Assembly: GCA_003605055.1 (NCBI GenBank)
Contig: QZKP01000018.1
Coordinates: 40,644 to 104,643 of the forward strand
DNA length: 64,000 nt
Reading direction: 5' to 3'
Source of the DNA: Desulfarculus sp.
GTDB lineage: Bacteria > Desulfobacterota > Desulfarculia > Desulfarculales > Desulfarculaceae
The stretch's first letter is position 1. Each line of letters starts with the position of its first letter. Positions 1 to 64,000 of the stretch are shown here, piece after piece. Under the pieces are notes generated by a model. The model saw only the letters and a list, made by a program, of their open reading frames with translations. It was not told the DNA's origin and ran no database searches. Position numbers and translations under genes: made by a program.

Positions 1-2
1 GC

Positions 3-848
3 GTGAGCCTCAAGCAGGAGGGCATCTCCTACCTGGCCGGCCAGGAGCTGCCGGCGGTAGTGGCCAACATGATGCGCGGCGGGCCGGGCCTGGGCAACAT
101 TGCGGCCTCGGCGGCGGACTATTTCCAGGCTACCCGCGGCGGCGGCCACGGCGACTACCGCACGCCGGTGCTGGCCCCGGCGGGCTGCCAGGAGTTGGCC
201 GAGCTGACCTTCCTGGCCTTTGACCTGGCGGACAAGTACCGTACGCCGGTGATGCTCCTGGGCGACGGCCTGATCGGGCAGGTGATGGAGCCGGTGGTGT
301 TCCCCGACCCCATCGACCCGGCCGACCTGCCGCCCAAGGACTACATCCTCGACGGCTGCGCCGGACGCGCACCGCGGGCCATCTTCTCCATGCTCCTGGG
401 GCAGCAGGGCGAGCTGTACAAGCACAACCTGCACCTGCAGGAGAAATACGAACAGATCACGGCCGACGAGCAGCGCTGGGAAGAGAACCTGACCGAGGAC
501 GCCGACATCATCGCCGTGGCCTACGGCACCGCCTCGCGCATCGCCATGTCCGCGGTGGAGGAGCTGCGCGCCGAGGGCGTCAAGGCCGGGCTGTTCCGGC
601 CCATCACCCTCTGGCCCTACCCCAAGCAGGCCCTGCGCAAGCTGGCCCAGGGCGGGGTCAAGGTGGCGGTGTTCGAGCTCAGCGCCGGCCAGATGGTGGA
701 GGACGTGATGCTCTCGGTGGGCGAGCGGGCCGAGATCCATTTTTATGGCATACCCGGCGGGGTGATCCCCACCCCGGCCGACGTGATTGACTTCCTGCGT
801 TCGGCCCTGAAGGGCGACGGCAAGGTGGGCCGGAGGGTTGAGATATGA
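3..848 (+). CDS. 2-oxoacid:ferredoxin oxidoreductase, alpha subunit (C-terminal part, 5' end cut by window edge)
   Basis: ORF runs in from the window start. The translation looks like the KorA/PorA domain II-III region (GGGHGDY, LLGDGLIGQ). Its stop overlaps the start of the beta subunit at 845. Confidence 0.85.
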   Translation: MSLKQEGISYLAGQELPAVVANMMRGGPGLGNIAASAADYFQATRGGGHGDYRTPVLAPAGCQELAELTFLAFDLADKYRTPVMLLGDGLIGQVMEPVVFPDPIDPADLPPKDYILDGCAGRAPRAIFSMLLGQQGELYKHNLHLQEKYEQITADEQRWEENLTEDADIIAVAYGTASRIAMSAVEELRAEGVKAGLFRPITLWPYPKQALRKLAQGGVKVAVFELSAGQMVEDVMLSVGERAEIHFYGIPGGVIPTPADVIDFLRSALKGDGKVGRRVEI

Positions 849-1612
849 GTGCTCCAGCCGCTGAGAAGATTTTTGGCCGCCCCGAGTCCCTCAAGGACGT
901 GGCCACCCACTACTGCCCGGGCTGCGGCCACTCGGTGGCCCACCGCCTGGTGGCCGAGTGCCTGGATGAGATGGGACTCCGGGAGAAGACCATCGGCGTG
1001 CCGCCCGTGGGCTGCGCGGTGCTGGCCTACAATTACTTCAACTTCGACATGGTGGAGGCGCCCCACGGCCGGGCCCTGGCCGTGGCCACGGGCATCAAGC
1101 GCGTCCGCCCGGACAGCTTCGTGCTCACCTACCAGGGCGACGGCGACCTGGCGGCCATCGGCACCGCCGAGACCATCCACGCCGCCAATCGGGGCGAGCT
1201 GATCTCCTGCATCTTCATCAACAACGCCATCTACGGCATGACCGGCGGGCAGATGGCGCCCACCACCATCATCGGCGAAGTGACCACCACCACCCCCGGC
1301 GGCCGCGAGGCCAAGGCCCACGGCAGCCCCATTGACATCTCGCGCATGCTGGCGGTCTGCGAGGGCGCGGTGTACATCGAGCGCTGCACCCTGAACTCCT
1401 TCAAGGGCATCAAGCAGGCCAAGAAGGCCATCCGCAAGTGTTTTCAGGTGCAGGTGGACGGCCTGGGCTTCGGCCTGGTGGAGCTGCTCTCCCCCTGCCC
1501 CACCAACATGAAGATGAGCCCCAAGCAGGCCTGGCAGTGGATCGACAACCAGATGATGAAGACCTATCCCTTGGGCCTGATCAAGGACACCACCGGGTAC
1601 GAGGACAAGTGA
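845..1612 (+). CDS. 2-oxoacid:ferredoxin oxidoreductase, beta (TPP-binding) subunit
   Basis: CPGCGH near the N-terminus and a GDGD...NN thiamine-PP motif (YQGDGDLAAIG...INNAIYGMTGGQ). ATGA overlaps with both neighbours. Confidence 0.9.
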   Translation: MSAPAAEKIFGRPESLKDVATHYCPGCGHSVAHRLVAECLDEMGLREKTIGVPPVGCAVLAYNYFNFDMVEAPHGRALAVATGIKRVRPDSFVLTYQGDGDLAAIGTAETIHAANRGELISCIFINNAIYGMTGGQMAPTTIIGEVTTTTPGGREAKAHGSPIDISRMLAVCEGAVYIERCTLNSFKGIKQAKKAIRKCFQVQVDGLGFGLVELLSPCPTNMKMSPKQAWQWIDNQMMKTYPLGLIKDTTGYEDK

Positions 1613-2154
1613 TGCTGGTGCGCACTCAGTTTGCGGGTTTCGGCGGCCAGGGCGTGCTCCTGATGGGCTACGTGCTCAGCAACGGGGCCATGCTCAAGGG
1701 CCTTAACGTGACTTTTTTCCCCTCCTACGGCGCGGAGATGCGCGGCGGCACCGCCAACTGCATGGTGACCCTGTCGGACAAGAAGATCGCCTCGCCGGTG
1801 GGCAGCCAGGCTGACATCCTGGTGGCCATGAACGGCCCGTCCCTGGACAAGTTCGAGCCCACCGTGGCCAAGGGCGGCCTGATCGTGCTCAACCAGTCCC
1901 TGATCAAGTGGGGGCCCAAGCGCCAGGACGTGGAGGTCTTCTCGGTGCCTCTGGTGGACCTGGCCCGGGAGGCGGGCAGCGAACGGGCGGCCAACATGGT
2001 GATGATCGGCGCGGTCTGCGCCAAGCGCGACCTGCTGCCCCTGGAGGACGTGGTAAAGGGCATGCAGGCGGCCATGAAGGGCAAGGACAAGTTCTTCGCT
2101 CTCAACACCAAGGGCATACAGCGCGGCTTCACCTTCGCCCAGACCGGGAAGTAA
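1612..2154 (+). CDS. 2-oxoacid:ferredoxin oxidoreductase, gamma subunit
   Basis: Internal ATG at 1612 overlaps the beta-subunit stop (gATGa). MLVRTQFAGFGGQGVLLMG...SYGAEMRGG is the typical gamma-subunit N-terminus. The longer ORF from 1438 is Pro/Gly-rich junk. Confidence 0.88.
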   Translation: MLVRTQFAGFGGQGVLLMGYVLSNGAMLKGLNVTFFPSYGAEMRGGTANCMVTLSDKKIASPVGSQADILVAMNGPSLDKFEPTVAKGGLIVLNQSLIKWGPKRQDVEVFSVPLVDLAREAGSERAANMVMIGAVCAKRDLLPLEDVVKGMQAAMKGKDKFFALNTKGIQRGFTFAQTGK

Positions 2155-2192
2155 GCGCCTGCGCGTCCCGCGGGGCCTGCTTGACTGAAAAC

Positions 2193-2229
2193 AAAGGGGG
2201 CCAGCCCATCCGGCCGGCCCCTTTATTTT
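2193..2229. terminator. Bidirectional intrinsic terminator between convergent genes
   Basis: AAA-GGGGCCAGCC-catcc-GGCCGGCCCC-TTTATTTT. A 10-bp stem with one mismatch (2197-2221) is flanked by an A-run and a T-run. It lies between the korC-like stop (2154) and the nitroreductase stop (2261). Confidence 0.75.
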
Positions 2230-2260
2230 GTCAAATGGGCGCGCGCTGCTAAGCCGCCGC

Positions 2261-3085
2261 CTACCACCAGGCCACCTTGGCCTCCTGACGCGGGGGGATG
2301 CGCCGGTACTTGTAGCGCGGATAGCCCAGAAGCATGGCCCCGTGGGGGTCGTTCTCCGGCGGCACGCCCAGGGCCTCGCGCAGCGGCGGGTGGTCAGGCG
2401 CGGCGTGCATCATGTAGCCCAGCCAGCAGGCCCCCAAGCCCAGGGCGCTGGCCGCCAGGTCTAGGTAGGTCATGGCGATGACGCAGTTCTCCCGGGGCAT
2501 GGAGCTTTCCCGCGGGGCGTGGTTGAGCAGCAGGCAGGGCGCGCCGCGCGTGATGCGGTCCTCGCCCCGCTCCCAGGCCGCCACCACCACGTCCAGGCGC
2601 ATGATGCGGGCCCGCTCCTGGCCCTCGGCCAGGGCCGCGCGCATCCAATCCACCACCAGGCCGGCCAGGAAATGCAGGCGCTCCTTGTCCTGCACCACCA
2701 CCCAGTGCACCGGTTGGGAATTGCTGCCGCTGGGGGCGTAGCGGCAGGTGTCCATGAGCCGCGCCATCACCGCCGGCTCCACCGGCTGGTCTTTGTACAC
2801 CCGGATGGAGCGGCGGCCGCGCAGGAGGTGGTCCAGGGACTCGTAGGCCGGCAGGCGGGCGGGCTCCAGGGGAGGGCAATCCTCGGGGCGCACTCCGGCC
2901 ACGGTGACCGCGCTGGCCGGGCACACGGCCAGGCAGTGGCCGCAGCGGATGCACAGCTCAGCCGCCTGGGCGATGGGACGGGGCCAGCGCTCCTCCGGGT
3001 CAAAGGAGATGAGCCGCCGCGGGCACACCGCCGCGCACACGCCGTCCTGCTGGCACTTGTCGTAGTCAAAGATGATGGGGTCCAT
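2261..3085 (-). CDS. Nitroreductase-family protein with N-terminal 2x[4Fe-4S] ferredoxin domain
   Basis: Two CxxCxxCxxxCP-type motifs (CQQDGVCAAVCP, CIRCGHCLAVCP). These are followed by a nitroreductase fold signature (RRSIRVY, PSGSNSQP, ACWLG). Confidence 0.85.
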   Translation of the reverse strand: MDPIIFDYDKCQQDGVCAAVCPRRLISFDPEERWPRPIAQAAELCIRCGHCLAVCPASAVTVAGVRPEDCPPLEPARLPAYESLDHLLRGRRSIRVYKDQPVEPAVMARLMDTCRYAPSGSNSQPVHWVVVQDKERLHFLAGLVVDWMRAALAEGQERARIMRLDVVVAAWERGEDRITRGAPCLLLNHAPRESSMPRENCVIAMTYLDLAASALGLGACWLGYMMHAAPDHPPLREALGVPPENDPHGAMLLGYPRYKYRRIPPRQEAKVAWW

Positions 3086-3140
3086 GCTTTCCTCCCGCTG
3101 CGTTGGTTTCTGGTTGCCGGCCGGCGCCGGGGACCGGCCG

Positions 3141-3599
3141 TCAATCCAGGATAACCGCCTGACCGCAGCGGTGGCAACGGGCGGCGCCGCGCATGAGCGA
3201 CTGCTGGCAGGAGGGGCAGCGGTAGCGGGCCTCCTCAGCCGCCACCCAAGCCTCGGTGCCCAGCTTCCGCCAGGCCTCCACCGCCCGCAGCATCACCTTG
3301 TGGGCCACGGTGTTGGGGAACATGGCGCCCAGGGCCTCTATGTGCCCGCAGGGGAACTCAGCGCACTGGTGGCAGCCCTCATAGCCTCGGCCCTCGGCGC
3401 AGGAGCGGATGGCGCAGCTCTGGCAGTGCTTGTAGCGCACCGAGGAGCGGCAGCCCTGGCAGTTGATCTCCTCGGGCGCGCAGCCGAAGACCTGGGCGAT
3501 GCCCGCCTTGAGGGCTGGGCTGTCCTTTTGGGTGGCGATGTAGGCCCCGCACACCCCGCAGTAGAGCCCGCAAGGGGAGAGCAAGTCGCGGTTGACCAT
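3141..3599 (-). CDS. Cys-rich DUF3795-like protein (function unknown)
   Basis: 152 aa. N-terminal CGLYCGVCGAY plus many CxxC pairs (CQGC, CQSC, CHQC, CPSC, CHRC). This pattern resembles the DUF3795 family from memory. Confidence 0.7.
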   Translation of the reverse strand: MVNRDLLSPCGLYCGVCGAYIATQKDSPALKAGIAQVFGCAPEEINCQGCRSSVRYKHCQSCAIRSCAEGRGYEGCHQCAEFPCGHIEALGAMFPNTVAHKVMLRAVEAWRKLGTEAWVAAEEARYRCPSCQQSLMRGAARCHRCGQAVILD

Positions 3600-3641
3600 G
3601 ACGACTCCTTTTGGCTTGGCTGTTCCTCTGTTGGCGGACGG

Positions 3642-4067
3642 CTAACGCGGCTGCACCGACACCTTGAGCCGCACCTGGCCGTAACCGCCGCAGCCCACCC
3701 CCACGTCCAGGCAGCGCACCTCATGGGCGAAGTGGAAGGCGTTGGGGTCCAGCCCCTCGCTGAGCCGCTCGTTGATCAAGGCCACCGGCACCATGAGCTG
3801 GCTCACCAGGTACACGCACTGGCGCTTGGGGCACAGCTTGCTTATGAGGTTGCCGTCCACGTCCAGCAGGAAGCGGTCGCCGGGTTTGTAGCCGGTGTTG
3901 CATCCGGCCGCCTCCTGCACCTCGGCCAGGATGGAATACCTGGCCGAGGCCTGGGCCATGCGCTCCACGTGCCGCGCCCGGGGGTCCTCCGGCGAAACGC
4001 TGTCCGTTTCCTGCTGGGTGTAGCCCACCCGCTGGGCGAACTTTTGCCAGGCCTCTTTGCGGCTCAT
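3642..4067 (-). CDS. Hypothetical Cys-containing protein (possibly TIGR04076-like)
   Basis: The ATG at 4067 forms an ATGA overlap with the stop of the upstream gene. The C-terminal half has GCNTGYKPGDRF...LCP...C...CLDVGVGCGGYG, reminiscent of TIGR04076. The family call is uncertain. Confidence 0.6.
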   Translation of the reverse strand: MSRKEAWQKFAQRVGYTQQETDSVSPEDPRARHVERMAQASARYSILAEVQEAAGCNTGYKPGDRFLLDVDGNLISKLCPKRQCVYLVSQLMVPVALINERLSEGLDPNAFHFAHEVRCLDVGVGCGGYGQVRLKVSVQPR

Positions 4068-4579
4068 GTCCCTTCCTCCGGCCAGGTTACATGAAAAAGT
4101 ATCTCGCAGGCGCCCTCGCAGGTGGCGCTCCGGCCACTGGTATCCACCCAACCTTTGAGCCCCAGGCCCTCCAGCCAGGCGGTGAAGCGGGTCTGGGCCC
4201 CGCATTGGTGGATCTGGGTGGTGCCGGCCTGGCGCAGGTGGCGGTACAGAAAGCAGTTGGAAGCCCGACCTAGCACGATGCCTCCATCCAGGACCCGGAA
4301 CTCTTGCCGGTGCTCCGGGGGGAAAAACACCTCACCGGCCAGACGCAGGTAGGCGGCCAGCCCCTCGGCGTCGGCGATGCTATCAATTCCGGCCTCCTGC
4401 ATGAGCAGCTTGATCTCGGTGCGGCCGAAGGACTCCACCACCAGCAGGTTGAGCCGGGTGGCCTCGGCAAAGCCCAGCTCCTGGCTGACCTTCAGGAACC
4501 AGCGGCCGTCTTGCAGGAACCAGAGGTCCCGCAGCAGGTTTTCGCGCTGCGGGGCGGTCAGGGGCCGGCTTTTCTTCAT
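4064..4579 (-). CDS. Uncharacterised ~170-aa protein, paralog of 4590-5108 (possibly DUF6125 / ATC-hydrolase-like)
   Basis: LLRDLWFLQDGRWFLKVSQELG aligns with LLLKCWMTHDGMWFLHCLQECG of the neighbour. Same strand, 10-nt gap. Confidence 0.7.
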   Translation of the reverse strand: MKKSRPLTAPQRENLLRDLWFLQDGRWFLKVSQELGFAEATRLNLLVVESFGRTEIKLLMQEAGIDSIADAEGLAAYLRLAGEVFFPPEHRQEFRVLDGGIVLGRASNCFLYRHLRQAGTTQIHQCGAQTRFTAWLEGLGLKGWVDTSGRSATCEGACEILFHVTWPEEGT

Positions 4580-4589
4580 GCGCCTGTCC

Positions 4590-5108
4590 CTACGAGGCCG
4601 CCTGCGGGCTGGGGAAGGAAAATTCGTACTCCCGGAAGCACTGGCCCTGCGCGGGCATCATGCATTGGGTCACCTCGGGCGTCACGCGATATTTGAGCCC
4701 CAGGGCATCAAACCAGCACTGCACCCGGTAAAAGATGCCGCACTGGTACTGGTCCAGCACGCCCAGGCGCTTCATACCGTCGTGGGCGAAGCAGCCCTTC
4801 ATGTCAAAGCGCAGGGTGCCGGTCGGCGTGAAGTGGTATGCAAAGTCCATGAAGTCGCCCTTGGCCACGTTGAACATGCCGTCGGCCAGCTCCCTGAGTC
4901 CCTCCGGCGAATTCGCCGGAGGCAGGCCCAGGGCCTGCACCACCCGCTTGACCTCTATCTGAGCCAGGGAGCGGATGGCGGCCAGGTTGATCCGGTTGGT
5001 TTTTTCAATACCGCACTCCTGCAGACAGTGCAGGAACCACATGCCGTCGTGGGTCATCCAGCACTTGAGCAGGAGTTCCTTGAGCTCAGGCGCATCCAGC
5101 TGTCTCAT
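4590..5108 (-). CDS. Uncharacterised ~170-aa protein, paralog of 4064-4579 (possibly DUF6125 / ATC-hydrolase-like)
   Basis: 172-aa ORF and first gene of the minus-strand run. Shares the W..DG.WF motif with its neighbour. Confidence 0.7.
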   Translation of the reverse strand: MRQLDAPELKELLLKCWMTHDGMWFLHCLQECGIEKTNRINLAAIRSLAQIEVKRVVQALGLPPANSPEGLRELADGMFNVAKGDFMDFAYHFTPTGTLRFDMKGCFAHDGMKRLGVLDQYQCGIFYRVQCWFDALGLKYRVTPEVTQCMMPAQGQCFREYEFSFPSPQAAS

Positions 5109-5278
5109 GGCATACCTCCCCTATGTCTGTCGTGCCTGGGCGCGCTGGAGTCAGGAAGGTGGACGGTCGAAGGCTGAGTGAATCTTCATTCATTATTGGC
5201 ATGATTCCCAGGCCCCGGTCAATCAAAAAAGGGGCGGGATTTCCGGCCGGCAAAGGCCGGGCCAGGGGCCGAGGGTCC

Positions 5279-5878
5279 TCAGCCGGCCGGCTGAGGACTC
5301 CAGTCGTACTCCATGTAGGTCGCGGTCTGTTGGGCGGTCTCCGGGCCCAGCAGGCGGGCCAGCACGTGCAGGGAGGCGTCTATGCCCGCGGAGATGACGG
5401 CCGCGGTGACCACCCGGCCGTTGTCCACCAGCCGCTGCGCCGGCCTCAGCTCGGTGTCCGGGGCCACCTGGGCCAGCAGGTCCAAGGCCCGGTGGTGGGT
5501 GGTAGCGGCCAGGCCCCGCAGCAGACCGGCCTGGGCCAGCAGAAGGGCGCCGGTGCACACCGACAACACCACCTGGCAGCCGGCGGCTACTACTTTGATC
5601 CAGGCGATCAACTCTTGGTTGTGCATCTCTTGCCGGGTGCCCAGGCCGCCGGGGACCACCAGCACCTCGGGCGGGGGGCAATGGGCGAGGTCGTAGGTGG
5701 GGTTGATGCTCAGGCCGTTGCGGGCCAGGACTGGGGTCTTCTGGGCCACGGTGTAGACCTCACACAACCGCTTGGCGTCGTAGGCGCCGCTGACCGCAAA
5801 GACCTCGAAGGGTCCGCAGAAGTCCAGCACCTCCACGTCGTCGAAGATGAGGATGGCGACCTTGCGCAAAGCCCCCAT
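5279..5878 (-). CDS. DJ-1/PfpI (ThiJ) family protein
   Basis: VAILIFDDVEVLDFCGPFEVF, the nucleophile-elbow Cys in LSVCTGALLLA, and a GIDASL region. Confidence 0.85.
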   Translation of the reverse strand: MGALRKVAILIFDDVEVLDFCGPFEVFAVSGAYDAKRLCEVYTVAQKTPVLARNGLSINPTYDLAHCPPPEVLVVPGGLGTRQEMHNQELIAWIKVVAAGCQVVLSVCTGALLLAQAGLLRGLAATTHHRALDLLAQVAPDTELRPAQRLVDNGRVVTAAVISAGIDASLHVLARLLGPETAQQTATYMEYDWSPQPAG

Positions 5879-5894
5879 GCCGCTCCCCCAGCGT

Positions 5895-6251
5895 CTAGTC
5901 GTTGAAGCGCCGTATCGCCACCCGGCCGTCGGGCAGCTTCTCGCCCCGCACCAGCTCCATGTGACGCAGGGCGGCCAGCTCGCGCTTCAAACCGGCCTCA
6001 TCCAGCCCGGCCGCCTGCATCAACTCCGCGGGCAGGGCCCGGCCCTGGTCGTGGATCAGGGCCATGATCTTCTCCTGGGCCGGGTTCAGAGTCTGCTCGG
6101 GCAGGCGGCTGGCGGTGTACACCGCCCAGGGGTCGCAGGCGCGGGCCGGGTTCAAGGCGTCCATGTAGCAGTCGTCGCAAAGGATTTTGCCGGCGAATTC
6201 GTGGATATCCTCTGGCTCCACCGTGGCCTTACAGCTTTCGCAGACGGACAT
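5895..6251 (-). CDS. Small zinc-ribbon plus winged-helix-like protein (hypothetical)
   Basis: 118 aa. CxxC...CxxC at the N-terminus (CESC...CDDC). The C-terminal half looks helix-turn-helix-like. No recognisable named family. Confidence 0.6.
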   Translation of the reverse strand: MSVCESCKATVEPEDIHEFAGKILCDDCYMDALNPARACDPWAVYTASRLPEQTLNPAQEKIMALIHDQGRALPAELMQAAGLDEAGLKRELAALRHMELVRGEKLPDGRVAIRRFND

Positions 6252-6320
6252 GGAGGGATCCTCCGGGTGGGGTGGGTGTCTGTTTAAGACATACTAGCAA
6301 CGGCGGGCCGGGGCAAGCGG

Positions 6321-7556
6321 CTACTTTTTATCCCACACCTGCAGCAGGTAGGTCTTGTTGTCCTCGAACATCTGGGCCTGCTCCTCCACCAATTGCTCGG
6401 CCTCCTCGGAGCTCATGCTCCAACTCTGGCGCACAAAGGAGGCCACCCGGGCGTAGTACAGGGGGGTCACCAGGTCCAGCAGCTTCATGCGGTTCTGGGG
6501 CCAGGCGTGGAACGTGGCGGCCAGTTCGTAGAGTATCTGCACCCAGACCTCGGTGGGCAGGTGGAAGCTCTTTTTGCCCGCCCGGGCCAGTTTCTTGATC
6601 TCGGCGAAGCTTTCCGCGCAGAAAATCTCCTTCCACAGGGCGGAGAATTGGCGGTAGCCCACTTTGAAGTGCCTGAGCAGGCCCTCCAGGTTTACCTTGA
6701 TATCTTCGGGCTCGGTCTTGAGGGGATGCTCGAAGCTGGGCACGCTCACTGAACCCTTGACGGCCTTCCAGTAGCTCTCGTTCTGCTCCATCAAGGTGAA
6801 CAGGGTCCAGATGACCTGGCGGAACATGGGAGCCAGGTGCTGGCCGGGGTCCTTGGCGTCGTGCACCTTCACGCCCAGGTTGGACTGGCAGAGCTTGAAA
6901 CCGCCGGTGATGGCCGAGGTGGTCATCCAGATGTCTATGCCGTAGCGGGAGACCTCGCTCTCCCACACCTCCTGCTCGGCGTAGTGCTTGGCCAGTTTGC
7001 GCGACAGGGCGAAGTCGCCGCCGATGGGTTGGCGGATGCGCTTGCCGTAAAGAGCGCGGGTGAGGTTGTAGACGATGTTGTTGGTGATGGTGCCGTCGTA
7101 TTTGTGGCGCAGGTACACTGGGGCCACGAAGTCGAAGCTGCCCTCCAGCACCGGCTGCAAGAGGTACTGCACCCAGTCGTCGTTGATGCTGCGCAGGTCC
7201 GAGTCCACCATGGCCACCGCCCGCACGTGCAGGCGCTCGGCGGTCTCGAAGATGGAACGCAGGGCGCTGCCCTTGCCGCCCGGGCCCCGGTAGATGGAGA
7301 CGATTTTTTCCTGCCAGGGCTTTATCTCGAACTCCCTGGCCATCTCGCGGGTGTCGTCGGTGGAGCCGCCGTCGGCTACCAGGATCACGGCTCGCAGGTC
7401 CCGGTAGTGCTTGTGCAGGCCGTGGGTGAGCATTTGTATTACGTGGGCTATAGTTCTTTCGTTGTTGTAGCTGGGAATCCCCACCAGGATGTCGGCCCAC
7501 TCAATCTCTTCGATGCGCTTGGCCGTGTAGCCGCGCAGGGCGGTGTTGAACCTCAT
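6321..7556 (-). CDS. GT-A fold glycosyltransferase (family-2-like; layout resembles glycosylglycerate-type synthases)
   Basis: ILVGIPSYNNERTI, ADGGSTDDT, GKGSALR, a DSD acidic motif, QPIGGDFALSR, YGIDIWMTT. The long helical C-terminal domain resembles mannosyl/glucosylglycerate synthases. Substrate is not determinable. Confidence 0.75.
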   Translation of the reverse strand: MRFNTALRGYTAKRIEEIEWADILVGIPSYNNERTIAHVIQMLTHGLHKHYRDLRAVILVADGGSTDDTREMAREFEIKPWQEKIVSIYRGPGGKGSALRSIFETAERLHVRAVAMVDSDLRSINDDWVQYLLQPVLEGSFDFVAPVYLRHKYDGTITNNIVYNLTRALYGKRIRQPIGGDFALSRKLAKHYAEQEVWESEVSRYGIDIWMTTSAITGGFKLCQSNLGVKVHDAKDPGQHLAPMFRQVIWTLFTLMEQNESYWKAVKGSVSVPSFEHPLKTEPEDIKVNLEGLLRHFKVGYRQFSALWKEIFCAESFAEIKKLARAGKKSFHLPTEVWVQILYELAATFHAWPQNRMKLLDLVTPLYYARVASFVRQSWSMSSEEAEQLVEEQAQMFEDNKTYLLQVWDKK

Positions 7557-8473
7557 GCACTCGTCTCCGTCGGTGGCTTGGGGCCCGGTGGGCCGGCCTG
7601 GCCTTCCTCGCGGGCGGGAGGCAGGTCCTTCTTGTAGACCAGGGTGCGGTAGGGGAAGGGTATCTCCACCCCTTCGCGGTCAAAGCGCTTCTTGACCTGC
7701 TCCAACATCCAGAACCGGGCCTGCCAGGCCTCGTCCTGGTCCCGGGTCCAGAGGCCCAAGCGCAGGCCAACGGCGGAATCCTTGAACTCCGCCACCCGGA
7801 CCCAGGGCGGGTCGGCGCTGGCCAGACGGTATGGGCAGCGCTGGGCCTCTTCCAGGATCAGGCGCCGGGCCAGGTCTAGGTCCGTGTCGTAGCTCACCCC
7901 CAGCTCCACCCGGCACAGCATGCGCGGATCCACGATGCTGTAATTGACTATTGTCATGTTGTCTATCTTCTCGTTGGGGATGACCAGGCGCTTGTGCTCC
8001 CAGGTGCGCACGATGGTGTGGCGCAGGGTTATGTCCTCCACGGTGCCGTACTCGTTGTCTAGTTGCACCCGGTCTCCGATGCGGAAGGGCCGGTATATGG
8101 CCAAGGCCACGCCCGAAACCAGGTTGGCCAGGGTGGAGCGGGCGGAGATGCCCACCACCAACGCCAGGATGCCGGCGCTGGCCATCAGGGTGCCCATCAG
8201 GGCCCGCAGGCCGGGCACCAGGCTGGCGTACACCACCAGGGCGCAGAAGTAGACCAGCACACCCTTCAGGCGCATCACCTGACGCAGCATGGTCTCGTCC
8301 ACCTGGTGCCCCAGCCGGCCCATCACCCAGGAGGAGCGCCTGATGATGCGGGTCAGGAGCGCGGAGGCGATCCAGGCGCAGAGGAGCATGGCCATTGCCA
8401 ACACCGTGGCGCCCAGGTAGCTGTTGGGGTCCACGAACTGCTGCAAGGATATGTCGGGCCAGGTCACGGGCAT
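7553..8473 (-). CDS. Mechanosensitive ion channel family protein (MscS-like)
   Basis: TM helices followed by LANLVSGVALAIYRPFRIGDRV...GTVEDITLRHT. This is the typical MscS pore helix plus beta-domain. The stop overlaps the GT start at 7553-7556. Confidence 0.88.
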   Translation of the reverse strand: MPVTWPDISLQQFVDPNSYLGATVLAMAMLLCAWIASALLTRIIRRSSWVMGRLGHQVDETMLRQVMRLKGVLVYFCALVVYASLVPGLRALMGTLMASAGILALVVGISARSTLANLVSGVALAIYRPFRIGDRVQLDNEYGTVEDITLRHTIVRTWEHKRLVIPNEKIDNMTIVNYSIVDPRMLCRVELGVSYDTDLDLARRLILEEAQRCPYRLASADPPWVRVAEFKDSAVGLRLGLWTRDQDEAWQARFWMLEQVKKRFDREGVEIPFPYRTLVYKKDLPPAREEGQAGPPGPKPPTETSA

Positions 8474-8514
8474 TCTCGCTGGTCTTTGCTCCTAGTTCGG
8501 CCTGAATGCGTCTT

Positions 8515-9579
8515 TTACATCCATTTGCGGGTCTTGAAAAAGACAAGCAGGCCGCCGGCCACAGCGGCCATCAAGGCCACCACCGCTGGATAGGCCCAGA
8601 CCATCTCCAACTCCGGCATGTGCTTGAAGTTCATGCCGTACAGGCTGGCGATGAAGGTGATGGGGATGAAGATGGTGGCGATGATGGTCAACAGCTTCAT
8701 CACCTCATTCATGCGGTTGTTGATGCTGCTCAGATACAGGTCGGACAGGGCGGAGAGGTTTTCGCGCAGGCTCTCCAGGATGTCGATGGCCTGGATGACG
8801 TGGTCGTGCAGGTCGCGCAGGTAGGGGGCGATGCTTTCGCTGACCAGGTGCGGGTACTCCCGCAGCAGGGCGCTGGATATCTCCCGCAGGGGCATCAGCG
8901 CGCGGCGCAGTTGCAGCGCCAGCCTTTTTTTGCGGTACAGCTCCTGCAAGGTGTCGGTGGTGGGCTGGATCATCACCGATTCCTCGATTTCCTCCATCTG
9001 GTCGCCCACCGTTTCCAGCAGCAGGAAATAGTTGTCCACCACCACGTCCAGCATGGCGTAGGCTAGATAATCCGGGTCCATGTTCCGGATGCGGCCGCGG
9101 CCGTTGGCGATCCTCTTGAGCAGCGCGGCGAACAGCTCGCTGGGCTCCTCCTCAAAGGACAGGATGAACCCCCGGCCCAGCACCAGGCTCACCTGCCGGA
9201 TGCGCAGGGAATTCTCCTCCTCGCCCGGAGCGATGGCCTTGCAGACCAGGAACAGGTAGTCCTCGAAGTCCTCCAGCTTGGGGCGCTGATAGGTGTTGAG
9301 CACGTCCTCCATGGCCAGGCGGTGGACCCCGAACATGTCGCCGAGGTCCTGCAGGGTCTCTACGTCTCCCAGGCCCTGCACGCGGAACCATTTGCACCCC
9401 GGCGCCGACTTCAGGGCCTCCACCTCATCCAGGTTGACCCGCGGCACCTGGCGGTACTCTTTGGCGTCGTAGGTCATCACGGAGATGGTGGTGGTCTGTT
9501 GCCGAGGCCGGCCTACGTGGCTTAGGGTGCCCGGGGACAGTGCTGTTTTTGGGGAAAAACTGTCCGAGGTGCTCTGCAT
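8515..9579 (-). CDS. corA: Magnesium/cobalt transporter CorA
   Basis: YGMNF motif before the last TM helix (ASLYGMNFKHMPE). Start chosen at ATG 9579 because GGAGGA lies 6 nt upstream. The ORF extends to 9660. Confidence 0.85.
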   Translation of the reverse strand: MQSTSDSFSPKTALSPGTLSHVGRPRQQTTTISVMTYDAKEYRQVPRVNLDEVEALKSAPGCKWFRVQGLGDVETLQDLGDMFGVHRLAMEDVLNTYQRPKLEDFEDYLFLVCKAIAPGEEENSLRIRQVSLVLGRGFILSFEEEPSELFAALLKRIANGRGRIRNMDPDYLAYAMLDVVVDNYFLLLETVGDQMEEIEESVMIQPTTDTLQELYRKKRLALQLRRALMPLREISSALLREYPHLVSESIAPYLRDLHDHVIQAIDILESLRENLSALSDLYLSSINNRMNEVMKLLTIIATIFIPITFIASLYGMNFKHMPELEMVWAYPAVVALMAAVAGGLLVFFKTRKWM

Positions 9580-9753
9580 TAACCATCCTCCCTCCCCAAG
9601 GCCGAGGGTCACCTTATCCATGATAGCAGCTTTCGACGTTAGACGTGGAGGGCTGGCCATTTATACATCTGCGGCCCGGCCATGGCCGCCGCTTGCCGGG
9701 CCAGGAGAATTGCAACGGCCCCCCGGAAGGGAGGGCTGTTTTCGCGGCCGGGC

Positions 9754-11151
9754 CTAGCCCTCCAGGGCCATCTTGCCCGGGTTGAGAATGTTATTGGGGT
9801 CGAACAGCCGCTTGAGTCTGGCCATGATCTCCAGGGACACCGCGTCGTGCTCCAGCCCCATGTAGGGCGCCTTGGCCAAGCCTATGCCGTGCTCACCGGT
9901 GAGGGTGCCGCCCAGGCCGATGATTCTCTCGAATAGCTCGGCCGAGGCCTTATGCACGCGGGCCACCTCCTCGGCGTTGGTGCCGTCGAAGCTGATGGCC
10001 GGGTGCAGGTTGCCGTCGCCCACGTGGCCCACGGTGGGGATCTTCAGGTTGTACTTGCGGCCGATCTCGGAGATTACCCCGAGCGCGTCGGCCAGGCGGC
10101 TGATGGGCACCGCCAGGTCTTCCACGATCAGGTTGTTGTTGATGCGGGTGCTCACCGCGTAGGAGCTCTTGCGGGCGGTCCACAGGGCCTTGGCCTCCTC
10201 GGCCGAGGCGGCCTCGCGCACGCTGGAGGCGTTGCAGGCCTTGAACACCTCGATGACCTTGGCTATCTGCTGGGCGGCCTCCTCGGCGGTGTAGCCGTCG
10301 GTCTCGGCCAGCAGGATGGCGTCCACCTCGGGCAGGTTCAGGTCCGTGTTCTCGTTGATGGCCACCAGGGTCAGGCGGTCCACGATCTCCAGCACGCTGG
10401 GCAGCACGCCCGCTTTGAGGACGCGGCTCACAACCCGCCCGGCGTCCTCCAGGCTCTCGAAGGTGGCCAGGGCGGTGGCGCTGTAGGGCGGCTTGGGGTT
10501 GATCTTCAGCGCGATCTTGGTCACCACCCCCAGGGTGCCCTCCGAGCCCACGAACAGGTGAGTCAGGTCGTAGCCGGAGACGGACTTGATGCACTCGGAG
10601 CCGGTGTTCAGGGTGCGCCCGTCGGGCAGCACCACCTGCAGGGCCAACACGTAGTCCTTGGTGGTGCCGTACTTGGCCCCCTTGACCCCGCCGGCGTTGG
10701 TGGCCACGTTGCCGCCCAGGGTGCAGACCTTGCCCGAGGCCGGGTCCGGCGGGTAGAAGAAGCCGTGGGGCTCCAGGGCCTGTTGCAGGGTGGCATAGAC
10801 CACCCCCGGCTCCACCACGGCCACCCGGTCATCAATGCTGATCTTGAGGATGCGGTTCATGCGGGCCATGTCCAGCACCAGCCCCCCCTGCGCGGGCACG
10901 GCCAAGCCGCACAGACCGGTGCCCGCGCCCCGGGGTATCACCGGGAAGCGCTCCTGGTTGGCCAGCCTGAGGATATCCGACACCTGCTGGGCGGTGGTCG
11001 GCCACGCCGCGGCGTCGGGCCGGTGGCGGTGCTCCGAGGCGTCGCTGGCATAGGAGACCATGTCTATCAGCTTGTCGGTGAAGTTGTCGGGGCCGACGAT
11101 GTCCCTCAGGGCCTGTTTGATCTTTTCATCCACGACGCTCTCCTGTTGCAT
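9754..11151 (-). CDS. FAD-linked oxidase (GlcD / D-lactate dehydrogenase-like)
   Basis: FAD-binding PCMH domain (PRGAGTGLCG) and C-terminal GTLTGEHGIGLAK. Start set at MQQESVVDEKIKQAL. The longer ORF begins with TTG at 11241. Confidence 0.85.
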   Translation of the reverse strand: MQQESVVDEKIKQALRDIVGPDNFTDKLIDMVSYASDASEHRHRPDAAAWPTTAQQVSDILRLANQERFPVIPRGAGTGLCGLAVPAQGGLVLDMARMNRILKISIDDRVAVVEPGVVYATLQQALEPHGFFYPPDPASGKVCTLGGNVATNAGGVKGAKYGTTKDYVLALQVVLPDGRTLNTGSECIKSVSGYDLTHLFVGSEGTLGVVTKIALKINPKPPYSATALATFESLEDAGRVVSRVLKAGVLPSVLEIVDRLTLVAINENTDLNLPEVDAILLAETDGYTAEEAAQQIAKVIEVFKACNASSVREAASAEEAKALWTARKSSYAVSTRINNNLIVEDLAVPISRLADALGVISEIGRKYNLKIPTVGHVGDGNLHPAISFDGTNAEEVARVHKASAELFERIIGLGGTLTGEHGIGLAKAPYMGLEHDAVSLEIMARLKRLFDPNNILNPGKMALEG

Positions 11152-11319
11152 AGGGCCGCGCTGGTTTTTGGTGGCCACCAGACTAGCATAAATTTCGCTT
11201 CTTGCCCCCGGGCAGTTGCCGGCGAGACCGTCCTCGGGCAAAAATTCTGCCCGCTCGGTTGCCCGCCCGCGCGCGGCGGCGTAACTTTAAAAATTATCCC
11301 TCGTGCGCGGAGGCGGCAA

Positions 11320-11880
11320 ATGGGCCACGGGCCAAAGGCCAGAAGGTTCGCATCGGCGGTGGTGAGCCCTGTAATGCTCTTTTGGCTGCTATCCCTGGCC
11401 TGGCTGGCCCTGCCAGGGGCCTACGCCCGGGCCGAGCCCAGCGACCAGGAGAAGCTTAAGGCCGTCTACAAAATGTACGCAGACTACAAAGCCGATTTTC
11501 CCGGGGTGCCCGACGTATCCCCTAAGCAGGCCATGGAGCTGCTGAAGCAGGGCCAGGTGGTGTTCGTGGACGCCCGGCCCGCGGACGAGCGCCAAGTGGC
11601 CATGCTGCCCCAGGCCATCTCCCAGGAGGAGTTCCTACGGGACCCGGCCAAGTACCGCGAAAAGACGGTCATTGCCTATTGCACCATCAGCTACCGCAGC
11701 GGGGTGCTGGCCAGCAAGCTGCGCAAGAAGGGCGTGGAGATATACAACCTGCGGGGCGGCCTGTTGGCCTGGGTGCACGAGGGCGGCAAGGTCTACGATC
11801 AGAAGGGCCCCACCAAGCGCATCCACGTGTACGGCCGGCGCTGGAACCTGCCGCCCAAGGGCTACGAGGCGGTTTGGTAG
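11320..11880 (+). CDS. Secreted rhodanese-like domain protein
   Basis: GGAGG lies 6 nt before ATG 11320. Signal peptide (LLSLAWLALPGAYA), then a rhodanese active-site loop (YCTISYRSG) and NLRGGLLAW. The upstream part of ORF 9952-11880 is antisense to glcD and not credible. Confidence 0.8.
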   Translation: MGHGPKARRFASAVVSPVMLFWLLSLAWLALPGAYARAEPSDQEKLKAVYKMYADYKADFPGVPDVSPKQAMELLKQGQVVFVDARPADERQVAMLPQAISQEEFLRDPAKYREKTVIAYCTISYRSGVLASKLRKKGVEIYNLRGGLLAWVHEGGKVYDQKGPTKRIHVYGRRWNLPPKGYEAVW

Positions 11881-12200
11881 GCGGCCGTCCTCGTATTACG
11901 CGGCCACGAAGAACGGGCCAGGCTGAGTTGCCCGGGCTGGCTCGCGCCGCCAGCCGCGATCTGGCCGGGGGCCTACTGTGCCGAAGTGATTTGCGGCTAG
12001 AGCCGCCTCATAGGGGTGAGTGGCCTCCTGGCCGCAATGGGCGCCGAGCCTAGAAGGGACGCGCGGCGGCGGCCGACACGCCAGCTATGCCCATAGCCGG
12101 CGCTACGCTGAGGCCAACACCCAGGTGCTCCGGTCGCGTCTAGAGGACCAGTGCGGAACTTTAGGCGCAAAAAATAAATGTCCGGTCAGTGTCCGGTGCA

Positions 12201-12233
12201 GAAAGCCCCACCCCCTGTTTCAGGGGGTGGGGC
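12201..12233 (-). terminator. Intrinsic terminator downstream of tRNA-Val
   Basis: Perfect 12-bp stem GCCCCACCCCCT/AGGGGGTGGGGC with a 5-nt loop (12205-12233). It is followed on the minus strand by TTTC. The short T-run lowers confidence. Confidence 0.6.
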
Positions 12234-12252
12234 TAACTGATTGAAATGCTTT

Positions 12253-12327
12253 TGGTAGGCCGGAGGGGATTTGAACCCCTGACTTCCACCGTGTGAGGAT
12301 GGCACTCTCCCGCTGAGTTACCGGCCT
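12253..12327 (-). tRNA. tRNA-Val (anticodon CAC)
   Basis: Hand-folded 75-nt cloverleaf on the minus strand. Acceptor AGGCCGG/CCGGCCT, D arm ACTC-AGCGGGA-GAGT. Anticodon arm CCATC-CTCACAC-GGTGG, T arm AGGGG-TTCAAAT-CCCCT. Discriminator A and encoded CCA. Confidence 0.88.
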
Positions 12328-13132
12328 ATTTTTTTTGTCCGCGCCGGCTTGCACCAGTGCGGCGCGATTTTTTTACACCATGCGCTCCGGGTTTGCAACC
12401 GGTTCTTGGTGTGGCCGCCTCGCGCAGGGCCTGCACCTCGGCCCGGGTGAGGGGCCGGGCCGCGCCGGCGGGCATCTCTCCCAGGCGCAGAGGGCCCAGG
12501 CCCACCCGCAGCAGGCGACGCACCGGGTGGCCCACGGCCCGGCACATGAGCCTGATCTCGCGCTTGCGCCCCTCCAGGAGCACAAAGGAAAGCTTGCTGC
12601 CCTGGTGGCCGCCGCCCTTGAGCCCCACCCGGGCCGGCGCGGTGGCCTGGCCGTCCAACTCCACGCCGCTGCGCAGCCGCTCCAGGGCCGCGGCCGAGGG
12701 CCGGCCCTCCACCCAGACCAGGTAGCGCTTGGCCACCTGGTGGCGCGGGTGCATCAGTTGATGGGCCAGTTCGCCGTCGTTGGTCAGCAGCACCAGGCCT
12801 TCGGAGTTCAGGTCCAGCCGCCCCACGGGGTACAATCGGCTTTTGACCTCCGGCGGCAGCAGGTCCACCACTTTGGTGCGTCCCTGGGGGTCGTCCACGG
12901 TGCAGATCACGCCTGCGGGCTTGTGCACCAGCCAGTACTCCAGGCCCTCGCGCCGGGGCAGGGGCCGGCCGTCCAGGGTGATCACCTGCTGCTGGGGGTC
13001 GGCCTTGGCGCCCAGCTCGCTGACCACCTGGCCGTCCACCGCCACCCGGCCGGCCTGGATCATCTCCTCGGCTGCGCGGCGGCTGGCCAGGCCCGCCCGG
13101 GCCAGAATTTTTTGCAGACGCTCCTGGGCCAT
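12326..13132 (-). CDS. rluB: 23S rRNA pseudouridine synthase (RluB/RsuA family) with S4 domain
   Basis: MAQERLQKILARAGLASRR (S4 domain). Catalytic motif VGRLDLNSEGLVLLTNDG. Basic C-terminal tail. Confidence 0.88.
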   Translation of the reverse strand: MAQERLQKILARAGLASRRAAEEMIQAGRVAVDGQVVSELGAKADPQQQVITLDGRPLPRREGLEYWLVHKPAGVICTVDDPQGRTKVVDLLPPEVKSRLYPVGRLDLNSEGLVLLTNDGELAHQLMHPRHQVAKRYLVWVEGRPSAAALERLRSGVELDGQATAPARVGLKGGGHQGSKLSFVLLEGRKREIRLMCRAVGHPVRRLLRVGLGPLRLGEMPAGAARPLTRAEVQALREAATPRTGCKPGAHGVKKSRRTGASRRGQKK

Positions 13133-13143
13133 GGACCCTCCCC

Positions 13144-13866
13144 TCAAGCCGGTTGCGGCTCTGGTTCTGGCTCTGGCTCTGGCTCAGGCTCGTATTCGGG
13201 TTCAGGGCCTGGTTCCGTCTCGGGCTCGGTCTCGTAATCGGGGTCGGCCGGGGGTTCTGACATCGCCGCCAGGGGCAGCTCGGCCAGGTCCTCCAGGGAG
13301 GGCCGAGGCTCGGCCAGGGGCAGGGTGGGGGCCTTGTCGGCCAGAGTCTGCTCGCCCTCGGCCAGGGACTCCATCTCCTCCACGGTGGGCAGGTCCTTGA
13401 GGTCCTTGAGGTCGAACACCTCCAGAAAGCGCTTGGTGGTGGCATAGACCAGGGGCCGGCCGGGCAGGTCCTTGCGGCCGGCCACCTTGATCAGGCCCTT
13501 TTCCATGAGCATCCGGAGGATGCCGCCCACCTCCACCCCGCGGATCTGCTCGATCTCGGCCTTGAGCACCGGCTGCTTATAGGCCACGATGGCCAGGGTC
13601 TCCAGGGCGGCCTGGGACAGGCGGGTCACCTGCTGCCGCCGCAGCCGGCGCAGCCAATAGGCATGCTCGGTCCGGGTGCGCAGGCTCCAGCCGCCGGCCA
13701 CGGGCACCAGCTCAAAGGAGCGCTGCATCTGCTGGTATTCCTGCTGCAACTCAGTGAGGGCCTGCTGCACCGAGGCCTGTTCCTTGGTCTCCAGCACCTG
13801 GCAGAGCTGGGCCAGGCTCAGCGGAGACTCGGCCGCGAACAGCAGGGCCTCCAGGATGCGCTTCAT
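13144..13866 (-). CDS. scpB: Segregation and condensation protein B with acidic Glu/Pro-rich C-terminal tail
   Basis: MKRILEALLFAAESPLSL..., IRGV, GRKDLPGRPLVYATT. Start at ATG 13866, just after the scpA stop. The tail reads ...EPEYEPEPEPEPEPEPQPA. Confidence 0.88.
   Translation of the reverse strand: MKRILEALLFAAESPLSLAQLCQVLETKEQASVQQALTELQQEYQQMQRSFELVPVAGGWSLRTRTEHAYWLRRLRRQQVTRLSQAALETLAIVAYKQPVLKAEIEQIRGVEVGGILRMLMEKGLIKVAGRKDLPGRPLVYATTKRFLEVFDLKDLKDLPTVEEMESLAEGEQTLADKAPTLPLAEPRPSLEDLAELPLAAMSEPPADPDYETEPETEPGPEPEYEPEPEPEPEPEPQPA
13156..13236. repeat. Degenerate hexanucleotide tandem repeat (GGCTCT/GGTTCT/GGCTCG...) encoding the ScpB Glu-Pro tail
   Basis: Read directly: cggctctggttctggctctggctctggctcaggctcgtattcgggttcagggcctggttccgtctcgggctcggtctcg. 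Confidence 0.8.
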
Positions 13867-13874
13867 GTCCTGGC

Positions 13875-14645
13875 TCACGCCTCGGCCTCCTCGGCGGACT
13901 CCGCGGGCCGGAAGTAGATGCGCAAGGGGCCCCATTTGACGCCGCCTCCGGCCACCACCTCCAGCCGTTCCTGATAGACCTTGATCAGCCCCAGGCGGGC
14001 CAGCTCCAGCAGGGACAAAAAGGTGACCACCAGTTGGGCCCGGCCGCGGTCGCCGGCGAAGCACTCCTCAAAGGTAAGGGTCTGGCGCAGGCGCAGGCGC
14101 TCCAGAATCTGGCCCATGCGCTCTTCCACCGAAACCCGCTCGCCGGGCAGCGCCAGCACCAGTTGCTGGTTGCGCCGGGTCATGAGCTGGCGGAAGGCCT
14201 CGATAAGCTCGAAGACGCCGACCTGAATCACCTCTTCCTGGCCGGTCAGGGCGCGCTCCACCTCGACCCGGCCGCCCCCCCGGCCGAACACGTCCCGGCC
14301 CAGCCAGGGCCGCCCCTCCAATTGCCCGGCCGCCTCCTTGATGCGCATGTGCTCCTTGAGCCGTTCCACCAGGTCCGTGCGCGGGTCCTCGGCCTCCTCG
14401 TCCTGGGAGGCGTCGTAGCTGGGCAGGAGCATGCGGCTCTTGATGTGGGTCAGGGTGCTGGCCATGACCAGGAACTCGCCGGCCACGGATATGGACAGAT
14501 CGTGCATCAAATCCAGGTATTCCAGGTACTGCTTGGTGATCAGGGCCACCGGGATGTCGTAGATGTCCACCTCGTTCTTGCGGATCAGGTGCAGCAGCAG
14601 GTCCAGGGGGCCTTCAAAAATCTCCAACTTTACTGCTACTTCCAT
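13875..14645 (-). CDS. scpA: Segregation and condensation protein A
   Basis: MEVAVKLEIFEGPLDLLLHLIRKNEVDIYDIPV is the canonical ScpA N-terminus. Internal start at 14645 chosen over the ORF start at 14714. Confidence 0.88.
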   Translation of the reverse strand: MEVAVKLEIFEGPLDLLLHLIRKNEVDIYDIPVALITKQYLEYLDLMHDLSISVAGEFLVMASTLTHIKSRMLLPSYDASQDEEAEDPRTDLVERLKEHMRIKEAAGQLEGRPWLGRDVFGRGGGRVEVERALTGQEEVIQVGVFELIEAFRQLMTRRNQQLVLALPGERVSVEERMGQILERLRLRQTLTFEECFAGDRGRAQLVVTFLSLLELARLGLIKVYQERLEVVAGGGVKWGPLRIYFRPAESAEEAEA

Positions 14646-14655
14646 AGGTTCCGCC

Positions 14656-15330
14656 CTAAAGGGGTAGGAGCAGGTCAATAATGGCCTGGGCAGGATATAG
14701 TACCAGATATCCAATGATATTGGGCAGACCCGGCAGGAAGCGGGGCAAAAAAATCAGCCCCAGCAGGATCAGGAAGCCGTAGCGGGCAAACTGCTGGTAG
14801 TGCAGGGCCGCCCGGGGGCTGAGCAGGCCGGTGAGGATGCCCGAGCCGTCCAGGGGCGGCAGGGGTATCAGGTTGAAGAAAGCCAAGACTACGTTCACGG
14901 TGATGCCCAGGATCAGCATTTCGCCCAAGAACCATTTCCACAGGGCGTACTCGGTGAAAAGCCCCAGGTGGATCAGTCCGGCCAGCACCAGGGAGATCAG
15001 CACCGCGAAGGCCAGGTTGCTCACCGGCCCCGAGGCCGAGATCCAGATCATGTCCCGCCGGGGGTCGCGCAGGCGGCGGCCGTCCACCGGCACCGGCTTG
15101 GCCCAGCCGAAGCCGGCCCCGAACCAGGCGGTGACGAAGAAGACCAGGGTGCCGGCCAGGTCCAGGTGCCTTATGGGGTTCAGGGACAGGCGGCCGGCCT
15201 GCTTGGCCGTGGGGTCCCCGCGCAGCCAGGCCACCAGGGCGTGGGAGGCCTCGTGCACGGTCAGGGCCATGAGGATGGGCGGCGCCAGGAGCACCAGACG
15301 CCACAGGAAATCGGTGATGAACTGACTCAT
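14656..15330 (-). CDS. Site-2 protease family (peptidase M50) membrane metalloprotease
   Basis: HEASHALVA zinc motif, multiple TM segments, NLIPLPPLDG motif. ATGA overlap with the upstream gene. Confidence 0.88.
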   Translation of the reverse strand: MSQFITDFLWRLVLLAPPILMALTVHEASHALVAWLRGDPTAKQAGRLSLNPIRHLDLAGTLVFFVTAWFGAGFGWAKPVPVDGRRLRDPRRDMIWISASGPVSNLAFAVLISLVLAGLIHLGLFTEYALWKWFLGEMLILGITVNVVLAFFNLIPLPPLDGSGILTGLLSPRAALHYQQFARYGFLILLGLIFLPRFLPGLPNIIGYLVLYPAQAIIDLLLPL

Positions 15331-18002
15331 GCGTTTTTCTCCCCGCGGCCGCCGAACTCCCGCCGCACCAGCTCCAGTTCCTGCTCCCGGCCCAGCACCT
15401 CGCCGTCCAGGCAGGCGGCCTGCAGGCGGTCCAGAATCTTCTTGAACAGAGGGCCAGGGGCGAAACCCAGGGCCTTGAGGTCTTCGCCGTCCAACTGCGG
15501 CCGCACCCGGGATAGGCTGGTCAGGTACTGGCTCACCGCCCGCTTGGCCCAGCTCCGGGTGGCCACCGCCATGATTAACAACTGGTACTCGGGCTTCAGA
15601 GACCGCAGCAGGAAGTATATCTTTGAGGCGGACAGTTGTTCGCGCTGCAACAGGTTCAGGGCCCGCACCGCCCGGCGGCGCTCGCTGGACAGCTCGGCCC
15701 GCTGCTGGGGGGAGAACCCCAGCCGCCGGCCCAGGGCGTCGCGCTGCTCCTGGGTCAGGGCCTCGCTCAGGCCCAGGTAATAGACCAGCCAGGGCTGCAA
15801 GGGCCGGTCCAGGAAGGAGAGCCGGTGCCAGGCCAGGGCTTCCTCCAGGCTGCGCAGGCGCTCCTCGTCCCGGGGCTCCAGCTTCAGGTGCTGGTTGAAG
15901 ACCACGAGCAGCCGGAGCTCCTTGAGGCGCAGCAGGCAGTGCACGGCCTTTTCTTCGTTGAGCAACTGCTTGAATTCATTGAGCAGGCGCCGGCTGGACA
16001 GGCCGCGGAATACATCTATCTTCACCGCGTTCTTGATCAGGGACTCGGTGAGCTTGCCGATCTTGAACCCGAAGCGCTGCTCAAAGCGCACCGCCCGGAA
16101 GACTCTCGTGGGGTCCTCCACAAAGGAGAGGTTGTGCAGCACGCGCACCGCCTTCTCCTTGATGTCGCGCAGGCCGTCGAAGAAGTCCAACAGCTCCCCG
16201 AAGCCCCGGGGGTTGAGCTGCACGGCCAGAGTGTTGATGGTGAAGTCGCGGCGGTACAGGTCCAGCTTGAGGCTGGACAGCTCCACCACCGGCAGGGCGG
16301 CCGGCGACTGGTAGTACTCCAGGCGGGCGGTGGCCACATCCAGGCTCAGGTCGTCGCTGAAGATGAGCTTGGCGGTGTTGAACTTCTTGTGGCTGCGCAC
16401 CTTTACTCGGGCATGCTTTTCGCCGTAGCGCCGGGCGAAGACGATGCCGTCGCCTTCCACCACTATGTCCAGGTCCAGGTTCTCGCGCCGCAGGAACAGG
16501 TCGCGCACCGAGCCCCCCACCAGATAGGCCTTGAACCCCAGTTCCTCGGCCACCTGGCCCAGCTCCTGCAGTATGTCCAAGACCCGCCGGGGAAAGCGCT
16601 CGCTCATCAGGCTCTTGACGTTCTTGCGCTTCAGCGGCCGGTGGGAGTCAAAGGCGTCGTGCAGGCGCTCGGTGACCAGGGGGTTCTCGATGAGGGTGTT
16701 TAAGAGGTCCGTGCGGGTGATGACCCCCAGCAGCCGGCCGCCCTCCATCACGGGGACCAGGCGCTGGCGGCGCTCCACCACCGCCTGCTCCACCTCGATC
16801 AGGTTGGCCCGGGGGTGCAGCACCTCCACCCGGGGGGACATGTACTCGGCCACGGCCAAATCGCCCAGGTTGTGATAGAGGGCCTTTTCCACGGTCTGGC
16901 GGGTGATTATGCCCCGCACCGCCTGGCCCTGGGTCACGGGCAGCACGTTGACGTTGTAGCGGGTGAGCACCTCGGCCGTCTCGCGCAGGCTGGTCTCGGG
17001 CGGCACGGTGATCACCGGGCTGGTCATCAGGTCCTGGGCCAAGATGCTGGGGTTGATCTGGGCCCGCAGCACGTTGGTCAGGCGTTCGCGGGCCTCCACC
17101 AGGGTCAGGTCCTTGAGGGTGGCGCTGGCCGCGGTGGGGTGGCCGCCGCCGCCCATGGCCTTGGCGATGGCCCCGGCGTCCACCTCGGGCAGGCGGGAGC
17201 GGGCCACCAGGTACACCCGGCCCTCCATGCGGGCCAGGGCGAACAGGGCGTCCAGGTTCTCCATGTCCATGAACTTGTGCACCAGCACCGCGAACTCGGG
17301 CACGTAGGCCTCCCGGCTGACCTGGCTGACCACCACCTGGGCCCCGCTGATGTTGAGCGTCTCGGCCCCGTTGATCAGCTCATGCAGCAGCGCCACCTCC
17401 GCGCTGGTCAGCTCACGGGTGATCATGGAGGAAACCATGGAGAGCATGGCCCCCTGGCTGAGCAGCCAGGCCGCGGCCTCCAGGTCGGCCGGGGTGGTGG
17501 AGACGAAGGTGAAGCTGCCGGTGTCCTCGTAGATGCCCAGGGCCAGGATGGTGGCCTCGTCCTCGCTGAGGCTGACGCCCCGCTCCCGCAGCAGGCGGCT
17601 CATGATGGTCACCGTGGCCCCCAGCGGCTCCACGATCTGGAACTGGGCCTTGACGTCGCTGTCCGTGTCCGGGTGGTGGTCATAGGCGTGCACCTCCACC
17701 TCCGGGTCCTCGGCCAGCTCGGCCAGGGCGCCGATGCGGTCCTTCTGGCGGGTGTCCACCAAGATGAGCTGGCGCACCCGCTCAAAGGGCACCTGCTTGA
17801 TCTTGGCGAAGTTGTACAGGAAGCAGACCGACTGCACGAAGAAGGTGCGCAGGTTGCGCTCCTGGGCCCCGGGCAGCACCAGCAGGGCCTCGGGGTAGAG
17901 CTTGGCCGCGGCCAGCATGGAGGCCAGGGCGTCGAAGTCCGCGTTGACGTGGGTGGTGATCACCTCCAGGTCGCGCGGCGGCTTGGCTCTGGGCGCGTTC
18001 AC
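15327..18002 (-). CDS. Multidomain DHH/DHHA1 - CBS pair - poly(A) polymerase/CCA-adding nucleotidyltransferase protein
   Basis: N-terminal DHH motifs (THVNADFDALAS, DHH in AYDHHPD, GGGHPTAA). Two CBS-like segments. Then LVGGSVRDLFL...DLDIVV and RRDFTINTLA of the tRNA nucleotidyltransferase head domain. Confidence 0.85.
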   Translation of the reverse strand: MNAPRAKPPRDLEVITTHVNADFDALASMLAAAKLYPEALLVLPGAQERNLRTFFVQSVCFLYNFAKIKQVPFERVRQLILVDTRQKDRIGALAELAEDPEVEVHAYDHHPDTDSDVKAQFQIVEPLGATVTIMSRLLRERGVSLSEDEATILALGIYEDTGSFTFVSTTPADLEAAAWLLSQGAMLSMVSSMITRELTSAEVALLHELINGAETLNISGAQVVVSQVSREAYVPEFAVLVHKFMDMENLDALFALARMEGRVYLVARSRLPEVDAGAIAKAMGGGGHPTAASATLKDLTLVEARERLTNVLRAQINPSILAQDLMTSPVITVPPETSLRETAEVLTRYNVNVLPVTQGQAVRGIITRQTVEKALYHNLGDLAVAEYMSPRVEVLHPRANLIEVEQAVVERRQRLVPVMEGGRLLGVITRTDLLNTLIENPLVTERLHDAFDSHRPLKRKNVKSLMSERFPRRVLDILQELGQVAEELGFKAYLVGGSVRDLFLRRENLDLDIVVEGDGIVFARRYGEKHARVKVRSHKKFNTAKLIFSDDLSLDVATARLEYYQSPAALPVVELSSLKLDLYRRDFTINTLAVQLNPRGFGELLDFFDGLRDIKEKAVRVLHNLSFVEDPTRVFRAVRFEQRFGFKIGKLTESLIKNAVKIDVFRGLSSRRLLNEFKQLLNEEKAVHCLLRLKELRLLVVFNQHLKLEPRDEERLRSLEEALAWHRLSFLDRPLQPWLVYYLGLSEALTQEQRDALGRRLGFSPQQRAELSSERRRAVRALNLLQREQLSASKIYFLLRSLKPEYQLLIMAVATRSWAKRAVSQYLTSLSRVRPQLDGEDLKALGFAPGPLFKKILDRLQAACLDGEVLGREQELELVRREFGGRGEKNA

Positions 18003-18007
18003 GGCGG

Positions 18008-18922
18008 CTAGCCCCGGGGATGGTAGCGGCGGTGGATTTCCACCAGCCGCTGGCGGGTGACGTGGGTGTAGACCTGGGTGGTGCTTATGTCGCTGTGGCC
18101 CAGCATCATCTGTACGCTGCGCAGATCAGCCCCTCCCTCCAGCAGATGGGTGGCGAAGGTGTGGCGCAGGGTGTGCGGAGTCACCGGCCCGCTGACCCCG
18201 GCGGCGGTCAGGTGCCGGCGGATGATCTTCCACAGCCCCATGCGGCTCAGGGGTCCGCCGCGGCTGTTGACGAAAACCTCCTCGCGGCCCCGGCACTTGA
18301 GCAGCCTCTGCCGGGGCCCCTCCAGGTATTCCTGCAGGGCGGTCATGGCCTTTTCATTGAGCGGCACCAGGCGTTCCTTATCGCCCTTGCCCCGCACCAG
18401 CAGGCAGCCCACCTGGAACTGCACCTGGCCCACGCCCAGGCCGATCACCTCGCTGACCCTGATCCCCGCTCCGTACATCACCTCCAGGATGGCCCGGTCC
18501 CGGCTGCCCAGGTCGCGGCTGGGGTCCGGCGCGGCCAGCAGCCGCTCCGCCTCCTCCCGGCTGAGGAAGTAGGGCAGGCCGGCGGAGCGGTGGGGGCCCA
18601 CCAGCCCGGCCAAGGGGTCGCGCTTGAGCGCGCCCCGGCGCAGGAGAAAGCCCACCAGGCCGCGGGCCGCGGACAGGCGCCGGGCCCGGCTGGCCGGGGC
18701 CAGGCCCCGCTGGCTGGCCTGGGCCAGGTAGCCCACCATGTGCAGGCCCTCCATCTGGTCCCAGCGGCCGACCCCTTGGGCGGCCAGGAAATCGCTCAGC
18801 TCGGCCAGGTCCTCGGCGTAGGCCTGCACCGTGTTGCGCGACAGCCCCCGCTCGGCGGCCAGGTGATTCAGATACTGGTCCACCGCCTGGTGCAGGGAGC
18901 CGTTGTCCCTGGCCGCGCTCAT
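18008..18922 (-). CDS. xerD: Site-specific tyrosine recombinase XerD-type
   Basis: HTLRHTFATHLLEGGADLRSVQMMLGHSDISTTQVYTHV catalytic region. N-terminal SAM-like core-binding domain. Sits in a housekeeping context next to scpAB. Confidence 0.85.
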   Translation of the reverse strand: MSAARDNGSLHQAVDQYLNHLAAERGLSRNTVQAYAEDLAELSDFLAAQGVGRWDQMEGLHMVGYLAQASQRGLAPASRARRLSAARGLVGFLLRRGALKRDPLAGLVGPHRSAGLPYFLSREEAERLLAAPDPSRDLGSRDRAILEVMYGAGIRVSEVIGLGVGQVQFQVGCLLVRGKGDKERLVPLNEKAMTALQEYLEGPRQRLLKCRGREEVFVNSRGGPLSRMGLWKIIRRHLTAAGVSGPVTPHTLRHTFATHLLEGGADLRSVQMMLGHSDISTTQVYTHVTRQRLVEIHRRYHPRG

Positions 18923-18937
18923 GCCCCGCGCCCGGTC

Positions 18938-20038
18938 TCAGGCCAGGTCATAGAACCAATCCAGGGAGCCCAGGCGGGTGCAGCCCATGTCCTCCAGAAG
19001 CACCATGTCCTCCAGGCGCACTCCGCCCCAGCCCGGCAGGTAGATGCCCGGCTCGAGGGTGAAGACCATGCCCGGCCGCAGCAGGTCGCTGGCGTGGGGC
19101 CCCACCCGCGGGTCCTCGTGGGTGGCCAGGCCCACGCCGTGGCCCAGGGAGTGGCCGAAGCGCTCGCCAAAGCCGCCCTGGCTGATCACCTGGCGGGCGA
19201 TGGCGTCGGCCTGGGCGCCGGTCATGCCCGGGCGTATGTCCTCGTAGGCCTTTAGCTGGGCCCGGCGGGTCAGGGCGTACACCCGGCGGAACTGCTCGTC
19301 GGCCGCCTCCAGGCCGCCGGCCACCACCGTGCGGGAAATGTCGGAGCAGTAGCCCTCCAGCCTGGCCCCTACGTCAAAGATCACCGGGTCGCCGGCCTGG
19401 ATCACCCGGGGCCCGGACTCGGCGTGGGGCTCGGCCGCGTTGGGCCCGCTGGCCACCACGGGCGGGAAGGCCACGCCCTCGGCCCCCTGGTCCTCCAGGG
19501 TCCGGGTTATGGCCCGGGCCAGCTCCAGCTCGCTGCGGCCCACGATCTCGCCGGCCAGCACGGTGGCCAGCACCTGCTCCATGAGGGCCAAGCTTTTCTT
19601 TAAGGCACCTATTTCCTTGCTATTTTTTATGACGCGCAGCCGGGAGACGAGGCCATCCGTGGCCTTTAGCTCCACCCCGGCCAGCTCTTTCATTAGGCGC
19701 TGCTGCCAGGCCACAAGCATGGCCTCGGCCTCCAGGCCCAGGCGCTTGAGGCCCAGCCGCTTGGCCTGGCGGGCCACCTCGCCGGCCAGGCCCTGCTTGT
19801 AGATCACGGTTTCCAAAAGGGGGGCCTGGACCTGGGCGGTGAGCTGGTAGCGGAAGTCCGTGAGCAATAAGGCGGCGTTACGGCTGACTAAAAGCGCCCC
19901 GGAGCTTTCGCCCCACTGGCCGTCGTCCGGGGTGAAGCCCGACAAATAGCGGCGGTTGGCCGGCAGGGTCACCAGCAGGCCGTCGAGTTCCCGGTCTTTG
20001 AGAAGGGCTCTTAGCTTGGCCAGGCGCGCTTTGATCAT
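18938..20038 (-). CDS. Xaa-Pro aminopeptidase / M24 family metallopeptidase
   Basis: Creatinase-like N-domain plus pita-bread fold metal ligands (FDVGARLEGYCSDISRT, GHSLGHGVGL, LEPGIYLPGWGGVRLED). ATG 20038 preferred over the TTG at 20062. Confidence 0.85.
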   Translation of the reverse strand: MIKARLAKLRALLKDRELDGLLVTLPANRRYLSGFTPDDGQWGESSGALLVSRNAALLLTDFRYQLTAQVQAPLLETVIYKQGLAGEVARQAKRLGLKRLGLEAEAMLVAWQQRLMKELAGVELKATDGLVSRLRVIKNSKEIGALKKSLALMEQVLATVLAGEIVGRSELELARAITRTLEDQGAEGVAFPPVVASGPNAAEPHAESGPRVIQAGDPVIFDVGARLEGYCSDISRTVVAGGLEAADEQFRRVYALTRRAQLKAYEDIRPGMTGAQADAIARQVISQGGFGERFGHSLGHGVGLATHEDPRVGPHASDLLRPGMVFTLEPGIYLPGWGGVRLEDMVLLEDMGCTRLGSLDWFYDLA

Positions 20039-20216
20039 GGGTCCATCCCGTGGGTGACTCAAGGAGCATTTCTACAGCCTTCGTGAGATTTTATAGCATC
20101 GGGCCTGGCCCCTGGCAAGGCCGCGCCCGCCCAGCCGCGCCCGGGACGGCGGCCGCGCTTGCCAGGCGCGTTGCCCCTGGGGTATTAAATAGGGGCTTTT
20201 AGGGAGAGGCGTTGCC

Positions 20217-21614
<1,398 letters not shown>

Positions 21615-21649
21615 GGGGCCGCGGCCGGGCGAAGAGCAAGGAGAGGATC

Positions 21650-22459
21650 ATGGCACTCAAGGGAACCATCGGCCTGGCCGGCGGGGGCAACATGGGCTCG
21701 GCCCTGTTAAGGGGCATGCTGGCCGCCGGGCTGGTCGAGGCCGGCCAGGTGGTGGTGGCCGAAAAAATCGCGGACAAGGCCGCGGCTCTGGCCCAGGAGC
21801 TGGGGGTGGCGACGGTCGGCGGCCCGGCTGAGTTCAAGGGCCTGTCTCTGCTCATACTGGCCGTGAAGCCAGGAGACGTGGCCCAGGCGGCGCGCGAGGC
21901 GGCCCCGGCCCTGGGGCCCGACAGCCTGGTCATCACCCTGGCCGCCGGCATCCGCCTGGCCAGCGTGGCCCAGGTCCTGCCCCTGGGCCAGCCCCTGGTG
22001 CGGGCCATGCCCAACACCCCGGCCCTGATCCGCCGCGGCGTCACCGCCATCTGCGGCGGGGCGGGCCTGGAGGGCCGGCACCTGGAGACGGCCCGGCAGG
22101 TGTTCGGGGCCGTGGGCCAGGTGGTGCAGGTGGAGGAGGGGCTCATGAACGCGGTCACGGCCCTGTCCGGCTCGGGCCCGGCCTATGTCTTCGCCTTCAT
22201 GGAGGCCCTGAGCGAGGCCGGCGTGGCCCAGGGCCTGAGCCCGGAGGTGGCCCTGGAGCTGACCGCCCAGACCGTGGCCGGCGCGGCCCTCTTGCTCATC
22301 GAGCGCGGCGAGCAGCCCGGCCGGCTGCGGGAGCAGGTGACCTCGCCCGGCGGCACCACCGTGGCCGGCCTGGCCGAGCTGAGCAAGGGCGACCTGCGCG
22401 GCACCCTTATCAAGGCCGTGGCCGCGGCCACCCGGCGGGGCCAGGAGCTGGGCGGCTAG
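21650..22459 (+). CDS. proC: Pyrroline-5-carboxylate reductase
   Basis: GLAGGGNMGSALLRG Rossmann motif, RAMPNTPA, and C-terminal SPGGTT motif. Confidence 0.9.
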   Translation: MALKGTIGLAGGGNMGSALLRGMLAAGLVEAGQVVVAEKIADKAAALAQELGVATVGGPAEFKGLSLLILAVKPGDVAQAAREAAPALGPDSLVITLAAGIRLASVAQVLPLGQPLVRAMPNTPALIRRGVTAICGGAGLEGRHLETARQVFGAVGQVVQVEEGLMNAVTALSGSGPAYVFAFMEALSEAGVAQGLSPEVALELTAQTVAGAALLLIERGEQPGRLREQVTSPGGTTVAGLAELSKGDLRGTLIKAVAAATRRGQELGG

Positions 22460-22503
22460 GCGGACAAACTACCACCGGCCCGCAAGGGCCCGGAGGCATA
22501 ACC

Positions 22504-23793
22504 GTGAGCGACATCAAGGCGCAGTATCGCACGGTGATGGACGACCATTTTCCGGCCGAGGTGACCCTCACCATCGGCGACACCGTGCTCCGCTACAAAA
22601 AGCGCACCTGGAAGCTGCCCGACGAGTCAGGCCAGCTCATCGAAAAGGGCCTGCGCTACGGCGAGAACCCGGGCCAGGAGGCGGCCCTGTACGAGCTGGT
22701 GGGCGGCGGCCTCAGCGTGGGCCAGGTGCGGCTCATCGAGCCCGGCCGGGGCCTGGTCAGCGCCCTCAGCGAGGCGCAGATGCTCCAGGCCGGCAAGCAC
22801 CCGGGCAAGACCAACCTCACGGACGTGGACAACGCCCTGCACATCCTGCGCTATCTCACGGATAGGCCGGCCTGCGCCATCATGAAGCACAACAACCCCT
22901 CGGGCGTGGCCAGGGCCGCGAGCATCAGCGAGGCCTATCAGCGCGCCTTTCTGGCCGACCTGATCGCGGCCTTCGGCGGGGCGGCGGTGCTCAATCGCCC
23001 CCTGGACCGGACCACCGCCGAGATGATGCAGGAGCTCTACCTGGAGGTGGTGGCGGCGCCGGAGTACGAAGAGGGCGCCCTGGAGGCGCTAAAAAAGGCC
23101 AAGAACCTGCGCATCCTGCAGATACCGCGCATCGCCGAGTTGGCCGGCTACCGCGATGAGCGCTTTCTGGACATCAAAAGCCTCTTGGACGGCGGCCTGG
23201 TCTTGCAGGCCTCCAGCTTCAACCGCATCAAGACCCCGGCGGACCTGCTGCCCGCCCGCTGCGCGTACAAGGGTCAGGTTTACGAGCCCCAGCGCCAGCC
23301 CACGCCGGCGGAGCTGGAGGACGTGGTGTTCGGCTGGGCCGTGGAGCAGGGGGTGAGCAGCAACAGCGTCATCTACGTCAAGGACGGCTGCACGGTGGGC
23401 ATCGGCACCGGCGAGCAGGACCGGGTGGGCGTGGCCCGCATCGCGGTGGACAAGGCCTACACCAAGTACGCCAACAAGCTCTGCTGGCTGGCCCACGGCC
23501 TGAAGTACGACGAGCTGGCCCTGCGAATCCTCCGCGGCCAGGCGGACCCAGCCCTGATCCAGGCCATTGACCGCCAGGCCCAACAGGACCGGGGCGGCCT
23601 GCCCGGCTCGGTGATGATCTCCGACGCCTTCTTCCCCTTCCGGGACGGGGTGGACGTGGGCGTCGCCCAGGGGGTGAGCTGCATAGCCCACCCCGGCGGC
23701 AGCCTGCGCGACTGGGAGTCCATCGAGGCCTGCAACCAGGCCGACCCCCCGGTGGCCATGGTCTTCACCGGCCAGCGGGCCTTCAAGCACTAG
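22504..23793 (+). CDS. AICAR transformylase-domain protein (PurH-like, no MGS/IMP cyclohydrolase domain)
   Basis: LRYGENPGQ, MKHNNPSG, VIYVKDG..VGIGTGEQDRV, ISDAFFPF. These are AICARFT-domain signatures. Only about 40 aa precede the domain. GTG start. Confidence 0.8.
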   Translation: MSDIKAQYRTVMDDHFPAEVTLTIGDTVLRYKKRTWKLPDESGQLIEKGLRYGENPGQEAALYELVGGGLSVGQVRLIEPGRGLVSALSEAQMLQAGKHPGKTNLTDVDNALHILRYLTDRPACAIMKHNNPSGVARAASISEAYQRAFLADLIAAFGGAAVLNRPLDRTTAEMMQELYLEVVAAPEYEEGALEALKKAKNLRILQIPRIAELAGYRDERFLDIKSLLDGGLVLQASSFNRIKTPADLLPARCAYKGQVYEPQRQPTPAELEDVVFGWAVEQGVSSNSVIYVKDGCTVGIGTGEQDRVGVARIAVDKAYTKYANKLCWLAHGLKYDELALRILRGQADPALIQAIDRQAQQDRGGLPGSVMISDAFFPFRDGVDVGVAQGVSCIAHPGGSLRDWESIEACNQADPPVAMVFTGQRAFKH

Positions 23794-23811
23794 CGGACAT
23801 CGGTTGACGGC

Positions 23812-23856
23812 AAAAAAAGGTCCGGCCTGCCTGGAGGCCGGACTTGAACTTTTTTG
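23812..23856. terminator. Bidirectional intrinsic terminator between purH-like gene and pfk
   Basis: AAAAAAA-G-GTCCGGCC-tgcctgga-GGCCGGAC-ttgaac-TTTTTT. Perfect 8-bp stem at 23820-23843, flanked by an A-run and a T-run. Confidence 0.7.
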
Positions 23857-23862
23857 CCCCGC

Positions 23863-25206
23863 CTATTTGCCGCCGCCGTCGAGCAGGGACTCCTGGCCGG
23901 TGGCCTCGCGCACCGCCCGCCAGAGCCCGCCCTGGGGGTCCACCTGGCGGCGGTGGGTGATGGCCAGCTCGATGGGCACGTGCACGTAGTGGTTGTTCCA
24001 CAAGGAAACCAGCATGCCCGTACGGCCGCTCATGCCCGCGTGCACCGCGTGGTGGCCCAGGAAGCCGGTGTAGATGCGGTCCTCGGAGCTGGCCGGCACC
24101 GAGCGGATTATGTAGCTGGGGTCTATGTACTTGAGGTTCAGCTCGATGCCCAGCTTGTGGAAGTGCTCGCCGATACGCTTTTTCAGGTACAGGCCGATGT
24201 CGCCCAGCACCACGTTGCCGCTCAGGTCGCGGCCCAGGTCCTGGCCCTCGAAGAACTTCTGCCCGGCGCCCTCGGCCACCACGATCACCGCGTGGCCCCG
24301 GCTGGACAGGCGGTGCTCCATCTGGGCCAGCAGGCCGCGGGGTCCGTCCAGGTCGAAGTTCACCTCCGGGATCAGACAGAAGTTCACCTCGGTCAGGGCC
24401 AGGGTGGCGTAGGCGGCCACGAAGCCCGACAGGCGGCCCATGAGCTTGACCATGCCCACCCCGTGGGGGGAGCCGGTGGCCTCGTTGTGGGCCCCCAGGA
24501 TGGCCCGGGTGGCGGCTTCCACCGCGGTCTGGAAACCGAAGGTGCGTTCCACGAAGCAGATGTCGTTGTCAATGGTCTTGGGTATGCAGATCACCCCCAC
24601 CTTGAGCCGGCGCCTGCTGATTTCCTTGAAGATGGCCTGGCCGGCGTGCAGGGTGCCGTCGCCGCCGATCATGAACAGCAGCCCGATGTTCTGCCGCTCC
24701 AGGGAGTCCACCACCTCCTCGATGGGCTGGGGCCCGCGGCTCATGCCCAGGAAGGCGCCGCCGCGGCCGTGGATGTTCTGCACCACCTCCGGGTTGAGGT
24801 CCATCAGCTCATGGCCGTAGCGGGGGCAGAAGCCCTGCAGGCCGAAGCGGACCCCCACGATGTTGCGCACACCGTAGATGTAGTAGAGCTGCAAGACAAT
24901 GGAGCGCACCAGGGAGTTGATGCCCGGGCACATGCCGCCGCAGGTGACGATGGCCGCCTTGAGCTTGGTGGGATCAAAGTAGATGTGTTGGCGAGGGCCG
25001 GCGAGCTCAAAGGTGGGCGGCTCCCCTTTGCCCTTGATCTGGCCGGGGTAGGGATTGACCAGCACCCGGTCCCCCTCGTCCACCATGGCGCAGACGCTGC
25101 CGTCCGGGCCGCACATGTGGGAGACGGGGTTGTGGATTTTGGCCTGGCCCAGCGTAAGGATGGAGGTCTGGGAGGCCCGCACCGTAAATCTTTCTTCGCG
25201 TACCAT
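23863..25206 (-). CDS. 6-phosphofructokinase (long, plant/clade-X type)
   Basis: TCGGMCPGIN, IGGDGT, PKTIDNDI, MGR. The phosphoryl-donor signature is mixed (see findings). Confidence 0.88.
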   Translation of the reverse strand: MVREERFTVRASQTSILTLGQAKIHNPVSHMCGPDGSVCAMVDEGDRVLVNPYPGQIKGKGEPPTFELAGPRQHIYFDPTKLKAAIVTCGGMCPGINSLVRSIVLQLYYIYGVRNIVGVRFGLQGFCPRYGHELMDLNPEVVQNIHGRGGAFLGMSRGPQPIEEVVDSLERQNIGLLFMIGGDGTLHAGQAIFKEISRRRLKVGVICIPKTIDNDICFVERTFGFQTAVEAATRAILGAHNEATGSPHGVGMVKLMGRLSGFVAAYATLALTEVNFCLIPEVNFDLDGPRGLLAQMEHRLSSRGHAVIVVAEGAGQKFFEGQDLGRDLSGNVVLGDIGLYLKKRIGEHFHKLGIELNLKYIDPSYIIRSVPASSEDRIYTGFLGHHAVHAGMSGRTGMLVSLWNNHYVHVPIELAITHRRQVDPQGGLWRAVREATGQESLLDGGGK

Positions 25207-25334
25207 GGTACCTCAACTGGTTGTGCATACCAAATGCTTGCAAAACGCTAGCACCCCCGGCGGGGCCGGTCAAGCGCGGCCGGGGCGGGCTTTTCCAAAG
25301 CCAAGGGTTGTGTTACCATCACTGGCGCTGTGCC

Positions 25335-25350
25335 TGGCAGGGGTATGGCA
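25335..25350 (+). promoter_or_regulatory. Candidate sigma-54 (-24/-12) promoter upstream of the Fe-ADH/aminotransferase/kdsB genes
   Basis: TGGCAG-GGGTA-TGGCA has the GG and GC dinucleotides at exactly the consensus spacing of TGGCAC-N5-TTGC. It lies 34 nt upstream of ATG 25384. Confidence 0.35.
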
Positions 25351-25383
25351 AGATGATTCGTTCATAACTTATGGAGAATTTTA

Positions 25384-26544
25384 ATGAGTTGGCGATTCAG
25401 CCTGGAAGGGGTGCGGCGCACCGTCTTTGGCCAGGGCAGCGCGGCCCAACTGGCCTCCGAGCTGGCCCTGCTGGGGGCCACGAGGGTTTTGCTGGTGATA
25501 GACCCCGGGGTGGCCCAGGCCGGCATCGCCGCGCCTGCCCTGGAGGGCCTGGCCCAGGCCAAAATCGCCTCCTGGACCTACAGCGACCTGACCCGGGAGC
25601 CGGAGCCGGCCGAGGCCGACGCGGCCGCGGCCCTGGGCCGGCAAGAGCAGGTGCAGGCCGTGGTGGGCATCGGCGGGGGCAGCGCCTTGGACCTGGCCAA
25701 GGCCGCGGCAATGCTCATCACCAATCCCGGCGCGGCCGTGGACTACGTGGGCCTGGACCTGGTCAAGCAGCCGGGGGTGCCCTGCCTGTGCCTGCCCACC
25801 ACCGCCGGCACCGGCAGCGAAGTAACCTTCACCGCCGTGTTCACCCGCCGCTCCGACCACTTCAAGGGCGGCATCAACGGCCGCCTGCTCTATCCCCACG
25901 CGGCCATCCTGGACCCGCTGCTCACCGTGAGCTGCCCGCCCTACATCACGGCCATCACCGGCATGGACGCCCTGACCCACGCCATGGAGGCCTACACCAG
26001 CACCCAGGCCCATCCGGTCAGCGACATGAACGCCCTGACCGCCGTTGAGCTGATCGGCCGGCACCTGCGCCGGGCGGTGGCCGAGGGCAGCGACCTGGAG
26101 GCCCGGGAGGGCATGCTCCTGGCCGCGCACCTGGCCGGCCTGGCCCTGGCCCAGGCCGGCGTCACCGCCGTGCACGCCATGGCCTATCCCCTGGGCGCCT
26201 TTTACGACATACCCCATGGCGAGGCCAACGCCGTGCTCCTGCCCTATGTGCTGCGCCACAACCGGGAGGCCTGCCCGGAGCGCTTCGCGGTGATGGCCCA
26301 TTTGCTGGCCGACCTGCCCGCGGGGCTGGACCTTGCGCAATCGGCCGCGGCCTGCGTGGAGCAGGTGCGGGCCCTGTCGGCGGCGGTGGGCATCCCCACC
26401 AGCCTGCGCCAGCTCAAGGTGCCCGAGGACTCGGTGCCGGCCATGGCCGCCAAGGCCATGACCGTGGCCCGGCCCATCGCCAACAACCCCCGCCAGGTCA
26501 GCGCCGCGGACCTGGAGGCCATCTACCGCGAGGCCTTTGCCTAG
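25384..26544 (+). CDS. Iron-containing (group III) alcohol dehydrogenase family protein, KdnB-like by context
   Basis: GIGGGSALDLAK, PTTAGTGSE, and metal-ligand His residues (THAMEAYTS, AVHAMAYPLG, PHGEANA). GGAG lies 7 nt upstream of the ATG. Confidence 0.85.
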   Translation: MSWRFSLEGVRRTVFGQGSAAQLASELALLGATRVLLVIDPGVAQAGIAAPALEGLAQAKIASWTYSDLTREPEPAEADAAAALGRQEQVQAVVGIGGGSALDLAKAAAMLITNPGAAVDYVGLDLVKQPGVPCLCLPTTAGTGSEVTFTAVFTRRSDHFKGGINGRLLYPHAAILDPLLTVSCPPYITAITGMDALTHAMEAYTSTQAHPVSDMNALTAVELIGRHLRRAVAEGSDLEAREGMLLAAHLAGLALAQAGVTAVHAMAYPLGAFYDIPHGEANAVLLPYVLRHNREACPERFAVMAHLLADLPAGLDLAQSAAACVEQVRALSAAVGIPTSLRQLKVPEDSVPAMAAKAMTVARPIANNPRQVSAADLEAIYREAFA

Positions 26545-26555
26545 GAGAGTGAGGC

Positions 26556-27749
26556 ATGCCTGGATTCGAGTGGTTGGGAGAGGAAGAAACCCGCGCCGTG
26601 GCCGAGGTCATGCAGCGGGGGGTGTTGTTCCGCTATGAGTTCGCCGAGCAGCGCCAGGGCGTCTATCGCGTAAGAGAGTTCGAGGAGGCCTTCGCCCGCT
26701 ACACCGGCGCCCGCTTCGCCTGCGCGGTCTCCTCGGGCAGCGCGGCGGTGAAGGTGGCCCTGGCCGCCCTGGGGGTGGGCTACGGCGACGAGGTCATCGT
26801 GCCGGCCTTCACCTTCGTGGCCACCTGGGAGGCGGTGTTGGATACCGGCGCCAAGCCGGTGTTCTGCGAGATCGACCAGAGCCTGTGCCTGGACCCCGCG
26901 GACCTGGCGGCGCGAATCACCGGCAAGACCGCCTGCATCCTGCCGGTGCACATGATGGGCGCCGGCGCCCGCATAGAGGTCGTCAAGGTCGTCGCCGACC
27001 AGCACGGCCTGCCGCTGATGGAGGACACGGCCCAGGCCGCCGGCGGCTTCCAGGGCGGCCGGCACCTGGGCACCTTCGGGGCCCTGGGCTCCTTTTCCTT
27101 CGACGCGGTCAAGACCCTCACCTGCGGCGAGGGCGGCATGGTGGTGACCAACGACGAGGCCCTGTACCAGAACGCCAGCGAGTACCAGGACCACGGCCAC
27201 GACCACAAGCCCGTGGGCCGCGGCAACGAGGGCCGGCGCTTTCTGGGCTTCAACTACCGCATGATGGAGCTGCAGGGGGCCCTGGGCCTGGTGCAGTTGG
27301 GCAAGCTGCCGGAGATGGTGGCCACCCAGCGCCGGAACAAGGCGGCCCTCAAGGAGGCTCTCAAGCGGGTGCCGGGCATCAGCTTCCGGGATCTGATAGA
27401 CGCCTCCGGCGACTCGGCCACCTTCCTGGCCTGGTTCATGGAGACGCCGGAGCAGGCCCGCAAGTTCGCCCGCCTGCTGGCCGACCACGGCGCGCCGGCC
27501 ATCTCCTGGGGGGTGAACACCTGGCACGCCTACCACAACTGGGAGCATTTGCAGGCCGGGGCCACCCTGGCCCGGGGCGGCTGGCCCTTCGCCCGCCCCG
27601 AGGGCCGCGCCTCCTACCCGGCCGAGGCCCTGCCCCGCACCCGGGACCTGCTCTCCCGCTGCCTGAGCTGGCAGATCATGCTGGGCTGGGACGAGGAGCG
27701 CCTGGAGAACATGACCGAGGCCATCAACCGCTCCATCGCGGCGATGTAG
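26556..27749 (+). CDS. DegT/DnrJ/EryC1/StrS-family PLP aminotransferase, KdnA-like by context
   Basis: MPGFEWLGEEE..., VIVPAFTFVAT, SFSFDAVKTLTCGEGG (PLP-Lys region), DHGHDH. Confidence 0.85.
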   Translation: MPGFEWLGEEETRAVAEVMQRGVLFRYEFAEQRQGVYRVREFEEAFARYTGARFACAVSSGSAAVKVALAALGVGYGDEVIVPAFTFVATWEAVLDTGAKPVFCEIDQSLCLDPADLAARITGKTACILPVHMMGAGARIEVVKVVADQHGLPLMEDTAQAAGGFQGGRHLGTFGALGSFSFDAVKTLTCGEGGMVVTNDEALYQNASEYQDHGHDHKPVGRGNEGRRFLGFNYRMMELQGALGLVQLGKLPEMVATQRRNKAALKEALKRVPGISFRDLIDASGDSATFLAWFMETPEQARKFARLLADHGAPAISWGVNTWHAYHNWEHLQAGATLARGGWPFARPEGRASYPAEALPRTRDLLSRCLSWQIMLGWDEERLENMTEAINRSIAAM

Positions 27750-27752
27750 GCC

Positions 27753-28496
27753 ATGGCCCTGCACGTGATCATACCGGCACGCTACGGCTCCAGCCGCTTT
27801 CCGGGCAAGCCCCTGGTCAAGATCGCCGGCCGCCCCATGATCCAGCACGTGATGGAGCGGGTGGCCCGGGCCGCCGGCGTGCAGACCGTGGCCGTGGCCA
27901 CCGACGATGAGCGGGTGGCCGCGGCGGTGGAGGCCTTCGGCGGCCGGGCCATCATGACCCCCAGCGAGCTGCGCTCGGGCTCGGACCGGGTGGCCGCGGC
28001 CGCCGATCTGCTGGGCCTGGGGCCCGGGGAGCTGGTGGCCAACGTGCAGGGCGACCAGCCGCTGTTGCCCCCCCAGGTGCTGGAGCAGTGCGCGGCGGCG
28101 CTGTCCGTCGAGCCCGGCCTGGGCATGAGCACCCCGGTGGTGCCCATCCGCCACCCCGAGGAGGCGGACGACCCCAACCACGTCAAGGTGGTCATGGCCG
28201 TGGGCGGCAACGCCCTGTACTTCTCGCGCCTGCCGGTGCCCTTTCCGCGCGACGGCGGCGAGCTCACTTACTACAAGCACCTGGGGGTGTACCTGTTCCG
28301 CAGGTCCTTCCTGGACGTCTTCGCCGCCCTGCCCAGCGGCCGCCTGGAGAACCTGGAGAAGCTGGAGCAGCTCCGGGCCCTGGAGCACGGCTACCCCGTG
28401 CGCTGCGTGATCACCAGCTTCGACTCGCCCGAGGTGGACCGCCCCGAGGACGCCGCCCGGGTGGCCGCCCTGCTGCGCCAGCAGGGCCAGGGCTGA
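27753..28496 (+). CDS. kdsB: 3-deoxy-manno-octulosonate cytidylyltransferase (CMP-Kdo synthetase)
   Basis: IIPARYGSSRFPGKPL, NVQGDQP, LEQLRALE(H)G. Confidence 0.9.
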   Translation: MALHVIIPARYGSSRFPGKPLVKIAGRPMIQHVMERVARAAGVQTVAVATDDERVAAAVEAFGGRAIMTPSELRSGSDRVAAAADLLGLGPGELVANVQGDQPLLPPQVLEQCAAALSVEPGLGMSTPVVPIRHPEEADDPNHVKVVMAVGGNALYFSRLPVPFPRDGGELTYYKHLGVYLFRRSFLDVFAALPSGRLENLEKLEQLRALEHGYPVRCVITSFDSPEVDRPEDAARVAALLRQQGQG

Positions 28497-28508
28497 AAGG
28501 GCAGGGCC

Positions 28509-29174
28509 ATGCAGCTCGCGCCGGGCCGGGCCGCCTTTTTCGGGGCCGGACCGGTCTGGCCCCTGTGGCTGCTGGCCGCCGCGGCCCTGGCCTTGTTCAT
28601 CTGGGGGCTGGCGCGGCGGCAAGACCTGGCCACCCCGCCGGGCCGGAGCTGGCCGGCCCATTGGCTGCTGCTGGCCCCCCTGTGGCGGGCCTCGCCCCTG
28701 TGCGGCCTGCTCACCGCCCTTGCCTGGTGGACGCTGATGGACCTGGCCGGCGGCTGCCTGCTCTGGCTGGCGCACCTGGGCCTGTATCCCTTCCTCCGGG
28801 GCCGGGCCTATCTGTTCTTTTCCTGGTACCTGGACTGGGCGGGCGCGGTGTTCACCGTGGCCTGCCTGCTGCTGCTCATCGGCCGCTACACCCTCTGGCG
28901 GCGCCGCCCCCTGGGCGTGCGCAACCGGTGGCTGCTCTGGCTGGGGCTGTTCAGCGGCTTCACCGGGTTCGTGGTGGAGGCCGGCCGCCTTGGGGCCACC
29001 CGGCCGGACTGGGCCTGGTGGTCGCCAGTGGGCATGCGCCTGGCCGAGCGCTGGCTGGGCGGCGCCTCGGACGCGGCCCTGTGGGCCTGGTGGTGGGTGC
29101 ACGCCCTGCTGGGCCTGGCCCTCTTTGCCGGGTTGCCCTGGCTGCGGGTGCGGGCCGGGGATGAGCGGCCCTGA
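28509..29174 (+). CDS. Trp-rich polytopic membrane protein (hypothetical)
   Basis: 221 aa with about 5-6 hydrophobic segments and very many Trp residues. Sits 12 nt after kdsB. No family recognised; a weak NarI/DsrM-like impression only. Confidence 0.55.
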   Translation: MQLAPGRAAFFGAGPVWPLWLLAAAALALFIWGLARRQDLATPPGRSWPAHWLLLAPLWRASPLCGLLTALAWWTLMDLAGGCLLWLAHLGLYPFLRGRAYLFFSWYLDWAGAVFTVACLLLLIGRYTLWRRRPLGVRNRWLLWLGLFSGFTGFVVEAGRLGATRPDWAWWSPVGMRLAERWLGGASDAALWAWWWVHALLGLALFAGLPWLRVRAGDERP

Positions 29175-29225
29175 GGCCCTGGCCTGCCTCTTGCGCGCGG
29201 CCTTGGGGGGTGGCATCCTAGCGCC

Positions 29226-30935
29226 ATGCTCACCTATCTAGCCATCAACAACTTCGCCCTGATTCAGTCCCTGGAGCTGGAGCCGGGGCCGGGCCTGTGC
29301 GTGCTCACCGGTGAGACCGGGGCCGGCAAGTCCATCATCCTGGCCGCGGTGAGCCTGCTCATCGGCCAGCGGGCCGCCTCCGAGCAGATTCGCCAGGGGG
29401 CCGAGCAGGCGGTGCTGGAGGCCCAGTTCGCCCTGGAGGAGCACAGCGACCCCCTGCGCCGCCTGGCCCAGGAGGGCCTGCCCGATGGCGCAGGCGAGCT
29501 GGTGGTGCGCCGCCTGGTCAGCCGGGAGGGGCGCAACCGGGTGCAGGTCAACGGCGCCCTGTCCACCCTGGGCTTCTTGGTTGAGTTGGGCCCAGAGCTG
29601 GTCAGCGTGGTGGGCCAGCACGCCTCCCAGGCCCTGCTGCGGCCCGAAGAGCACCTGTCGCTGCTGGACGCCTTTGCCGGCCGCGAGGCCGGGGCCGCGG
29701 AGCTGGCCGCGGCCGTGGCCCGGGTGCGCGAGCTGGACCATGAGCTGGCCGGCCTGGAGGCGGAGCTGGCCGCCCGCCTTCAGCGCCGCCAGGAGCTGCA
29801 AGAGACCGTGGCCCAGTTGGAGGCGGCCAACCTGGACCCGGCCGAGGAGGAGGCCCTCAAGGCCGAGCGGCAGCTCTTGGCCAACGCCGAACAGGTGGCC
29901 GGCCTGGCCGAGGGCGCCCACCAGGGCCTGTACGCGGCCGAGGGCTCCATCCTGGAGCAGTTGGGCAAGGTGCGCGGCCTGCTGGAGGACCTGGCCCGCC
30001 TGGACGAGCGGGTGCGGCCCCTTTTGGCCCAGGCCGAGGAGGCCTACTTCAACCTGGAGGACGCGGCCCGCCAGGTGCGCGACTACGCCACGGGCCTGAC
30101 CTTTGAGCCCGGCCGGCAGGACTGGGTGGAGGGCCGCCTGGTGGAGATTCGGCGGCTGACCCGCCGCTTCGGCGGCGACGTGCCCGCGGCCCTGCAGACG
30201 CTGGCCGAGGCCCGCCATGAGCTGGAGGGCCTGGAGACCGGCGGCCAGCGTCTGGCCCAGATGCGCGTCCGCCGCCGGGAGGCCCTGGACGGGGCCCTGG
30301 CCCTGGCCCAGGACCTGAGCGCCGCCCGGCAGGAGGCGGCCCAGCGCCTGGCCCAGTCCGCCCAGCAGGAGGTGGCGGACCTGGGCCTGGCCGACTGCCG
30401 CTTCCAGGTGCGCTTCAGCCCGCCCGGCGGGCAGGCCCTGGACACGCCAGCTGGGCCGCTTTCCGCCCGCGGCCTGGAGCGGGCGGAGTTCTTCATGGCC
30501 CCCAACCCGGGCGAGGGCTTCCGCCCCTTGGCCCGCATCGCCAGCGGCGGCGAGCTGTCCCGCCTGCTGTTGGCCCTGCGCTCCCTGGTGGCTCGCCGCC
30601 ACGGCGCGCCCACCCTGATCTTCGACGAGGTGGACGCCGGCATCGGCGGGGCGGTGGGCTCGGCGGTGGGGCGCAAGCTGGCCGGCCTGGCCCGGGAGGG
30701 CCAGGTGATCTGCATCACCCACCTGCCTCAGATCGCGGCCTGGGCCGATCAGCATCTGGCCGTGGAAAAGAGAATCTTTGAGGGGCGCACCGCCACCCAA
30801 CTCCGGCCGCTGGACGAAGAAGGCCGCCTGGCCGAGCTTTCGCGCATGCTGGCCGGGGCCGAGGAAGAGGCCACCGCCCGCCAGCACGCCCGCCAGCTAA
30901 TGGACGCCGCCCGCAGGGAAAAGAAAAAGTTCTAG
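29226..30935 (+). CDS. recN: DNA repair protein RecN
   Basis: N-terminal Walker A (LTGETGAGKS), a long coiled coil, and C-terminal SGGELSR signature plus Walker B (LIFDEVDAGIGG). Confidence 0.92.
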   Translation: MLTYLAINNFALIQSLELEPGPGLCVLTGETGAGKSIILAAVSLLIGQRAASEQIRQGAEQAVLEAQFALEEHSDPLRRLAQEGLPDGAGELVVRRLVSREGRNRVQVNGALSTLGFLVELGPELVSVVGQHASQALLRPEEHLSLLDAFAGREAGAAELAAAVARVRELDHELAGLEAELAARLQRRQELQETVAQLEAANLDPAEEEALKAERQLLANAEQVAGLAEGAHQGLYAAEGSILEQLGKVRGLLEDLARLDERVRPLLAQAEEAYFNLEDAARQVRDYATGLTFEPGRQDWVEGRLVEIRRLTRRFGGDVPAALQTLAEARHELEGLETGGQRLAQMRVRRREALDGALALAQDLSAARQEAAQRLAQSAQQEVADLGLADCRFQVRFSPPGGQALDTPAGPLSARGLERAEFFMAPNPGEGFRPLARIASGGELSRLLLALRSLVARRHGAPTLIFDEVDAGIGGAVGSAVGRKLAGLAREGQVICITHLPQIAAWADQHLAVEKRIFEGRTATQLRPLDEEGRLAELSRMLAGAEEEATARQHARQLMDAARREKKKF

Positions 30936-30936
30936 C

Positions 30937-31875
30937 TTAGTGGGTGCGCAGGGTCTGGCCCGGCTCAAAGGGGCCGGGCTTCTTGCCTCCGGCCTCTGCC
31001 ATTGGCACGGCCCAGGAGCTGCGTGCATCCAGCTTGACCAGCTTCAGCCGGCCCACCGGCGCGCCGGGCAGGAAGAGGATGCGGCCGCTGCCCGAGCGGA
31101 TTTGCGTCCCCCGGCCATAGACCACCAGCAGGTCCCCCACCGAAAGCCCGGTGTCCCGCCCCACGGTCACCTTGACCTGGCCGCCCTGCAGGGCCAGCAC
31201 GAAGCCGGTCCAGGCCTGGGCGGCGACGTTGCGCCCCACCCATTTGACCGTGGGCGGCACCAGATCGGCCTGCAGCTTGTTCAACACGTCGGCCGGATAG
31301 GGCTGGCCCAGGGTGATGTTGGTGGCCACCAAGTCGCTGAGCTTGAGCTTGCTGTCCTGCACCCCCTCGGCCAGCAGGACGCCGGTGGCCACGTCGATAA
31401 GCCTCAGGTTGAGTTCCAGGAGGGCAAAGGGCTCGTTCTCCCGGAAGCCGTAGATGCCGGTCTTGTCGTACTGCAGGGCCAAGTTGGTCAGGGCCCCGCT
31501 GAGCACCGTGTTAAGGCCCAGGGTCTTGGCCGCGGCCACGATGCGCTCCTCATTGTTCTTGATGCCGGGGTCCACCTTGGTCAGGGCGTCCTGCAGCAGC
31601 TTGAAGTCCACCAGCACTATACCGCCCTGTTTTTCCAGGCGCTGGGCCACGGCCAGGCCCACGGCCTGGGCCCGCGCCCGCAGGTGGGGGAAGCGGCTGA
31701 CAAAGGGGGCCACCACCACCCGCTTGCGCAGGTTGGTGTCCCGGCTGTCCATGAGGTCGAACCAGGCGTCGCTGACCTTCTGGGGCAGACCGCAGCCCGC
31801 CTGGCCGAGGACCAGCAGGGAACCCAGGACGATCAGCAGGGCCATGCGCCATTTATTTGTAGGGCTCAATAACAT
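30937..31875 (-). CDS. Putative lipoprotein (CsgG/LpoB-like N-domain plus beta-rich C-domain)
   Basis: Signal peptide with lipobox LGQAGC. The start could also be ATG 31845. Function unknown. Confidence 0.65.
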   Translation of the reverse strand: MLLSPTNKWRMALLIVLGSLLVLGQAGCGLPQKVSDAWFDLMDSRDTNLRKRVVVAPFVSRFPHLRARAQAVGLAVAQRLEKQGGIVLVDFKLLQDALTKVDPGIKNNEERIVAAAKTLGLNTVLSGALTNLALQYDKTGIYGFRENEPFALLELNLRLIDVATGVLLAEGVQDSKLKLSDLVATNITLGQPYPADVLNKLQADLVPPTVKWVGRNVAAQAWTGFVLALQGGQVKVTVGRDTGLSVGDLLVVYGRGTQIRSGSGRILFLPGAPVGRLKLVKLDARSSWAVPMAEAGGKKPGPFEPGQTLRTH

Positions 31876-31968
31876 GCCACTTATCTCCGGGCTGAGGCTG
31901 GGGCTTCACCAAGGCATTATGGCTGGCCGCCGCGGGAATGTAAACACCACGCGTGAGCCGGGGCCGTC

Positions 31969-32246
31969 TTAGTAGCGGATCTGAAAACCCTGCAGGGCGG
32001 AGTCGGGCTCCTGCCAGCTCACGCTGACTTCGCTCACCTGGGCCCCGGCCGGGCCTTGGTGACACCAGGCCAAGGCCTCTTGCACCTTGTCCTCCGGCCC
32101 CTGAAACACGGCTTCCACCCGCCTGAGGGGCAGGTTGCGCACGTGGCCGGCCAGGCCCAGGGAGTCGGCCACCTGCTTGGTGGAGGCCCTGAACCAGACC
32201 CCCTGCACCCGCCCCTTGATCAGGGCCACGGCCCGCACCCGCTCCA

Positions 32247-32247
<1 letters not shown>
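31969..32247 (-). CDS. acyP: Acylphosphatase
   Basis: GRVQGVWFR motif and GHVRNL. 92 aa. The start overlaps the ligA stop (TAATG). Confidence 0.88.
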
Positions 32248-34355
<2,108 letters not shown>

Positions 34356-34395
34356 TTAAAACCTTTTTTCAGGCGGGGCCGCAAGACCGGCTAGG

Positions 34396-36222
34396 CTAGG
34401 CCTGCACTTCGCTGCGGTTCTTGCCGGCCTTCTTGGCGCGGTACAGGGCCTGGTCTGCCCGGCGCAGCAGGGAGACGGGGCCCTCGCCCGCCTGCCACTG
34501 GGCCAGGCCGATGCTCACGCTTACGCGCACCTCGCCGCCTTCCTGGGACTGGAAGGCCAGTTGGTTGAAGCCGGTGCGGATACGCTCGGCCACCATCCAA
34601 CCCTGATCCTGGTCGGTGCCGGGCATGATCACCACGAACTCCTCGCCGCCGTAGCGGCAGGCGACGTCGCTGGCGCGGCTGCGCTCCCGGACCACGGTGG
34701 CCAGCCCGGCCAGGACCTTGTCCCCTTCGTCATGGCCGTGGGTGTCGTTGAAGCGCTTGAAGTCGTCCACGTCCAACAGGAGCATGGTCAGCGGCTCGGT
34801 CTGGGCCATGGCCCGCTCCACCTCGTTTTGCAGGCAACTGCCCAGGTAGCGCTTGTTGTACAGTCCGGTGAGCTCGTCGCGGATGCTCATCTCCCGGTAG
34901 TGGTCTTCCCGGCGGCGGGCCTCCTGCCGCTGCCTGCGCAGCACCCGTACGCGCTCGGCCAGGGCGAAGGACAGCAGCAAGGACTCCAAGGCGGAGGCGC
35001 CGGGCAACAGCACCGCGCCGGAGAGGAACTCGGGGGCCAGGCCGAAGCCCTTGGCCGCGAACAGGATCACGGCCAGCACCAGCACCGACCAGCCCAGCAG
35101 GAAAAACCGGGGGGCCAGAAGCCCCCGGCGCAGGCTGGCCAGGGCCGTCGCTAGAATCATGCCGGGTATGGCCAGGGCCAGAATGTGCGAGAAAAGGCCG
35201 GTGAAGCGGAAGAATCCCAGCGGGGCGGCAACAACAATTAGGCCGCCGGCCCCCAGCAGCCCCAGCAGGACCTTGTCCAGGCGGGGGGTGAGCAGCCAGG
35301 AGCGCAGGAAGGCGCGGGCGAACAGCACCGCAGTGCACAAAACCATACCCACGAAGAGCCAGACGAGGGTCTGGTCCAGGCGCTGGGGAAGGTCCAACAT
35401 CAGGTTCAGTTGGGTGTAAGTGGCCAGGGAAAACAGGAGCAGGGAGGCCACGTAGAATACGTAGTACAGGTAGGTGCGGTCCTTGAGCGAAAAGAAGAAA
35501 ACCAGGTTGCTCAAGAGCATGGCCAAGAGCACCCCATAGACCACGCCGAAGAAATAGCTGTCGCCGACCATGCGCTGATGCAGGCCGCGCATGGACCAGA
35601 GATCCAGGCGCATGGTCAGGGTGTTGACGCTGGCCAGGCGCAGGTAGATGTAGTCCCCGTCCTGGTATTCGGACGGAATCTGCAGGATGAAGGTTCGCAA
35701 TGGCAAGGGCCGCGCCTGGCTGGGCCGGCTCAGACCGGTGTGCACCTCGCGGAAGGCGGGAGGGCCGTTTGGCCCCGCCGCCGGGGGCACCGGGAAAAAG
35801 GCGTCCAGATACTGTATCTGGGTGTTGTCCAGCTCGATGAACCAGTCGTCCGGCTGGTTGAAGGGCGGGGCGCTGGCCGGGGGCCGCCGCAGGCGCAGGC
35901 GCAGCCAGACCGCGTCCGGGGTTATGCCCAGCTTGAGGTTGGCCTCCGGGGGCATGCGGCGGAAGCGCCCGGCAAAGGCCGGCGCGGCCACCTGGGCGAT
36001 GGTCAGGGAGCGGCTGGGATCCTGGAATATCTCCAGATAGGAGGCCAGGGCGGTCCCCGGGGCGCTGGGGGTCAGCAGGGGGGCTGGCGCGGCCGGGGGG
36101 GCGGCGTACGCCCCGGCGGGCCAGGCGGCCGCCAGGAGCAGCAGGCAGGCCCCTACCGCCGTCAGGAACAGGGTCCGGTGTTTAGCCTGACAGCAGTGAT
36201 ATGGGCCCGGGGCTTGGTGCAT
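34396..36222 (-). CDS. Diguanylate cyclase with periplasmic sensor and 7TM (7TMR-DISM-like) module
   Basis: C-terminal GGDEF domain (RYGGEEF, DDFKRFNDTHGH). The N-terminus has a signal/anchor, an extracytoplasmic domain and 7 hydrophobic helices. Start at ATG 36222 with GAGGAAG upstream. Confidence 0.85.
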   Translation of the reverse strand: MHQAPGPYHCCQAKHRTLFLTAVGACLLLLAAAWPAGAYAAPPAAPAPLLTPSAPGTALASYLEIFQDPSRSLTIAQVAAPAFAGRFRRMPPEANLKLGITPDAVWLRLRLRRPPASAPPFNQPDDWFIELDNTQIQYLDAFFPVPPAAGPNGPPAFREVHTGLSRPSQARPLPLRTFILQIPSEYQDGDYIYLRLASVNTLTMRLDLWSMRGLHQRMVGDSYFFGVVYGVLLAMLLSNLVFFFSLKDRTYLYYVFYVASLLLFSLATYTQLNLMLDLPQRLDQTLVWLFVGMVLCTAVLFARAFLRSWLLTPRLDKVLLGLLGAGGLIVVAAPLGFFRFTGLFSHILALAIPGMILATALASLRRGLLAPRFFLLGWSVLVLAVILFAAKGFGLAPEFLSGAVLLPGASALESLLLSFALAERVRVLRRQRQEARRREDHYREMSIRDELTGLYNKRYLGSCLQNEVERAMAQTEPLTMLLLDVDDFKRFNDTHGHDEGDKVLAGLATVVRERSRASDVACRYGGEEFVVIMPGTDQDQGWMVAERIRTGFNQLAFQSQEGGEVRVSVSIGLAQWQAGEGPVSLLRRADQALYRAKKAGKNRSEVQA

Positions 36223-36229
36223 GTCTTCC

Positions 36230-37297
36230 TCAGCTAATCGCGGACGGCGGCCGTGGGGCGCCGTCCTGGCCACGCTGCAATACGGCGGCCAGCAAGCCGA
36301 AGCAGCCCGAGAGCATCACGTCGCCGTGGGGCACGGCCGTGGGCCAGCCCAGGCCCTGGGCCAGGCGGCGCTGGGGCCCGGTGACCGCCGGCGGGCCGGG
36401 CAGCCCCTGGGGCGCCTGGGGCAGGCGGGCGCAGCCGTGGCCGCGGCCGGCGAAGACCTCCTCGTCGCTCAGGCGGCCGCTGATGAAGCGCGCGACGTGA
36501 TCGGCCAACGTGGCCTGGTCCAGGCAGCGGGTGTGGTGCTCGTACACCCCCAGCACCTTACCGCCGCGCACGATGAAGGCCACGGTGTGCATGTTGCCCA
36601 GGTTGACGATGCACACGCCCGGGCCCTGGGCGGCCTGGGCCACGGCCGGGTCCTCCAGGGCCCCCCAGGCCGCGGCCGCGGCGGTGTCCATGAGCAGGCA
36701 GCCCGGCGCCTGTTCCTGCAGGGCCTTGAGACGGGTCAGGTGCGCCGGCGGGTCGCTGATGAGCAGGTCCGGCAGCCGGCCGCCGCGCTCCAAGAAGGCG
36801 GTCCACTGCTGGAAGCGGAACTTGCGGTTGGAAAAGCCGGGCGAGAAGCCGTGGTCGCACACGGCCAGGGCCAGGGTCTGGGGCAGCGCCACCTCGAACA
36901 GGGAGCAGATGCTATTAAGCTCGGCCAGGTTCAGGTCGCCGAAGGGGATGGGCAGGGCCCCGGCCGGGGCCTGCTCGCAGAGGCTGACGCCCATGGCCTG
37001 CACCCGGGCCGAGTCGTCGGCGAAGGTGGCCGCGGCCGCGGGCGTGGCGAAGACCTTCAGGCCGGCCTGCAGGTGCTCATCCACCGCCCGGTGTACCGCC
37101 CCGCCGCCCATGAGCCAGCCGTGCAGGAACACGTCCCGGCCCAGGCCGCGGGCCCGGCGCAGGCGGGCGGCGGCCACCTGGGTGGGGGCCGGCAGCACCA
37201 GCTTGACCGCGTTCTCCAGGTTCTGCGCGGACCGCCAGAGCAGGATATCCTGGGTGCCGCCGCCTATGTCACAGGCCAATAAAGAGGTAGTACCCAT
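36230..37297 (-). CDS. ASKHA-fold protein, DUF1786-like (function unknown)
   Basis: N-terminal ACDIGGGTQDILLW phosphate-1 motif of the actin/Hsp70/sugar-kinase fold. Length and layout match DUF1786 from memory. Confidence 0.65.
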   Translation of the reverse strand: MGTTSLLACDIGGGTQDILLWRSAQNLENAVKLVLPAPTQVAAARLRRARGLGRDVFLHGWLMGGGAVHRAVDEHLQAGLKVFATPAAAATFADDSARVQAMGVSLCEQAPAGALPIPFGDLNLAELNSICSLFEVALPQTLALAVCDHGFSPGFSNRKFRFQQWTAFLERGGRLPDLLISDPPAHLTRLKALQEQAPGCLLMDTAAAAAWGALEDPAVAQAAQGPGVCIVNLGNMHTVAFIVRGGKVLGVYEHHTRCLDQATLADHVARFISGRLSDEEVFAGRGHGCARLPQAPQGLPGPPAVTGPQRRLAQGLGWPTAVPHGDVMLSGCFGLLAAVLQRGQDGAPRPPSAIS

Positions 37298-37443
37298 GGC
37301 CCACCTTTATACCGCGGGTCAATACCTAAATCCAACAGGCATTAACAGGCCGAGCATATAACTGGGAATTGAACCGGTGCCGCCGGGGATGGTATTATCT
37401 CACAAGGAAGGGTTTATCAGGTTGCAGAGGCCTGACCCTTTGG

Positions 37444-37472
37444 TTGACGTACAACCCCGGCTCCAATATAAT
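37444..37472 (+). promoter_or_regulatory. Sigma-70 promoter of the ffh operon
   Basis: TTGACG (37444-37449), 17-nt spacer, TATAAT (37467-37472). Lies 68 nt upstream of the ffh ATG. Confidence 0.65.
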
Positions 37473-37539
37473 CGCTGCTTTGCCCGTTCTTGCGTTTTTT
37501 GGCGGTTACACCGGAGGCTGATTAGGAGCTACCCTGGTC

Positions 37540-38877
37540 ATGTTCGACCACCTGAGCGACCGGCTGGCCCAGACCTTCAAGCGGCTTAAGGGGCACGGCA
37601 GGCTTTCGGAGGGCAACATCTCCGAGGCCCTGCGCGAGGTGCGCCTGGCCCTGCTGGAGGCCGACGTCAACTACAAGGTGGCCAAGGACTTCATCGCCCG
37701 CATCCAGGAGCGGGCGGTGGGCCAGGAGGTGATGAAGAGCCTCACCCCGGCCCAGCAGGTCATCAAGATCGTCAGAGACGAGTTGACCGCGCTCATGGGC
37801 GGCCAGGCCGAGCCCCTTATCCTGACCGGCAAACCGCCTCTGTTGTTCATGTTGGTGGGCCTGCAGGGCTCGGGCAAGACCACCACCGCGGCCAAGCTGG
37901 CCCTGATGCTGCGTAAGAGGGGCCGCAGCCCCTACCTGGTGCCGGCTGACACCCAGCGCCCGGCGGCCATAGAGCAACTGCAAAAGCTGGGCGCGGAGAT
38001 CAAGGTGCCGGTGTTCGCCAGCGACCCCTCCCAGGCGCCGGTGGATATATGCGTGCAGGCCCTGAGCGGCGCGGCCCGGGAAAACTGTGACCTCATCATC
38101 CTGGACACCGCCGGCCGCCTGCACGTGGACGACGCCCTGATGGCCGAGTTGGAGGGCATCCGGAATAAGCTGGCCCCCGCCGAGGTGCTGCTGGTGGCCG
38201 ACGCCATGACCGGCCAGGACGCGGTGAACGTGGCCCAGGCCTTCCACGAACGCTTGGGGCTCAGCGGCGTGGTGCTCAGCAAGGTGGAGGGCGACGCCCG
38301 GGGCGGGGCGGCCCTGTCCATCCGGGCGGTGACCGGGGTGCCCATAAAGTTGGTGGGCGTGGGCGAGAAGCTGGATGCCCTGGAGGCCTTCCACCCGGAC
38401 CGCATGGCCGGCCGCATCCTGGGCATGGGCGACGTGCTCACCCTGGTGGAGAAGGCCGGCGAGGCCTTCGAGGCCGAGCAGGCCCAGGCCATGGCCAAGA
38501 AGATGGCGGCCAACGCCTTCACCCTGGACGACTTCCGGGATCAGTTGGGGCAGCTCAAGAAGATGGGCTCCCTGGAGGGGCTGCTCAGCATGCTGCCGGG
38601 CGCGGGCAAGCTCAAGGGGCTCAAGGACATGCAGCCGGAGGAGAAGGAGCTCAAGCGCACCGAGGCCATCATCTGCTCCATGACTCCGTCGGAGCGGGCG
38701 GACCATCAGATGATCAACGCCTCCCGGCGCAGGCGCATCGCCCAGGGCTCGGGCACCACGGTTACCGATGTTAACCGGCTGCTGAAGAACTTCGCCCAGG
38801 CCAGGAAGATGATGAGGAGCATGGCCAAGCTGGGCGCTGGCAAGAAACAACTGGCCCATTTGCTGGGCCCACGGTAG
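37540..38877 (+). CDS. ffh: Signal recognition particle protein Ffh
   Basis: GLQGSGKTTT, DTAGRL, and a Met-rich C-terminal M domain. Confidence 0.95.
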   Translation: MFDHLSDRLAQTFKRLKGHGRLSEGNISEALREVRLALLEADVNYKVAKDFIARIQERAVGQEVMKSLTPAQQVIKIVRDELTALMGGQAEPLILTGKPPLLFMLVGLQGSGKTTTAAKLALMLRKRGRSPYLVPADTQRPAAIEQLQKLGAEIKVPVFASDPSQAPVDICVQALSGAARENCDLIILDTAGRLHVDDALMAELEGIRNKLAPAEVLLVADAMTGQDAVNVAQAFHERLGLSGVVLSKVEGDARGGAALSIRAVTGVPIKLVGVGEKLDALEAFHPDRMAGRILGMGDVLTLVEKAGEAFEAEQAQAMAKKMAANAFTLDDFRDQLGQLKKMGSLEGLLSMLPGAGKLKGLKDMQPEEKELKRTEAIICSMTPSERADHQMINASRRRRIAQGSGTTVTDVNRLLKNFAQARKMMRSMAKLGAGKKQLAHLLGPR

Positions 38878-38931
38878 TTATTAATAGAGGAAACCTTAAC
38901 TTAAGACCCAGAGGCATCGGAACGAACGAAC

Positions 38932-39213
38932 ATGGCAGTGAGAATCAGGCTTTCGCGCAAGGGCGCTAAAAAGAAACCCTTCTACCGCATCGTGGCCGCG
39001 GACTCCGAGGCCCCGCGGGACGGCAGCTTCCTGGAGGTGCTGGGCACCTACGACCCCCTCAAGGAGCCGGCCGAGGTGAAGGTCAAGAGCGATCTGTTGC
39101 AGAAGTGGCTGGATCAGGGGGCCACGCTCTCTGACACCGTGTCCAGTCTGCTCAAGGCCAGGGGCCTGTTGCCCCCGGCTGCCAAGGGGGAGGCTGTAGC
39201 GGCCCAGTCCTGA
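38932..39213 (+). CDS. rpsP: 30S ribosomal protein S16
   Basis: MAVRIRLSRKGAKKKPFYRIVAADSEAPRDG. Confidence 0.95.
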   Translation: MAVRIRLSRKGAKKKPFYRIVAADSEAPRDGSFLEVLGTYDPLKEPAEVKVKSDLLQKWLDQGATLSDTVSSLLKARGLLPPAAKGEAVAAQS

Positions 39214-39275
39214 GCCGATTGCCAGCCTAGGGTCGCGGTCTGCCCCTATTTCTCTCGCGACGGCGGAGGTGCGCA

Positions 39276-39506
39276 ATGAAGGAGCTCATCGGCTACATCG
39301 CTCGGGCGCTGGTGGACAACCCGGATCGGGTCGAGGTGAACGAGGTCGCAGGTGAACAGACCTCGGTGATTGAGCTCAAAGTGGCCAAGGAGGACCTGGG
39401 AAAGGTCATAGGCAAGCAGGGCCGCACGGCGCGGGCCATGCGCACTATACTCAGCGCAGCCTCGACCAAGATCCGCAAGCGCTCAGTGCTGGAGATCATC
39501 GAGTAG
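39276..39506 (+). CDS. KH-domain RNA-binding protein (UPF0109/YlqC-like)
   Basis: 76 aa with the [22 protein letters not shown] motif. Conserved position between rpsP and rimM. Confidence 0.88.
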
Positions 39507-39508
39507 GC

Positions 39509-40054
39509 ATGGGGCGGCCCGACCTAGTGCCGATGGGTCGGGCGGCCGGGGCCTTCGGGCTCAAGGGCGAGGTCAAGCTCACCTCCTTTGCCCAGGACCA
39601 GGGGATGTTCCTGCGGGCGGGGGTGGTTTTCGCCGGCCCGGACCCGGCCCGCGCCCGCCCCTTGAGCGTGATCTCCCTGCGGCCCCACCAGGGCCGTCTT
39701 TTGCTGCGGCTCAAGGAGATAACCAACCGGGAACAGGCGCAGGCACTGGGCGGCGCCTGGGTTTATCTGCGGCGTGAGGACCTGGACCCCCTGCAGACGG
39801 AGGAATACTACTGGTTCGAGCTCAAGGACGCGCTGGTGCGAACCAGCGATGGCCGCGAGCTGGGCCGGGTGCAGGCGGTGACCAACCACGGCGCTCATGA
39901 CATCCTGGTGGTGCGCGACAGCCGCGGGCGGGAGCTGTTGATTCCGGTGAGCCAGGAGGTGGTAAAGGAGTTGGACGCCGCCGCCGGGCTGGTGGTGATA
40001 GAGCCCACCCCGGGCCTGCTGGAGTGCCAGGACTGGGAGCCGGAGCCGGCCTAG
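39509..40054 (+). CDS. rimM: 16S rRNA processing protein RimM
   Basis: [18 protein letters not shown], a PRC-barrel C-terminal domain, and conserved synteny. Confidence 0.9.
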
Positions 40055-40079
40055 GGGCGCGACCCTGGCGGAGCGGGCC

Positions 40080-40856
40080 ATGATCTTTGACATCCTCACC
40101 CTGCTGCCCGAGGTCTGCCGGGCGTACCTGAAGGCCTCCATCCTGGGCCGGGCCCAGCAGGCGGGGCTGATCACGGTGCGCCTGGTCAATGTGCGCGAAT
40201 CGGCCATGGACCGCCACCGCACGGTGGACGACGCGCCCTATGGCGGCGGCGACGGCATGGTGATGAAGGTGGAGCCCCTGGTGGCCGCCCTGGAGAGCCT
40301 GCCCAACCTGCCCCGGCCGCGCATCATCCTGCTCTCGCCGGCCGGCCGGCCCCTTACCCAGGAGCTGGCCGCAGAGCTGGCCGGCCTGGAGCGGCTGGTG
40401 TTGATCTGCGGCCGCTACGAGGGCGTGGACGAGCGGGTGCGCCTGCTGGCCGTGGACCAGGAGATTTCCCTGGGCGACTTCGTGCTCAGCGGGGGGGAGC
40501 TACCGGCCCTGGCCCTGGTGGAGGCGGTGAGCCGGTTGGTCCCGGGGGTGCTGGGCGGGGAGGGCTCGGCGGCGGCCGACAGCTTCAGCGACGGCCTGCT
40601 GGAGCACCCCCACTACACCCGGCCGCCTGAGTTCCGCGGCCTGGCCGTGCCGGAGGTGCTGCTGTCGGGCAACCATGCGGCCATCGCCCGCTGGCGGCGC
40701 AAGGAGTCGCTGCGGCGCACCTGGCGGCGCCGGCCCGAGCTGCTGGCCGGTCGCGAACTGGGTCCGGAGGACCAGCGGTTGCTGGCCGAGGTGCAGGCCG
40801 AGGAGGCCGGGCAACCGCCCCCGGGCGGCAGTGGAAAATTGAACGATATGAGGTAA
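40080..40856 (+). CDS. trmD: tRNA (guanine37-N1)-methyltransferase
   Basis: [36 protein letters not shown]. Confidence 0.93.
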
Positions 40857-40912
40857 AATACGCCCACCCCAGCCGGCCTTTGCCGCTGGGAGAGGCCGCA
40901 GGAGGTTTAGCC

Positions 40913-41260
40913 ATGGATCCCATTGAGCTTATTGCGCGCGAACAGATGCGGGTGGACGTACCGGAGTTTCGCGCCGGCGATACTATCAAAGTCTACGTGC
41001 GCATCAAAGAGGGCGAGAAGGAGCGCATCCAGATGTTCGAGGGTGTGGTCCTGCGCCGCCGGGGCTCCGGCTCCGGGGCCACCTTCACGGTGCGCAAGGT
41101 TTCCTATGGCGTGGGGGTGGAGCGCATCTTTCCCTTGAATTCGCCGGTGGTGGACCGGGTCGAGGTGGTCACCCGGGGCAAGGTGCGCCAGGGGCGCATC
41201 TACTACCTGCGCGGCCGCCGGGGCAAGGCCGCCCGCATCAAGGAGGCCTCGCGGGTTTAG
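40913..41260 (+). CDS. rplS: 50S ribosomal protein L19
   Basis: [33 protein letters not shown] lies 7 nt before ATG 40913. Confidence 0.93.
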
Positions 41261-41263
41261 GCC

Positions 41264-42268
41264 ATGCCTGCTGCCCCAGCCGGCCCCACGCTGCACAAGG
41301 AGGCCGGCCTTTTCCGCCGCGGATTCCGGCGGGTGGCCGGGGTGGACGAGGCGGGCCGGGGCCCCTTGGCCGGGCCGGTGGTGGCCGCGGCGGTGATCCT
41401 GCCCCTGGACTGGGGCCGGCAAGGGGTGGACGACTCCAAGCGCCTGAGCGCCGACAGGCGCGCCGAACTGGCCGAGGTCATCAAGGCCGAGGCCGTGGCC
41501 TGGGCCCTGGGCCGGGCCGAGCCGCCGGAAATCGACCGTCTGAATATTCACCGCGCCAGCCTGCTGGCCATGCAGCGGGCGGTGCAGGGGCTGGAGCCGG
41601 CGGCGGACTATCTTTTGATAGACGGCCGCTTCGGCCTGAACCTGGGCCTGCCCCAGGAGGCGGTGGTCAAGGGCGACGCCACCTGCCTGTCCGTGGCCGC
41701 GGCCAGCATCCTGGCTAAAGTGGAGCGGGACGGACTGATGCAGGTCCTGCACCGGCAGTACCCCGCCTATAATTTCGCGGCCAACAAGGGCTACCCCACC
41801 CTGGAGCACCGGCTGGCCCTGGAGCGCCACGGACCCTGCGCGGTCCACCGCCGCAGCTACGGCCCGGTGGCCCAGATGGCCCTGAGTCTGGACGGCGGTT
41901 GGGCCGGGGAGCAGGCGCCGGCCCTGGGCCGCGAGGCCGAGACCCTGGCCCGGGCCCTGCTGGAGCGGGCCGGGATGCAGGTGGTGGAGGCCAACCGGTG
42001 TACCGCGGCCGGCGAGCTGGACCTGGTGGCCTGGGACGGGGCCACCCTGGTCTTCGTGGAGGTCAAGGCCCGCAGCGGGCGGGAGCATGGTCTGCCCGAG
42101 GAGGCGGTGGACCAACGCAAACAACGGCGGCTGGCCCAGGCGGCGGCGGCCTATCTGGCCGAAATGGGCCCGCCCGTGCCGGCCTGCCGCTTCGACGTGG
42201 TGGCCCTGGAGTTCGGTTCCGGGCCGCCGCGGATGCGCCATCTCAAAGACGCCTTTAGGCCGGAGTAG
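41264..42268 (+). CDS. rnhB: Ribonuclease HII continuing in-frame into a YraN (UPF0102) endonuclease-like domain
   Basis: RNase HII motifs are present ([27 protein letters not shown]). After about residue 205 the ORF runs with no stop into [19 protein letters not shown]...RFDVVAL, typical of YraN. An in-frame ATG lies at 41876. Confidence 0.85.
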
Positions 42269-42273
42269 GAGCT

Positions 42274-43413
42274 ATGGCCACGCTGTACGTGGTGGCCACA
42301 CCCATCGGCAACCTGCAGGACCTGAGCCCGCGCGCGGAGCAGGTCCTGCGCGCGGCGCCGGTGGTGGCCGCCGAGAGCTTGCAGCGGGCCCGCAAACTCC
42401 TGAGCCACCTGGGGCTGCGCGGCCAGCGGCTCATCTCCTGCCGGGAGGCCAACCGGCGGCGGGCGGTGGCCGAGGTGCTGGAGGCCTTGGGCGCGGGCCA
42501 GGAGGTGGCTCTGATCAGCGACGCGGGCACCCCTGGTCTGAGCGACCCCGGGGCGGCGGTGGTGGCCGCCGCGGTCCAGATGGGCCACCGGGTCGCGCCG
42601 GTGGCCGGGCCCAGCGCCCTGGCCGCGGCCTTGAGCGTGTGCGGGCTCAAACAGGCCCCGCTGATATTTTTGGGATTTCTGCCCAGCAAGTCCGGGCCGC
42701 GCAGGAAGCTCCTGGCCCAGGCCGGGGCCAGCGGCTGGACCCTGGCCCTGTTCGAGGCCCCGCACCGCCTGGCCGAAACTGCCGCCGACCTCCTGGAGGT
42801 GCTGGGCGACCGGCCGTTGGTGCTGGCCCGCGAGCTGACCAAGGTGCACGAGGAGGTGGTGCACACCACCTGCGCCGGTCTGGTGCGGCGGTTGCGGGGC
42901 CTGGAGAGCCGGGGCGAAGTGACCCTGGTCGTCGGTCCGGGACAGGCCGCCGGGCCGGACCCGTCCGAGGTGGACCGTCTGCTCCGTCAGGGCCTGGCCG
43001 CGGGCCAGGAGGGGCCCAGCGCCCTGGCCCGGCGGGTGGCCAAGGACTTGGGGCTGAACCGGGAAGGGGTTTACGCCCGTCTGCTGAGCCTTAAGCAGAC
43101 GGCCGGGACGGAGGAGATGGACGCCGGCGTGGACAGCGCACAGGAGCAGGAGCGGGTGCTGCGGGTGAGCAACAGCCTGGGGCTGCACGCCCGGGCCGCG
43201 GCCAAGATAAGCCAGACCGTGGCCCAGTACCAGTGCTCGGTGCGCCTGCTCAAGGACCAGGTGGAGGCCGACGCGGCCAGCGTGCTCTCCATCCTGGGCC
43301 TGGACGCGCCTCAGGGCAGCACCATTCTGGCCCAGGCCCAGGGTCCCCAGGCCGGTCCGGTCCTGGACGCGCTGGAGCAGTTGTTTGGCGGGCTCTTCGG
43401 GGAGGGTGCATGA
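42274..43413 (+). CDS. rsmI: 16S rRNA (cytidine1402-2'-O)-methyltransferase RsmI, ORF continuing in-frame into an HPr domain
   Basis: MATLYVVATPIGNLQDLS, ISDAGTPGLSDPG, FEAPHR, ARELTKVHEE. The last ~95 codons encode an HPr-like sequence with no intervening stop. Confidence 0.85.
   Translation: MATLYVVATPIGNLQDLSPRAEQVLRAAPVVAAESLQRARKLLSHLGLRGQRLISCREANRRRAVAEVLEALGAGQEVALISDAGTPGLSDPGAAVVAAAVQMGHRVAPVAGPSALAAALSVCGLKQAPLIFLGFLPSKSGPRRKLLAQAGASGWTLALFEAPHRLAETAADLLEVLGDRPLVLARELTKVHEEVVHTTCAGLVRRLRGLESRGEVTLVVGPGQAAGPDPSEVDRLLRQGLAAGQEGPSALARRVAKDLGLNREGVYARLLSLKQTAGTEEMDAGVDSAQEQERVLRVSNSLGLHARAAAKISQTVAQYQCSVRLLKDQVEADAASVLSILGLDAPQGSTILAQAQGPQAGPVLDALEQLFGGLFGEGA
43117..43413 (+). CDS. 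ptsH: Phosphocarrier protein HPr (possible independent CDS nested in-frame in the rsmI ORF)
   Basis: VSNSLGLHARAAAK (active-site His), ASVLSILGL region. About 98 aa from ATG 43117. GGAGGAG lies immediately upstream (short spacing), with GTG 43129 as an alternative start. ptsI follows with an ATGA overlap. Confidence 0.6.
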   Translation: MDAGVDSAQEQERVLRVSNSLGLHARAAAKISQTVAQYQCSVRLLKDQVEADAASVLSILGLDAPQGSTILAQAQGPQAGPVLDALEQLFGGLFGEGA

Positions 43414-45194
43414 GCGCTTCCCGCGAAAAAATCATGCGCGGCGTGGGGGTCAGCCCGGGCATCGCCATCGGGCGGGCCCTGGTGGTGGCGCGCAACCCGG
43501 TGCAGGTGCCCTACCGCCCCTTGTCCAACGTCAGCCAGGCCGAACAGGAGGCCAAGCGCTTTCAGGCCGCCCTGGCCGCCACCAAGCAGGAACTCACCGC
43601 GGCCCGGGACCAGATGGGCGGCGCCCTGGCCGACTACTCCTACATCATCGAGGCCCACCTGGCCATCCTGCAGGACCGCATGATCAGCCAGCGTACCCTG
43701 GACCTGATCAAAACGCAGAAGATCAACGCCGAGTGGGCCCTGGGCCTGGCCGAGAACGAGGCCAAGCAGGTGTTCGAGAACGTGCAGGACGAGTACATCC
43801 GCTCCCGTTTCTCGGACGTGGCCTACGTCACCGAGCTGCTGCTGCGCCACCTCTCCGGCCAGAACCACAACCAGCTTTCCGAGATTCGCGAGAAGGTGGT
43901 GGTGGTGGCCCACGACCTTAGCCCGGCCGATACCACCCTGATGGACCTGGACTGGATCATGGGCTTCGTCACCGACATGGGCGGGCCCACCAGCCATACG
44001 GCCATCATGGCCCAGGCCAAGGCCATACCGGCGGTGGTGGGTCTGGAGCGGGTCAGCCAGGAGGTGGCCGGCGGCGACTTCGTCATCGTGGACGGCTCCG
44101 GCGGGGTGCTGGTGATAAACCCCGAGGAAGAGACCCTGCACCAGTACCGGGACAAGCAGGAGGCCTACGAGCTCTACGCCCAGGAGATATTGGCCCAGGC
44201 CCACCTGAGCGCCGAGACCATTGACGGCCGCCGCCTGGACGTGGGCGCCAACATCGAGCTGGCCGAGGAGGTGGGCAGCGTGCTCACCTACGGCGCCGAG
44301 AGCATCGGCCTGTACCGCACTGAGTTCCTCTACGTGAGCCAGAAGACCCTGCCCACGGAGGAGGAGCTGCTGGCCAACTTCCGGACCGTGGCCGAGCGCA
44401 TGGAGAGGCGGCCGGTTTGCATCCGCACCCTGGACATCGGCGGGGACAAGTTCGCCAGCACCCTGGAGCTGGCCCCGGAGATCAACCCGGCCCTGGGGCT
44501 TCGGGCCATTCGCTACTGCCTCCGGGAGCGCGGGCTGTTCAAGACCCAACTGCGGGCCATCCTGCGGGCCTCGGCCTACGGTCAGGTGCGGGTGATGTTC
44601 CCCCTCATCTCCGGGGTGGGCGAGCTGCTGCAGGCCAAGGAGGTGCTGGAGGAGGTCAAACAGGAGCTGCGCGCCCGAGGGCACCCTTTCGACGCCAAGA
44701 TGAAGGTGGGTATCATGATCGAGGTGCCCTCGGCGGTGGCCATCGCCGATCTGCTGGCCGAGCACGTGGACTTCTTCTCCATCGGCACCAACGACCTGAT
44801 CCAGTACTCGCTGGCCATTGACCGGGTGAACGAGGCCGTGGCCCACCTGTATCAGCCCATGCACCCGGCGGTGCTGCGCATGGTGCGCCAGGTGGTCACC
44901 GCCGGCCACGCCGCGGGCATCTCGGTGGCCATGTGCGGCGAGATGGCCGGCGACGTGCGGGCGGTGCCGCTGCTGGTGGGTCTGGGGCTGGACGGCCTTT
45001 CCATGAACGCCCTGGCCATCCCCCGGGTCAAGCAGGTGCTGCGCCTGTGCGCGGCCCAGAGCTGGCGGGATCTGGCCCGCCACGCCATGAGCTACGCCAC
45101 CGCCGCGGAGGTGAAGCGGTTCGTGGACCAGGAGCTGGTGCGCCACTTCGGCGCCATGTTCGCCCCGGCCCCGGGCGGCGCTGCGGCCGGTTAG
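43410..45194 (+). CDS. ptsI: Phosphoenolpyruvate-protein phosphotransferase (PTS enzyme I)
   Basis: GVSPGIAIG, GGPTSHTAIMA (active His), SIGTNDLIQY, CGEMAG. Start at ATG 43410 overlaps the preceding stop. Confidence 0.92.
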   Translation: MSASREKIMRGVGVSPGIAIGRALVVARNPVQVPYRPLSNVSQAEQEAKRFQAALAATKQELTAARDQMGGALADYSYIIEAHLAILQDRMISQRTLDLIKTQKINAEWALGLAENEAKQVFENVQDEYIRSRFSDVAYVTELLLRHLSGQNHNQLSEIREKVVVVAHDLSPADTTLMDLDWIMGFVTDMGGPTSHTAIMAQAKAIPAVVGLERVSQEVAGGDFVIVDGSGGVLVINPEEETLHQYRDKQEAYELYAQEILAQAHLSAETIDGRRLDVGANIELAEEVGSVLTYGAESIGLYRTEFLYVSQKTLPTEEELLANFRTVAERMERRPVCIRTLDIGGDKFASTLELAPEINPALGLRAIRYCLRERGLFKTQLRAILRASAYGQVRVMFPLISGVGELLQAKEVLEEVKQELRARGHPFDAKMKVGIMIEVPSAVAIADLLAEHVDFFSIGTNDLIQYSLAIDRVNEAVAHLYQPMHPAVLRMVRQVVTAGHAAGISVAMCGEMAGDVRAVPLLVGLGLDGLSMNALAIPRVKQVLRLCAAQSWRDLARHAMSYATAAEVKRFVDQELVRHFGAMFAPAPGGAAAG

Positions 45195-45205
45195 GGGGCC
45201 CGGGC

Positions 45206-45655
45206 GTGTCCGGCATAAAGGTGGTGGCCCGCAATAAGCGGGCCCGCTTCGACTACGAGCTGGGCGACCGCTTCGAGGCCGGGCTGGTGCTCGCCGGCAC
45301 CGAGGTCAAATCCCTGCGCCTGGGCAAGGCCAGCCTGAACGAGGCCTATGCCCGGATCAAGGACGGCGAGGGCTGGCTGCTGGGCTGCCAGATACAGCCT
45401 TATCCTTTTGCCTACTACGACAACCACGAGCCCACCCGCCCGCGCAAGCTGCTGCTGCACAAGCGCGAGCTCAAGCGCCTGACCGGCAAGGTGGCCGAGC
45501 AAGGCTACAGCCTGATCCCCCTGGCCATCTACTTCAAGCAGGGCCGGGCCAAGGTGGAGCTGGCCCTGGCCAAGGGCCGCAAGAAGTCCGACAAGCGGGC
45601 CCTGATTAAAAAGCGCGACCAGGAGCGCGAGATGGCTAGGGCCCTGCGCCGCTGA
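45206..45655 (+). CDS. smpB: SsrA-binding protein SmpB
   Basis: NKRARFDYEL, GTEVKSLR, KLLLHKRE, and a basic C-terminal tail. GTG start in frame at 45206. Confidence 0.9.
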   Translation: MSGIKVVARNKRARFDYELGDRFEAGLVLAGTEVKSLRLGKASLNEAYARIKDGEGWLLGCQIQPYPFAYYDNHEPTRPRKLLLHKRELKRLTGKVAEQGYSLIPLAIYFKQGRAKVELALAKGRKKSDKRALIKKRDQEREMARALRR

Positions 45656-45763
45656 GGACCGGTGTTTTTATTTGGCCCGGTAAAACGGGGGGGAACGAAT
45701 CCGGCGAAACCAATACCCATAAATCGTTAGGTGTTTTATAAGTTGTACATTGTTATAAAATAT

Positions 45764-45793
45764 ATTGTAATTACAATGTAATAATATTATTAC
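45764..45793. promoter_or_regulatory. Two abutting perfect palindromes (candidate operator) in an AT-rich island
   Basis: ATTGTAATTACAAT (45764-45777, 14 bp) is immediately followed by GTAATAATATTATTAC (45778-45793, 16 bp). Both are perfect inverted repeats sharing a GTAAT/ATTAC core. Confidence 0.5.
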
Positions 45794-45848
45794 GTTTGGC
45801 CTAACCTTATAATGCTCTAATTTCATACAAATATTTGTGGGAATAAGT

Positions 45849-45877
45849 TTGACATGATTGGCCAGGGCGGATATATT
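45849..45877 (+). promoter_or_regulatory. Sigma-70 promoter upstream of mnmA
   Basis: TTGACA (45849-45854), 17-nt spacer, TATATT (45872-45877). Lies ~60 nt upstream of the mnmA TTG start, and a GGGGAG RBS precedes that start. Confidence 0.65.
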
Positions 45878-45936
45878 TTTATTCTCCCTAATGACCATGA
45901 ACTTTCTATGATTTTTCGGCGGGGAGATTTTAGTTT

Positions 45937-46977
45937 TTGGCCAAGATCGCGGTGGCGCTTAGCGGGGGTGTGGACTCCTCGGTGGCCGCGCTTCTTCTCA
46001 AAGAGGCTGGTCATCAGGTGGTGGGGCTGAGCCTGCGCCTGGGCGCCGGGCCGGATCAGGCCTGGCGGGCCGGAGCCGTTGCGGCCGAGCAGGTGGGCAT
46101 CCCCCACCAGGTGGTGGAGGCGGCCGGGGAGTTCGAGGAGCAGGTGCTGGAGCCCGTGGCCCGGGCCTACGCAGCCGGGCGCACCCCCAACCCCTGCGGC
46201 CTGTGCAACGCGCGAATTAAGTTTCCCCTGCTCTGGCGGGCGGCCCAGGTGCAGGGCTGTGAGCGCCTGGCCACCGGGCACTACGCCCGGCTGCTGCAGC
46301 GGGACGGCCGCTGGCTGCTGGCCGAGGCCCGGGACGCCAAAAAGAGCCAGGCCTATTTTCTGGCCCGTCTGGCTCCGGGGCTGTTGCCCCGGCTGCTGTT
46401 CCCTCTGAGCGGGCTGAGCAAGCCCCAGGTCCGCCAGATGGCCGCCGCGGCCGGGCTGCAGGCGGCCCAGCGGCCCGAGAGCCAGGACATGTGCTTTCTG
46501 CCGTCCGGCGGCTGGGACCAGTTCATGGCCCAGCGCCAGGGGATCCGGCCGGGGCCGATGGAGGACCAACAGGGCCGGGTGCTGGGCGAGCACCCCGGTC
46601 TGCACCGCTTTACGGTGGGCCAGCGCCGGGGCCTGGGCCTGGCCCTGGGCCAGCCGGCGTACGTTACGGCCTTGGACGGACCCCGGGCGGCGGTGCGGGT
46701 GGGCCCACGGTACAGCCTGGCCACCCAGGGCCTGGCCGGCCGCCGGCCCCTGTGGTACGCCCCGCTGGAGGAGCACGGGTCATATATGGTGCGCTTCCGC
46801 TACTCCCACCGGGGCGTGGCCTGCCGGGTCCAGGGCGATGCCCAGGGAGTGGAGGTTGTGTTTGCCCAGGAGCAGGGTGCGGTGGCGCCCGGGCAACTGG
46901 CGGTTTTTTTCAAGGACCAGGCGATCATGGGCTCGGCCTGGATCGCCAAGGCCTTTCCCTCTAACACGGATAGATAG
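45937..46977 (+). CDS. mnmA: tRNA 2-thiouridine(34) synthase MnmA
   Basis: IAVALSGGVDSSVAA PP-loop, catalytic Cys in NPCGLCN and in QDMCF. TTG start. Confidence 0.9.
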   Translation: MAKIAVALSGGVDSSVAALLLKEAGHQVVGLSLRLGAGPDQAWRAGAVAAEQVGIPHQVVEAAGEFEEQVLEPVARAYAAGRTPNPCGLCNARIKFPLLWRAAQVQGCERLATGHYARLLQRDGRWLLAEARDAKKSQAYFLARLAPGLLPRLLFPLSGLSKPQVRQMAAAAGLQAAQRPESQDMCFLPSGGWDQFMAQRQGIRPGPMEDQQGRVLGEHPGLHRFTVGQRRGLGLALGQPAYVTALDGPRAAVRVGPRYSLATQGLAGRRPLWYAPLEEHGSYMVRFRYSHRGVACRVQGDAQGVEVVFAQEQGAVAPGQLAVFFKDQAIMGSAWIAKAFPSNTDR

Positions 46978-46979
46978 CG

Positions 46980-47426
46980 ATGAAACTTTCTACGAGAGGA
47001 CGCTACGGAGTGCGGGCCATGTTGGAGCTGGCCATGAACTCAGGCAAGGGGCCGGTGCCGTTGCGGGACCTGGCCTCCCGCCAGGAGATATCTGCCAAGT
47101 ACCTGGAGCAGCTTTTAATACCCCTTAAGGGCGCCGGCTTGGTCAAAAGCGTGCGCGGGGCCCGGGGGGGCTATCTGCTCTCCACGGACCCAGGCAACAT
47201 CACCCTGTACGACATCGTGCGCAGCCTGGAGGGGCCCTTGGCCCCGGTGGAGTGCGTGCAGGACGCCCAGTACTGCGACCGGGTGGGCGGCTGCACCGTG
47301 CACTTGGTGTGGGGCGACATGGGCCAGCTCTTGGTGGATTTCCTAAGCAGCATCTCCCTGGCCGAGATGGTCAGGCGCCAGAGGCTCAAGGACCAAAGCT
47401 GCGCGACGCCAGTGGCGGCCGCGTAA
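46980..47426 (+). CDS. Rrf2-family (IscR-like) transcriptional regulator with three-Cys cluster motif
   Basis: MKLSTRGRYGVRAMLELA, ISAKYLEQLL, RGARGGY, and Cys residues in PVECVQDAQYCDRVGGCTVH. Confidence 0.88.
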   Translation: MKLSTRGRYGVRAMLELAMNSGKGPVPLRDLASRQEISAKYLEQLLIPLKGAGLVKSVRGARGGYLLSTDPGNITLYDIVRSLEGPLAPVECVQDAQYCDRVGGCTVHLVWGDMGQLLVDFLSSISLAEMVRRQRLKDQSCATPVAAA

Positions 47427-47454
47427 CCGTCAACCCAAACCGGAAGGAACAGCC

Positions 47455-48630
47455 ATGAGGAGCATTGAGGAGATCAACGCCAAGATCAAATCAGGGAAAG
47501 TGGTGGTGGCCACGGCCGAAGAAGTCGTGGGCCTGGTCAAGGACAAGGGCGTAAAGGCGGCGGCCCGTCAAGTCGACGTCGTGACCACCGGCACCTTCGG
47601 ACCCATGTGCTCCTCTGGCATGTATTTCAACCTCAAGCAATCCACCCCCAAGATAAAGTGCGGCGGCGGGCGAGTGACCGTGGACGGCGTCACCGCCTAT
47701 GCGGGCTGGGCCGCGGCCGACATCTGCCTGGGCTGCACGGCCCTGACTGACGATGACCCGCGCAACGCGGTCTACCCCGGCCTGTTCAAGTTCGGCGGGG
47801 CCCACGTCATCCAAAAGCTGGTGGAGGGCCAGAAGGTCAAGCTGGAGGCCAAGGCCTACGGCACCGACTGTTACCCCCGCAAGGAGTACAGCGCCGAGTT
47901 GGGCCTGGAGGATTTCAACAGCGCGGTGCTGTTCAACCCGCGCAACGCCTACCAGCTCTACAACGTGGCCATCAACCTGGGGCAAAAGACCATCTACACC
48001 TACATGGGCGTGCTCAAGCCCCGCATCGGCAACGCCAACTACTCCACCACCGGCGCCCTGAGCCCGCTGCTCAACGACCCCAAACTGCGCACCCTGGGCA
48101 TCGGCACCCGCATCTTCCTGGGTGGCGGGCAGGGCTACATCATCTGGCCCGGCACCCAGCATGTGGCCGAGCCCAAGCGCGGGGAGCACGACCTGCCCCT
48201 GACCCCCTCGGCCACGGTGGCGGTGATCGGCGACCTGCGGGGTATGAACGTCAAATACCTGCGGGCGGCCTCCCTGACCGGCTACGGCGTATCGCTGTCG
48301 CTGGGCTTCGGCCTGCCCATCCCGGTGGTGGACGAGGAGGTGATGGCCTTCTGCGCCATCAGCGACGCGGAAATCACCTATCCCATTGTGGACTACTCGG
48401 AGAATTACCCCCTGGGCCGGGTGGCCGACCTGGGGCGGGTGTCCATGGCCGAGCTGATGAGCGGCTCCATCGAGATTAACGGTAAGAAGGTGCCCACCGG
48501 TTGCCTGGCCAGCCGGGCCGTGGGCCGTCAGGTGGCCCTGGAGCTTAAGCAGATGATAAGCGAGGGCCGTTTCCTGTTGACGCGGCCGGTGGCCCCCCTG
48601 CCGGGGGCCCAGTTGGCCGCTGCGCTGTAA
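47455..48630 (+). CDS. COG1900/DUF39-type homocysteine biosynthesis protein (aspartate-semialdehyde sulfurtransferase-like)
   Basis: 391 aa. VVTTGTFGPMCSSG, a conserved Cys-containing N-region, and LGIGTRIFLGGGQGYI. Resembles the methanogen MA1821/MJ0100 N-domain family from memory. Paired with the NIL-ferredoxin gene. Confidence 0.75.
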   Translation: MRSIEEINAKIKSGKVVVATAEEVVGLVKDKGVKAAARQVDVVTTGTFGPMCSSGMYFNLKQSTPKIKCGGGRVTVDGVTAYAGWAAADICLGCTALTDDDPRNAVYPGLFKFGGAHVIQKLVEGQKVKLEAKAYGTDCYPRKEYSAELGLEDFNSAVLFNPRNAYQLYNVAINLGQKTIYTYMGVLKPRIGNANYSTTGALSPLLNDPKLRTLGIGTRIFLGGGQGYIIWPGTQHVAEPKRGEHDLPLTPSATVAVIGDLRGMNVKYLRAASLTGYGVSLSLGFGLPIPVVDEEVMAFCAISDAEITYPIVDYSENYPLGRVADLGRVSMAELMSGSIEINGKKVPTGCLASRAVGRQVALELKQMISEGRFLLTRPVAPLPGAQLAAAL

Positions 48631-48688
48631 ATCTCGCGGCCCGGCCCCCTGGCGGGGGCCGGGCGGCACAGGAAAAGGGGCGATCACC

Positions 48689-49096
48689 TTGGCGAAGAAA
48701 AAGCTTGTTCTCAGTTTTCCACCCCGGCTGATTCAAGAGCCGGTCACCTACAACCTCATCCGCCAGTACGACCTGCAGGTGAACATCCTGCGGGCCACGG
48801 TCCACCCGCGGGAGCGGGGCCGCATGGTGGTGGAGCTGCAGGGCAGCAAGAAGAGCCTGGACCAGGGCCTGGCCTACCTGGAGGAGCAGGGGGTGCAGGT
48901 GGACACTCTGGTGCAGGAGATGCGCCACTACGACGAGCGCTGCGTGCACTGCACCGCCTGCACCGCGGTCTGCCCCACCGACGCCCTTACGGTGGATTCC
49001 CAAACTCGAGAGTTGGTATTCGACGCCTCTCAGTGCATAATGTGCGAATCATGTATCGCGGCCTGTTCCTATGGGGCCATGGAGAGCCAGTTCTAG
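48689..49096 (+). CDS. NIL domain - 2x[4Fe-4S] ferredoxin protein (MA1822-like partner)
   Basis: N-terminal NIL-like domain (PVTYNLIRQYDLQVNILRA). C-terminal CVHCTACTAVCP and CIMCESCIAAC motifs. TTG start. Confidence 0.78.
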   Translation: MAKKKLVLSFPPRLIQEPVTYNLIRQYDLQVNILRATVHPRERGRMVVELQGSKKSLDQGLAYLEEQGVQVDTLVQEMRHYDERCVHCTACTAVCPTDALTVDSQTRELVFDASQCIMCESCIAACSYGAMESQF

Positions 49097-49179
49097 CGAC
49101 AGTGGGCTGACACCGCTCTCTCTGGAAGGGCCGATTGGCACTGGCAGGCAGCCCGGCCCCGGCTGCGCGTTGGGTCCGC

Positions 49180-52100
49180 ATGCCATTTAGCAAATATATA
49201 CCACCCCGGCGGCTGATCCTGGCCTGGCTGGTGCTGGTGGGCCTGGGACTGCGCCTTTGGGGCCTGGCCTGGCAGCCCGGCGGGTCCCAGGGTCTGCCCC
49301 TGGGCGCGTGGGGCTGGCGGGTGATAGAGCACCTCAACTGGACCCAGCCCACCTATCCCGGCCTGTGGACCCAGACCTTCTTCTCCCTGGCGGCCCTGGT
49401 GCAGGGCGCGGCCTCGCTCCTGGGAGGCCTACTGGAGCTGATGCTGGGCCAGGTGCGCTACCTGGCCGACGTGCGCCTGTCCGGTCTGTTGGCCGGCCGC
49501 CTGTGCGTGGCCGCGTTGGGGGCCGCCCAGATACCCATGGTCTATCTGCTGGGCCGGCGCTGCTTCGACAGCGTGGCCACGGGCCTGCTGGCCGCGGTGC
49601 TGGTGGCTTTCAGCCCGCTGCTGGTGGCCCGCGGACACTACCTGACCTTGGACGTCCCCCTGGGCTTCATGGTGCTGTTGTGCGCCTGGCTGGCCTGGCT
49701 GGTGATGGAGTCGCCCCGGGCCAGCCTCTTTTTCGCCCTGGGCCTGGCCCTGGGCCTGACCGTCACCATCAAGCCGGCCGGCCTGGCGGCCGCACCCTTG
49801 GCCCTGGCCGCCACCCTGCTGGTGCTGTGGCGCAGCGACCGGGGCTCCTGGCGCTGGCTGCTGCTGTGGCCGGCCTACGCCTTGGCCGGCCTGCTGCTGG
49901 GGCTGATCCTGGGCTCGCCGGGCCTGGTGCTGCACCCGCGGGACCTGGCCTCCCTGGACCTGCGGCAACTGGGTTTGTTCGTGGAACAGGACTGGTGGTC
50001 CTTCATCCAGCAGCGCGGGCGGCAGGCGGCCGAGCTGCTCTTGGGGGTGCAGGGCCTGGAGGTGGCCCTGCTGTGGCTGATAGGGTTGGCCATTCTCATT
50101 GATCGCCGGCAGGTGCAGCGCTGCCTGATCGCCCTGAGCCCCCTGCCGTTCATGCTGGCCGGCCTGCTCTTGCCCAGCGGCTCCTCCGAGGGCTGGCTGG
50201 CCTCCTGGCTGCCCGCGGCGGCGGTGGCGGCCTGCTGGCCCCTGGTGCTGCTCTGCCGCCGGCTGCCCCGCTTCCGCATGCAGGTGACGGCGGTGCTGCT
50301 CCTGGCCCTGGCCCTGGGCCTGTTCTCCTGCTGGCGCTCCCTGGCCGTGGGCTATCTCTTCTGGCAGCAGGGCACCCTGCAGGCCGCGCGGCAATGGCTG
50401 CAGGACAACCTGGCCCCGGAGGACAAGCTGTTGGCCGGCCCCGGTCTGCCCCTGGACATAGCCGCCGGAGCGCGGCCCTGGGGCAAGGGGCAATCTCTGG
50501 AACAAATCCTGGGCCAGGGGCAGTACCTGGTGGTGTCGGCCTGGCCGGGCCACGACCGCAGGCAACCGCCGGCCCCGCCGCCGGAGCTGCTGGCCTCCCT
50601 GCAACTAATAAAGCGCCTGGACCTGAAGTCCGGCTGGGGCCCGGGCCGCTGGTGGCCGGAGGCCAACTTCCCCAGCGGCATCAGCCCGCGGGTGGAGGTC
50701 TACTCCCCGCGCCCGGCCAGCCACATCAACCAGCCCCTGGCCCTGGCCCGGCCGCTGGTGGGCTACCGACGGCCCTACACCGTGGTCTATGGCCAGGTGT
50801 CGGCCTACAGCCGCGACGACGGCCAGATGTTGCTGGAGGCCCCTGGCGGCGGCCGGCGGGTGCTGCGCCTGGAAAACCCCCGCGAGGCCTTGGGCCTGCG
50901 CCTGACCAACCTGGGTCAGGAGCTGAGCGAGGTGGAGGTGAGCCAGGGGCCCTGGCCCGACCGCTGGATCACGCTCTATCCGGGCCAGAGCACCGATTTG
51001 ATCCTGAAGGCCCGGGCCTGGCCGCCCATGGCCAGGGGCATCTACCCCTTGGGCGTGCGCCTGCGGCGGCCGGGGCGCATACTGGCCCATCTGGAGCACG
51101 AGGCCCTGCTTTTGGGCAAGCGGGAATTGGAGGCGGGCCGCTGGCAGGTCGCGCTGCCTTGGCTGCAGAAGGCCCTGCAACAGCAGGAGAGCTTTGACGC
51201 GCGCGTGATGCTGGCCGGGGCCCAGTCCAGCCTGGGGCGCTACGGGGACGCCAGCCGCACCCTGGCCGCGCTACCCGGCCAAGTGGCCCGCGAGTACCTG
51301 GCCCTGGCCGGCGAACCCCGCGGCCCGCGCTGGGACCGCCGCCTGGCCGCGCTCACCGGCTACCACCTGGACCTGCTGCGCCGGGCCGGGTCCCTGAGCT
51401 ATAAGGTGGACGGCCCCTTGTGCGTGAGCGACGGCCGGGAGGTCAGCCTGCGGGGCAACGGGTATCACGGCAGCTACCGCCGTCCCAAGCAGGGCAACGG
51501 CGGCAGGCTGGCCCTCTGGCTGGCCGACCCCTATCCCCAGGGACTCTGGCGGCTGGACCTGGACCTGAGCAGCCCGGCGCGCACCAGTCCCCAGGAGCAG
51601 TTGGCCCGGGTGGAGGTCTGGGGCCGCAACGGCACGGCCAGCGAAATCCTGGCCAAGATGCCCATCCTGGGCCGCGACCTGCAGGGGGGCCGGGGGCGGG
51701 TGATGGTCCCCCTGCGTATCCCCTGGAGCGCGGGCAGCCTGGAGCTAAGGCTGTTCTACACCTCCCCCCACCCGCTGCGCCTGGAATCCCTGCGTGTGGG
51801 CGCGGACCTGCGGGCCCACATGGCCTGGGTACTGCGCTGGTATCACGAGGCCTGGGGCCAGGTTTCCCTGAACGCCGGACGCTTTCAGGCCGCTGTGGAT
51901 TCCTTCCAGGCCCTGCTGAAGCTGGACCCGGGCTGCCATCAGATTTACCTGCCCCTGGCCAAGTCTCTGCTGGAAACGGGCAAGCTGCCCCAGGCCCTGG
52001 AGATGGTGCGGCGGGCCGAACAGGCCTTCCCCTCGTTCCCGGATCAGTTGCAGGGCGCGGCCGAGCTCTACAAGCTGCTGCAGAAGCCCAAGGACGTGGC

Positions 52101-52545
52101 CCGGGTGGAGGCCCGCCTGGCCCACCTGCGCCCCTCTCTGAAAAAGGAGAGCCGCTTCGAGGAGGGACTGACCCTGTTAGGCTACGACCTGCCCAAAAAC
52201 CAGATCAAGGTCGGCAACCGGCTGGACGTGAACTTCTACTGGCGGGCCTGGCAGAAGGTGCCCTGGGATTACGTGGTGTTCCTGCACCTGCGGGGCCCCG
52301 GGCGGGTGCTCAACTACGACCACAACCTGGACCAGGGCCGGCTGGCCATGCCCTCCTTGAAGCCCGGGCAGGTGGTGCGCGAGGACCTGCACCTGAACAT
52401 ACCCGCGGACACGCCCCCCGGCGCCTATCGCCTGGTGCTGGGTATGTGGGACCCCCACTTCATGCGCGAGCCCCTGTCCGTGGCGCAGGGCCAGGGCGAA
52501 GGCAGCCGCGAGGTGGTGGTGGGCGAGGTGAAGTTGCTCCAGTAA
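49180..52545 (+). CDS. Giant GT-C/ArnT-PMT-like polytopic membrane protein with TPR-like region and C-terminal beta modules (protein A)
   Basis: N-terminal ~400 aa has many TM helices in an ArnT/GT39-like layout (LRLWGL..., YLLGRRCF, TIKPAG). The middle holds helical TPR-like repeats. The C-terminus LLGYDL...FYWRAW...DYVVFLHL...PPGAYRLVLGMWDP is common in GT39-like proteins. The ORF extends to a TTG at 49135. Confidence 0.7.
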   Translation: MPFSKYIPPRRLILAWLVLVGLGLRLWGLAWQPGGSQGLPLGAWGWRVIEHLNWTQPTYPGLWTQTFFSLAALVQGAASLLGGLLELMLGQVRYLADVRLSGLLAGRLCVAALGAAQIPMVYLLGRRCFDSVATGLLAAVLVAFSPLLVARGHYLTLDVPLGFMVLLCAWLAWLVMESPRASLFFALGLALGLTVTIKPAGLAAAPLALAATLLVLWRSDRGSWRWLLLWPAYALAGLLLGLILGSPGLVLHPRDLASLDLRQLGLFVEQDWWSFIQQRGRQAAELLLGVQGLEVALLWLIGLAILIDRRQVQRCLIALSPLPFMLAGLLLPSGSSEGWLASWLPAAAVAACWPLVLLCRRLPRFRMQVTAVLLLALALGLFSCWRSLAVGYLFWQQGTLQAARQWLQDNLAPEDKLLAGPGLPLDIAAGARPWGKGQSLEQILGQGQYLVVSAWPGHDRRQPPAPPPELLASLQLIKRLDLKSGWGPGRWWPEANFPSGISPRVEVYSPRPASHINQPLALARPLVGYRRPYTVVYGQVSAYSRDDGQMLLEAPGGGRRVLRLENPREALGLRLTNLGQELSEVEVSQGPWPDRWITLYPGQSTDLILKARAWPPMARGIYPLGVRLRRPGRILAHLEHEALLLGKRELEAGRWQVALPWLQKALQQQESFDARVMLAGAQSSLGRYGDASRTLAALPGQVAREYLALAGEPRGPRWDRRLAALTGYHLDLLRRAGSLSYKVDGPLCVSDGREVSLRGNGYHGSYRRPKQGNGGRLALWLADPYPQGLWRLDLDLSSPARTSPQEQLARVEVWGRNGTASEILAKMPILGRDLQGGRGRVMVPLRIPWSAGSLELRLFYTSPHPLRLESLRVGADLRAHMAWVLRWYHEAWGQVSLNAGRFQAAVDSFQALLKLDPGCHQIYLPLAKSLLETGKLPQALEMVRRAEQAFPSFPDQLQGAAELYKLLQKPKDVARVEARLAHLRPSLKKESRFEEGLTLLGYDLPKNQIKVGNRLDVNFYWRAWQKVPWDYVVFLHLRGPGRVLNYDHNLDQGRLAMPSLKPGQVVREDLHLNIPADTPPGAYRLVLGMWDPHFMREPLSVAQGQGEGSREVVVGEVKLLQ

Positions 52546-52584
52546 GGCTCCGGCCCATCGGCCCCGCCGGCCCCCCAGCCTTTC

Positions 52585-55500
52585 TCAGTCCAGGCGCTCC
52601 ACGGCCGCACCGGCCAGCTTGAGCGGCCCCCCGCGCCGGTACAGCACCCGCAGCCCCAGCTCGCAGCGCCGCGTGAGCCTGAACTCCACCAGCACATCCC
52701 GGTACCCCGGCCCCAGGTCGCGGCCGCGCACCAGGGCGTGGCCCAGGGGCAGACGGCCCAGGTCCGTGGCCGCCACCAGCTCGGCCAGCAGGGCCTGGGG
52801 CGGCGCCGGCTGCGGGGCGGCCAGACGGAAGCGGGCCCGGTAGCGGCCGGGGCCGTAGGTCTGCTGGGGGCCGTGCATGAGATACAGCTCCGGGTCGCGC
52901 TGGGGCCGGGCCAGCACGGCCAGGCCGCCGGGCACGGACGGGTCCGGCACCAGGGCGCCGGTCTGCCGCCAGAGGCGGCTGGCCGGATAAAACGGCGGCG
53001 GCTGCGCGCCCTCGGCGAAGCCTATAAGCACCAGGTCCAGGGCCAGGTCGCTCTTGCCGTAGAAGCGGGTGTGCAGGTCCAGGTGCGCCGCCTGCTCCAG
53101 GCTGAAGGCCAACTCCACGTCGTGCCAGCGGCCGTCGGCGGGCAGAGCCTCTGGCGCCAGCTCCCGGCCGGCCAGCATGGGTCCGCCGCCCGCGCGGCGC
53201 ACCTCGATGCGCCCCGGCGGCTCGCCGGGCCCCCGCTTCAGGCGGAAGCGGGCCAGGTAGCGCCCCGGCGGGTAATAGCGGTAGGGCTGGAAGAAGGCTA
53301 CTGGCCGGGAGGAGAGCAGGCCGGGCCGGTCCCGGCCGGCCTGGGCCAGGGCCACGTTGCCGGCCGGCCGGGGCAGGCGGGTCCCCAGGGGGCCGCCGGG
53401 CGTGGCCTGCTCGGCGAACAACAGGCCCCAGCCCGAGGCCTCCTCGTCCTCCACCAGCCGTCCGGTGTCGCGCTGCAGCCAGGGGGCCTCCCACAGGCTG
53501 GTCACCGGCGAGGTCAGGCCGCCGACCTGGGCCGGCTGGGCGCTAAGTTGCGGGGCGAAGAGAAAGACCGTCCCCTCCAGAAATAGAGGCCGCAGCAGGC
53601 CGCTGGCCTGCAGCCGCTCCCGGCTCAGGGCCGGCGGAAAGGCGCTGAGCCAGTAGGGGAAGGCCTGGTCGTCGTCGTGGAAGGTGACCAGGCCCACCCG
53701 CAGCCGGCGCAGGGTTTGCAGGGCCTGGGGCGTTACCTGGCCCAGGTTCAGCCCCTGCAAGGGCCGGTATATCTCCTGCTCATAGCGGCGGTGGGCCAGG
53801 GGCGAGTAGCCGTTGACGGACAGGGCCCGGGTGGCGGTGATGGTCAGCTCGTACAAAGAAGACTGGTGGGCGTGGCCCGGCCAGATGGGCAGCTCCAGCA
53901 GCCGCCGGTCCGCGGCCGGCCCGGTGGGCAGGTTCTTTTTGATGGCCGTCGTCAGGCCGGCCGGAATGCTGGCCAGGGAAAGCCCCGGCGGCCCGGGCGG
54001 CCAGTATCCCCACACCAGGAGGGCCGCCAGCGCCAGGACCAGGCTGACGCCGGCCGCCGGCCGCGCGGCCCAGCGCCGCCTGATCTCCCGCAGCAGCCAG
54101 GCGGCCAGCAAGCCCAGGAAAAGGGCCCCCAGCAGGAGCATGCGGCCGGGCACCCGCGGGTAGTTGAAAAAGGGCAGGTGGCGGTAGAGCAGCCCGTAGA
54201 GGGGAAAGGCCGGCAGGTTGGGGCCCAGGCTCAGGAGGCTGAAGCCCACCCCCAGCCCGGCCCACAGGGAGGCCAGGCCGGCCCCGCGCAGGCGCGAGGC
54301 CCGCGCCAAGCCCAGCCAGGCCAGGCCGGCTAGGGCCAGGCCGGCCAGCACCCAGCCCAGGAAGGCCAGCCGCTCCATGCGGGAGTCGAACAGGTCGGCC
54401 AGCCGGGGGGCGAAGAAGCCCGCCTCGGCCAGGCTGCGGCCCCCGCCGGCCTGGCTGGGGGCCAGGATCGGGCCCAGGCTGCCCAGGATATAGGCCGCGG
54501 CCAGGGCCAGGCCTAGGGCCGGCAGGAGCAGGGGCCTGAGCAGGGGCGCGGCCTCCCTGCCCGGCCCCTGCCAGATCGGCCGCAACCGCCGGCTCAGGCG
54601 CCACAGGCCCCAGGCCCCCAGGAGCAGCAGAAGGCCGGCCCCCAGGTGCGGGAGGTCCCAGACCAAGCGCAGGGCGTACAGCGGGGCCAGGGCCAAGGGG
54701 GCCAGGCCCGCGGCCGCGACCGCCCGCGCCTGCGCCAGGCCCAGCCGGCTCAGGGCCCGGACCAGGGCGGCCAGCAGCAGCCAGAGGGTCCAGATCAGGA
54801 TCAGGTACAGGGCCAGGCAAGTGAAAAGCTGGCCCACGGAGAAGCCCAGGCCTGGCGCCGGCCACTGCCGCAGATAGGCGAATATGCCCAGCCCCAGGCC
54901 CGCGGCCAGCACCGGAAGCCAGGGCCTGCCGCCGTCCTTAGTCTCTTCCGCCGCGGGCCTGTCAGCCGGGCGATGCAGCAGGACCTTGAGCGGCGTGTAG
55001 ATGACCAGCAGCAGGGCCAGGTAATAGATCAGGTGCGGGTCCAGCAGAGCGGCCACCAGCAGCGCGCCGCCCGCGCCCGCGCCCCAGGCCAGCCAGGCAG
55101 CCCGGCGTCCGGCCAGGCTGGCCCGCCAGGCCCGCCCAAGGCACCACAGGCACAGGGGCAGCATGAAGGCCACGAAGCCGTAGAGGTGGCCGCCGGCCAC
55201 CTCGGAGGTGCGCGCGGGCAGCAAGGCGAAGCACAGGGCCGCCAGCAACGCCGCCCAACGGTCCTGGAGTAGGTCGCGGGCCCAGACATAGGCCAGCAGG
55301 CCGGCCAGGACAAAGGACAGCAGCACCAGCAGATTGTAGGCGGTCAGGGGCCCCAGGGGCCGCAGCAGGGCGTACAGGGCCGAAAAAGGGAACAGGGCGT
55401 AGACCCCCCGCAGCCCGGGCGAGAGGAAGGTGTTGAACTCGTAGGGGTTTGTGAACATCCGCGAGGGGCCGGTCAGGTTGTCGGTGAACAGCCAGCACCA

Positions 55501-55725
55501 ATAATAGAACTGCAGATGGTCGCCTGGGACCAGGGTGGGCGGCGGCGCGCCCGGCTGGGTCTGGTAGGTGGGCGCGGCATGGAAGCTATAAGGGATGGCC
55601 TGGGACAGGAACCGGGACAGAGGCCAAGTGTAGGCCTGGGCCAGGGCCAGCAGCACAAGGGCGATCAACAGCAGCCATGGCCACTGGAATCCGCGCCTGT
55701 CCCGCTTGTTTCCCGGCTCCGGCAA
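52585..55725 (-). CDS. Giant polytopic membrane protein, GT-C-like, tandem paralog 2 (protein B)
   Basis: 1046 aa. Loop motif VPGDHLQFYYWCWLFTDNL after TM1, GHLYGFVAF, LPFFNYPRVPGR, more than 12 hydrophobic segments. Soluble C-terminal ~450 aa with two PGRY..RFRL modules. TTG start with GGGGAGAG upstream. Confidence 0.75.
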   Translation of the reverse strand: MPEPGNKRDRRGFQWPWLLLIALVLLALAQAYTWPLSRFLSQAIPYSFHAAPTYQTQPGAPPPTLVPGDHLQFYYWCWLFTDNLTGPSRMFTNPYEFNTFLSPGLRGVYALFPFSALYALLRPLGPLTAYNLLVLLSFVLAGLLAYVWARDLLQDRWAALLAALCFALLPARTSEVAGGHLYGFVAFMLPLCLWCLGRAWRASLAGRRAAWLAWGAGAGGALLVAALLDPHLIYYLALLLVIYTPLKVLLHRPADRPAAEETKDGGRPWLPVLAAGLGLGIFAYLRQWPAPGLGFSVGQLFTCLALYLILIWTLWLLLAALVRALSRLGLAQARAVAAAGLAPLALAPLYALRLVWDLPHLGAGLLLLLGAWGLWRLSRRLRPIWQGPGREAAPLLRPLLLPALGLALAAAYILGSLGPILAPSQAGGGRSLAEAGFFAPRLADLFDSRMERLAFLGWVLAGLALAGLAWLGLARASRLRGAGLASLWAGLGVGFSLLSLGPNLPAFPLYGLLYRHLPFFNYPRVPGRMLLLGALFLGLLAAWLLREIRRRWAARPAAGVSLVLALAALLVWGYWPPGPPGLSLASIPAGLTTAIKKNLPTGPAADRRLLELPIWPGHAHQSSLYELTITATRALSVNGYSPLAHRRYEQEIYRPLQGLNLGQVTPQALQTLRRLRVGLVTFHDDDQAFPYWLSAFPPALSRERLQASGLLRPLFLEGTVFLFAPQLSAQPAQVGGLTSPVTSLWEAPWLQRDTGRLVEDEEASGWGLLFAEQATPGGPLGTRLPRPAGNVALAQAGRDRPGLLSSRPVAFFQPYRYYPPGRYLARFRLKRGPGEPPGRIEVRRAGGGPMLAGRELAPEALPADGRWHDVELAFSLEQAAHLDLHTRFYGKSDLALDLVLIGFAEGAQPPPFYPASRLWRQTGALVPDPSVPGGLAVLARPQRDPELYLMHGPQQTYGPGRYRARFRLAAPQPAPPQALLAELVAATDLGRLPLGHALVRGRDLGPGYRDVLVEFRLTRRCELGLRVLYRRGGPLKLAGAAVERLD

Positions 55726-55746
55726 AAAAGGCTCTCCCCTACGACC

Positions 55747-58700
55747 TCAGGGCGCGGGCTGCACCGAGGCGCCGGCCAGCTTCAGGGAGGCGCCTTGGGC
55801 GTAGAGCACCCGCAGGTCCAATTCTGCCTGCCGGGGCAGGGTGAAGTCCACGGCTATGTCCTGGTAGTCCGGCCGCAGCTCTCCGGCCTTGACCAGGCGA
55901 CGACCCAGGATCAGGCGGCCCAGGTCCGTGGCCACCACCAGCTCGGCCGCGGGCAGCCCGGCCGGCCCGGGCTGCAAAAGGGCCAGGCGGAAGCGGGCCC
56001 GGTAGCGTCCGGGGGGGTAGGTCTGGTGGGGGCCGTGCATCAGATACAGCGGCGGGGTGTAGCCCCGGCGGGCGGCCACGGCCAGGCCGCCGGGCGCCGC
56101 GGGGTCGGCCAGCAGGTCCCCGGCCTGACGCCAGAGCTGGCTGGCCGCGTAAAAGGGCTGCGGCGCGGCCCGGTCCGCAAAGCCCACCAGCACCAGGCAA
56201 AGCTCCAGGTCGGCCGCGCCGCTGAAATAGGTGCGCAGCTCCAGGCGGGTGAAGGCCGCCAGCTCCAGGGGCAGGCCCACGTCGTGCCAGGCGCCGTCGG
56301 CCGGCAGCCGCTCCGGCGTGAGCGCGGCGCTGGCCAGCACCCGGCCCTGGCGGTCGCTGGCCTCCACCCGGCCCGGCACCGCGCCCGGCCCGCGGCGCAG
56401 GCGGAAGCGCAGCAGATAGCTGCCCGGCGGCAGGGGCCGTCCCGGCCCTTGGCTGAGCCAGCCGGGCTGGTCGCGGCCCACGCGGGCCTGGGCCACGTTG
56501 CCGGCGAAGCGGCCCAGGCGCGGACCCAGGGGCGCGCCCGGCCGGGCCGGCTCGGCGAACAAGAGGCCCCAGCCCGAGGCCTGCCGGTCCTCCTTCAGCC
56601 GTCCGGTGTCGCGGCCCAGCCAGGCCGCGGGCCACAGCACAACGGCCGGCGAGCTCACCCGGCGCTCGCGGCCGTCGAGCCGGGCCCGGTAGTCCGGCCG
56701 CAGCAGGAACACATTGCCCTCCTGGCGCAGGGGCTGGAAGGCGCCGCTGGCCTCCAGGCGGCGGCGGGCCAGGTCCGGCGGGAAGGGGCTCACCTTGCTA
56801 GTGTAAACCTCTGCATCGCTGTAAAAGGCCACCAGCCCCACCTGGAGGCGCTCCAGGGTGCGCAGAGACTCCTGATTCACCTCGCCCAGGTCCAGGGGAT
56901 ACAGGGGCCAGAAGACCTGGGCCACGTAGGCCCGGGGCACCAAGGGGGCGTAGCCGTTGACCAGGCGGGCCCGGGTGCGGGTGACCAGGAACTCGTACAC
57001 CGAGGACTGGTGCGAGTCGCCGGGCCAGAGGGGCAGGCCCAGCAGGCGCTGGGGGCTCCGCGGCCCGCCGGGCAGGGCCGAGCGCACCGTGGCCTCCAGG
57101 GGCCCGGAAGGCGGCACCAGGCAGATGCCAGGGCGGGCCGGCGGCCAGAGGTCCCAGACGATCAGGACCGTCAGGGCCAGGCCCAGGGCCAGGACTGCGC
57201 CGCGCCGGCGGCGCAGGGGCCGGGCCAGCTCGCGCAGAGCCCAGCCGCCGGCCAGGGCCAGCAGCAGCACCGCCAGGATGACCAGCCGGCCGGGCACCCG
57301 GGGGAAGTTGAAGAAGGGCAGGTGCCGGTACAGGAAGCCGTACAGGGGGAGCTGGGGCAGGTTGGGCCCCAGGCAGAGCAGGCCGGCCAAGAGGCCCAAG
57401 GCGCTCCACAGCGCGGCCAGCATGCCGCCCTTGGCCCCGGACGGCCGGCCCAGGGCCAGCAGCACCAGCCCGGCCAGGGCAAGGGCCAAGAGCACCAGCC
57501 CCAGGTACACGAGCTGCTCGGAGTTGGCGGCCTGCGGGCTGAACAGATCGCCCAGGTGCGGGGAGAACAGGCGCACCTCGCTCCAGGCGCGGCCGGCCCC
57601 GGCGATGCTGGCGTCCATGGTGCGGCGCTTGAGGATCAGCATGGCCGCCAGGCCCAGGCCCCAGCCCAGGCCCAGGGGGATCAGCGGCGCCCAGGAGCCC
57701 GGAGGCCAGGCGGGCATCCGGCGGGCGCGCCACAGCCCGGGCAGGCAGCGGGCCGCGCCCCAGACCACAATGGCCAGGGCCAGCAGCTTGCCCAGGTGCG
57801 GAATTGGCAGCCAAAACTGCACGGCGTAAACCGGGCTGAGCACCAGGGGCAGCAGGCCCCGGGCCAGGGCCCGGCGGCAGGGGGCCGGCCCCAGGCTGGT
57901 CAGGGCCACGGCCAGCCAAGACAGCAGCAGCCACAGGGCCAGCACCACCACCAGGCCCAGGGCCAGGCTGACGGCCAGGCCGCCTGCGCCCGCGGCCCCG
58001 GCGCGAACCGCGCCCAGGGCCAGACCCGCGGCCAGCACCATGGCCAGGCTGGGCCAGTCCAAGGCCTGGTCCTCCTGGGGCATGTCCTCCCGGCCGCGCA
58101 TGATCAGGCGCAGGGGCAGATACAGGCCCAAGAGCAGGGTGCTGTAATAGAAGAGGTGGCTCTCCATCAGGCCCAGGGACAGCAGCGCCAGGCCCGCGCC
58201 CGCGCCCCAGAGCCAGGGCCGCCATTGCCAGCCCCGCTCCAGGCACCACAGGCAGAGGGGCAGCAGGAAGGCGATGAAGCCGTACAGGTGGCCGGAGAGC
58301 GCCTGGGAGGCCCGGAAGGGCAGCAGGGCGAAGATCAGGGCCGCGAGCCAGGCGGCCAGGCCCTGGCCCAGCACCTGCCGGGCCAGGGCAAAGGCCATGA
58401 GCCCGGCCAACAGGTAGCTCAACAGCACCAGGGCGTTGTAGGCCGGCAGGGCCCCCAGGGGCCGCAGGGCCAGGTAGAGCAGGGAGAAGGGGAAGTTGGC
58501 GTACAGGGCGATGCCCTGGGGGTGCAGGAAGGTGGAGAACTCATAGGGGTTGCTGAACAGGGGCGAGGGCCCCAGCAGGTTGTCGGTGAACAGCCAGCAC
58601 CAGTAATAGAATTGCAAATGGTCGCCGGGGACCAGAGGGACCCGCTCCCAGCCGGGCACGGGCCAATATACATAAGGCAGGCCTCGGCCGAAGTCGGCGG

Positions 58701-58806
58701 CCAGGGGCCAGGTGTAGACCAAGGCCAGGGCCAGCAGCAACAGGCCTAAAAGCGCCGTCAGCCACGCGCTCCCTCGGGCCGCGGGCGGCTGATTAAGCGG
58801 GCTCAC
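55747..58806 (-). CDS. Giant polytopic membrane protein, GT-C-like, tandem paralog 1 (protein C)
   Basis: 1019 aa, collinear with protein B (VPGDHLQFYYWCWLFTDNL, GHLYGFIAF, LPFFNFPRVPGR, GRYRARFRL). The GTG start overlaps the stop of the upstream gene (GTGA). Confidence 0.75.
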   Translation of the reverse strand: MSPLNQPPAARGSAWLTALLGLLLLALALVYTWPLAADFGRGLPYVYWPVPGWERVPLVPGDHLQFYYWCWLFTDNLLGPSPLFSNPYEFSTFLHPQGIALYANFPFSLLYLALRPLGALPAYNALVLLSYLLAGLMAFALARQVLGQGLAAWLAALIFALLPFRASQALSGHLYGFIAFLLPLCLWCLERGWQWRPWLWGAGAGLALLSLGLMESHLFYYSTLLLGLYLPLRLIMRGREDMPQEDQALDWPSLAMVLAAGLALGAVRAGAAGAGGLAVSLALGLVVVLALWLLLSWLAVALTSLGPAPCRRALARGLLPLVLSPVYAVQFWLPIPHLGKLLALAIVVWGAARCLPGLWRARRMPAWPPGSWAPLIPLGLGWGLGLAAMLILKRRTMDASIAGAGRAWSEVRLFSPHLGDLFSPQAANSEQLVYLGLVLLALALAGLVLLALGRPSGAKGGMLAALWSALGLLAGLLCLGPNLPQLPLYGFLYRHLPFFNFPRVPGRLVILAVLLLALAGGWALRELARPLRRRRGAVLALGLALTVLIVWDLWPPARPGICLVPPSGPLEATVRSALPGGPRSPQRLLGLPLWPGDSHQSSVYEFLVTRTRARLVNGYAPLVPRAYVAQVFWPLYPLDLGEVNQESLRTLERLQVGLVAFYSDAEVYTSKVSPFPPDLARRRLEASGAFQPLRQEGNVFLLRPDYRARLDGRERRVSSPAVVLWPAAWLGRDTGRLKEDRQASGWGLLFAEPARPGAPLGPRLGRFAGNVAQARVGRDQPGWLSQGPGRPLPPGSYLLRFRLRRGPGAVPGRVEASDRQGRVLASAALTPERLPADGAWHDVGLPLELAAFTRLELRTYFSGAADLELCLVLVGFADRAAPQPFYAASQLWRQAGDLLADPAAPGGLAVAARRGYTPPLYLMHGPHQTYPPGRYRARFRLALLQPGPAGLPAAELVVATDLGRLILGRRLVKAGELRPDYQDIAVDFTLPRQAELDLRVLYAQGASLKLAGASVQPAP

Positions 58807-61256
58807 GGGGTCCGGGCCCTCGCCGATTTCAGACGCGGGACAATGGACAGGGAGTGCAGCACCAGGCGGTCTCTACCGGTGGTGCCCACGCGCACCTCCA
58901 GGTGGCGGGCTCCCCGGGGCAGGTCAAACTCCAGGACCAGGGGCTTGCCCAACTGCTGGCCGCTCACCTGGCTGCGGGTGAGCACCTGGCGGCCCTTGTC
59001 CAGGCTTACGTCCAGCCAGGCCACCAGTTGCGGGCCCCGGTAGGGGCCGCTCAGGCGGGCGGTGACCTGGTAGCGGCCCGGCGGCAGGTTAAGGTACTGG
59101 CCCCAGAGGAAAAGCTTGGGCGCAGCCAGAGGCGGCACCGTCACCGCCTCGGCCCCCTCGCTCACCGGCTTGGCCGGGAAGCGCGAGTAGCGGGCCGGGG
59201 GCAGGGAAAGCTCCAGCAGGGCCTCCTGGGGCTGCGGCCCGGCCGGGCCCACCCGCCAGGAGGGGCCCTCGCCCGGGAAGACCCGCGCCCGCTCCCATAG
59301 GGCGATGCGATGGGCCGGGTTGCGGTAGGCGGTCAGGCCCGGCCCGATGCGGTCGGCGGCGGTGGCCGCCCCGGCCACCACCAGGAAGGCCCCCAGCAGG
59401 CAGATCAGGGCCGATATGGGCGAGAATCGCTGGCCGTCCACCTGCAGGGCCAGCACCACCACCCCGGCCACGCACAGCCAGATCAGGCCCAACTGGGCGT
59501 TAAGCGCGGGCTGCTGGTGCGCGAAGATGTAGGCCGGCAGCAGGTTCTCCACCAGGGGGAATTGCAGGCCCTGGCCCAGCACCACACTGTGGCCATAGAC
59601 CGCCGAGGGGTAGTGCATGACGAAGGCCGCCGCGGCCACGGTCAGCACCGCCAGCATCACCGTGACCAGCATGAAGCGGCGCGGGGCCCAGCGGGCGCCG
59701 GCGGCCATGCCCAGGGCCAGGAAGGGCACCGCGGCCACCAGGTAGCGGGCCGGCGGGTTGATGCCCCCGAACCAGTCCGCGTACAGGCCGGCGGTGAGGT
59801 AGGTGGCCAGGGCCATCAACAACACCCAGAAGCCGTCCCCCGGCCGCCGGCGCAGCAGCCAGATCAGGCCGGCCACCGCCGCCATCCAGATGGGGCTGTA
59901 GGGCAAGAGCCCCTCGCCGGCGTCCACCCACAGGCCGCTGAGCCCCTCCCAGGCGCCGCGCGGGTTCAGATAGGCTCCCTGGGCGTGGATATGCGGGTCG
60001 GGCAGGGGCGTGCCGTACAGATGGCTGAAGTAGGTGCTCAGCAGCCAGGCCGAGACGATGCAGGGCAGGAAAAAAGCCATGACGCCGCCGAAGCTGCGCC
60101 AGTGGCCGCGGACCAGGGCGTAAAAGGCCAGGAGCACCGAAAGCAGGATGAAGCGCTCGTGGAACCAGGCTAGATAGGCGGCCAGCACCCCGGCCAGCAG
60201 GAGCATGCCGTATTGGCCCGGCTGGGCCATGCGCAGGCGGCGGAAGGCGGCCACGCTGAAGGCCGCCGCGGCCATCTCCGGGAACAGCAGGTTGGAATAG
60301 AGCAGGCCCGGCAGGGCCAGGGCCGCGGCCGCCGCCGACAGCAGGGCCGGCCCCTCCCGTCCGGTGTAGAAGCGGGCCAGCCAGAACACCTCCAGCACCA
60401 TCCAGGCCCCCAGCAGCCAGACTAGTATGGTGGCCAGCTTGCGCGGGCCCAGGTCGCTGTAGAGTCCCCAGGCGTAGAAGGGCGAAAGCAGGGCGGGCAG
60501 GCCCGGCCGGTGGTTGGAGACCCAGGAGCGGTCCGGGGTCCAGGTGCCGTGGCCCAGCACCAGCCGGGCCGGGTCGCTGAAGTAGGAGTTTTCGCGCAGG
60601 AGGATGTTGTCCAGCAGGTCCAGGTCGCGGTCCACAGCCAGGCTGTGGGTGCCCAGCAGATAGGAGGGCTCGTCGCCGGCCATGAGGTAGCCGGTCTGGC
60701 CGCTGACCTCGTTGAGGCGCACACCCACCCCGGCGAACACTCCCAGGGCCAGCAGGAACACCAGCGGCGCCAGCCAGAGCCGGTGGTCGGAGCGGCCCCG
60801 GCGCAGCAGCTCCGGCGCGGCCAGGCGGGTCTGCAGCAGCACGGCGGCGGCCACGGCCAGGGCGGCCAGGGGCCAGGCCTCGCGTCCCAGGGCCAGGGGA
60901 GCGGTGCTGAAGCCGTACAGGGGCCAGCACAGCTCCATCAACGGCACCAGCAGCAGGGCCAGGCAGGGCCACCACGCGCGGTAGGCCCGGCGGTAGGCCT
61001 GGGGGCGATCCAGGGCCTGCTGGGCCAGCCAGCCCCGCTGCCACAAGGCCACCAGGAACTGCAACAGCCAGGCGCCCAGGCCAATGGCCACCGTCTGCCA
61101 CCAGGGCGGCCAGACCCACAGCACCGCGACCTGTCCGTCGGGCTTGGTGGTCATGACCAAGGCCCAGCGGGAAGCCGCGAAGACCGCCCAACTGAAGCCG
61201 GCCAGCAAGGTGGCTGGTTGCCAGTAACCGACGGTTTTAGAGTCGCCTTGACTCAT
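58803..61256 (-). CDS. GT-C glycosyltransferase-like polytopic membrane protein with GDEPSY loop motif (protein D)
   Basis: 817 aa from ATG 61256, which forms an ATGA overlap with the upstream gene. GDEPSYLL (60660-60677) follows a TM helix as in ArnT/PMT-type GT-C enzymes. More than 12 TM segments. C-terminal PPGRYQVT...LEFDL module. Confidence 0.75.
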   Translation of the reverse strand: MSQGDSKTVGYWQPATLLAGFSWAVFAASRWALVMTTKPDGQVAVLWVWPPWWQTVAIGLGAWLLQFLVALWQRGWLAQQALDRPQAYRRAYRAWWPCLALLLVPLMELCWPLYGFSTAPLALGREAWPLAALAVAAAVLLQTRLAAPELLRRGRSDHRLWLAPLVFLLALGVFAGVGVRLNEVSGQTGYLMAGDEPSYLLGTHSLAVDRDLDLLDNILLRENSYFSDPARLVLGHGTWTPDRSWVSNHRPGLPALLSPFYAWGLYSDLGPRKLATILVWLLGAWMVLEVFWLARFYTGREGPALLSAAAAALALPGLLYSNLLFPEMAAAAFSVAAFRRLRMAQPGQYGMLLLAGVLAAYLAWFHERFILLSVLLAFYALVRGHWRSFGGVMAFFLPCIVSAWLLSTYFSHLYGTPLPDPHIHAQGAYLNPRGAWEGLSGLWVDAGEGLLPYSPIWMAAVAGLIWLLRRRPGDGFWVLLMALATYLTAGLYADWFGGINPPARYLVAAVPFLALGMAAGARWAPRRFMLVTVMLAVLTVAAAAFVMHYPSAVYGHSVVLGQGLQFPLVENLLPAYIFAHQQPALNAQLGLIWLCVAGVVVLALQVDGQRFSPISALICLLGAFLVVAGAATAADRIGPGLTAYRNPAHRIALWERARVFPGEGPSWRVGPAGPQPQEALLELSLPPARYSRFPAKPVSEGAEAVTVPPLAAPKLFLWGQYLNLPPGRYQVTARLSGPYRGPQLVAWLDVSLDKGRQVLTRSQVSGQQLGKPLVLEFDLPRGARHLEVRVGTTGRDRLVLHSLSIVPRLKSARARTP

Positions 61257-61705
61257 GGTTCGGGCAGTCCCAGTTGGGTTCGCCATGGGTCCCAGCGCTT
61301 GTGGCGCAACCAAAAATTGTAAAGCTTCGCGTCGGCCTGGCGAGCGCGGACCAAGGCCTGACGAGCCATCTGCTGGTGGCCGGCCCGCACCTCCAGCCAG
61401 GCCAACTCCAGCCATAAAAGCACCGGATAGGTGCCTTTATACGATTTCATCTCCCGCCAGAGGCGGTCCAAATCCGCCCGCGGGAGCCGGCCCGCGTCCG
61501 CCAGGCTGGCGGCGTGGGCCAGGCCCAGCAGGGGCAGCACCCGGTAGGGCGGCGCCCAATGCTGCGCCAGGCGGTGCTGAGCCGCTTTCTGTCGTAGTGC
61601 CGGTCCCTTATAAAAGGCCCCTGAAACTGCGACAGCCAGCACCAGCACCGACAACACAATCACCACCGGAGGAACCCTTGCGGGTGGACGGCTGGATGAG
61701 TCCAT
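61253..61705 (-). CDS. Small single-pass membrane protein with helical (TPR-like) C-terminal domain (hypothetical)
   Basis: One hydrophobic helix (VVIVLSVLVLAVAVSGAF). The stop overlaps the protein D start. The start is uncertain: ATG 61705, TTG 61720 (with GGAG 7 nt upstream) or TTG 61738. Confidence 0.55.
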   Translation of the reverse strand: MDSSSRPPARVPPVVIVLSVLVLAVAVSGAFYKGPALRQKAAQHRLAQHWAPPYRVLPLLGLAHAASLADAGRLPRADLDRLWREMKSYKGTYPVLLWLELAWLEVRAGHQQMARQALVRARQADAKLYNFWLRHKRWDPWRTQLGLPEP

Positions 61706-61815
61706 AGGGGACAGCTTCAAATTACTGCTCCAGCCCAACCTCCGAGTGGCTTTGCAAGCCGTCGAATATAATATTAATGCACGTTTTGGCTTGCAGCGTC
61801 AAGCTCATCTGTGGG

Positions 61816-62853
61816 TCATTTTTGTACTTCCGGAGGCGCTGCGCAGCCCCCGGTTAGATACCAGGGCACCGCCGGCAGGGCGCTGGCCAGGGCGGCCAGG
61901 TTGGTGACCAGGCCCAGCAGGAAGGCCTGGGTGAAATCCAGGCCCACCAGGCTGAACAAGGCCACATACAGGCCCTCTAAGACCCCGAAGCTGGAGAAGG
62001 AAACTGGCAGCCGCGCCAGCAGAAACACCACCGGGGTCACGGCCGCGGCTTGAATGAGGCTCAGGGGGATGTTCAGGGCCTGGGCCGCCAGCCAGTTGCC
62101 CACGATGGGCGCGGCCTGCTCCAGGAAGGACAGCAGGAGAAACCAGGCCAACACCCCGCGGTGCCGGCGATATTCGTGGTAGGCCTTGATGAAGCGGGAG
62201 AGCCAGGCCAGCAGGCGGCCCCGCTCAAGCATGTGCTGCTCCAGGCGCTGGTGCAGGCGGCCGGCCAGGGCCGAAAAGGAGATGATCACCGCGCCGGCGG
62301 CCCCGGCCAAGATCGCCAGGGACCAGACGAAAAACTCCCGCGGCAGGCGGGTGGTAAGTCCGGTCAGGAGCACCAGGCCGATCACCGCGGCCAAGGCGGC
62401 GGCCACGAACCCCAGAGCCCGTTCTAAGAGCACCGAGGCGGCCATCACCTCGCTGGGGCGCTGGGGCTGGGCCACCAAGCCCACCCGCAGCGCGTCGGCC
62501 CCCAGGGTGGTGGGCAAAAAGCAGCCGGCGAAGCTGGCCAGGTAATAGGCCTTTAGGGCCTCGGCCCAGCCCAAGGGCAGGCCCCGGGCCAGGACCAAGA
62601 GCCGCCACTTGTAGGCCATCAGGAACCGGTCGGCCGTGCTCCAGGCCAACAGCAATAGGAGGTACTGCCAGCGGCAGCCCAGCAGGGCCCGCCAGGCCTG
62701 CCCTAGGTCCACGAAAAATATCAGCAGGATGGTCAGCAGGCCGGCGCTGACCGCGCCCCGCAGCCAGGTTTTGGCGGTCTTGTGCAAAGCGCCCCCTGAT
62801 TCCAACTCCTTAGCAACCCAGGCCACGTTAGCACCTGCCCGCCACAGCGTCAA
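61816..62853 (-). CDS. Flippase-like / lysylphosphatidylglycerol-synthase-TM-region family membrane protein (UPF0104, TIGR00374-like)
   Basis: 345 aa with about 8 TM segments. Pattern R..L.A....G...P...G..LR typical of UPF0104. TTG start, which may be shorter. Confidence 0.65.
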   Translation of the reverse strand: MTLWRAGANVAWVAKELESGGALHKTAKTWLRGAVSAGLLTILLIFFVDLGQAWRALLGCRWQYLLLLLAWSTADRFLMAYKWRLLVLARGLPLGWAEALKAYYLASFAGCFLPTTLGADALRVGLVAQPQRPSEVMAASVLLERALGFVAAALAAVIGLVLLTGLTTRLPREFFVWSLAILAGAAGAVIISFSALAGRLHQRLEQHMLERGRLLAWLSRFIKAYHEYRRHRGVLAWFLLLSFLEQAAPIVGNWLAAQALNIPLSLIQAAAVTPVVFLLARLPVSFSSFGVLEGLYVALFSLVGLDFTQAFLLGLVTNLAALASALPAVPWYLTGGCAAPPEVQK

Positions 62854-62979
62854 CGCAACCCTGGAGGCCGAGGTGTTTGCACTTGCCAGGACCGGTATGA
62901 TTCATTAGGCTTACGCAATTCCAGGGCCCGCGGGCCCGGTGATTGGGCGCAATAACGCATTGGAGACAGCCGCAGCCTC

Positions 62980-64000
62980 ATGTGTGGTCTAAGCGGATTC
63001 AGTTGGGAGGATCAAGGCCTTATTCAGGCCATGAACCAGGTGCTCCGGCACCGGGGCCCCGACGATCAGGGCCGGGCGGTGGGCTTTGGCGCCTCCCTGG
63101 GCCAGACCCGGCTGTCCATCATCGACTTGTCCGAGCGCGGCCGTCAGCCCATGGTCAACGAGACCGGCGACGTGTTCGTGGTGGTAAACGGCGAGATATA
63201 CAACCACCTTGACCTGCGCGCCGAACTGATCCGGGCCGGCCACGTGTTCCACAGCAACAGCGACTCCGAGGTGGTGCTGCACGGCTACGAGCAATGGGGC
63301 CCCCAGGTCATCGAGCGCATTATCGGCATGTTCTGCTTCGCGGTGCTGGACGGGCCCGGCCGGCGGATCATGCTGGGCCGGGACCGCCTGGGCATCAAGC
63401 CCCTGTACTATCACCGAAACGGCAACCGGCTGATCTTCAGCAACGAGATCAAGGCCATGCTGGCCTGGCCCGGGCTGCAGCGCCGGGTGGACCTTACCGG
63501 CCTGTTCCACTACCTGGGCTACGAGTACGTGCCCGCCCCGCGCACCCTGTTCGCGGGCGTGAACAAGCTGAAGCAGGGCCACTACGCCATCTTCGAGCTG
63601 GACAGCGGCCGCTTTGAGGAGCGGCCCTACTGGGACCTGCGCTTTGAGCCCCGCTTTTCCCGGCCCGAGGAGGCGGTGGAGGAGCTGCGGTCCTTGCTCA
63701 AGCTGTCGGTCAAACGCCGGCTGATGAGCGACGTGCCCCTGGGGGTGTTCCTCTCCGGCGGCCTGGACTCCACCACGGTGGTGGCCCTGATGCGCGAGCT
63801 GGGGGTGGAGCATCTGCGCACCTTCTCCATCGCCTACCCGGACCCCAGCTTCAGCGAGCTGGACTACGCCAACGACATGGCCCGGCACTACGGCACCGAC
63901 CAGACGGTCTTGATGATAGAGGGCCTGACCATGGAGGACCTGGAGACGGCGGTCTATCACCTGGACGAGCCCATGACCGATCTGTCGGCCATCCCCCTGA
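62980..64000 (+). CDS. Asparagine synthase (glutamine-hydrolysing) family amidotransferase, 3' end beyond window
   Basis: Not in the supplied ORF track; read by hand from ATG 62980. MCGLSGFSW... (Ntn Cys2), RLSIIDL, NGEIYN, GIKPLYY, and the PP-loop FLSGGLDST. The frame stays open to the window end. Confidence 0.85.
   Translation, partial: MCGLSGFSWEDQGLIQAMNQVLRHRGPDDQGRAVGFGASLGQTRLSIIDLSERGRQPMVNETGDVFVVVNGEIYNHLDLRAELIRAGHVFHSNSDSEVVLHGYEQWGPQVIERIIGMFCFAVLDGPGRRIMLGRDRLGIKPLYYHRNGNRLIFSNEIKAMLAWPGLQRRVDLTGLFHYLGYEYVPAPRTLFAGVNKLKQGHYAIFELDSGRFEERPYWDLRFEPRFSRPEEAVEELRSLLKLSVKRRLMSDVPLGVFLSGGLDSTTVVALMRELGVEHLRTFSIAYPDPSFSELDYANDMARHYGTDQTVLMIEGLTMEDLETAVYHLDEPMTDLSAIPL

Follow-up and report, generated by a model that had tools for sequence, protein, structure and literature searches.

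The genome of a Desulfarculales sulfate reducer carries four giant GT-C glycosyltransferases adjoining lipid-flippase-like and sugar-tailoring genes, and the question that this locus raises is what such a set of enzymes assembles or modifies. The window, here meaning the whole 64-kb stretch of DNA that was analysed, contains the locus in its 49.1-64 kb portion.

Organization of the locus

Translated ORFs in this portion include four polytopic proteins, with protein A on the plus strand followed by D, C and B on the minus strand; coding-type GC3 in the locus ORFs is 0.86-0.93. Protein A (49135..52545, 1136 aa) comprises a PMT_2/PMT-type GT-C membrane domain, TPRs and a C-terminal beta-rich domain. 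Its gene is convergent to that of B, with a promoter-like site upstream at 49013-49041 and a possible alternative ATG at codon 16. The minus-strand operon begins with a UPF0104/MprF-flippase-type (PplT) membrane protein (61816..62853) and a small single-pass membrane protein of 161 aa (61253..61738) upstream of D, an ArnT/PMT-like GT-C (58803..61256). It continues with C, a C-type GT-C with a GTG start (55747..58806, 1019 aa), and ends with the C-type paralogue B (52585..55725, 1046 aa). The ATG at M54 of D (61256) overlaps the stop codon of the small ORF (ATGA), and starting there gives 817 aa, the length of the orthologue P0122; M54 is therefore the most likely start. The small protein and D are translationally coupled, and the stop codon of D in turn overlaps the GTG start of C (GTGA). 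A divergent intergenic region (62854..62979) separates the UPF0104 operon from the operon of an AsnB-type glutamine-dependent amidotransferase (62980..64000, plus strand), of which the N-terminal 340 aa are encoded before the gene runs past the window end. The same divergent arrangement is found in loci L001-L003, L006, L012-L014, L028 and L030.

The ORFs, strands, D-C-B operon, upstream small protein and UPF0104 gene, and divergent AsnB gene are all present as described in the initial annotation. Only for D is the full ORF given there (58803-61415, 870 aa) most likely too long. The reported lack of nucleotide-sugar, Wzx/Wzy and ABC genes likewise holds for the 49-64 kb stretch, but the whole window contains a Fe-ADH/DegT aminotransferase/cytidylyltransferase cassette at 25.4-29.2 kb. 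A GT2 gene lies at 6.3-7.7 kb, and the 64 kb contain neither a polyprenyl-phosphate glycosyltransferase nor GtrA, a GT4 or a priming transferase.

The four GT-C proteins

All four large proteins are confirmed as GT-C glycosyltransferases, in keeping with their original GT-C-like designation, on the basis of predicted fold for C and D, Pfam matches for A and paralogy for B. TM-scores to solved GT-C structures are modest (0.3-0.5). None of the four matches a characterised family over its full length: B and C match none, the match of D reaches 24 bits, and A matches the generic PMT_2/PMT and TPR models. To our knowledge, neither the B/C family nor the D family has a characterised member.

The AlphaFold2 model of C (pLDDT 95, pTM 0.93) has about 13 predicted TM helices, a periplasmic alpha/beta domain and two C-terminal CBM-like beta-sandwiches. 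In Foldseek searches, its best PDB match is AftD (6wby, E 9.5e-10), with further matches to AglB, DPY19, ArnT, EmbA/B, AftA and STT3, all at probability 1.0, and its C-terminus resembles CBM22/CBM4. Both B and C contain VPGDHLQFYYWCWLFTDNL, verified in the translations. This is the loop motif that the initial annotation gave them in place of the acidic GDEPSYLL of D; both motifs are there, but B and C have a conserved acid as well. D62, L64 and Q65 are invariant in 67 members of the C-type family, as are R406 and others, and D62 of PGDHLQ is the catalytic-type first-loop Asp of B and C.

B and C are about 51-54% identical (54% over the C-terminal 624 residues and 50.6% over 1023 residues by tblastn, and 52% in the family alignment). 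All 39 residues that are at least 90% conserved in the C-type family are kept in B, including the D of PGDHLQ, and B is a tandem duplicate of C. The pair is found only in the closest relatives of the window, namely L001 and the contig carrying P0003/P0060.

The C-type family is large, with about 1000 clusters (50% identity) at E<=1e-30. B and C have no Pfam match at E<=0.1, no NCBIfam match and no sequence match in the PDB, profile searches included. An assignment of C to the Emb/Aft arabinosyltransferases was rejected, as the likeness in architecture and fold is accompanied by no sequence similarity in the same PDB searches. B, C and D were also rejected as STT3 oligosaccharyltransferases, to which they are similar only in fold, with no STT3 match in Pfam or NCBIfam and no WWDYG; the conserved post-TM motif of the C-type family is instead LPxWPGDSHxSS...NGY. 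There is no match of B, C or D to YfhO (PF09586; Pfam, E<=0.1). The distant homologue P0070 bears the NCBI name 'YfhO family', and distant C-type relatives carry DUF6311 and PMT_2.

Protein A, alone among the four, passes the Pfam gathering scores for PMT_2 (38.1 bits, cut-off 26.1) and PMT (32.4 bits, cut-off 22.7), both at residues 118-262; B, C and D have no match. TPR_19/16/14/2 are detected at residues 903-970. As the initial annotation noted, no DE motif is obvious in A, and no first-loop Asp or Glu is conserved across nine orthologues. A may be inactive. It occupies the same position in L001, L003, L004, L006, L008, L009, L012, L028 and L030-L032.

In the AlphaFold2 model of D (pLDDT 90, pTM 0.89), four extra N-terminal helices are predicted. 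The best Foldseek matches are ArnT (5f15, E 1.9e-5) and Pmt4, followed by AglB, DPY19, ALG12 and PglB. A single C-terminal CBM6/CBM4-like domain (CBM6 match 5fui) gives D a feature in common with B and C. Within its GDEPSYLL motif, G194-D195-E196-P197 are at least 90% conserved across the D family. D has no Pfam match, PMT_2 included, and its only NCBIfam match is the one at 24 bits, which is below threshold. A distant D homologue adjoins a 319-aa GT2 and a DedA/VTT protein.

The small protein crosses the membrane once, at about residues 17-48, then forms a helical tail, and matches no Pfam or NCBIfam family. It co-occurs only with D (L001-L003, L028 and L030, at 48-84% identity), and is possibly a D-specific accessory subunit.

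UPF0104 and AsnB-type proteins

The UPF0104 protein covers positions 5-295 of the 302-position LPG_synthase_TM profile (PF03706) at 100 bits and also passes TIGR00374 (61.4 bits, cut-off 43.2); it has no aminoacyl-PG synthase domain. For stand-alone UPF0104 proteins, we know of no demonstrated flippase activity on polyprenyl-P-sugars. Members of the family have been proposed as flippases in glycosylation and glycolipid pathways (PMC5898192; PMC12713373; bioRxiv 10.1101/2022.03.11.483950). P0296 is a fusion of UPF0104 and a C-type GT-C, and its N-terminal domain shares 31% identity with the protein in this locus. Such a fusion makes the link between the GT-Cs and the flippase-like protein stronger than in the initial annotation.

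The AsnB fragment starts with MCGLSG (Cys2 nucleophile) and contains GATase_7 (144.7 bits) and Asn_synthase (111 bits) domains; its full-length orthologue in L001 passes TIGR01536 (477.6 bits, cut-off 267). The best-scoring model for that orthologue is the XrtA/PEP-CTERM amidotransferase TIGR03108, yet at 541 bits it remains under the 816.9 cut-off, and this assignment was rejected. In L001, L002, L013, L028 and L030, AsnB is followed by an LbH acetyltransferase and a second UPF0104 protein (UPF0104b), with PD40 also present where the loci reach that far (L001, L002 and L013). By analogy with L001, L028 and L030, LbH, a further UPF0104 and PD40 would come next in the AsnB operon, past the window end.

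Gene neighborhoods in related and distant genomes

The gene set is co-conserved across Desulfarculaceae, although this synteny could partly reflect inheritance and not function. Its core (C-type GT-C, AsnB, LbH, two UPF0104 genes and PD40) also recurs where C-type identity is only 24-41%, and the co-occurrence extends across phyla. L019 has the order AsnB-UPF0104-LbH-UPF0104-PD40-GT2 near a C-type gene of 34% identity, and L048 and L056 share the order C-GT4-AsnB-LbH-UPF0104-UPF0104b-PD40. Across 18 distant metagenome loci of at least 12 kb each, LbH is found in 13, Dpm1-like GT2 in nine, AsnB, UPF0104 and GT4 in eight each, and rSAM in seven, counts that are not fully independent because L051 and L066 probably come from one organism. 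In L016, L021, L041 and L046, the C-type gene stands by itself, surrounded by housekeeping genes.

Several partner genes are absent from the window itself. The closest match of a recurring 233-aa GT2 is dolichol-P-mannose synthase (5mlz, E 2.9e-29), ahead of ArnC and GtrB, and this GT2 has a further likeness to AglJ, Dol-P-hexose transferase and PpgS. GtrA occurs in L004, L006, L008, L012 and L037. Related loci also have a GT4 that is similar to PimA/PimB', MshA and GlcNAc-PG synthase; on the model for the last it scores 67.6 bits, far under the 480-bit cut-off. Partner GT-Cs carry PA14, discoidin or ILEI lectin-type domains, and radical SAM/SPASM enzymes recur. The cassette between UPF0104 and C differs between genomes in the manner of a serotype locus, and its equivalent in L004, L006 and L020 contains GT9 heptosyltransferase-like genes and GtrA. 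In L017, PEP-CTERM proteins adjoin a distant C-type gene.

Two fusions, P0296 and P0302 (LbH + C-type GT-C), together with tight operons, argue for a single pathway that includes UPF0104, LbH and the C-type GT-Cs, and judging from gene content the C-type gene set is functionally linked.

Proposed pathway and alternatives

On balance, the locus probably supplies the extracytoplasmic half of a pathway that assembles an envelope glycan, either a polysaccharide or a lipoglycan. At the inner membrane face, sugars would be loaded onto polyprenyl phosphate and/or a lipid anchor and might be tailored there, with the AsnB-type enzyme amidating a carboxylate and the LbH enzyme, expected just beyond the window, carrying out O-acetylation. 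The UPF0104 proteins would move lipid-linked intermediates to the periplasmic face, where D, C and B would pass sugars from lipid-phosphate donors to the growing glycan while their periplasmic CBM-like domains hold the acceptor. A possibly also takes part. Such a scheme would follow the logic of LM/LAM and arabinan assembly by the mycobacterial Emb/Aft GT-Cs, or of three-component Gtr/YfhO glycosylation, with enzymes that have no sequence relationship to those. For this scheme we infer the donor type, the direction and substrate of flipping, the AsnB and LbH targets, and a glycan rather than a protein as acceptor; the use of lipid-phosphate-linked donors by these GT-Cs is predicted from the GT2 and GtrA of related loci. 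The initial annotation had proposed periplasmic glycosylation of a protein, lipid or glycan, a reading that is supported in general, although the CBM-like domains favor a glycan acceptor over a protein.

It is unlikely that the GT-Cs instead decorate LPS in the periplasm, placing single residues on lipid A, core or O-antigen as ArnT or Gtr-type serotype conversion does and building no separate polymer. The ArnT-like fold of D, the GT9-GtrA cassettes and the serotype-like variation of the UPF0104-to-C cassette would suit such a role, but four large CBM-bearing GT-Cs exceed what known LPS decoration systems use, and ArnC/ArnEF-like genes are absent from the window. The best matches of C are the polymer-building AftD/Emb/AftA and oligosaccharyltransferases, and C-type homologues are found, going by source names, in MAGs of Actinomycetota and Chloroflexota, phyla in which classical LPS is not expected. 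Rather improbable is the glycosylation of periplasmic or surface proteins by O-mannosyl- or oligosaccharyltransferases, with A as a TMTC/PMT-like (TPR-guided) enzyme and C as an AglB-like one. The soluble domains resemble CBM22/4/6 and not peptide-binding domains, the WWDYG-type motif and STT3 sequence signal are absent, the first loop of A lacks the DE motif conserved in PMTs, and the locus has no conserved gene for an obvious Ser/Thr-rich or sequon-rich substrate. These points stand against the TMTC-like GT-C + TPR architecture of A (PMC7801869), the AglB, STT3 and DPY19 matches of C and the Pmt4 and PglB matches of D, the PEP-CTERM neighbors in L017, and the recurrence of radical SAM/SPASM enzymes, a class that often matures peptides.

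A role in glycolipid or aminolipid remodelling, in which UPF0104, AsnB and LbH would make and flip a modified lipid (cf. GpgSDF/HexSDF and MprF) with the GT-Cs as mere neighbors, is very unlikely. Experiments have so far connected UPF0104 domains with pathways for phospholipids and glycolipids (PMC12713373; bioRxiv 10.1101/2022.03.11.483950), and the related-locus GT4 resembles PimA/PimB' and GlcNAc-PG synthase, but the fusions of UPF0104 and LbH to C-type GT-Cs and the tight operons argue for a single pathway. If the lipid were an anchor elongated by the GT-Cs, this explanation would merge with the lipoglycan version of the envelope-glycan pathway. For the latter, the size of the uncharacterised B/C family and the recurrence of its gene partners in distant bacteria point to an undescribed cell-surface glycan pathway.

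Comparison with known systems

Parts of the locus resemble several known systems. The fold of D matches ArnT and Pmt4 and its first loop has a DE motif, and A matches PMT_2/PMT. In contrast to ArnT/ArnC/ArnEF (lipid A aminoarabinose) and the fungal PMTs, D has no Pfam PMT_2 match, carries a CBM6-like domain as well as four additional helices at the N-terminus, and has no Arn genes nearby. Like TMTC1-4 and bacterial PMT_2-TPR proteins (PMC7801869), A has an N-terminal GT-C domain followed by TPRs, but it lacks the conserved acidic first-loop residue and has the extra C-terminal beta-rich domain. The GpgSDF/HexSDF operons combine UPF0104 with a GT4 and an enzyme that tailors the sugar (PMC12713373); that enzyme is a deacetylase where the present gene set has AsnB and LbH, and the Gpg/Hex systems have no GT-Cs.

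Archaeal AglD, with which H. volcanii AglS is grouped for this comparison, is a GT2 fused to UPF0104 with PMT/STT3-like GT-C neighbors (Makarova et al. 2015, PMC5898192). UPF0104 is there genomically coupled to Dol-P-sugar synthases and GT-Cs, with predicted flipping of lipid-linked sugars, and a similar coupling is seen here as operons and the UPF0104 + GT-C fusion. The present system differs in being bacterial, in having a GT-C and not a GT2 as fusion partner, and in having no OST, and its target is probably not an N-glycan. In the three-component systems GtrA/GtrB/GtrC and CsbB-GtcA-YfhO (for LTA/WTA glycosylation), a GT2 produces the polyprenyl-P-sugar, which a small flippase carries across the membrane so that a GT-C can transfer the sugar on the outer side (PMC5836110, PMC8035078). 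The logic is the same, and related Desulfarculaceae as well as distant loci have GtrA and Dpm1-like GT2. However, the window has neither GtrA nor GtrB and no YfhO Pfam match (E<0.1), there are four GT-Cs instead of one, and UPF0104 replaces or accompanies GtrA.

The mycobacterial and corynebacterial LM/LAM and arabinan set consists of the GT4s PimA/PimB', the GT2s Ppm1/PpgS, and the GT-Cs PimE, MptA/B, EmbA/B/C and AftA-D. The host here is instead a diderm of the Desulfarculales, sequence similarity is undetectable (profile searches against the PDB included), the flippase-like partner is UPF0104, and the AsnB, LbH, PD40 and rSAM partners have no counterpart. Both nevertheless use several large GT-Cs per pathway, some with C-terminal carbohydrate-binding modules; related loci add Dpm1/PpgS-like GT2 and PimA/PimB'/MshA-like GT4 enzymes, and AftD is the top structural match of C, with EmbA/B and AftA also matching.

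Organization of the gene cluster

The seven genes of the cluster are backed by a third-position GC of 0.86-0.93 and by the ORF listing, in a window whose G+C content is 63-76%. The gene for protein A (49135-52545, plus strand, 1136 aa) is followed on the minus strand by those for B (52585-55725, 1046 aa), C (55747-58806, 1019 aa), D (58803-61256, 817 aa), a small single-pass protein (61253-61738, 161 aa) and an MprF-flippase-type UPF0104 protein (61816-62853, 345 aa). An AsnB-type amidotransferase gene starts on the plus strand at 62980 and is cut at 340 aa by the window end. The ORF of 870 aa assigned to D in the initial annotation is too long: the ATG at 61256 gives 817 aa, which is also the length of its orthologue P0122. 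This ATG overlaps the stop codon of the small ORF (ATGA), and the stop codon of D overlaps the GTG start of C (GTGA). The three sequence motifs quoted in that annotation were all found in the translations. The closest relatives of the window are Desulfarculales/Desulfarculaceae MAGs and isolates, including 'Thermodesulfobacteriota MAG279' (locus L001, 83% protein identity), Desulfocarbo indianensis (locus L008) and Desulfoferula mesophila.

The genes 5' of A are unrelated housekeeping genes (Rrf2, HcyBio, NIL-ferredoxin, MnmA and PtsI). The block directly upstream (46980-49096, plus strand), which encodes the Rrf2 regulator, the methanogen-type, sulfur-incorporating homocysteine biosynthesis protein HcyBio and the NIL-ferredoxin, shows synteny with A throughout the Desulfarculaceae loci, probably reflecting inherited gene order and not a functional link. 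Promoter and terminator scans gave one informative result, a promoter-like site 5' of A. No Rfam match to a regulatory RNA was found anywhere near the GT-C locus, and the only RNA family match in the window is a tRNA-Val with a CAC anticodon (12253-12327, minus strand).

Several other features of the window were recorded. A TP_methylase (RsmI-like) domain and PTS-HPr share one ORF immediately 5' of PtsI (42274-43413, plus strand), as do RNase HII and UPF0102 (YraN) at 41264-42268 (plus strand); these could be true fusions or read-through of adjacent genes. A 932-aa protein (15327-18125, minus strand) combines DHH/DHHA1, CBS and PolyA_pol (CCA-adding/poly(A) polymerase) head domains. A back-to-back operon (25357-29174, plus strand), some 20 kb away from the GT-C cluster, encodes an Fe-alcohol dehydrogenase, a DegT/DnrJ aminotransferase, a CTP_transf_3 cytidylyltransferase and an unknown 225-aa protein; it resembles a cassette of the CMP-activated amino-sugar or phosphonate type.

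Fold and conserved residues of the large membrane proteins

The earlier observation of a GT-C-like cluster is confirmed. Residues 118-262 of A match PMT_2 (38 bits) and PMT (32 bits), both over the Pfam cut-offs, and Pfam places TPR repeats at about 903-970, a GT-C and TPR order that corresponds to a TMTC-like layout (PMC7801869). B, C and D had no Pfam match, and searches against PDB sequences by single-sequence phmmer and family-profile hmmsearch were empty; D had one sub-threshold NCBIfam match (24 bits). With nothing usable from the sequence routes, these three proteins were resolved by structure prediction only. The AlphaFold2 model of C, built from a 67-sequence alignment, has a pLDDT of 95 and a pTM of 0.93. 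In Foldseek searches of the PDB its membrane domain matched GT-C enzymes only, namely AftD (E 9.5e-10), AglB, DPY19, ArnT, EmbA/B, AftA and STT3, and its two C-terminal beta-sandwiches (residues about 770-1019) matched CBM22/CBM4-type modules. An OST identity for C was rejected, as the STT3 signature is missing. The D model (pLDDT 90) matches ArnT, Pmt4, AglB, DPY19, ALG12 and PglB, with a C-terminal domain (residues about 660-817) resembling CBM6/CBM4 modules, and a 'PPGxYxxxxRL' C-terminal beta-sandwich domain is common to B, C and D. B is about 52% identical to C and retains all 39 positions that are at least 90% conserved in the C-type family (the family of B and C), and is therefore probably an active paralogue.

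Of the four GT-C-fold proteins, three combine an acidic residue conserved in the first loop with CBM-like domains of periplasm type. In the C family, D62 (the Asp of PGDHLQ) is invariant and lies, in the C model, at the start of the first periplasmic-loop helix; R165, R406, E410 and R503 are also conserved, as is LPxWPGDSHxSS...NGY after the last TM helix. Conservation of G-D-E-P (194-197) among D-family proteins is at least 90%. Loop 1 of A has no conserved acidic residue across nine orthologues, so that A could be without catalytic activity or rely on a different residue. The E-W pair of most A orthologues is A-W in the window's A.

Size and novelty of the C-type family

GT-C enzymes make or decorate major polymers of the envelope (LPS modifications, teichoic acids, arabinogalactan/LAM and N-/O-glycans), and are drug targets (ethambutol). 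A search of 1.84 billion representative proteins with the C-family profile gave 26,857 matches at E<=1e-3, 9,129 at <=1e-10 and 1,000 at <=1e-30, the last level corresponding to about 1000 50%-identity clusters; among full-length clusters, more than 150 exceeded 640 bits. Distant members have DUF6311, DUF2079, PTPS_related or PMT_2 matches, and their sources label them 'GT39' or 'YfhO family'. The C family thus represents a large GT-C-clan branch without an existing sequence model. Although the structure of the B/C family is predicted with very high confidence, it matches nothing in Pfam, NCBIfam or PDB sequences. No paper was found on the C-type family, this gene set, or DUF6311/DUF2079.

Conservation of the locus

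Within the Desulfarculaceae, a constant frame was found in which an operon encoding a PD40 beta-propeller, a UPF0104 protein (UPF0104b), an LbH acetyltransferase and AsnB diverges from a second one encoding UPF0104, a cassette and the C-type GT-C, with A directed towards the latter from its far side. The cassette between UPF0104 and C is the variable part. It consists of the small protein and D in the window and in loci L001-L003, L028 and L030, and of a radical SAM/SPASM enzyme, GT9, GtrA, a PMT_2 protein with PA14, and a PA14 protein in L004, L006 and L008; partial rSAM/GT9/GtrA/PA14 cassettes occur in L012, L014 and L032, and an A-like PMT_2/TPR protein fills the site in L013. With at least three alternative cassettes at one chromosomal site, this arrangement resembles a serotype-like variable glycan locus. 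The tandem duplication of B and C does not extend beyond the nearest relatives of the window, and tandem C-type genes also occur in the distant loci L024, L060 and L080.

From L001 (83-92% identical proteins; AsnB 92%), L028 and L030, we infer that the AsnB operon runs on past the window end with a WcaF-like LbH acetyltransferase, a second UPF0104 gene and a signal-anchored PD40 beta-propeller. An HpnL/hopanoid role for UPF0104 (25 bits against a 196-bit cut-off) and a NAGGN amidotransferase identity for AsnB (425 bits against 570) were rejected. A small protein of about 130-207 aa without a family match adjoins AsnB/LbH in many loci (26-50% identity; L006 at 1477-2100, L012, L014, L020, L035, L037, L048 and L053), and none is present in the window.

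Conservation outside the Desulfarculaceae is the key evidence that these genes form a functional system. In L019, whose C-type protein is 34% identical, AsnB, UPF0104, LbH, UPF0104 and PD40 form a tightly overlapping operon, followed by a GT2 and a 907-aa ILEI-domain protein beside the C-type gene, with a GT4 and a radical SAM/SPASM enzyme on the opposite side. L020 (40% identical) carries AsnB, LbH, rSAM, GT4, PMT_2, C-type, UPF0104, GT9 and GT2 genes. A metagenome scan provided 18 distant loci of at least 12 kb with C-type identities of 24-41%. The recurrent partners are LbH (13 of the 18), a Dpm1-like GT2 (9), AsnB, UPF0104 (often as twin copies) and a PimA-like GT4 (8 each), a radical-SAM/SPASM enzyme (7) and PD40 (3), with none of these in four loci; two of the loci, L051 and L066, are probably from one organism, and these counts are consequently not fully independent. 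Two homologues are fusions and so link the genes independently: P0296 (1189 aa; a continuous ORF in L027) joins an N-terminal UPF0104 domain (PF03706, 129 bits; 31% identity to the window's UPF0104) to a complete C-type GT-C, and P0302 (1122 aa) joins an N-terminal LbH domain to one.

The recurring 233-aa GT2 is closest to the dolichol-phosphate mannose synthase of Pyrococcus (E 2.9e-29 over the full catalytic domain), with ArnC and GtrB next, and by NCBIfam is like AglJ, Dol-P-hexose transferase, ArnC and PpgS. The GT4 of related loci resembles MshA, PimB' and PimA, and its NCBIfam matches, PEP-CTERM-system GT4s and GlcNAc-PG synthase, are all under cut-off. In L025 a distant D homologue has as neighbours a DedA/VTT protein, a 319-aa GT2 and AlgX/MBOAT acetylation genes; in L026 another lies in an EPS cluster that includes a Bac_transf priming enzyme. 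The distant C-type GT-C P0094 (L017/L018) is encoded among PMT_2/TPR proteins, a Wzt-type ABC transporter, a polysaccharide pyruvyl transferase and two proteins with a PEP-CTERM domain. XrtA/PEP-CTERM-system models are the best-scoring ones, below cut-off, for the system's AsnB and GT4, and a link to exosortase systems is possible.

Proposed pathway and alternatives

The GT-C genes are transcriptionally coupled to UPF0104 and divergent from the AsnB operon. The initial annotation proposed lipid-carrier-dependent periplasmic glycosylation, an interpretation that is supported and can be sharpened: extracytoplasmic, lipid-carrier-dependent glycan assembly by the GT-Cs with UPF0104, AsnB and LbH is reasonably probable. 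AsnB and LbH would tailor the sugar on the cytoplasmic side, which fits the N-terminal, and thus cytoplasmic, position of LbH in P0302. Precedents for both in O-antigen and EPS loci are WbpS-type uronamide formation and WcaF-type O-acetylation. UPF0104 proteins would translocate the lipid-linked intermediates (PMC5898192; PMC12713373; bioRxiv 10.1101/2022.03.11.483950). The donors would be polyprenyl-phosphate sugars used on the periplasmic side, following the established GT-C biology of ArnT, PglB, Emb/Aft and YfhO (PMC8035078, PMC5836110). The CBM, PA14 and discoidin modules suggest a glycan as the acceptor, which would be a lipoglycan if GT4, like PimA, primes a lipid anchor.

The main gap of this model is that donor-side genes seen in relatives, such as the Dpm1-like GT2 and GT4, are absent from the 64-kb window, and they must therefore lie elsewhere in this genome. 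A 452-aa GT2 with a mannosylglycerate-synthase-like domain adjoins an MscS channel and CorA (6321-8491, minus strand); it probably serves the synthesis of compatible solutes and is not the polyprenyl-P-sugar synthase that the model lacks.

The target might instead be LPS, decorated by these enzymes; D is ArnT-like, and GT9 and GtrA accompany the system in relatives. Protein glycosylation is another candidate, to which the TPR of A and the AglB/PMT fold matches point. It is also possible that UPF0104 and AsnB form a lipid-remodelling module to which the GT-Cs are merely adjacent; the fusions P0296 and P0302 constitute a linkage independent of neighbourhood counts. Within the glycan-assembly model, a more specific and rather doubtful proposal is that the C-type GT-C marks a widespread uncharacterised envelope pathway for an amidated/acetylated, lipid-anchored glycan, with cytoplasmic priming, UPF0104 flipping and LM/LAM-like polymerisation outside by CBM-bearing GT-Cs. 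If true, diderm anaerobes would have an equivalent of mycobacterial LM/LAM assembly, and UPF0104 would be a new class of lipid-linked-glycan flippase.

The C-type partnership with UPF0104, including the fusion, offers a concrete test of the long-suspected role of stand-alone MprF-type domains in flipping lipid-linked sugars, and the locus provides a gene set for seeking a surface glycan in sulfate-reducing Desulfarculales and other environmental bacteria. Lipid-carrier-dependent glycosylation outside the cytoplasm by GT-C enzymes is a kind of system already known; what is new are the components and the partner set, namely a large unmodelled GT-C family with twin UPF0104, AsnB, LbH and PD40.
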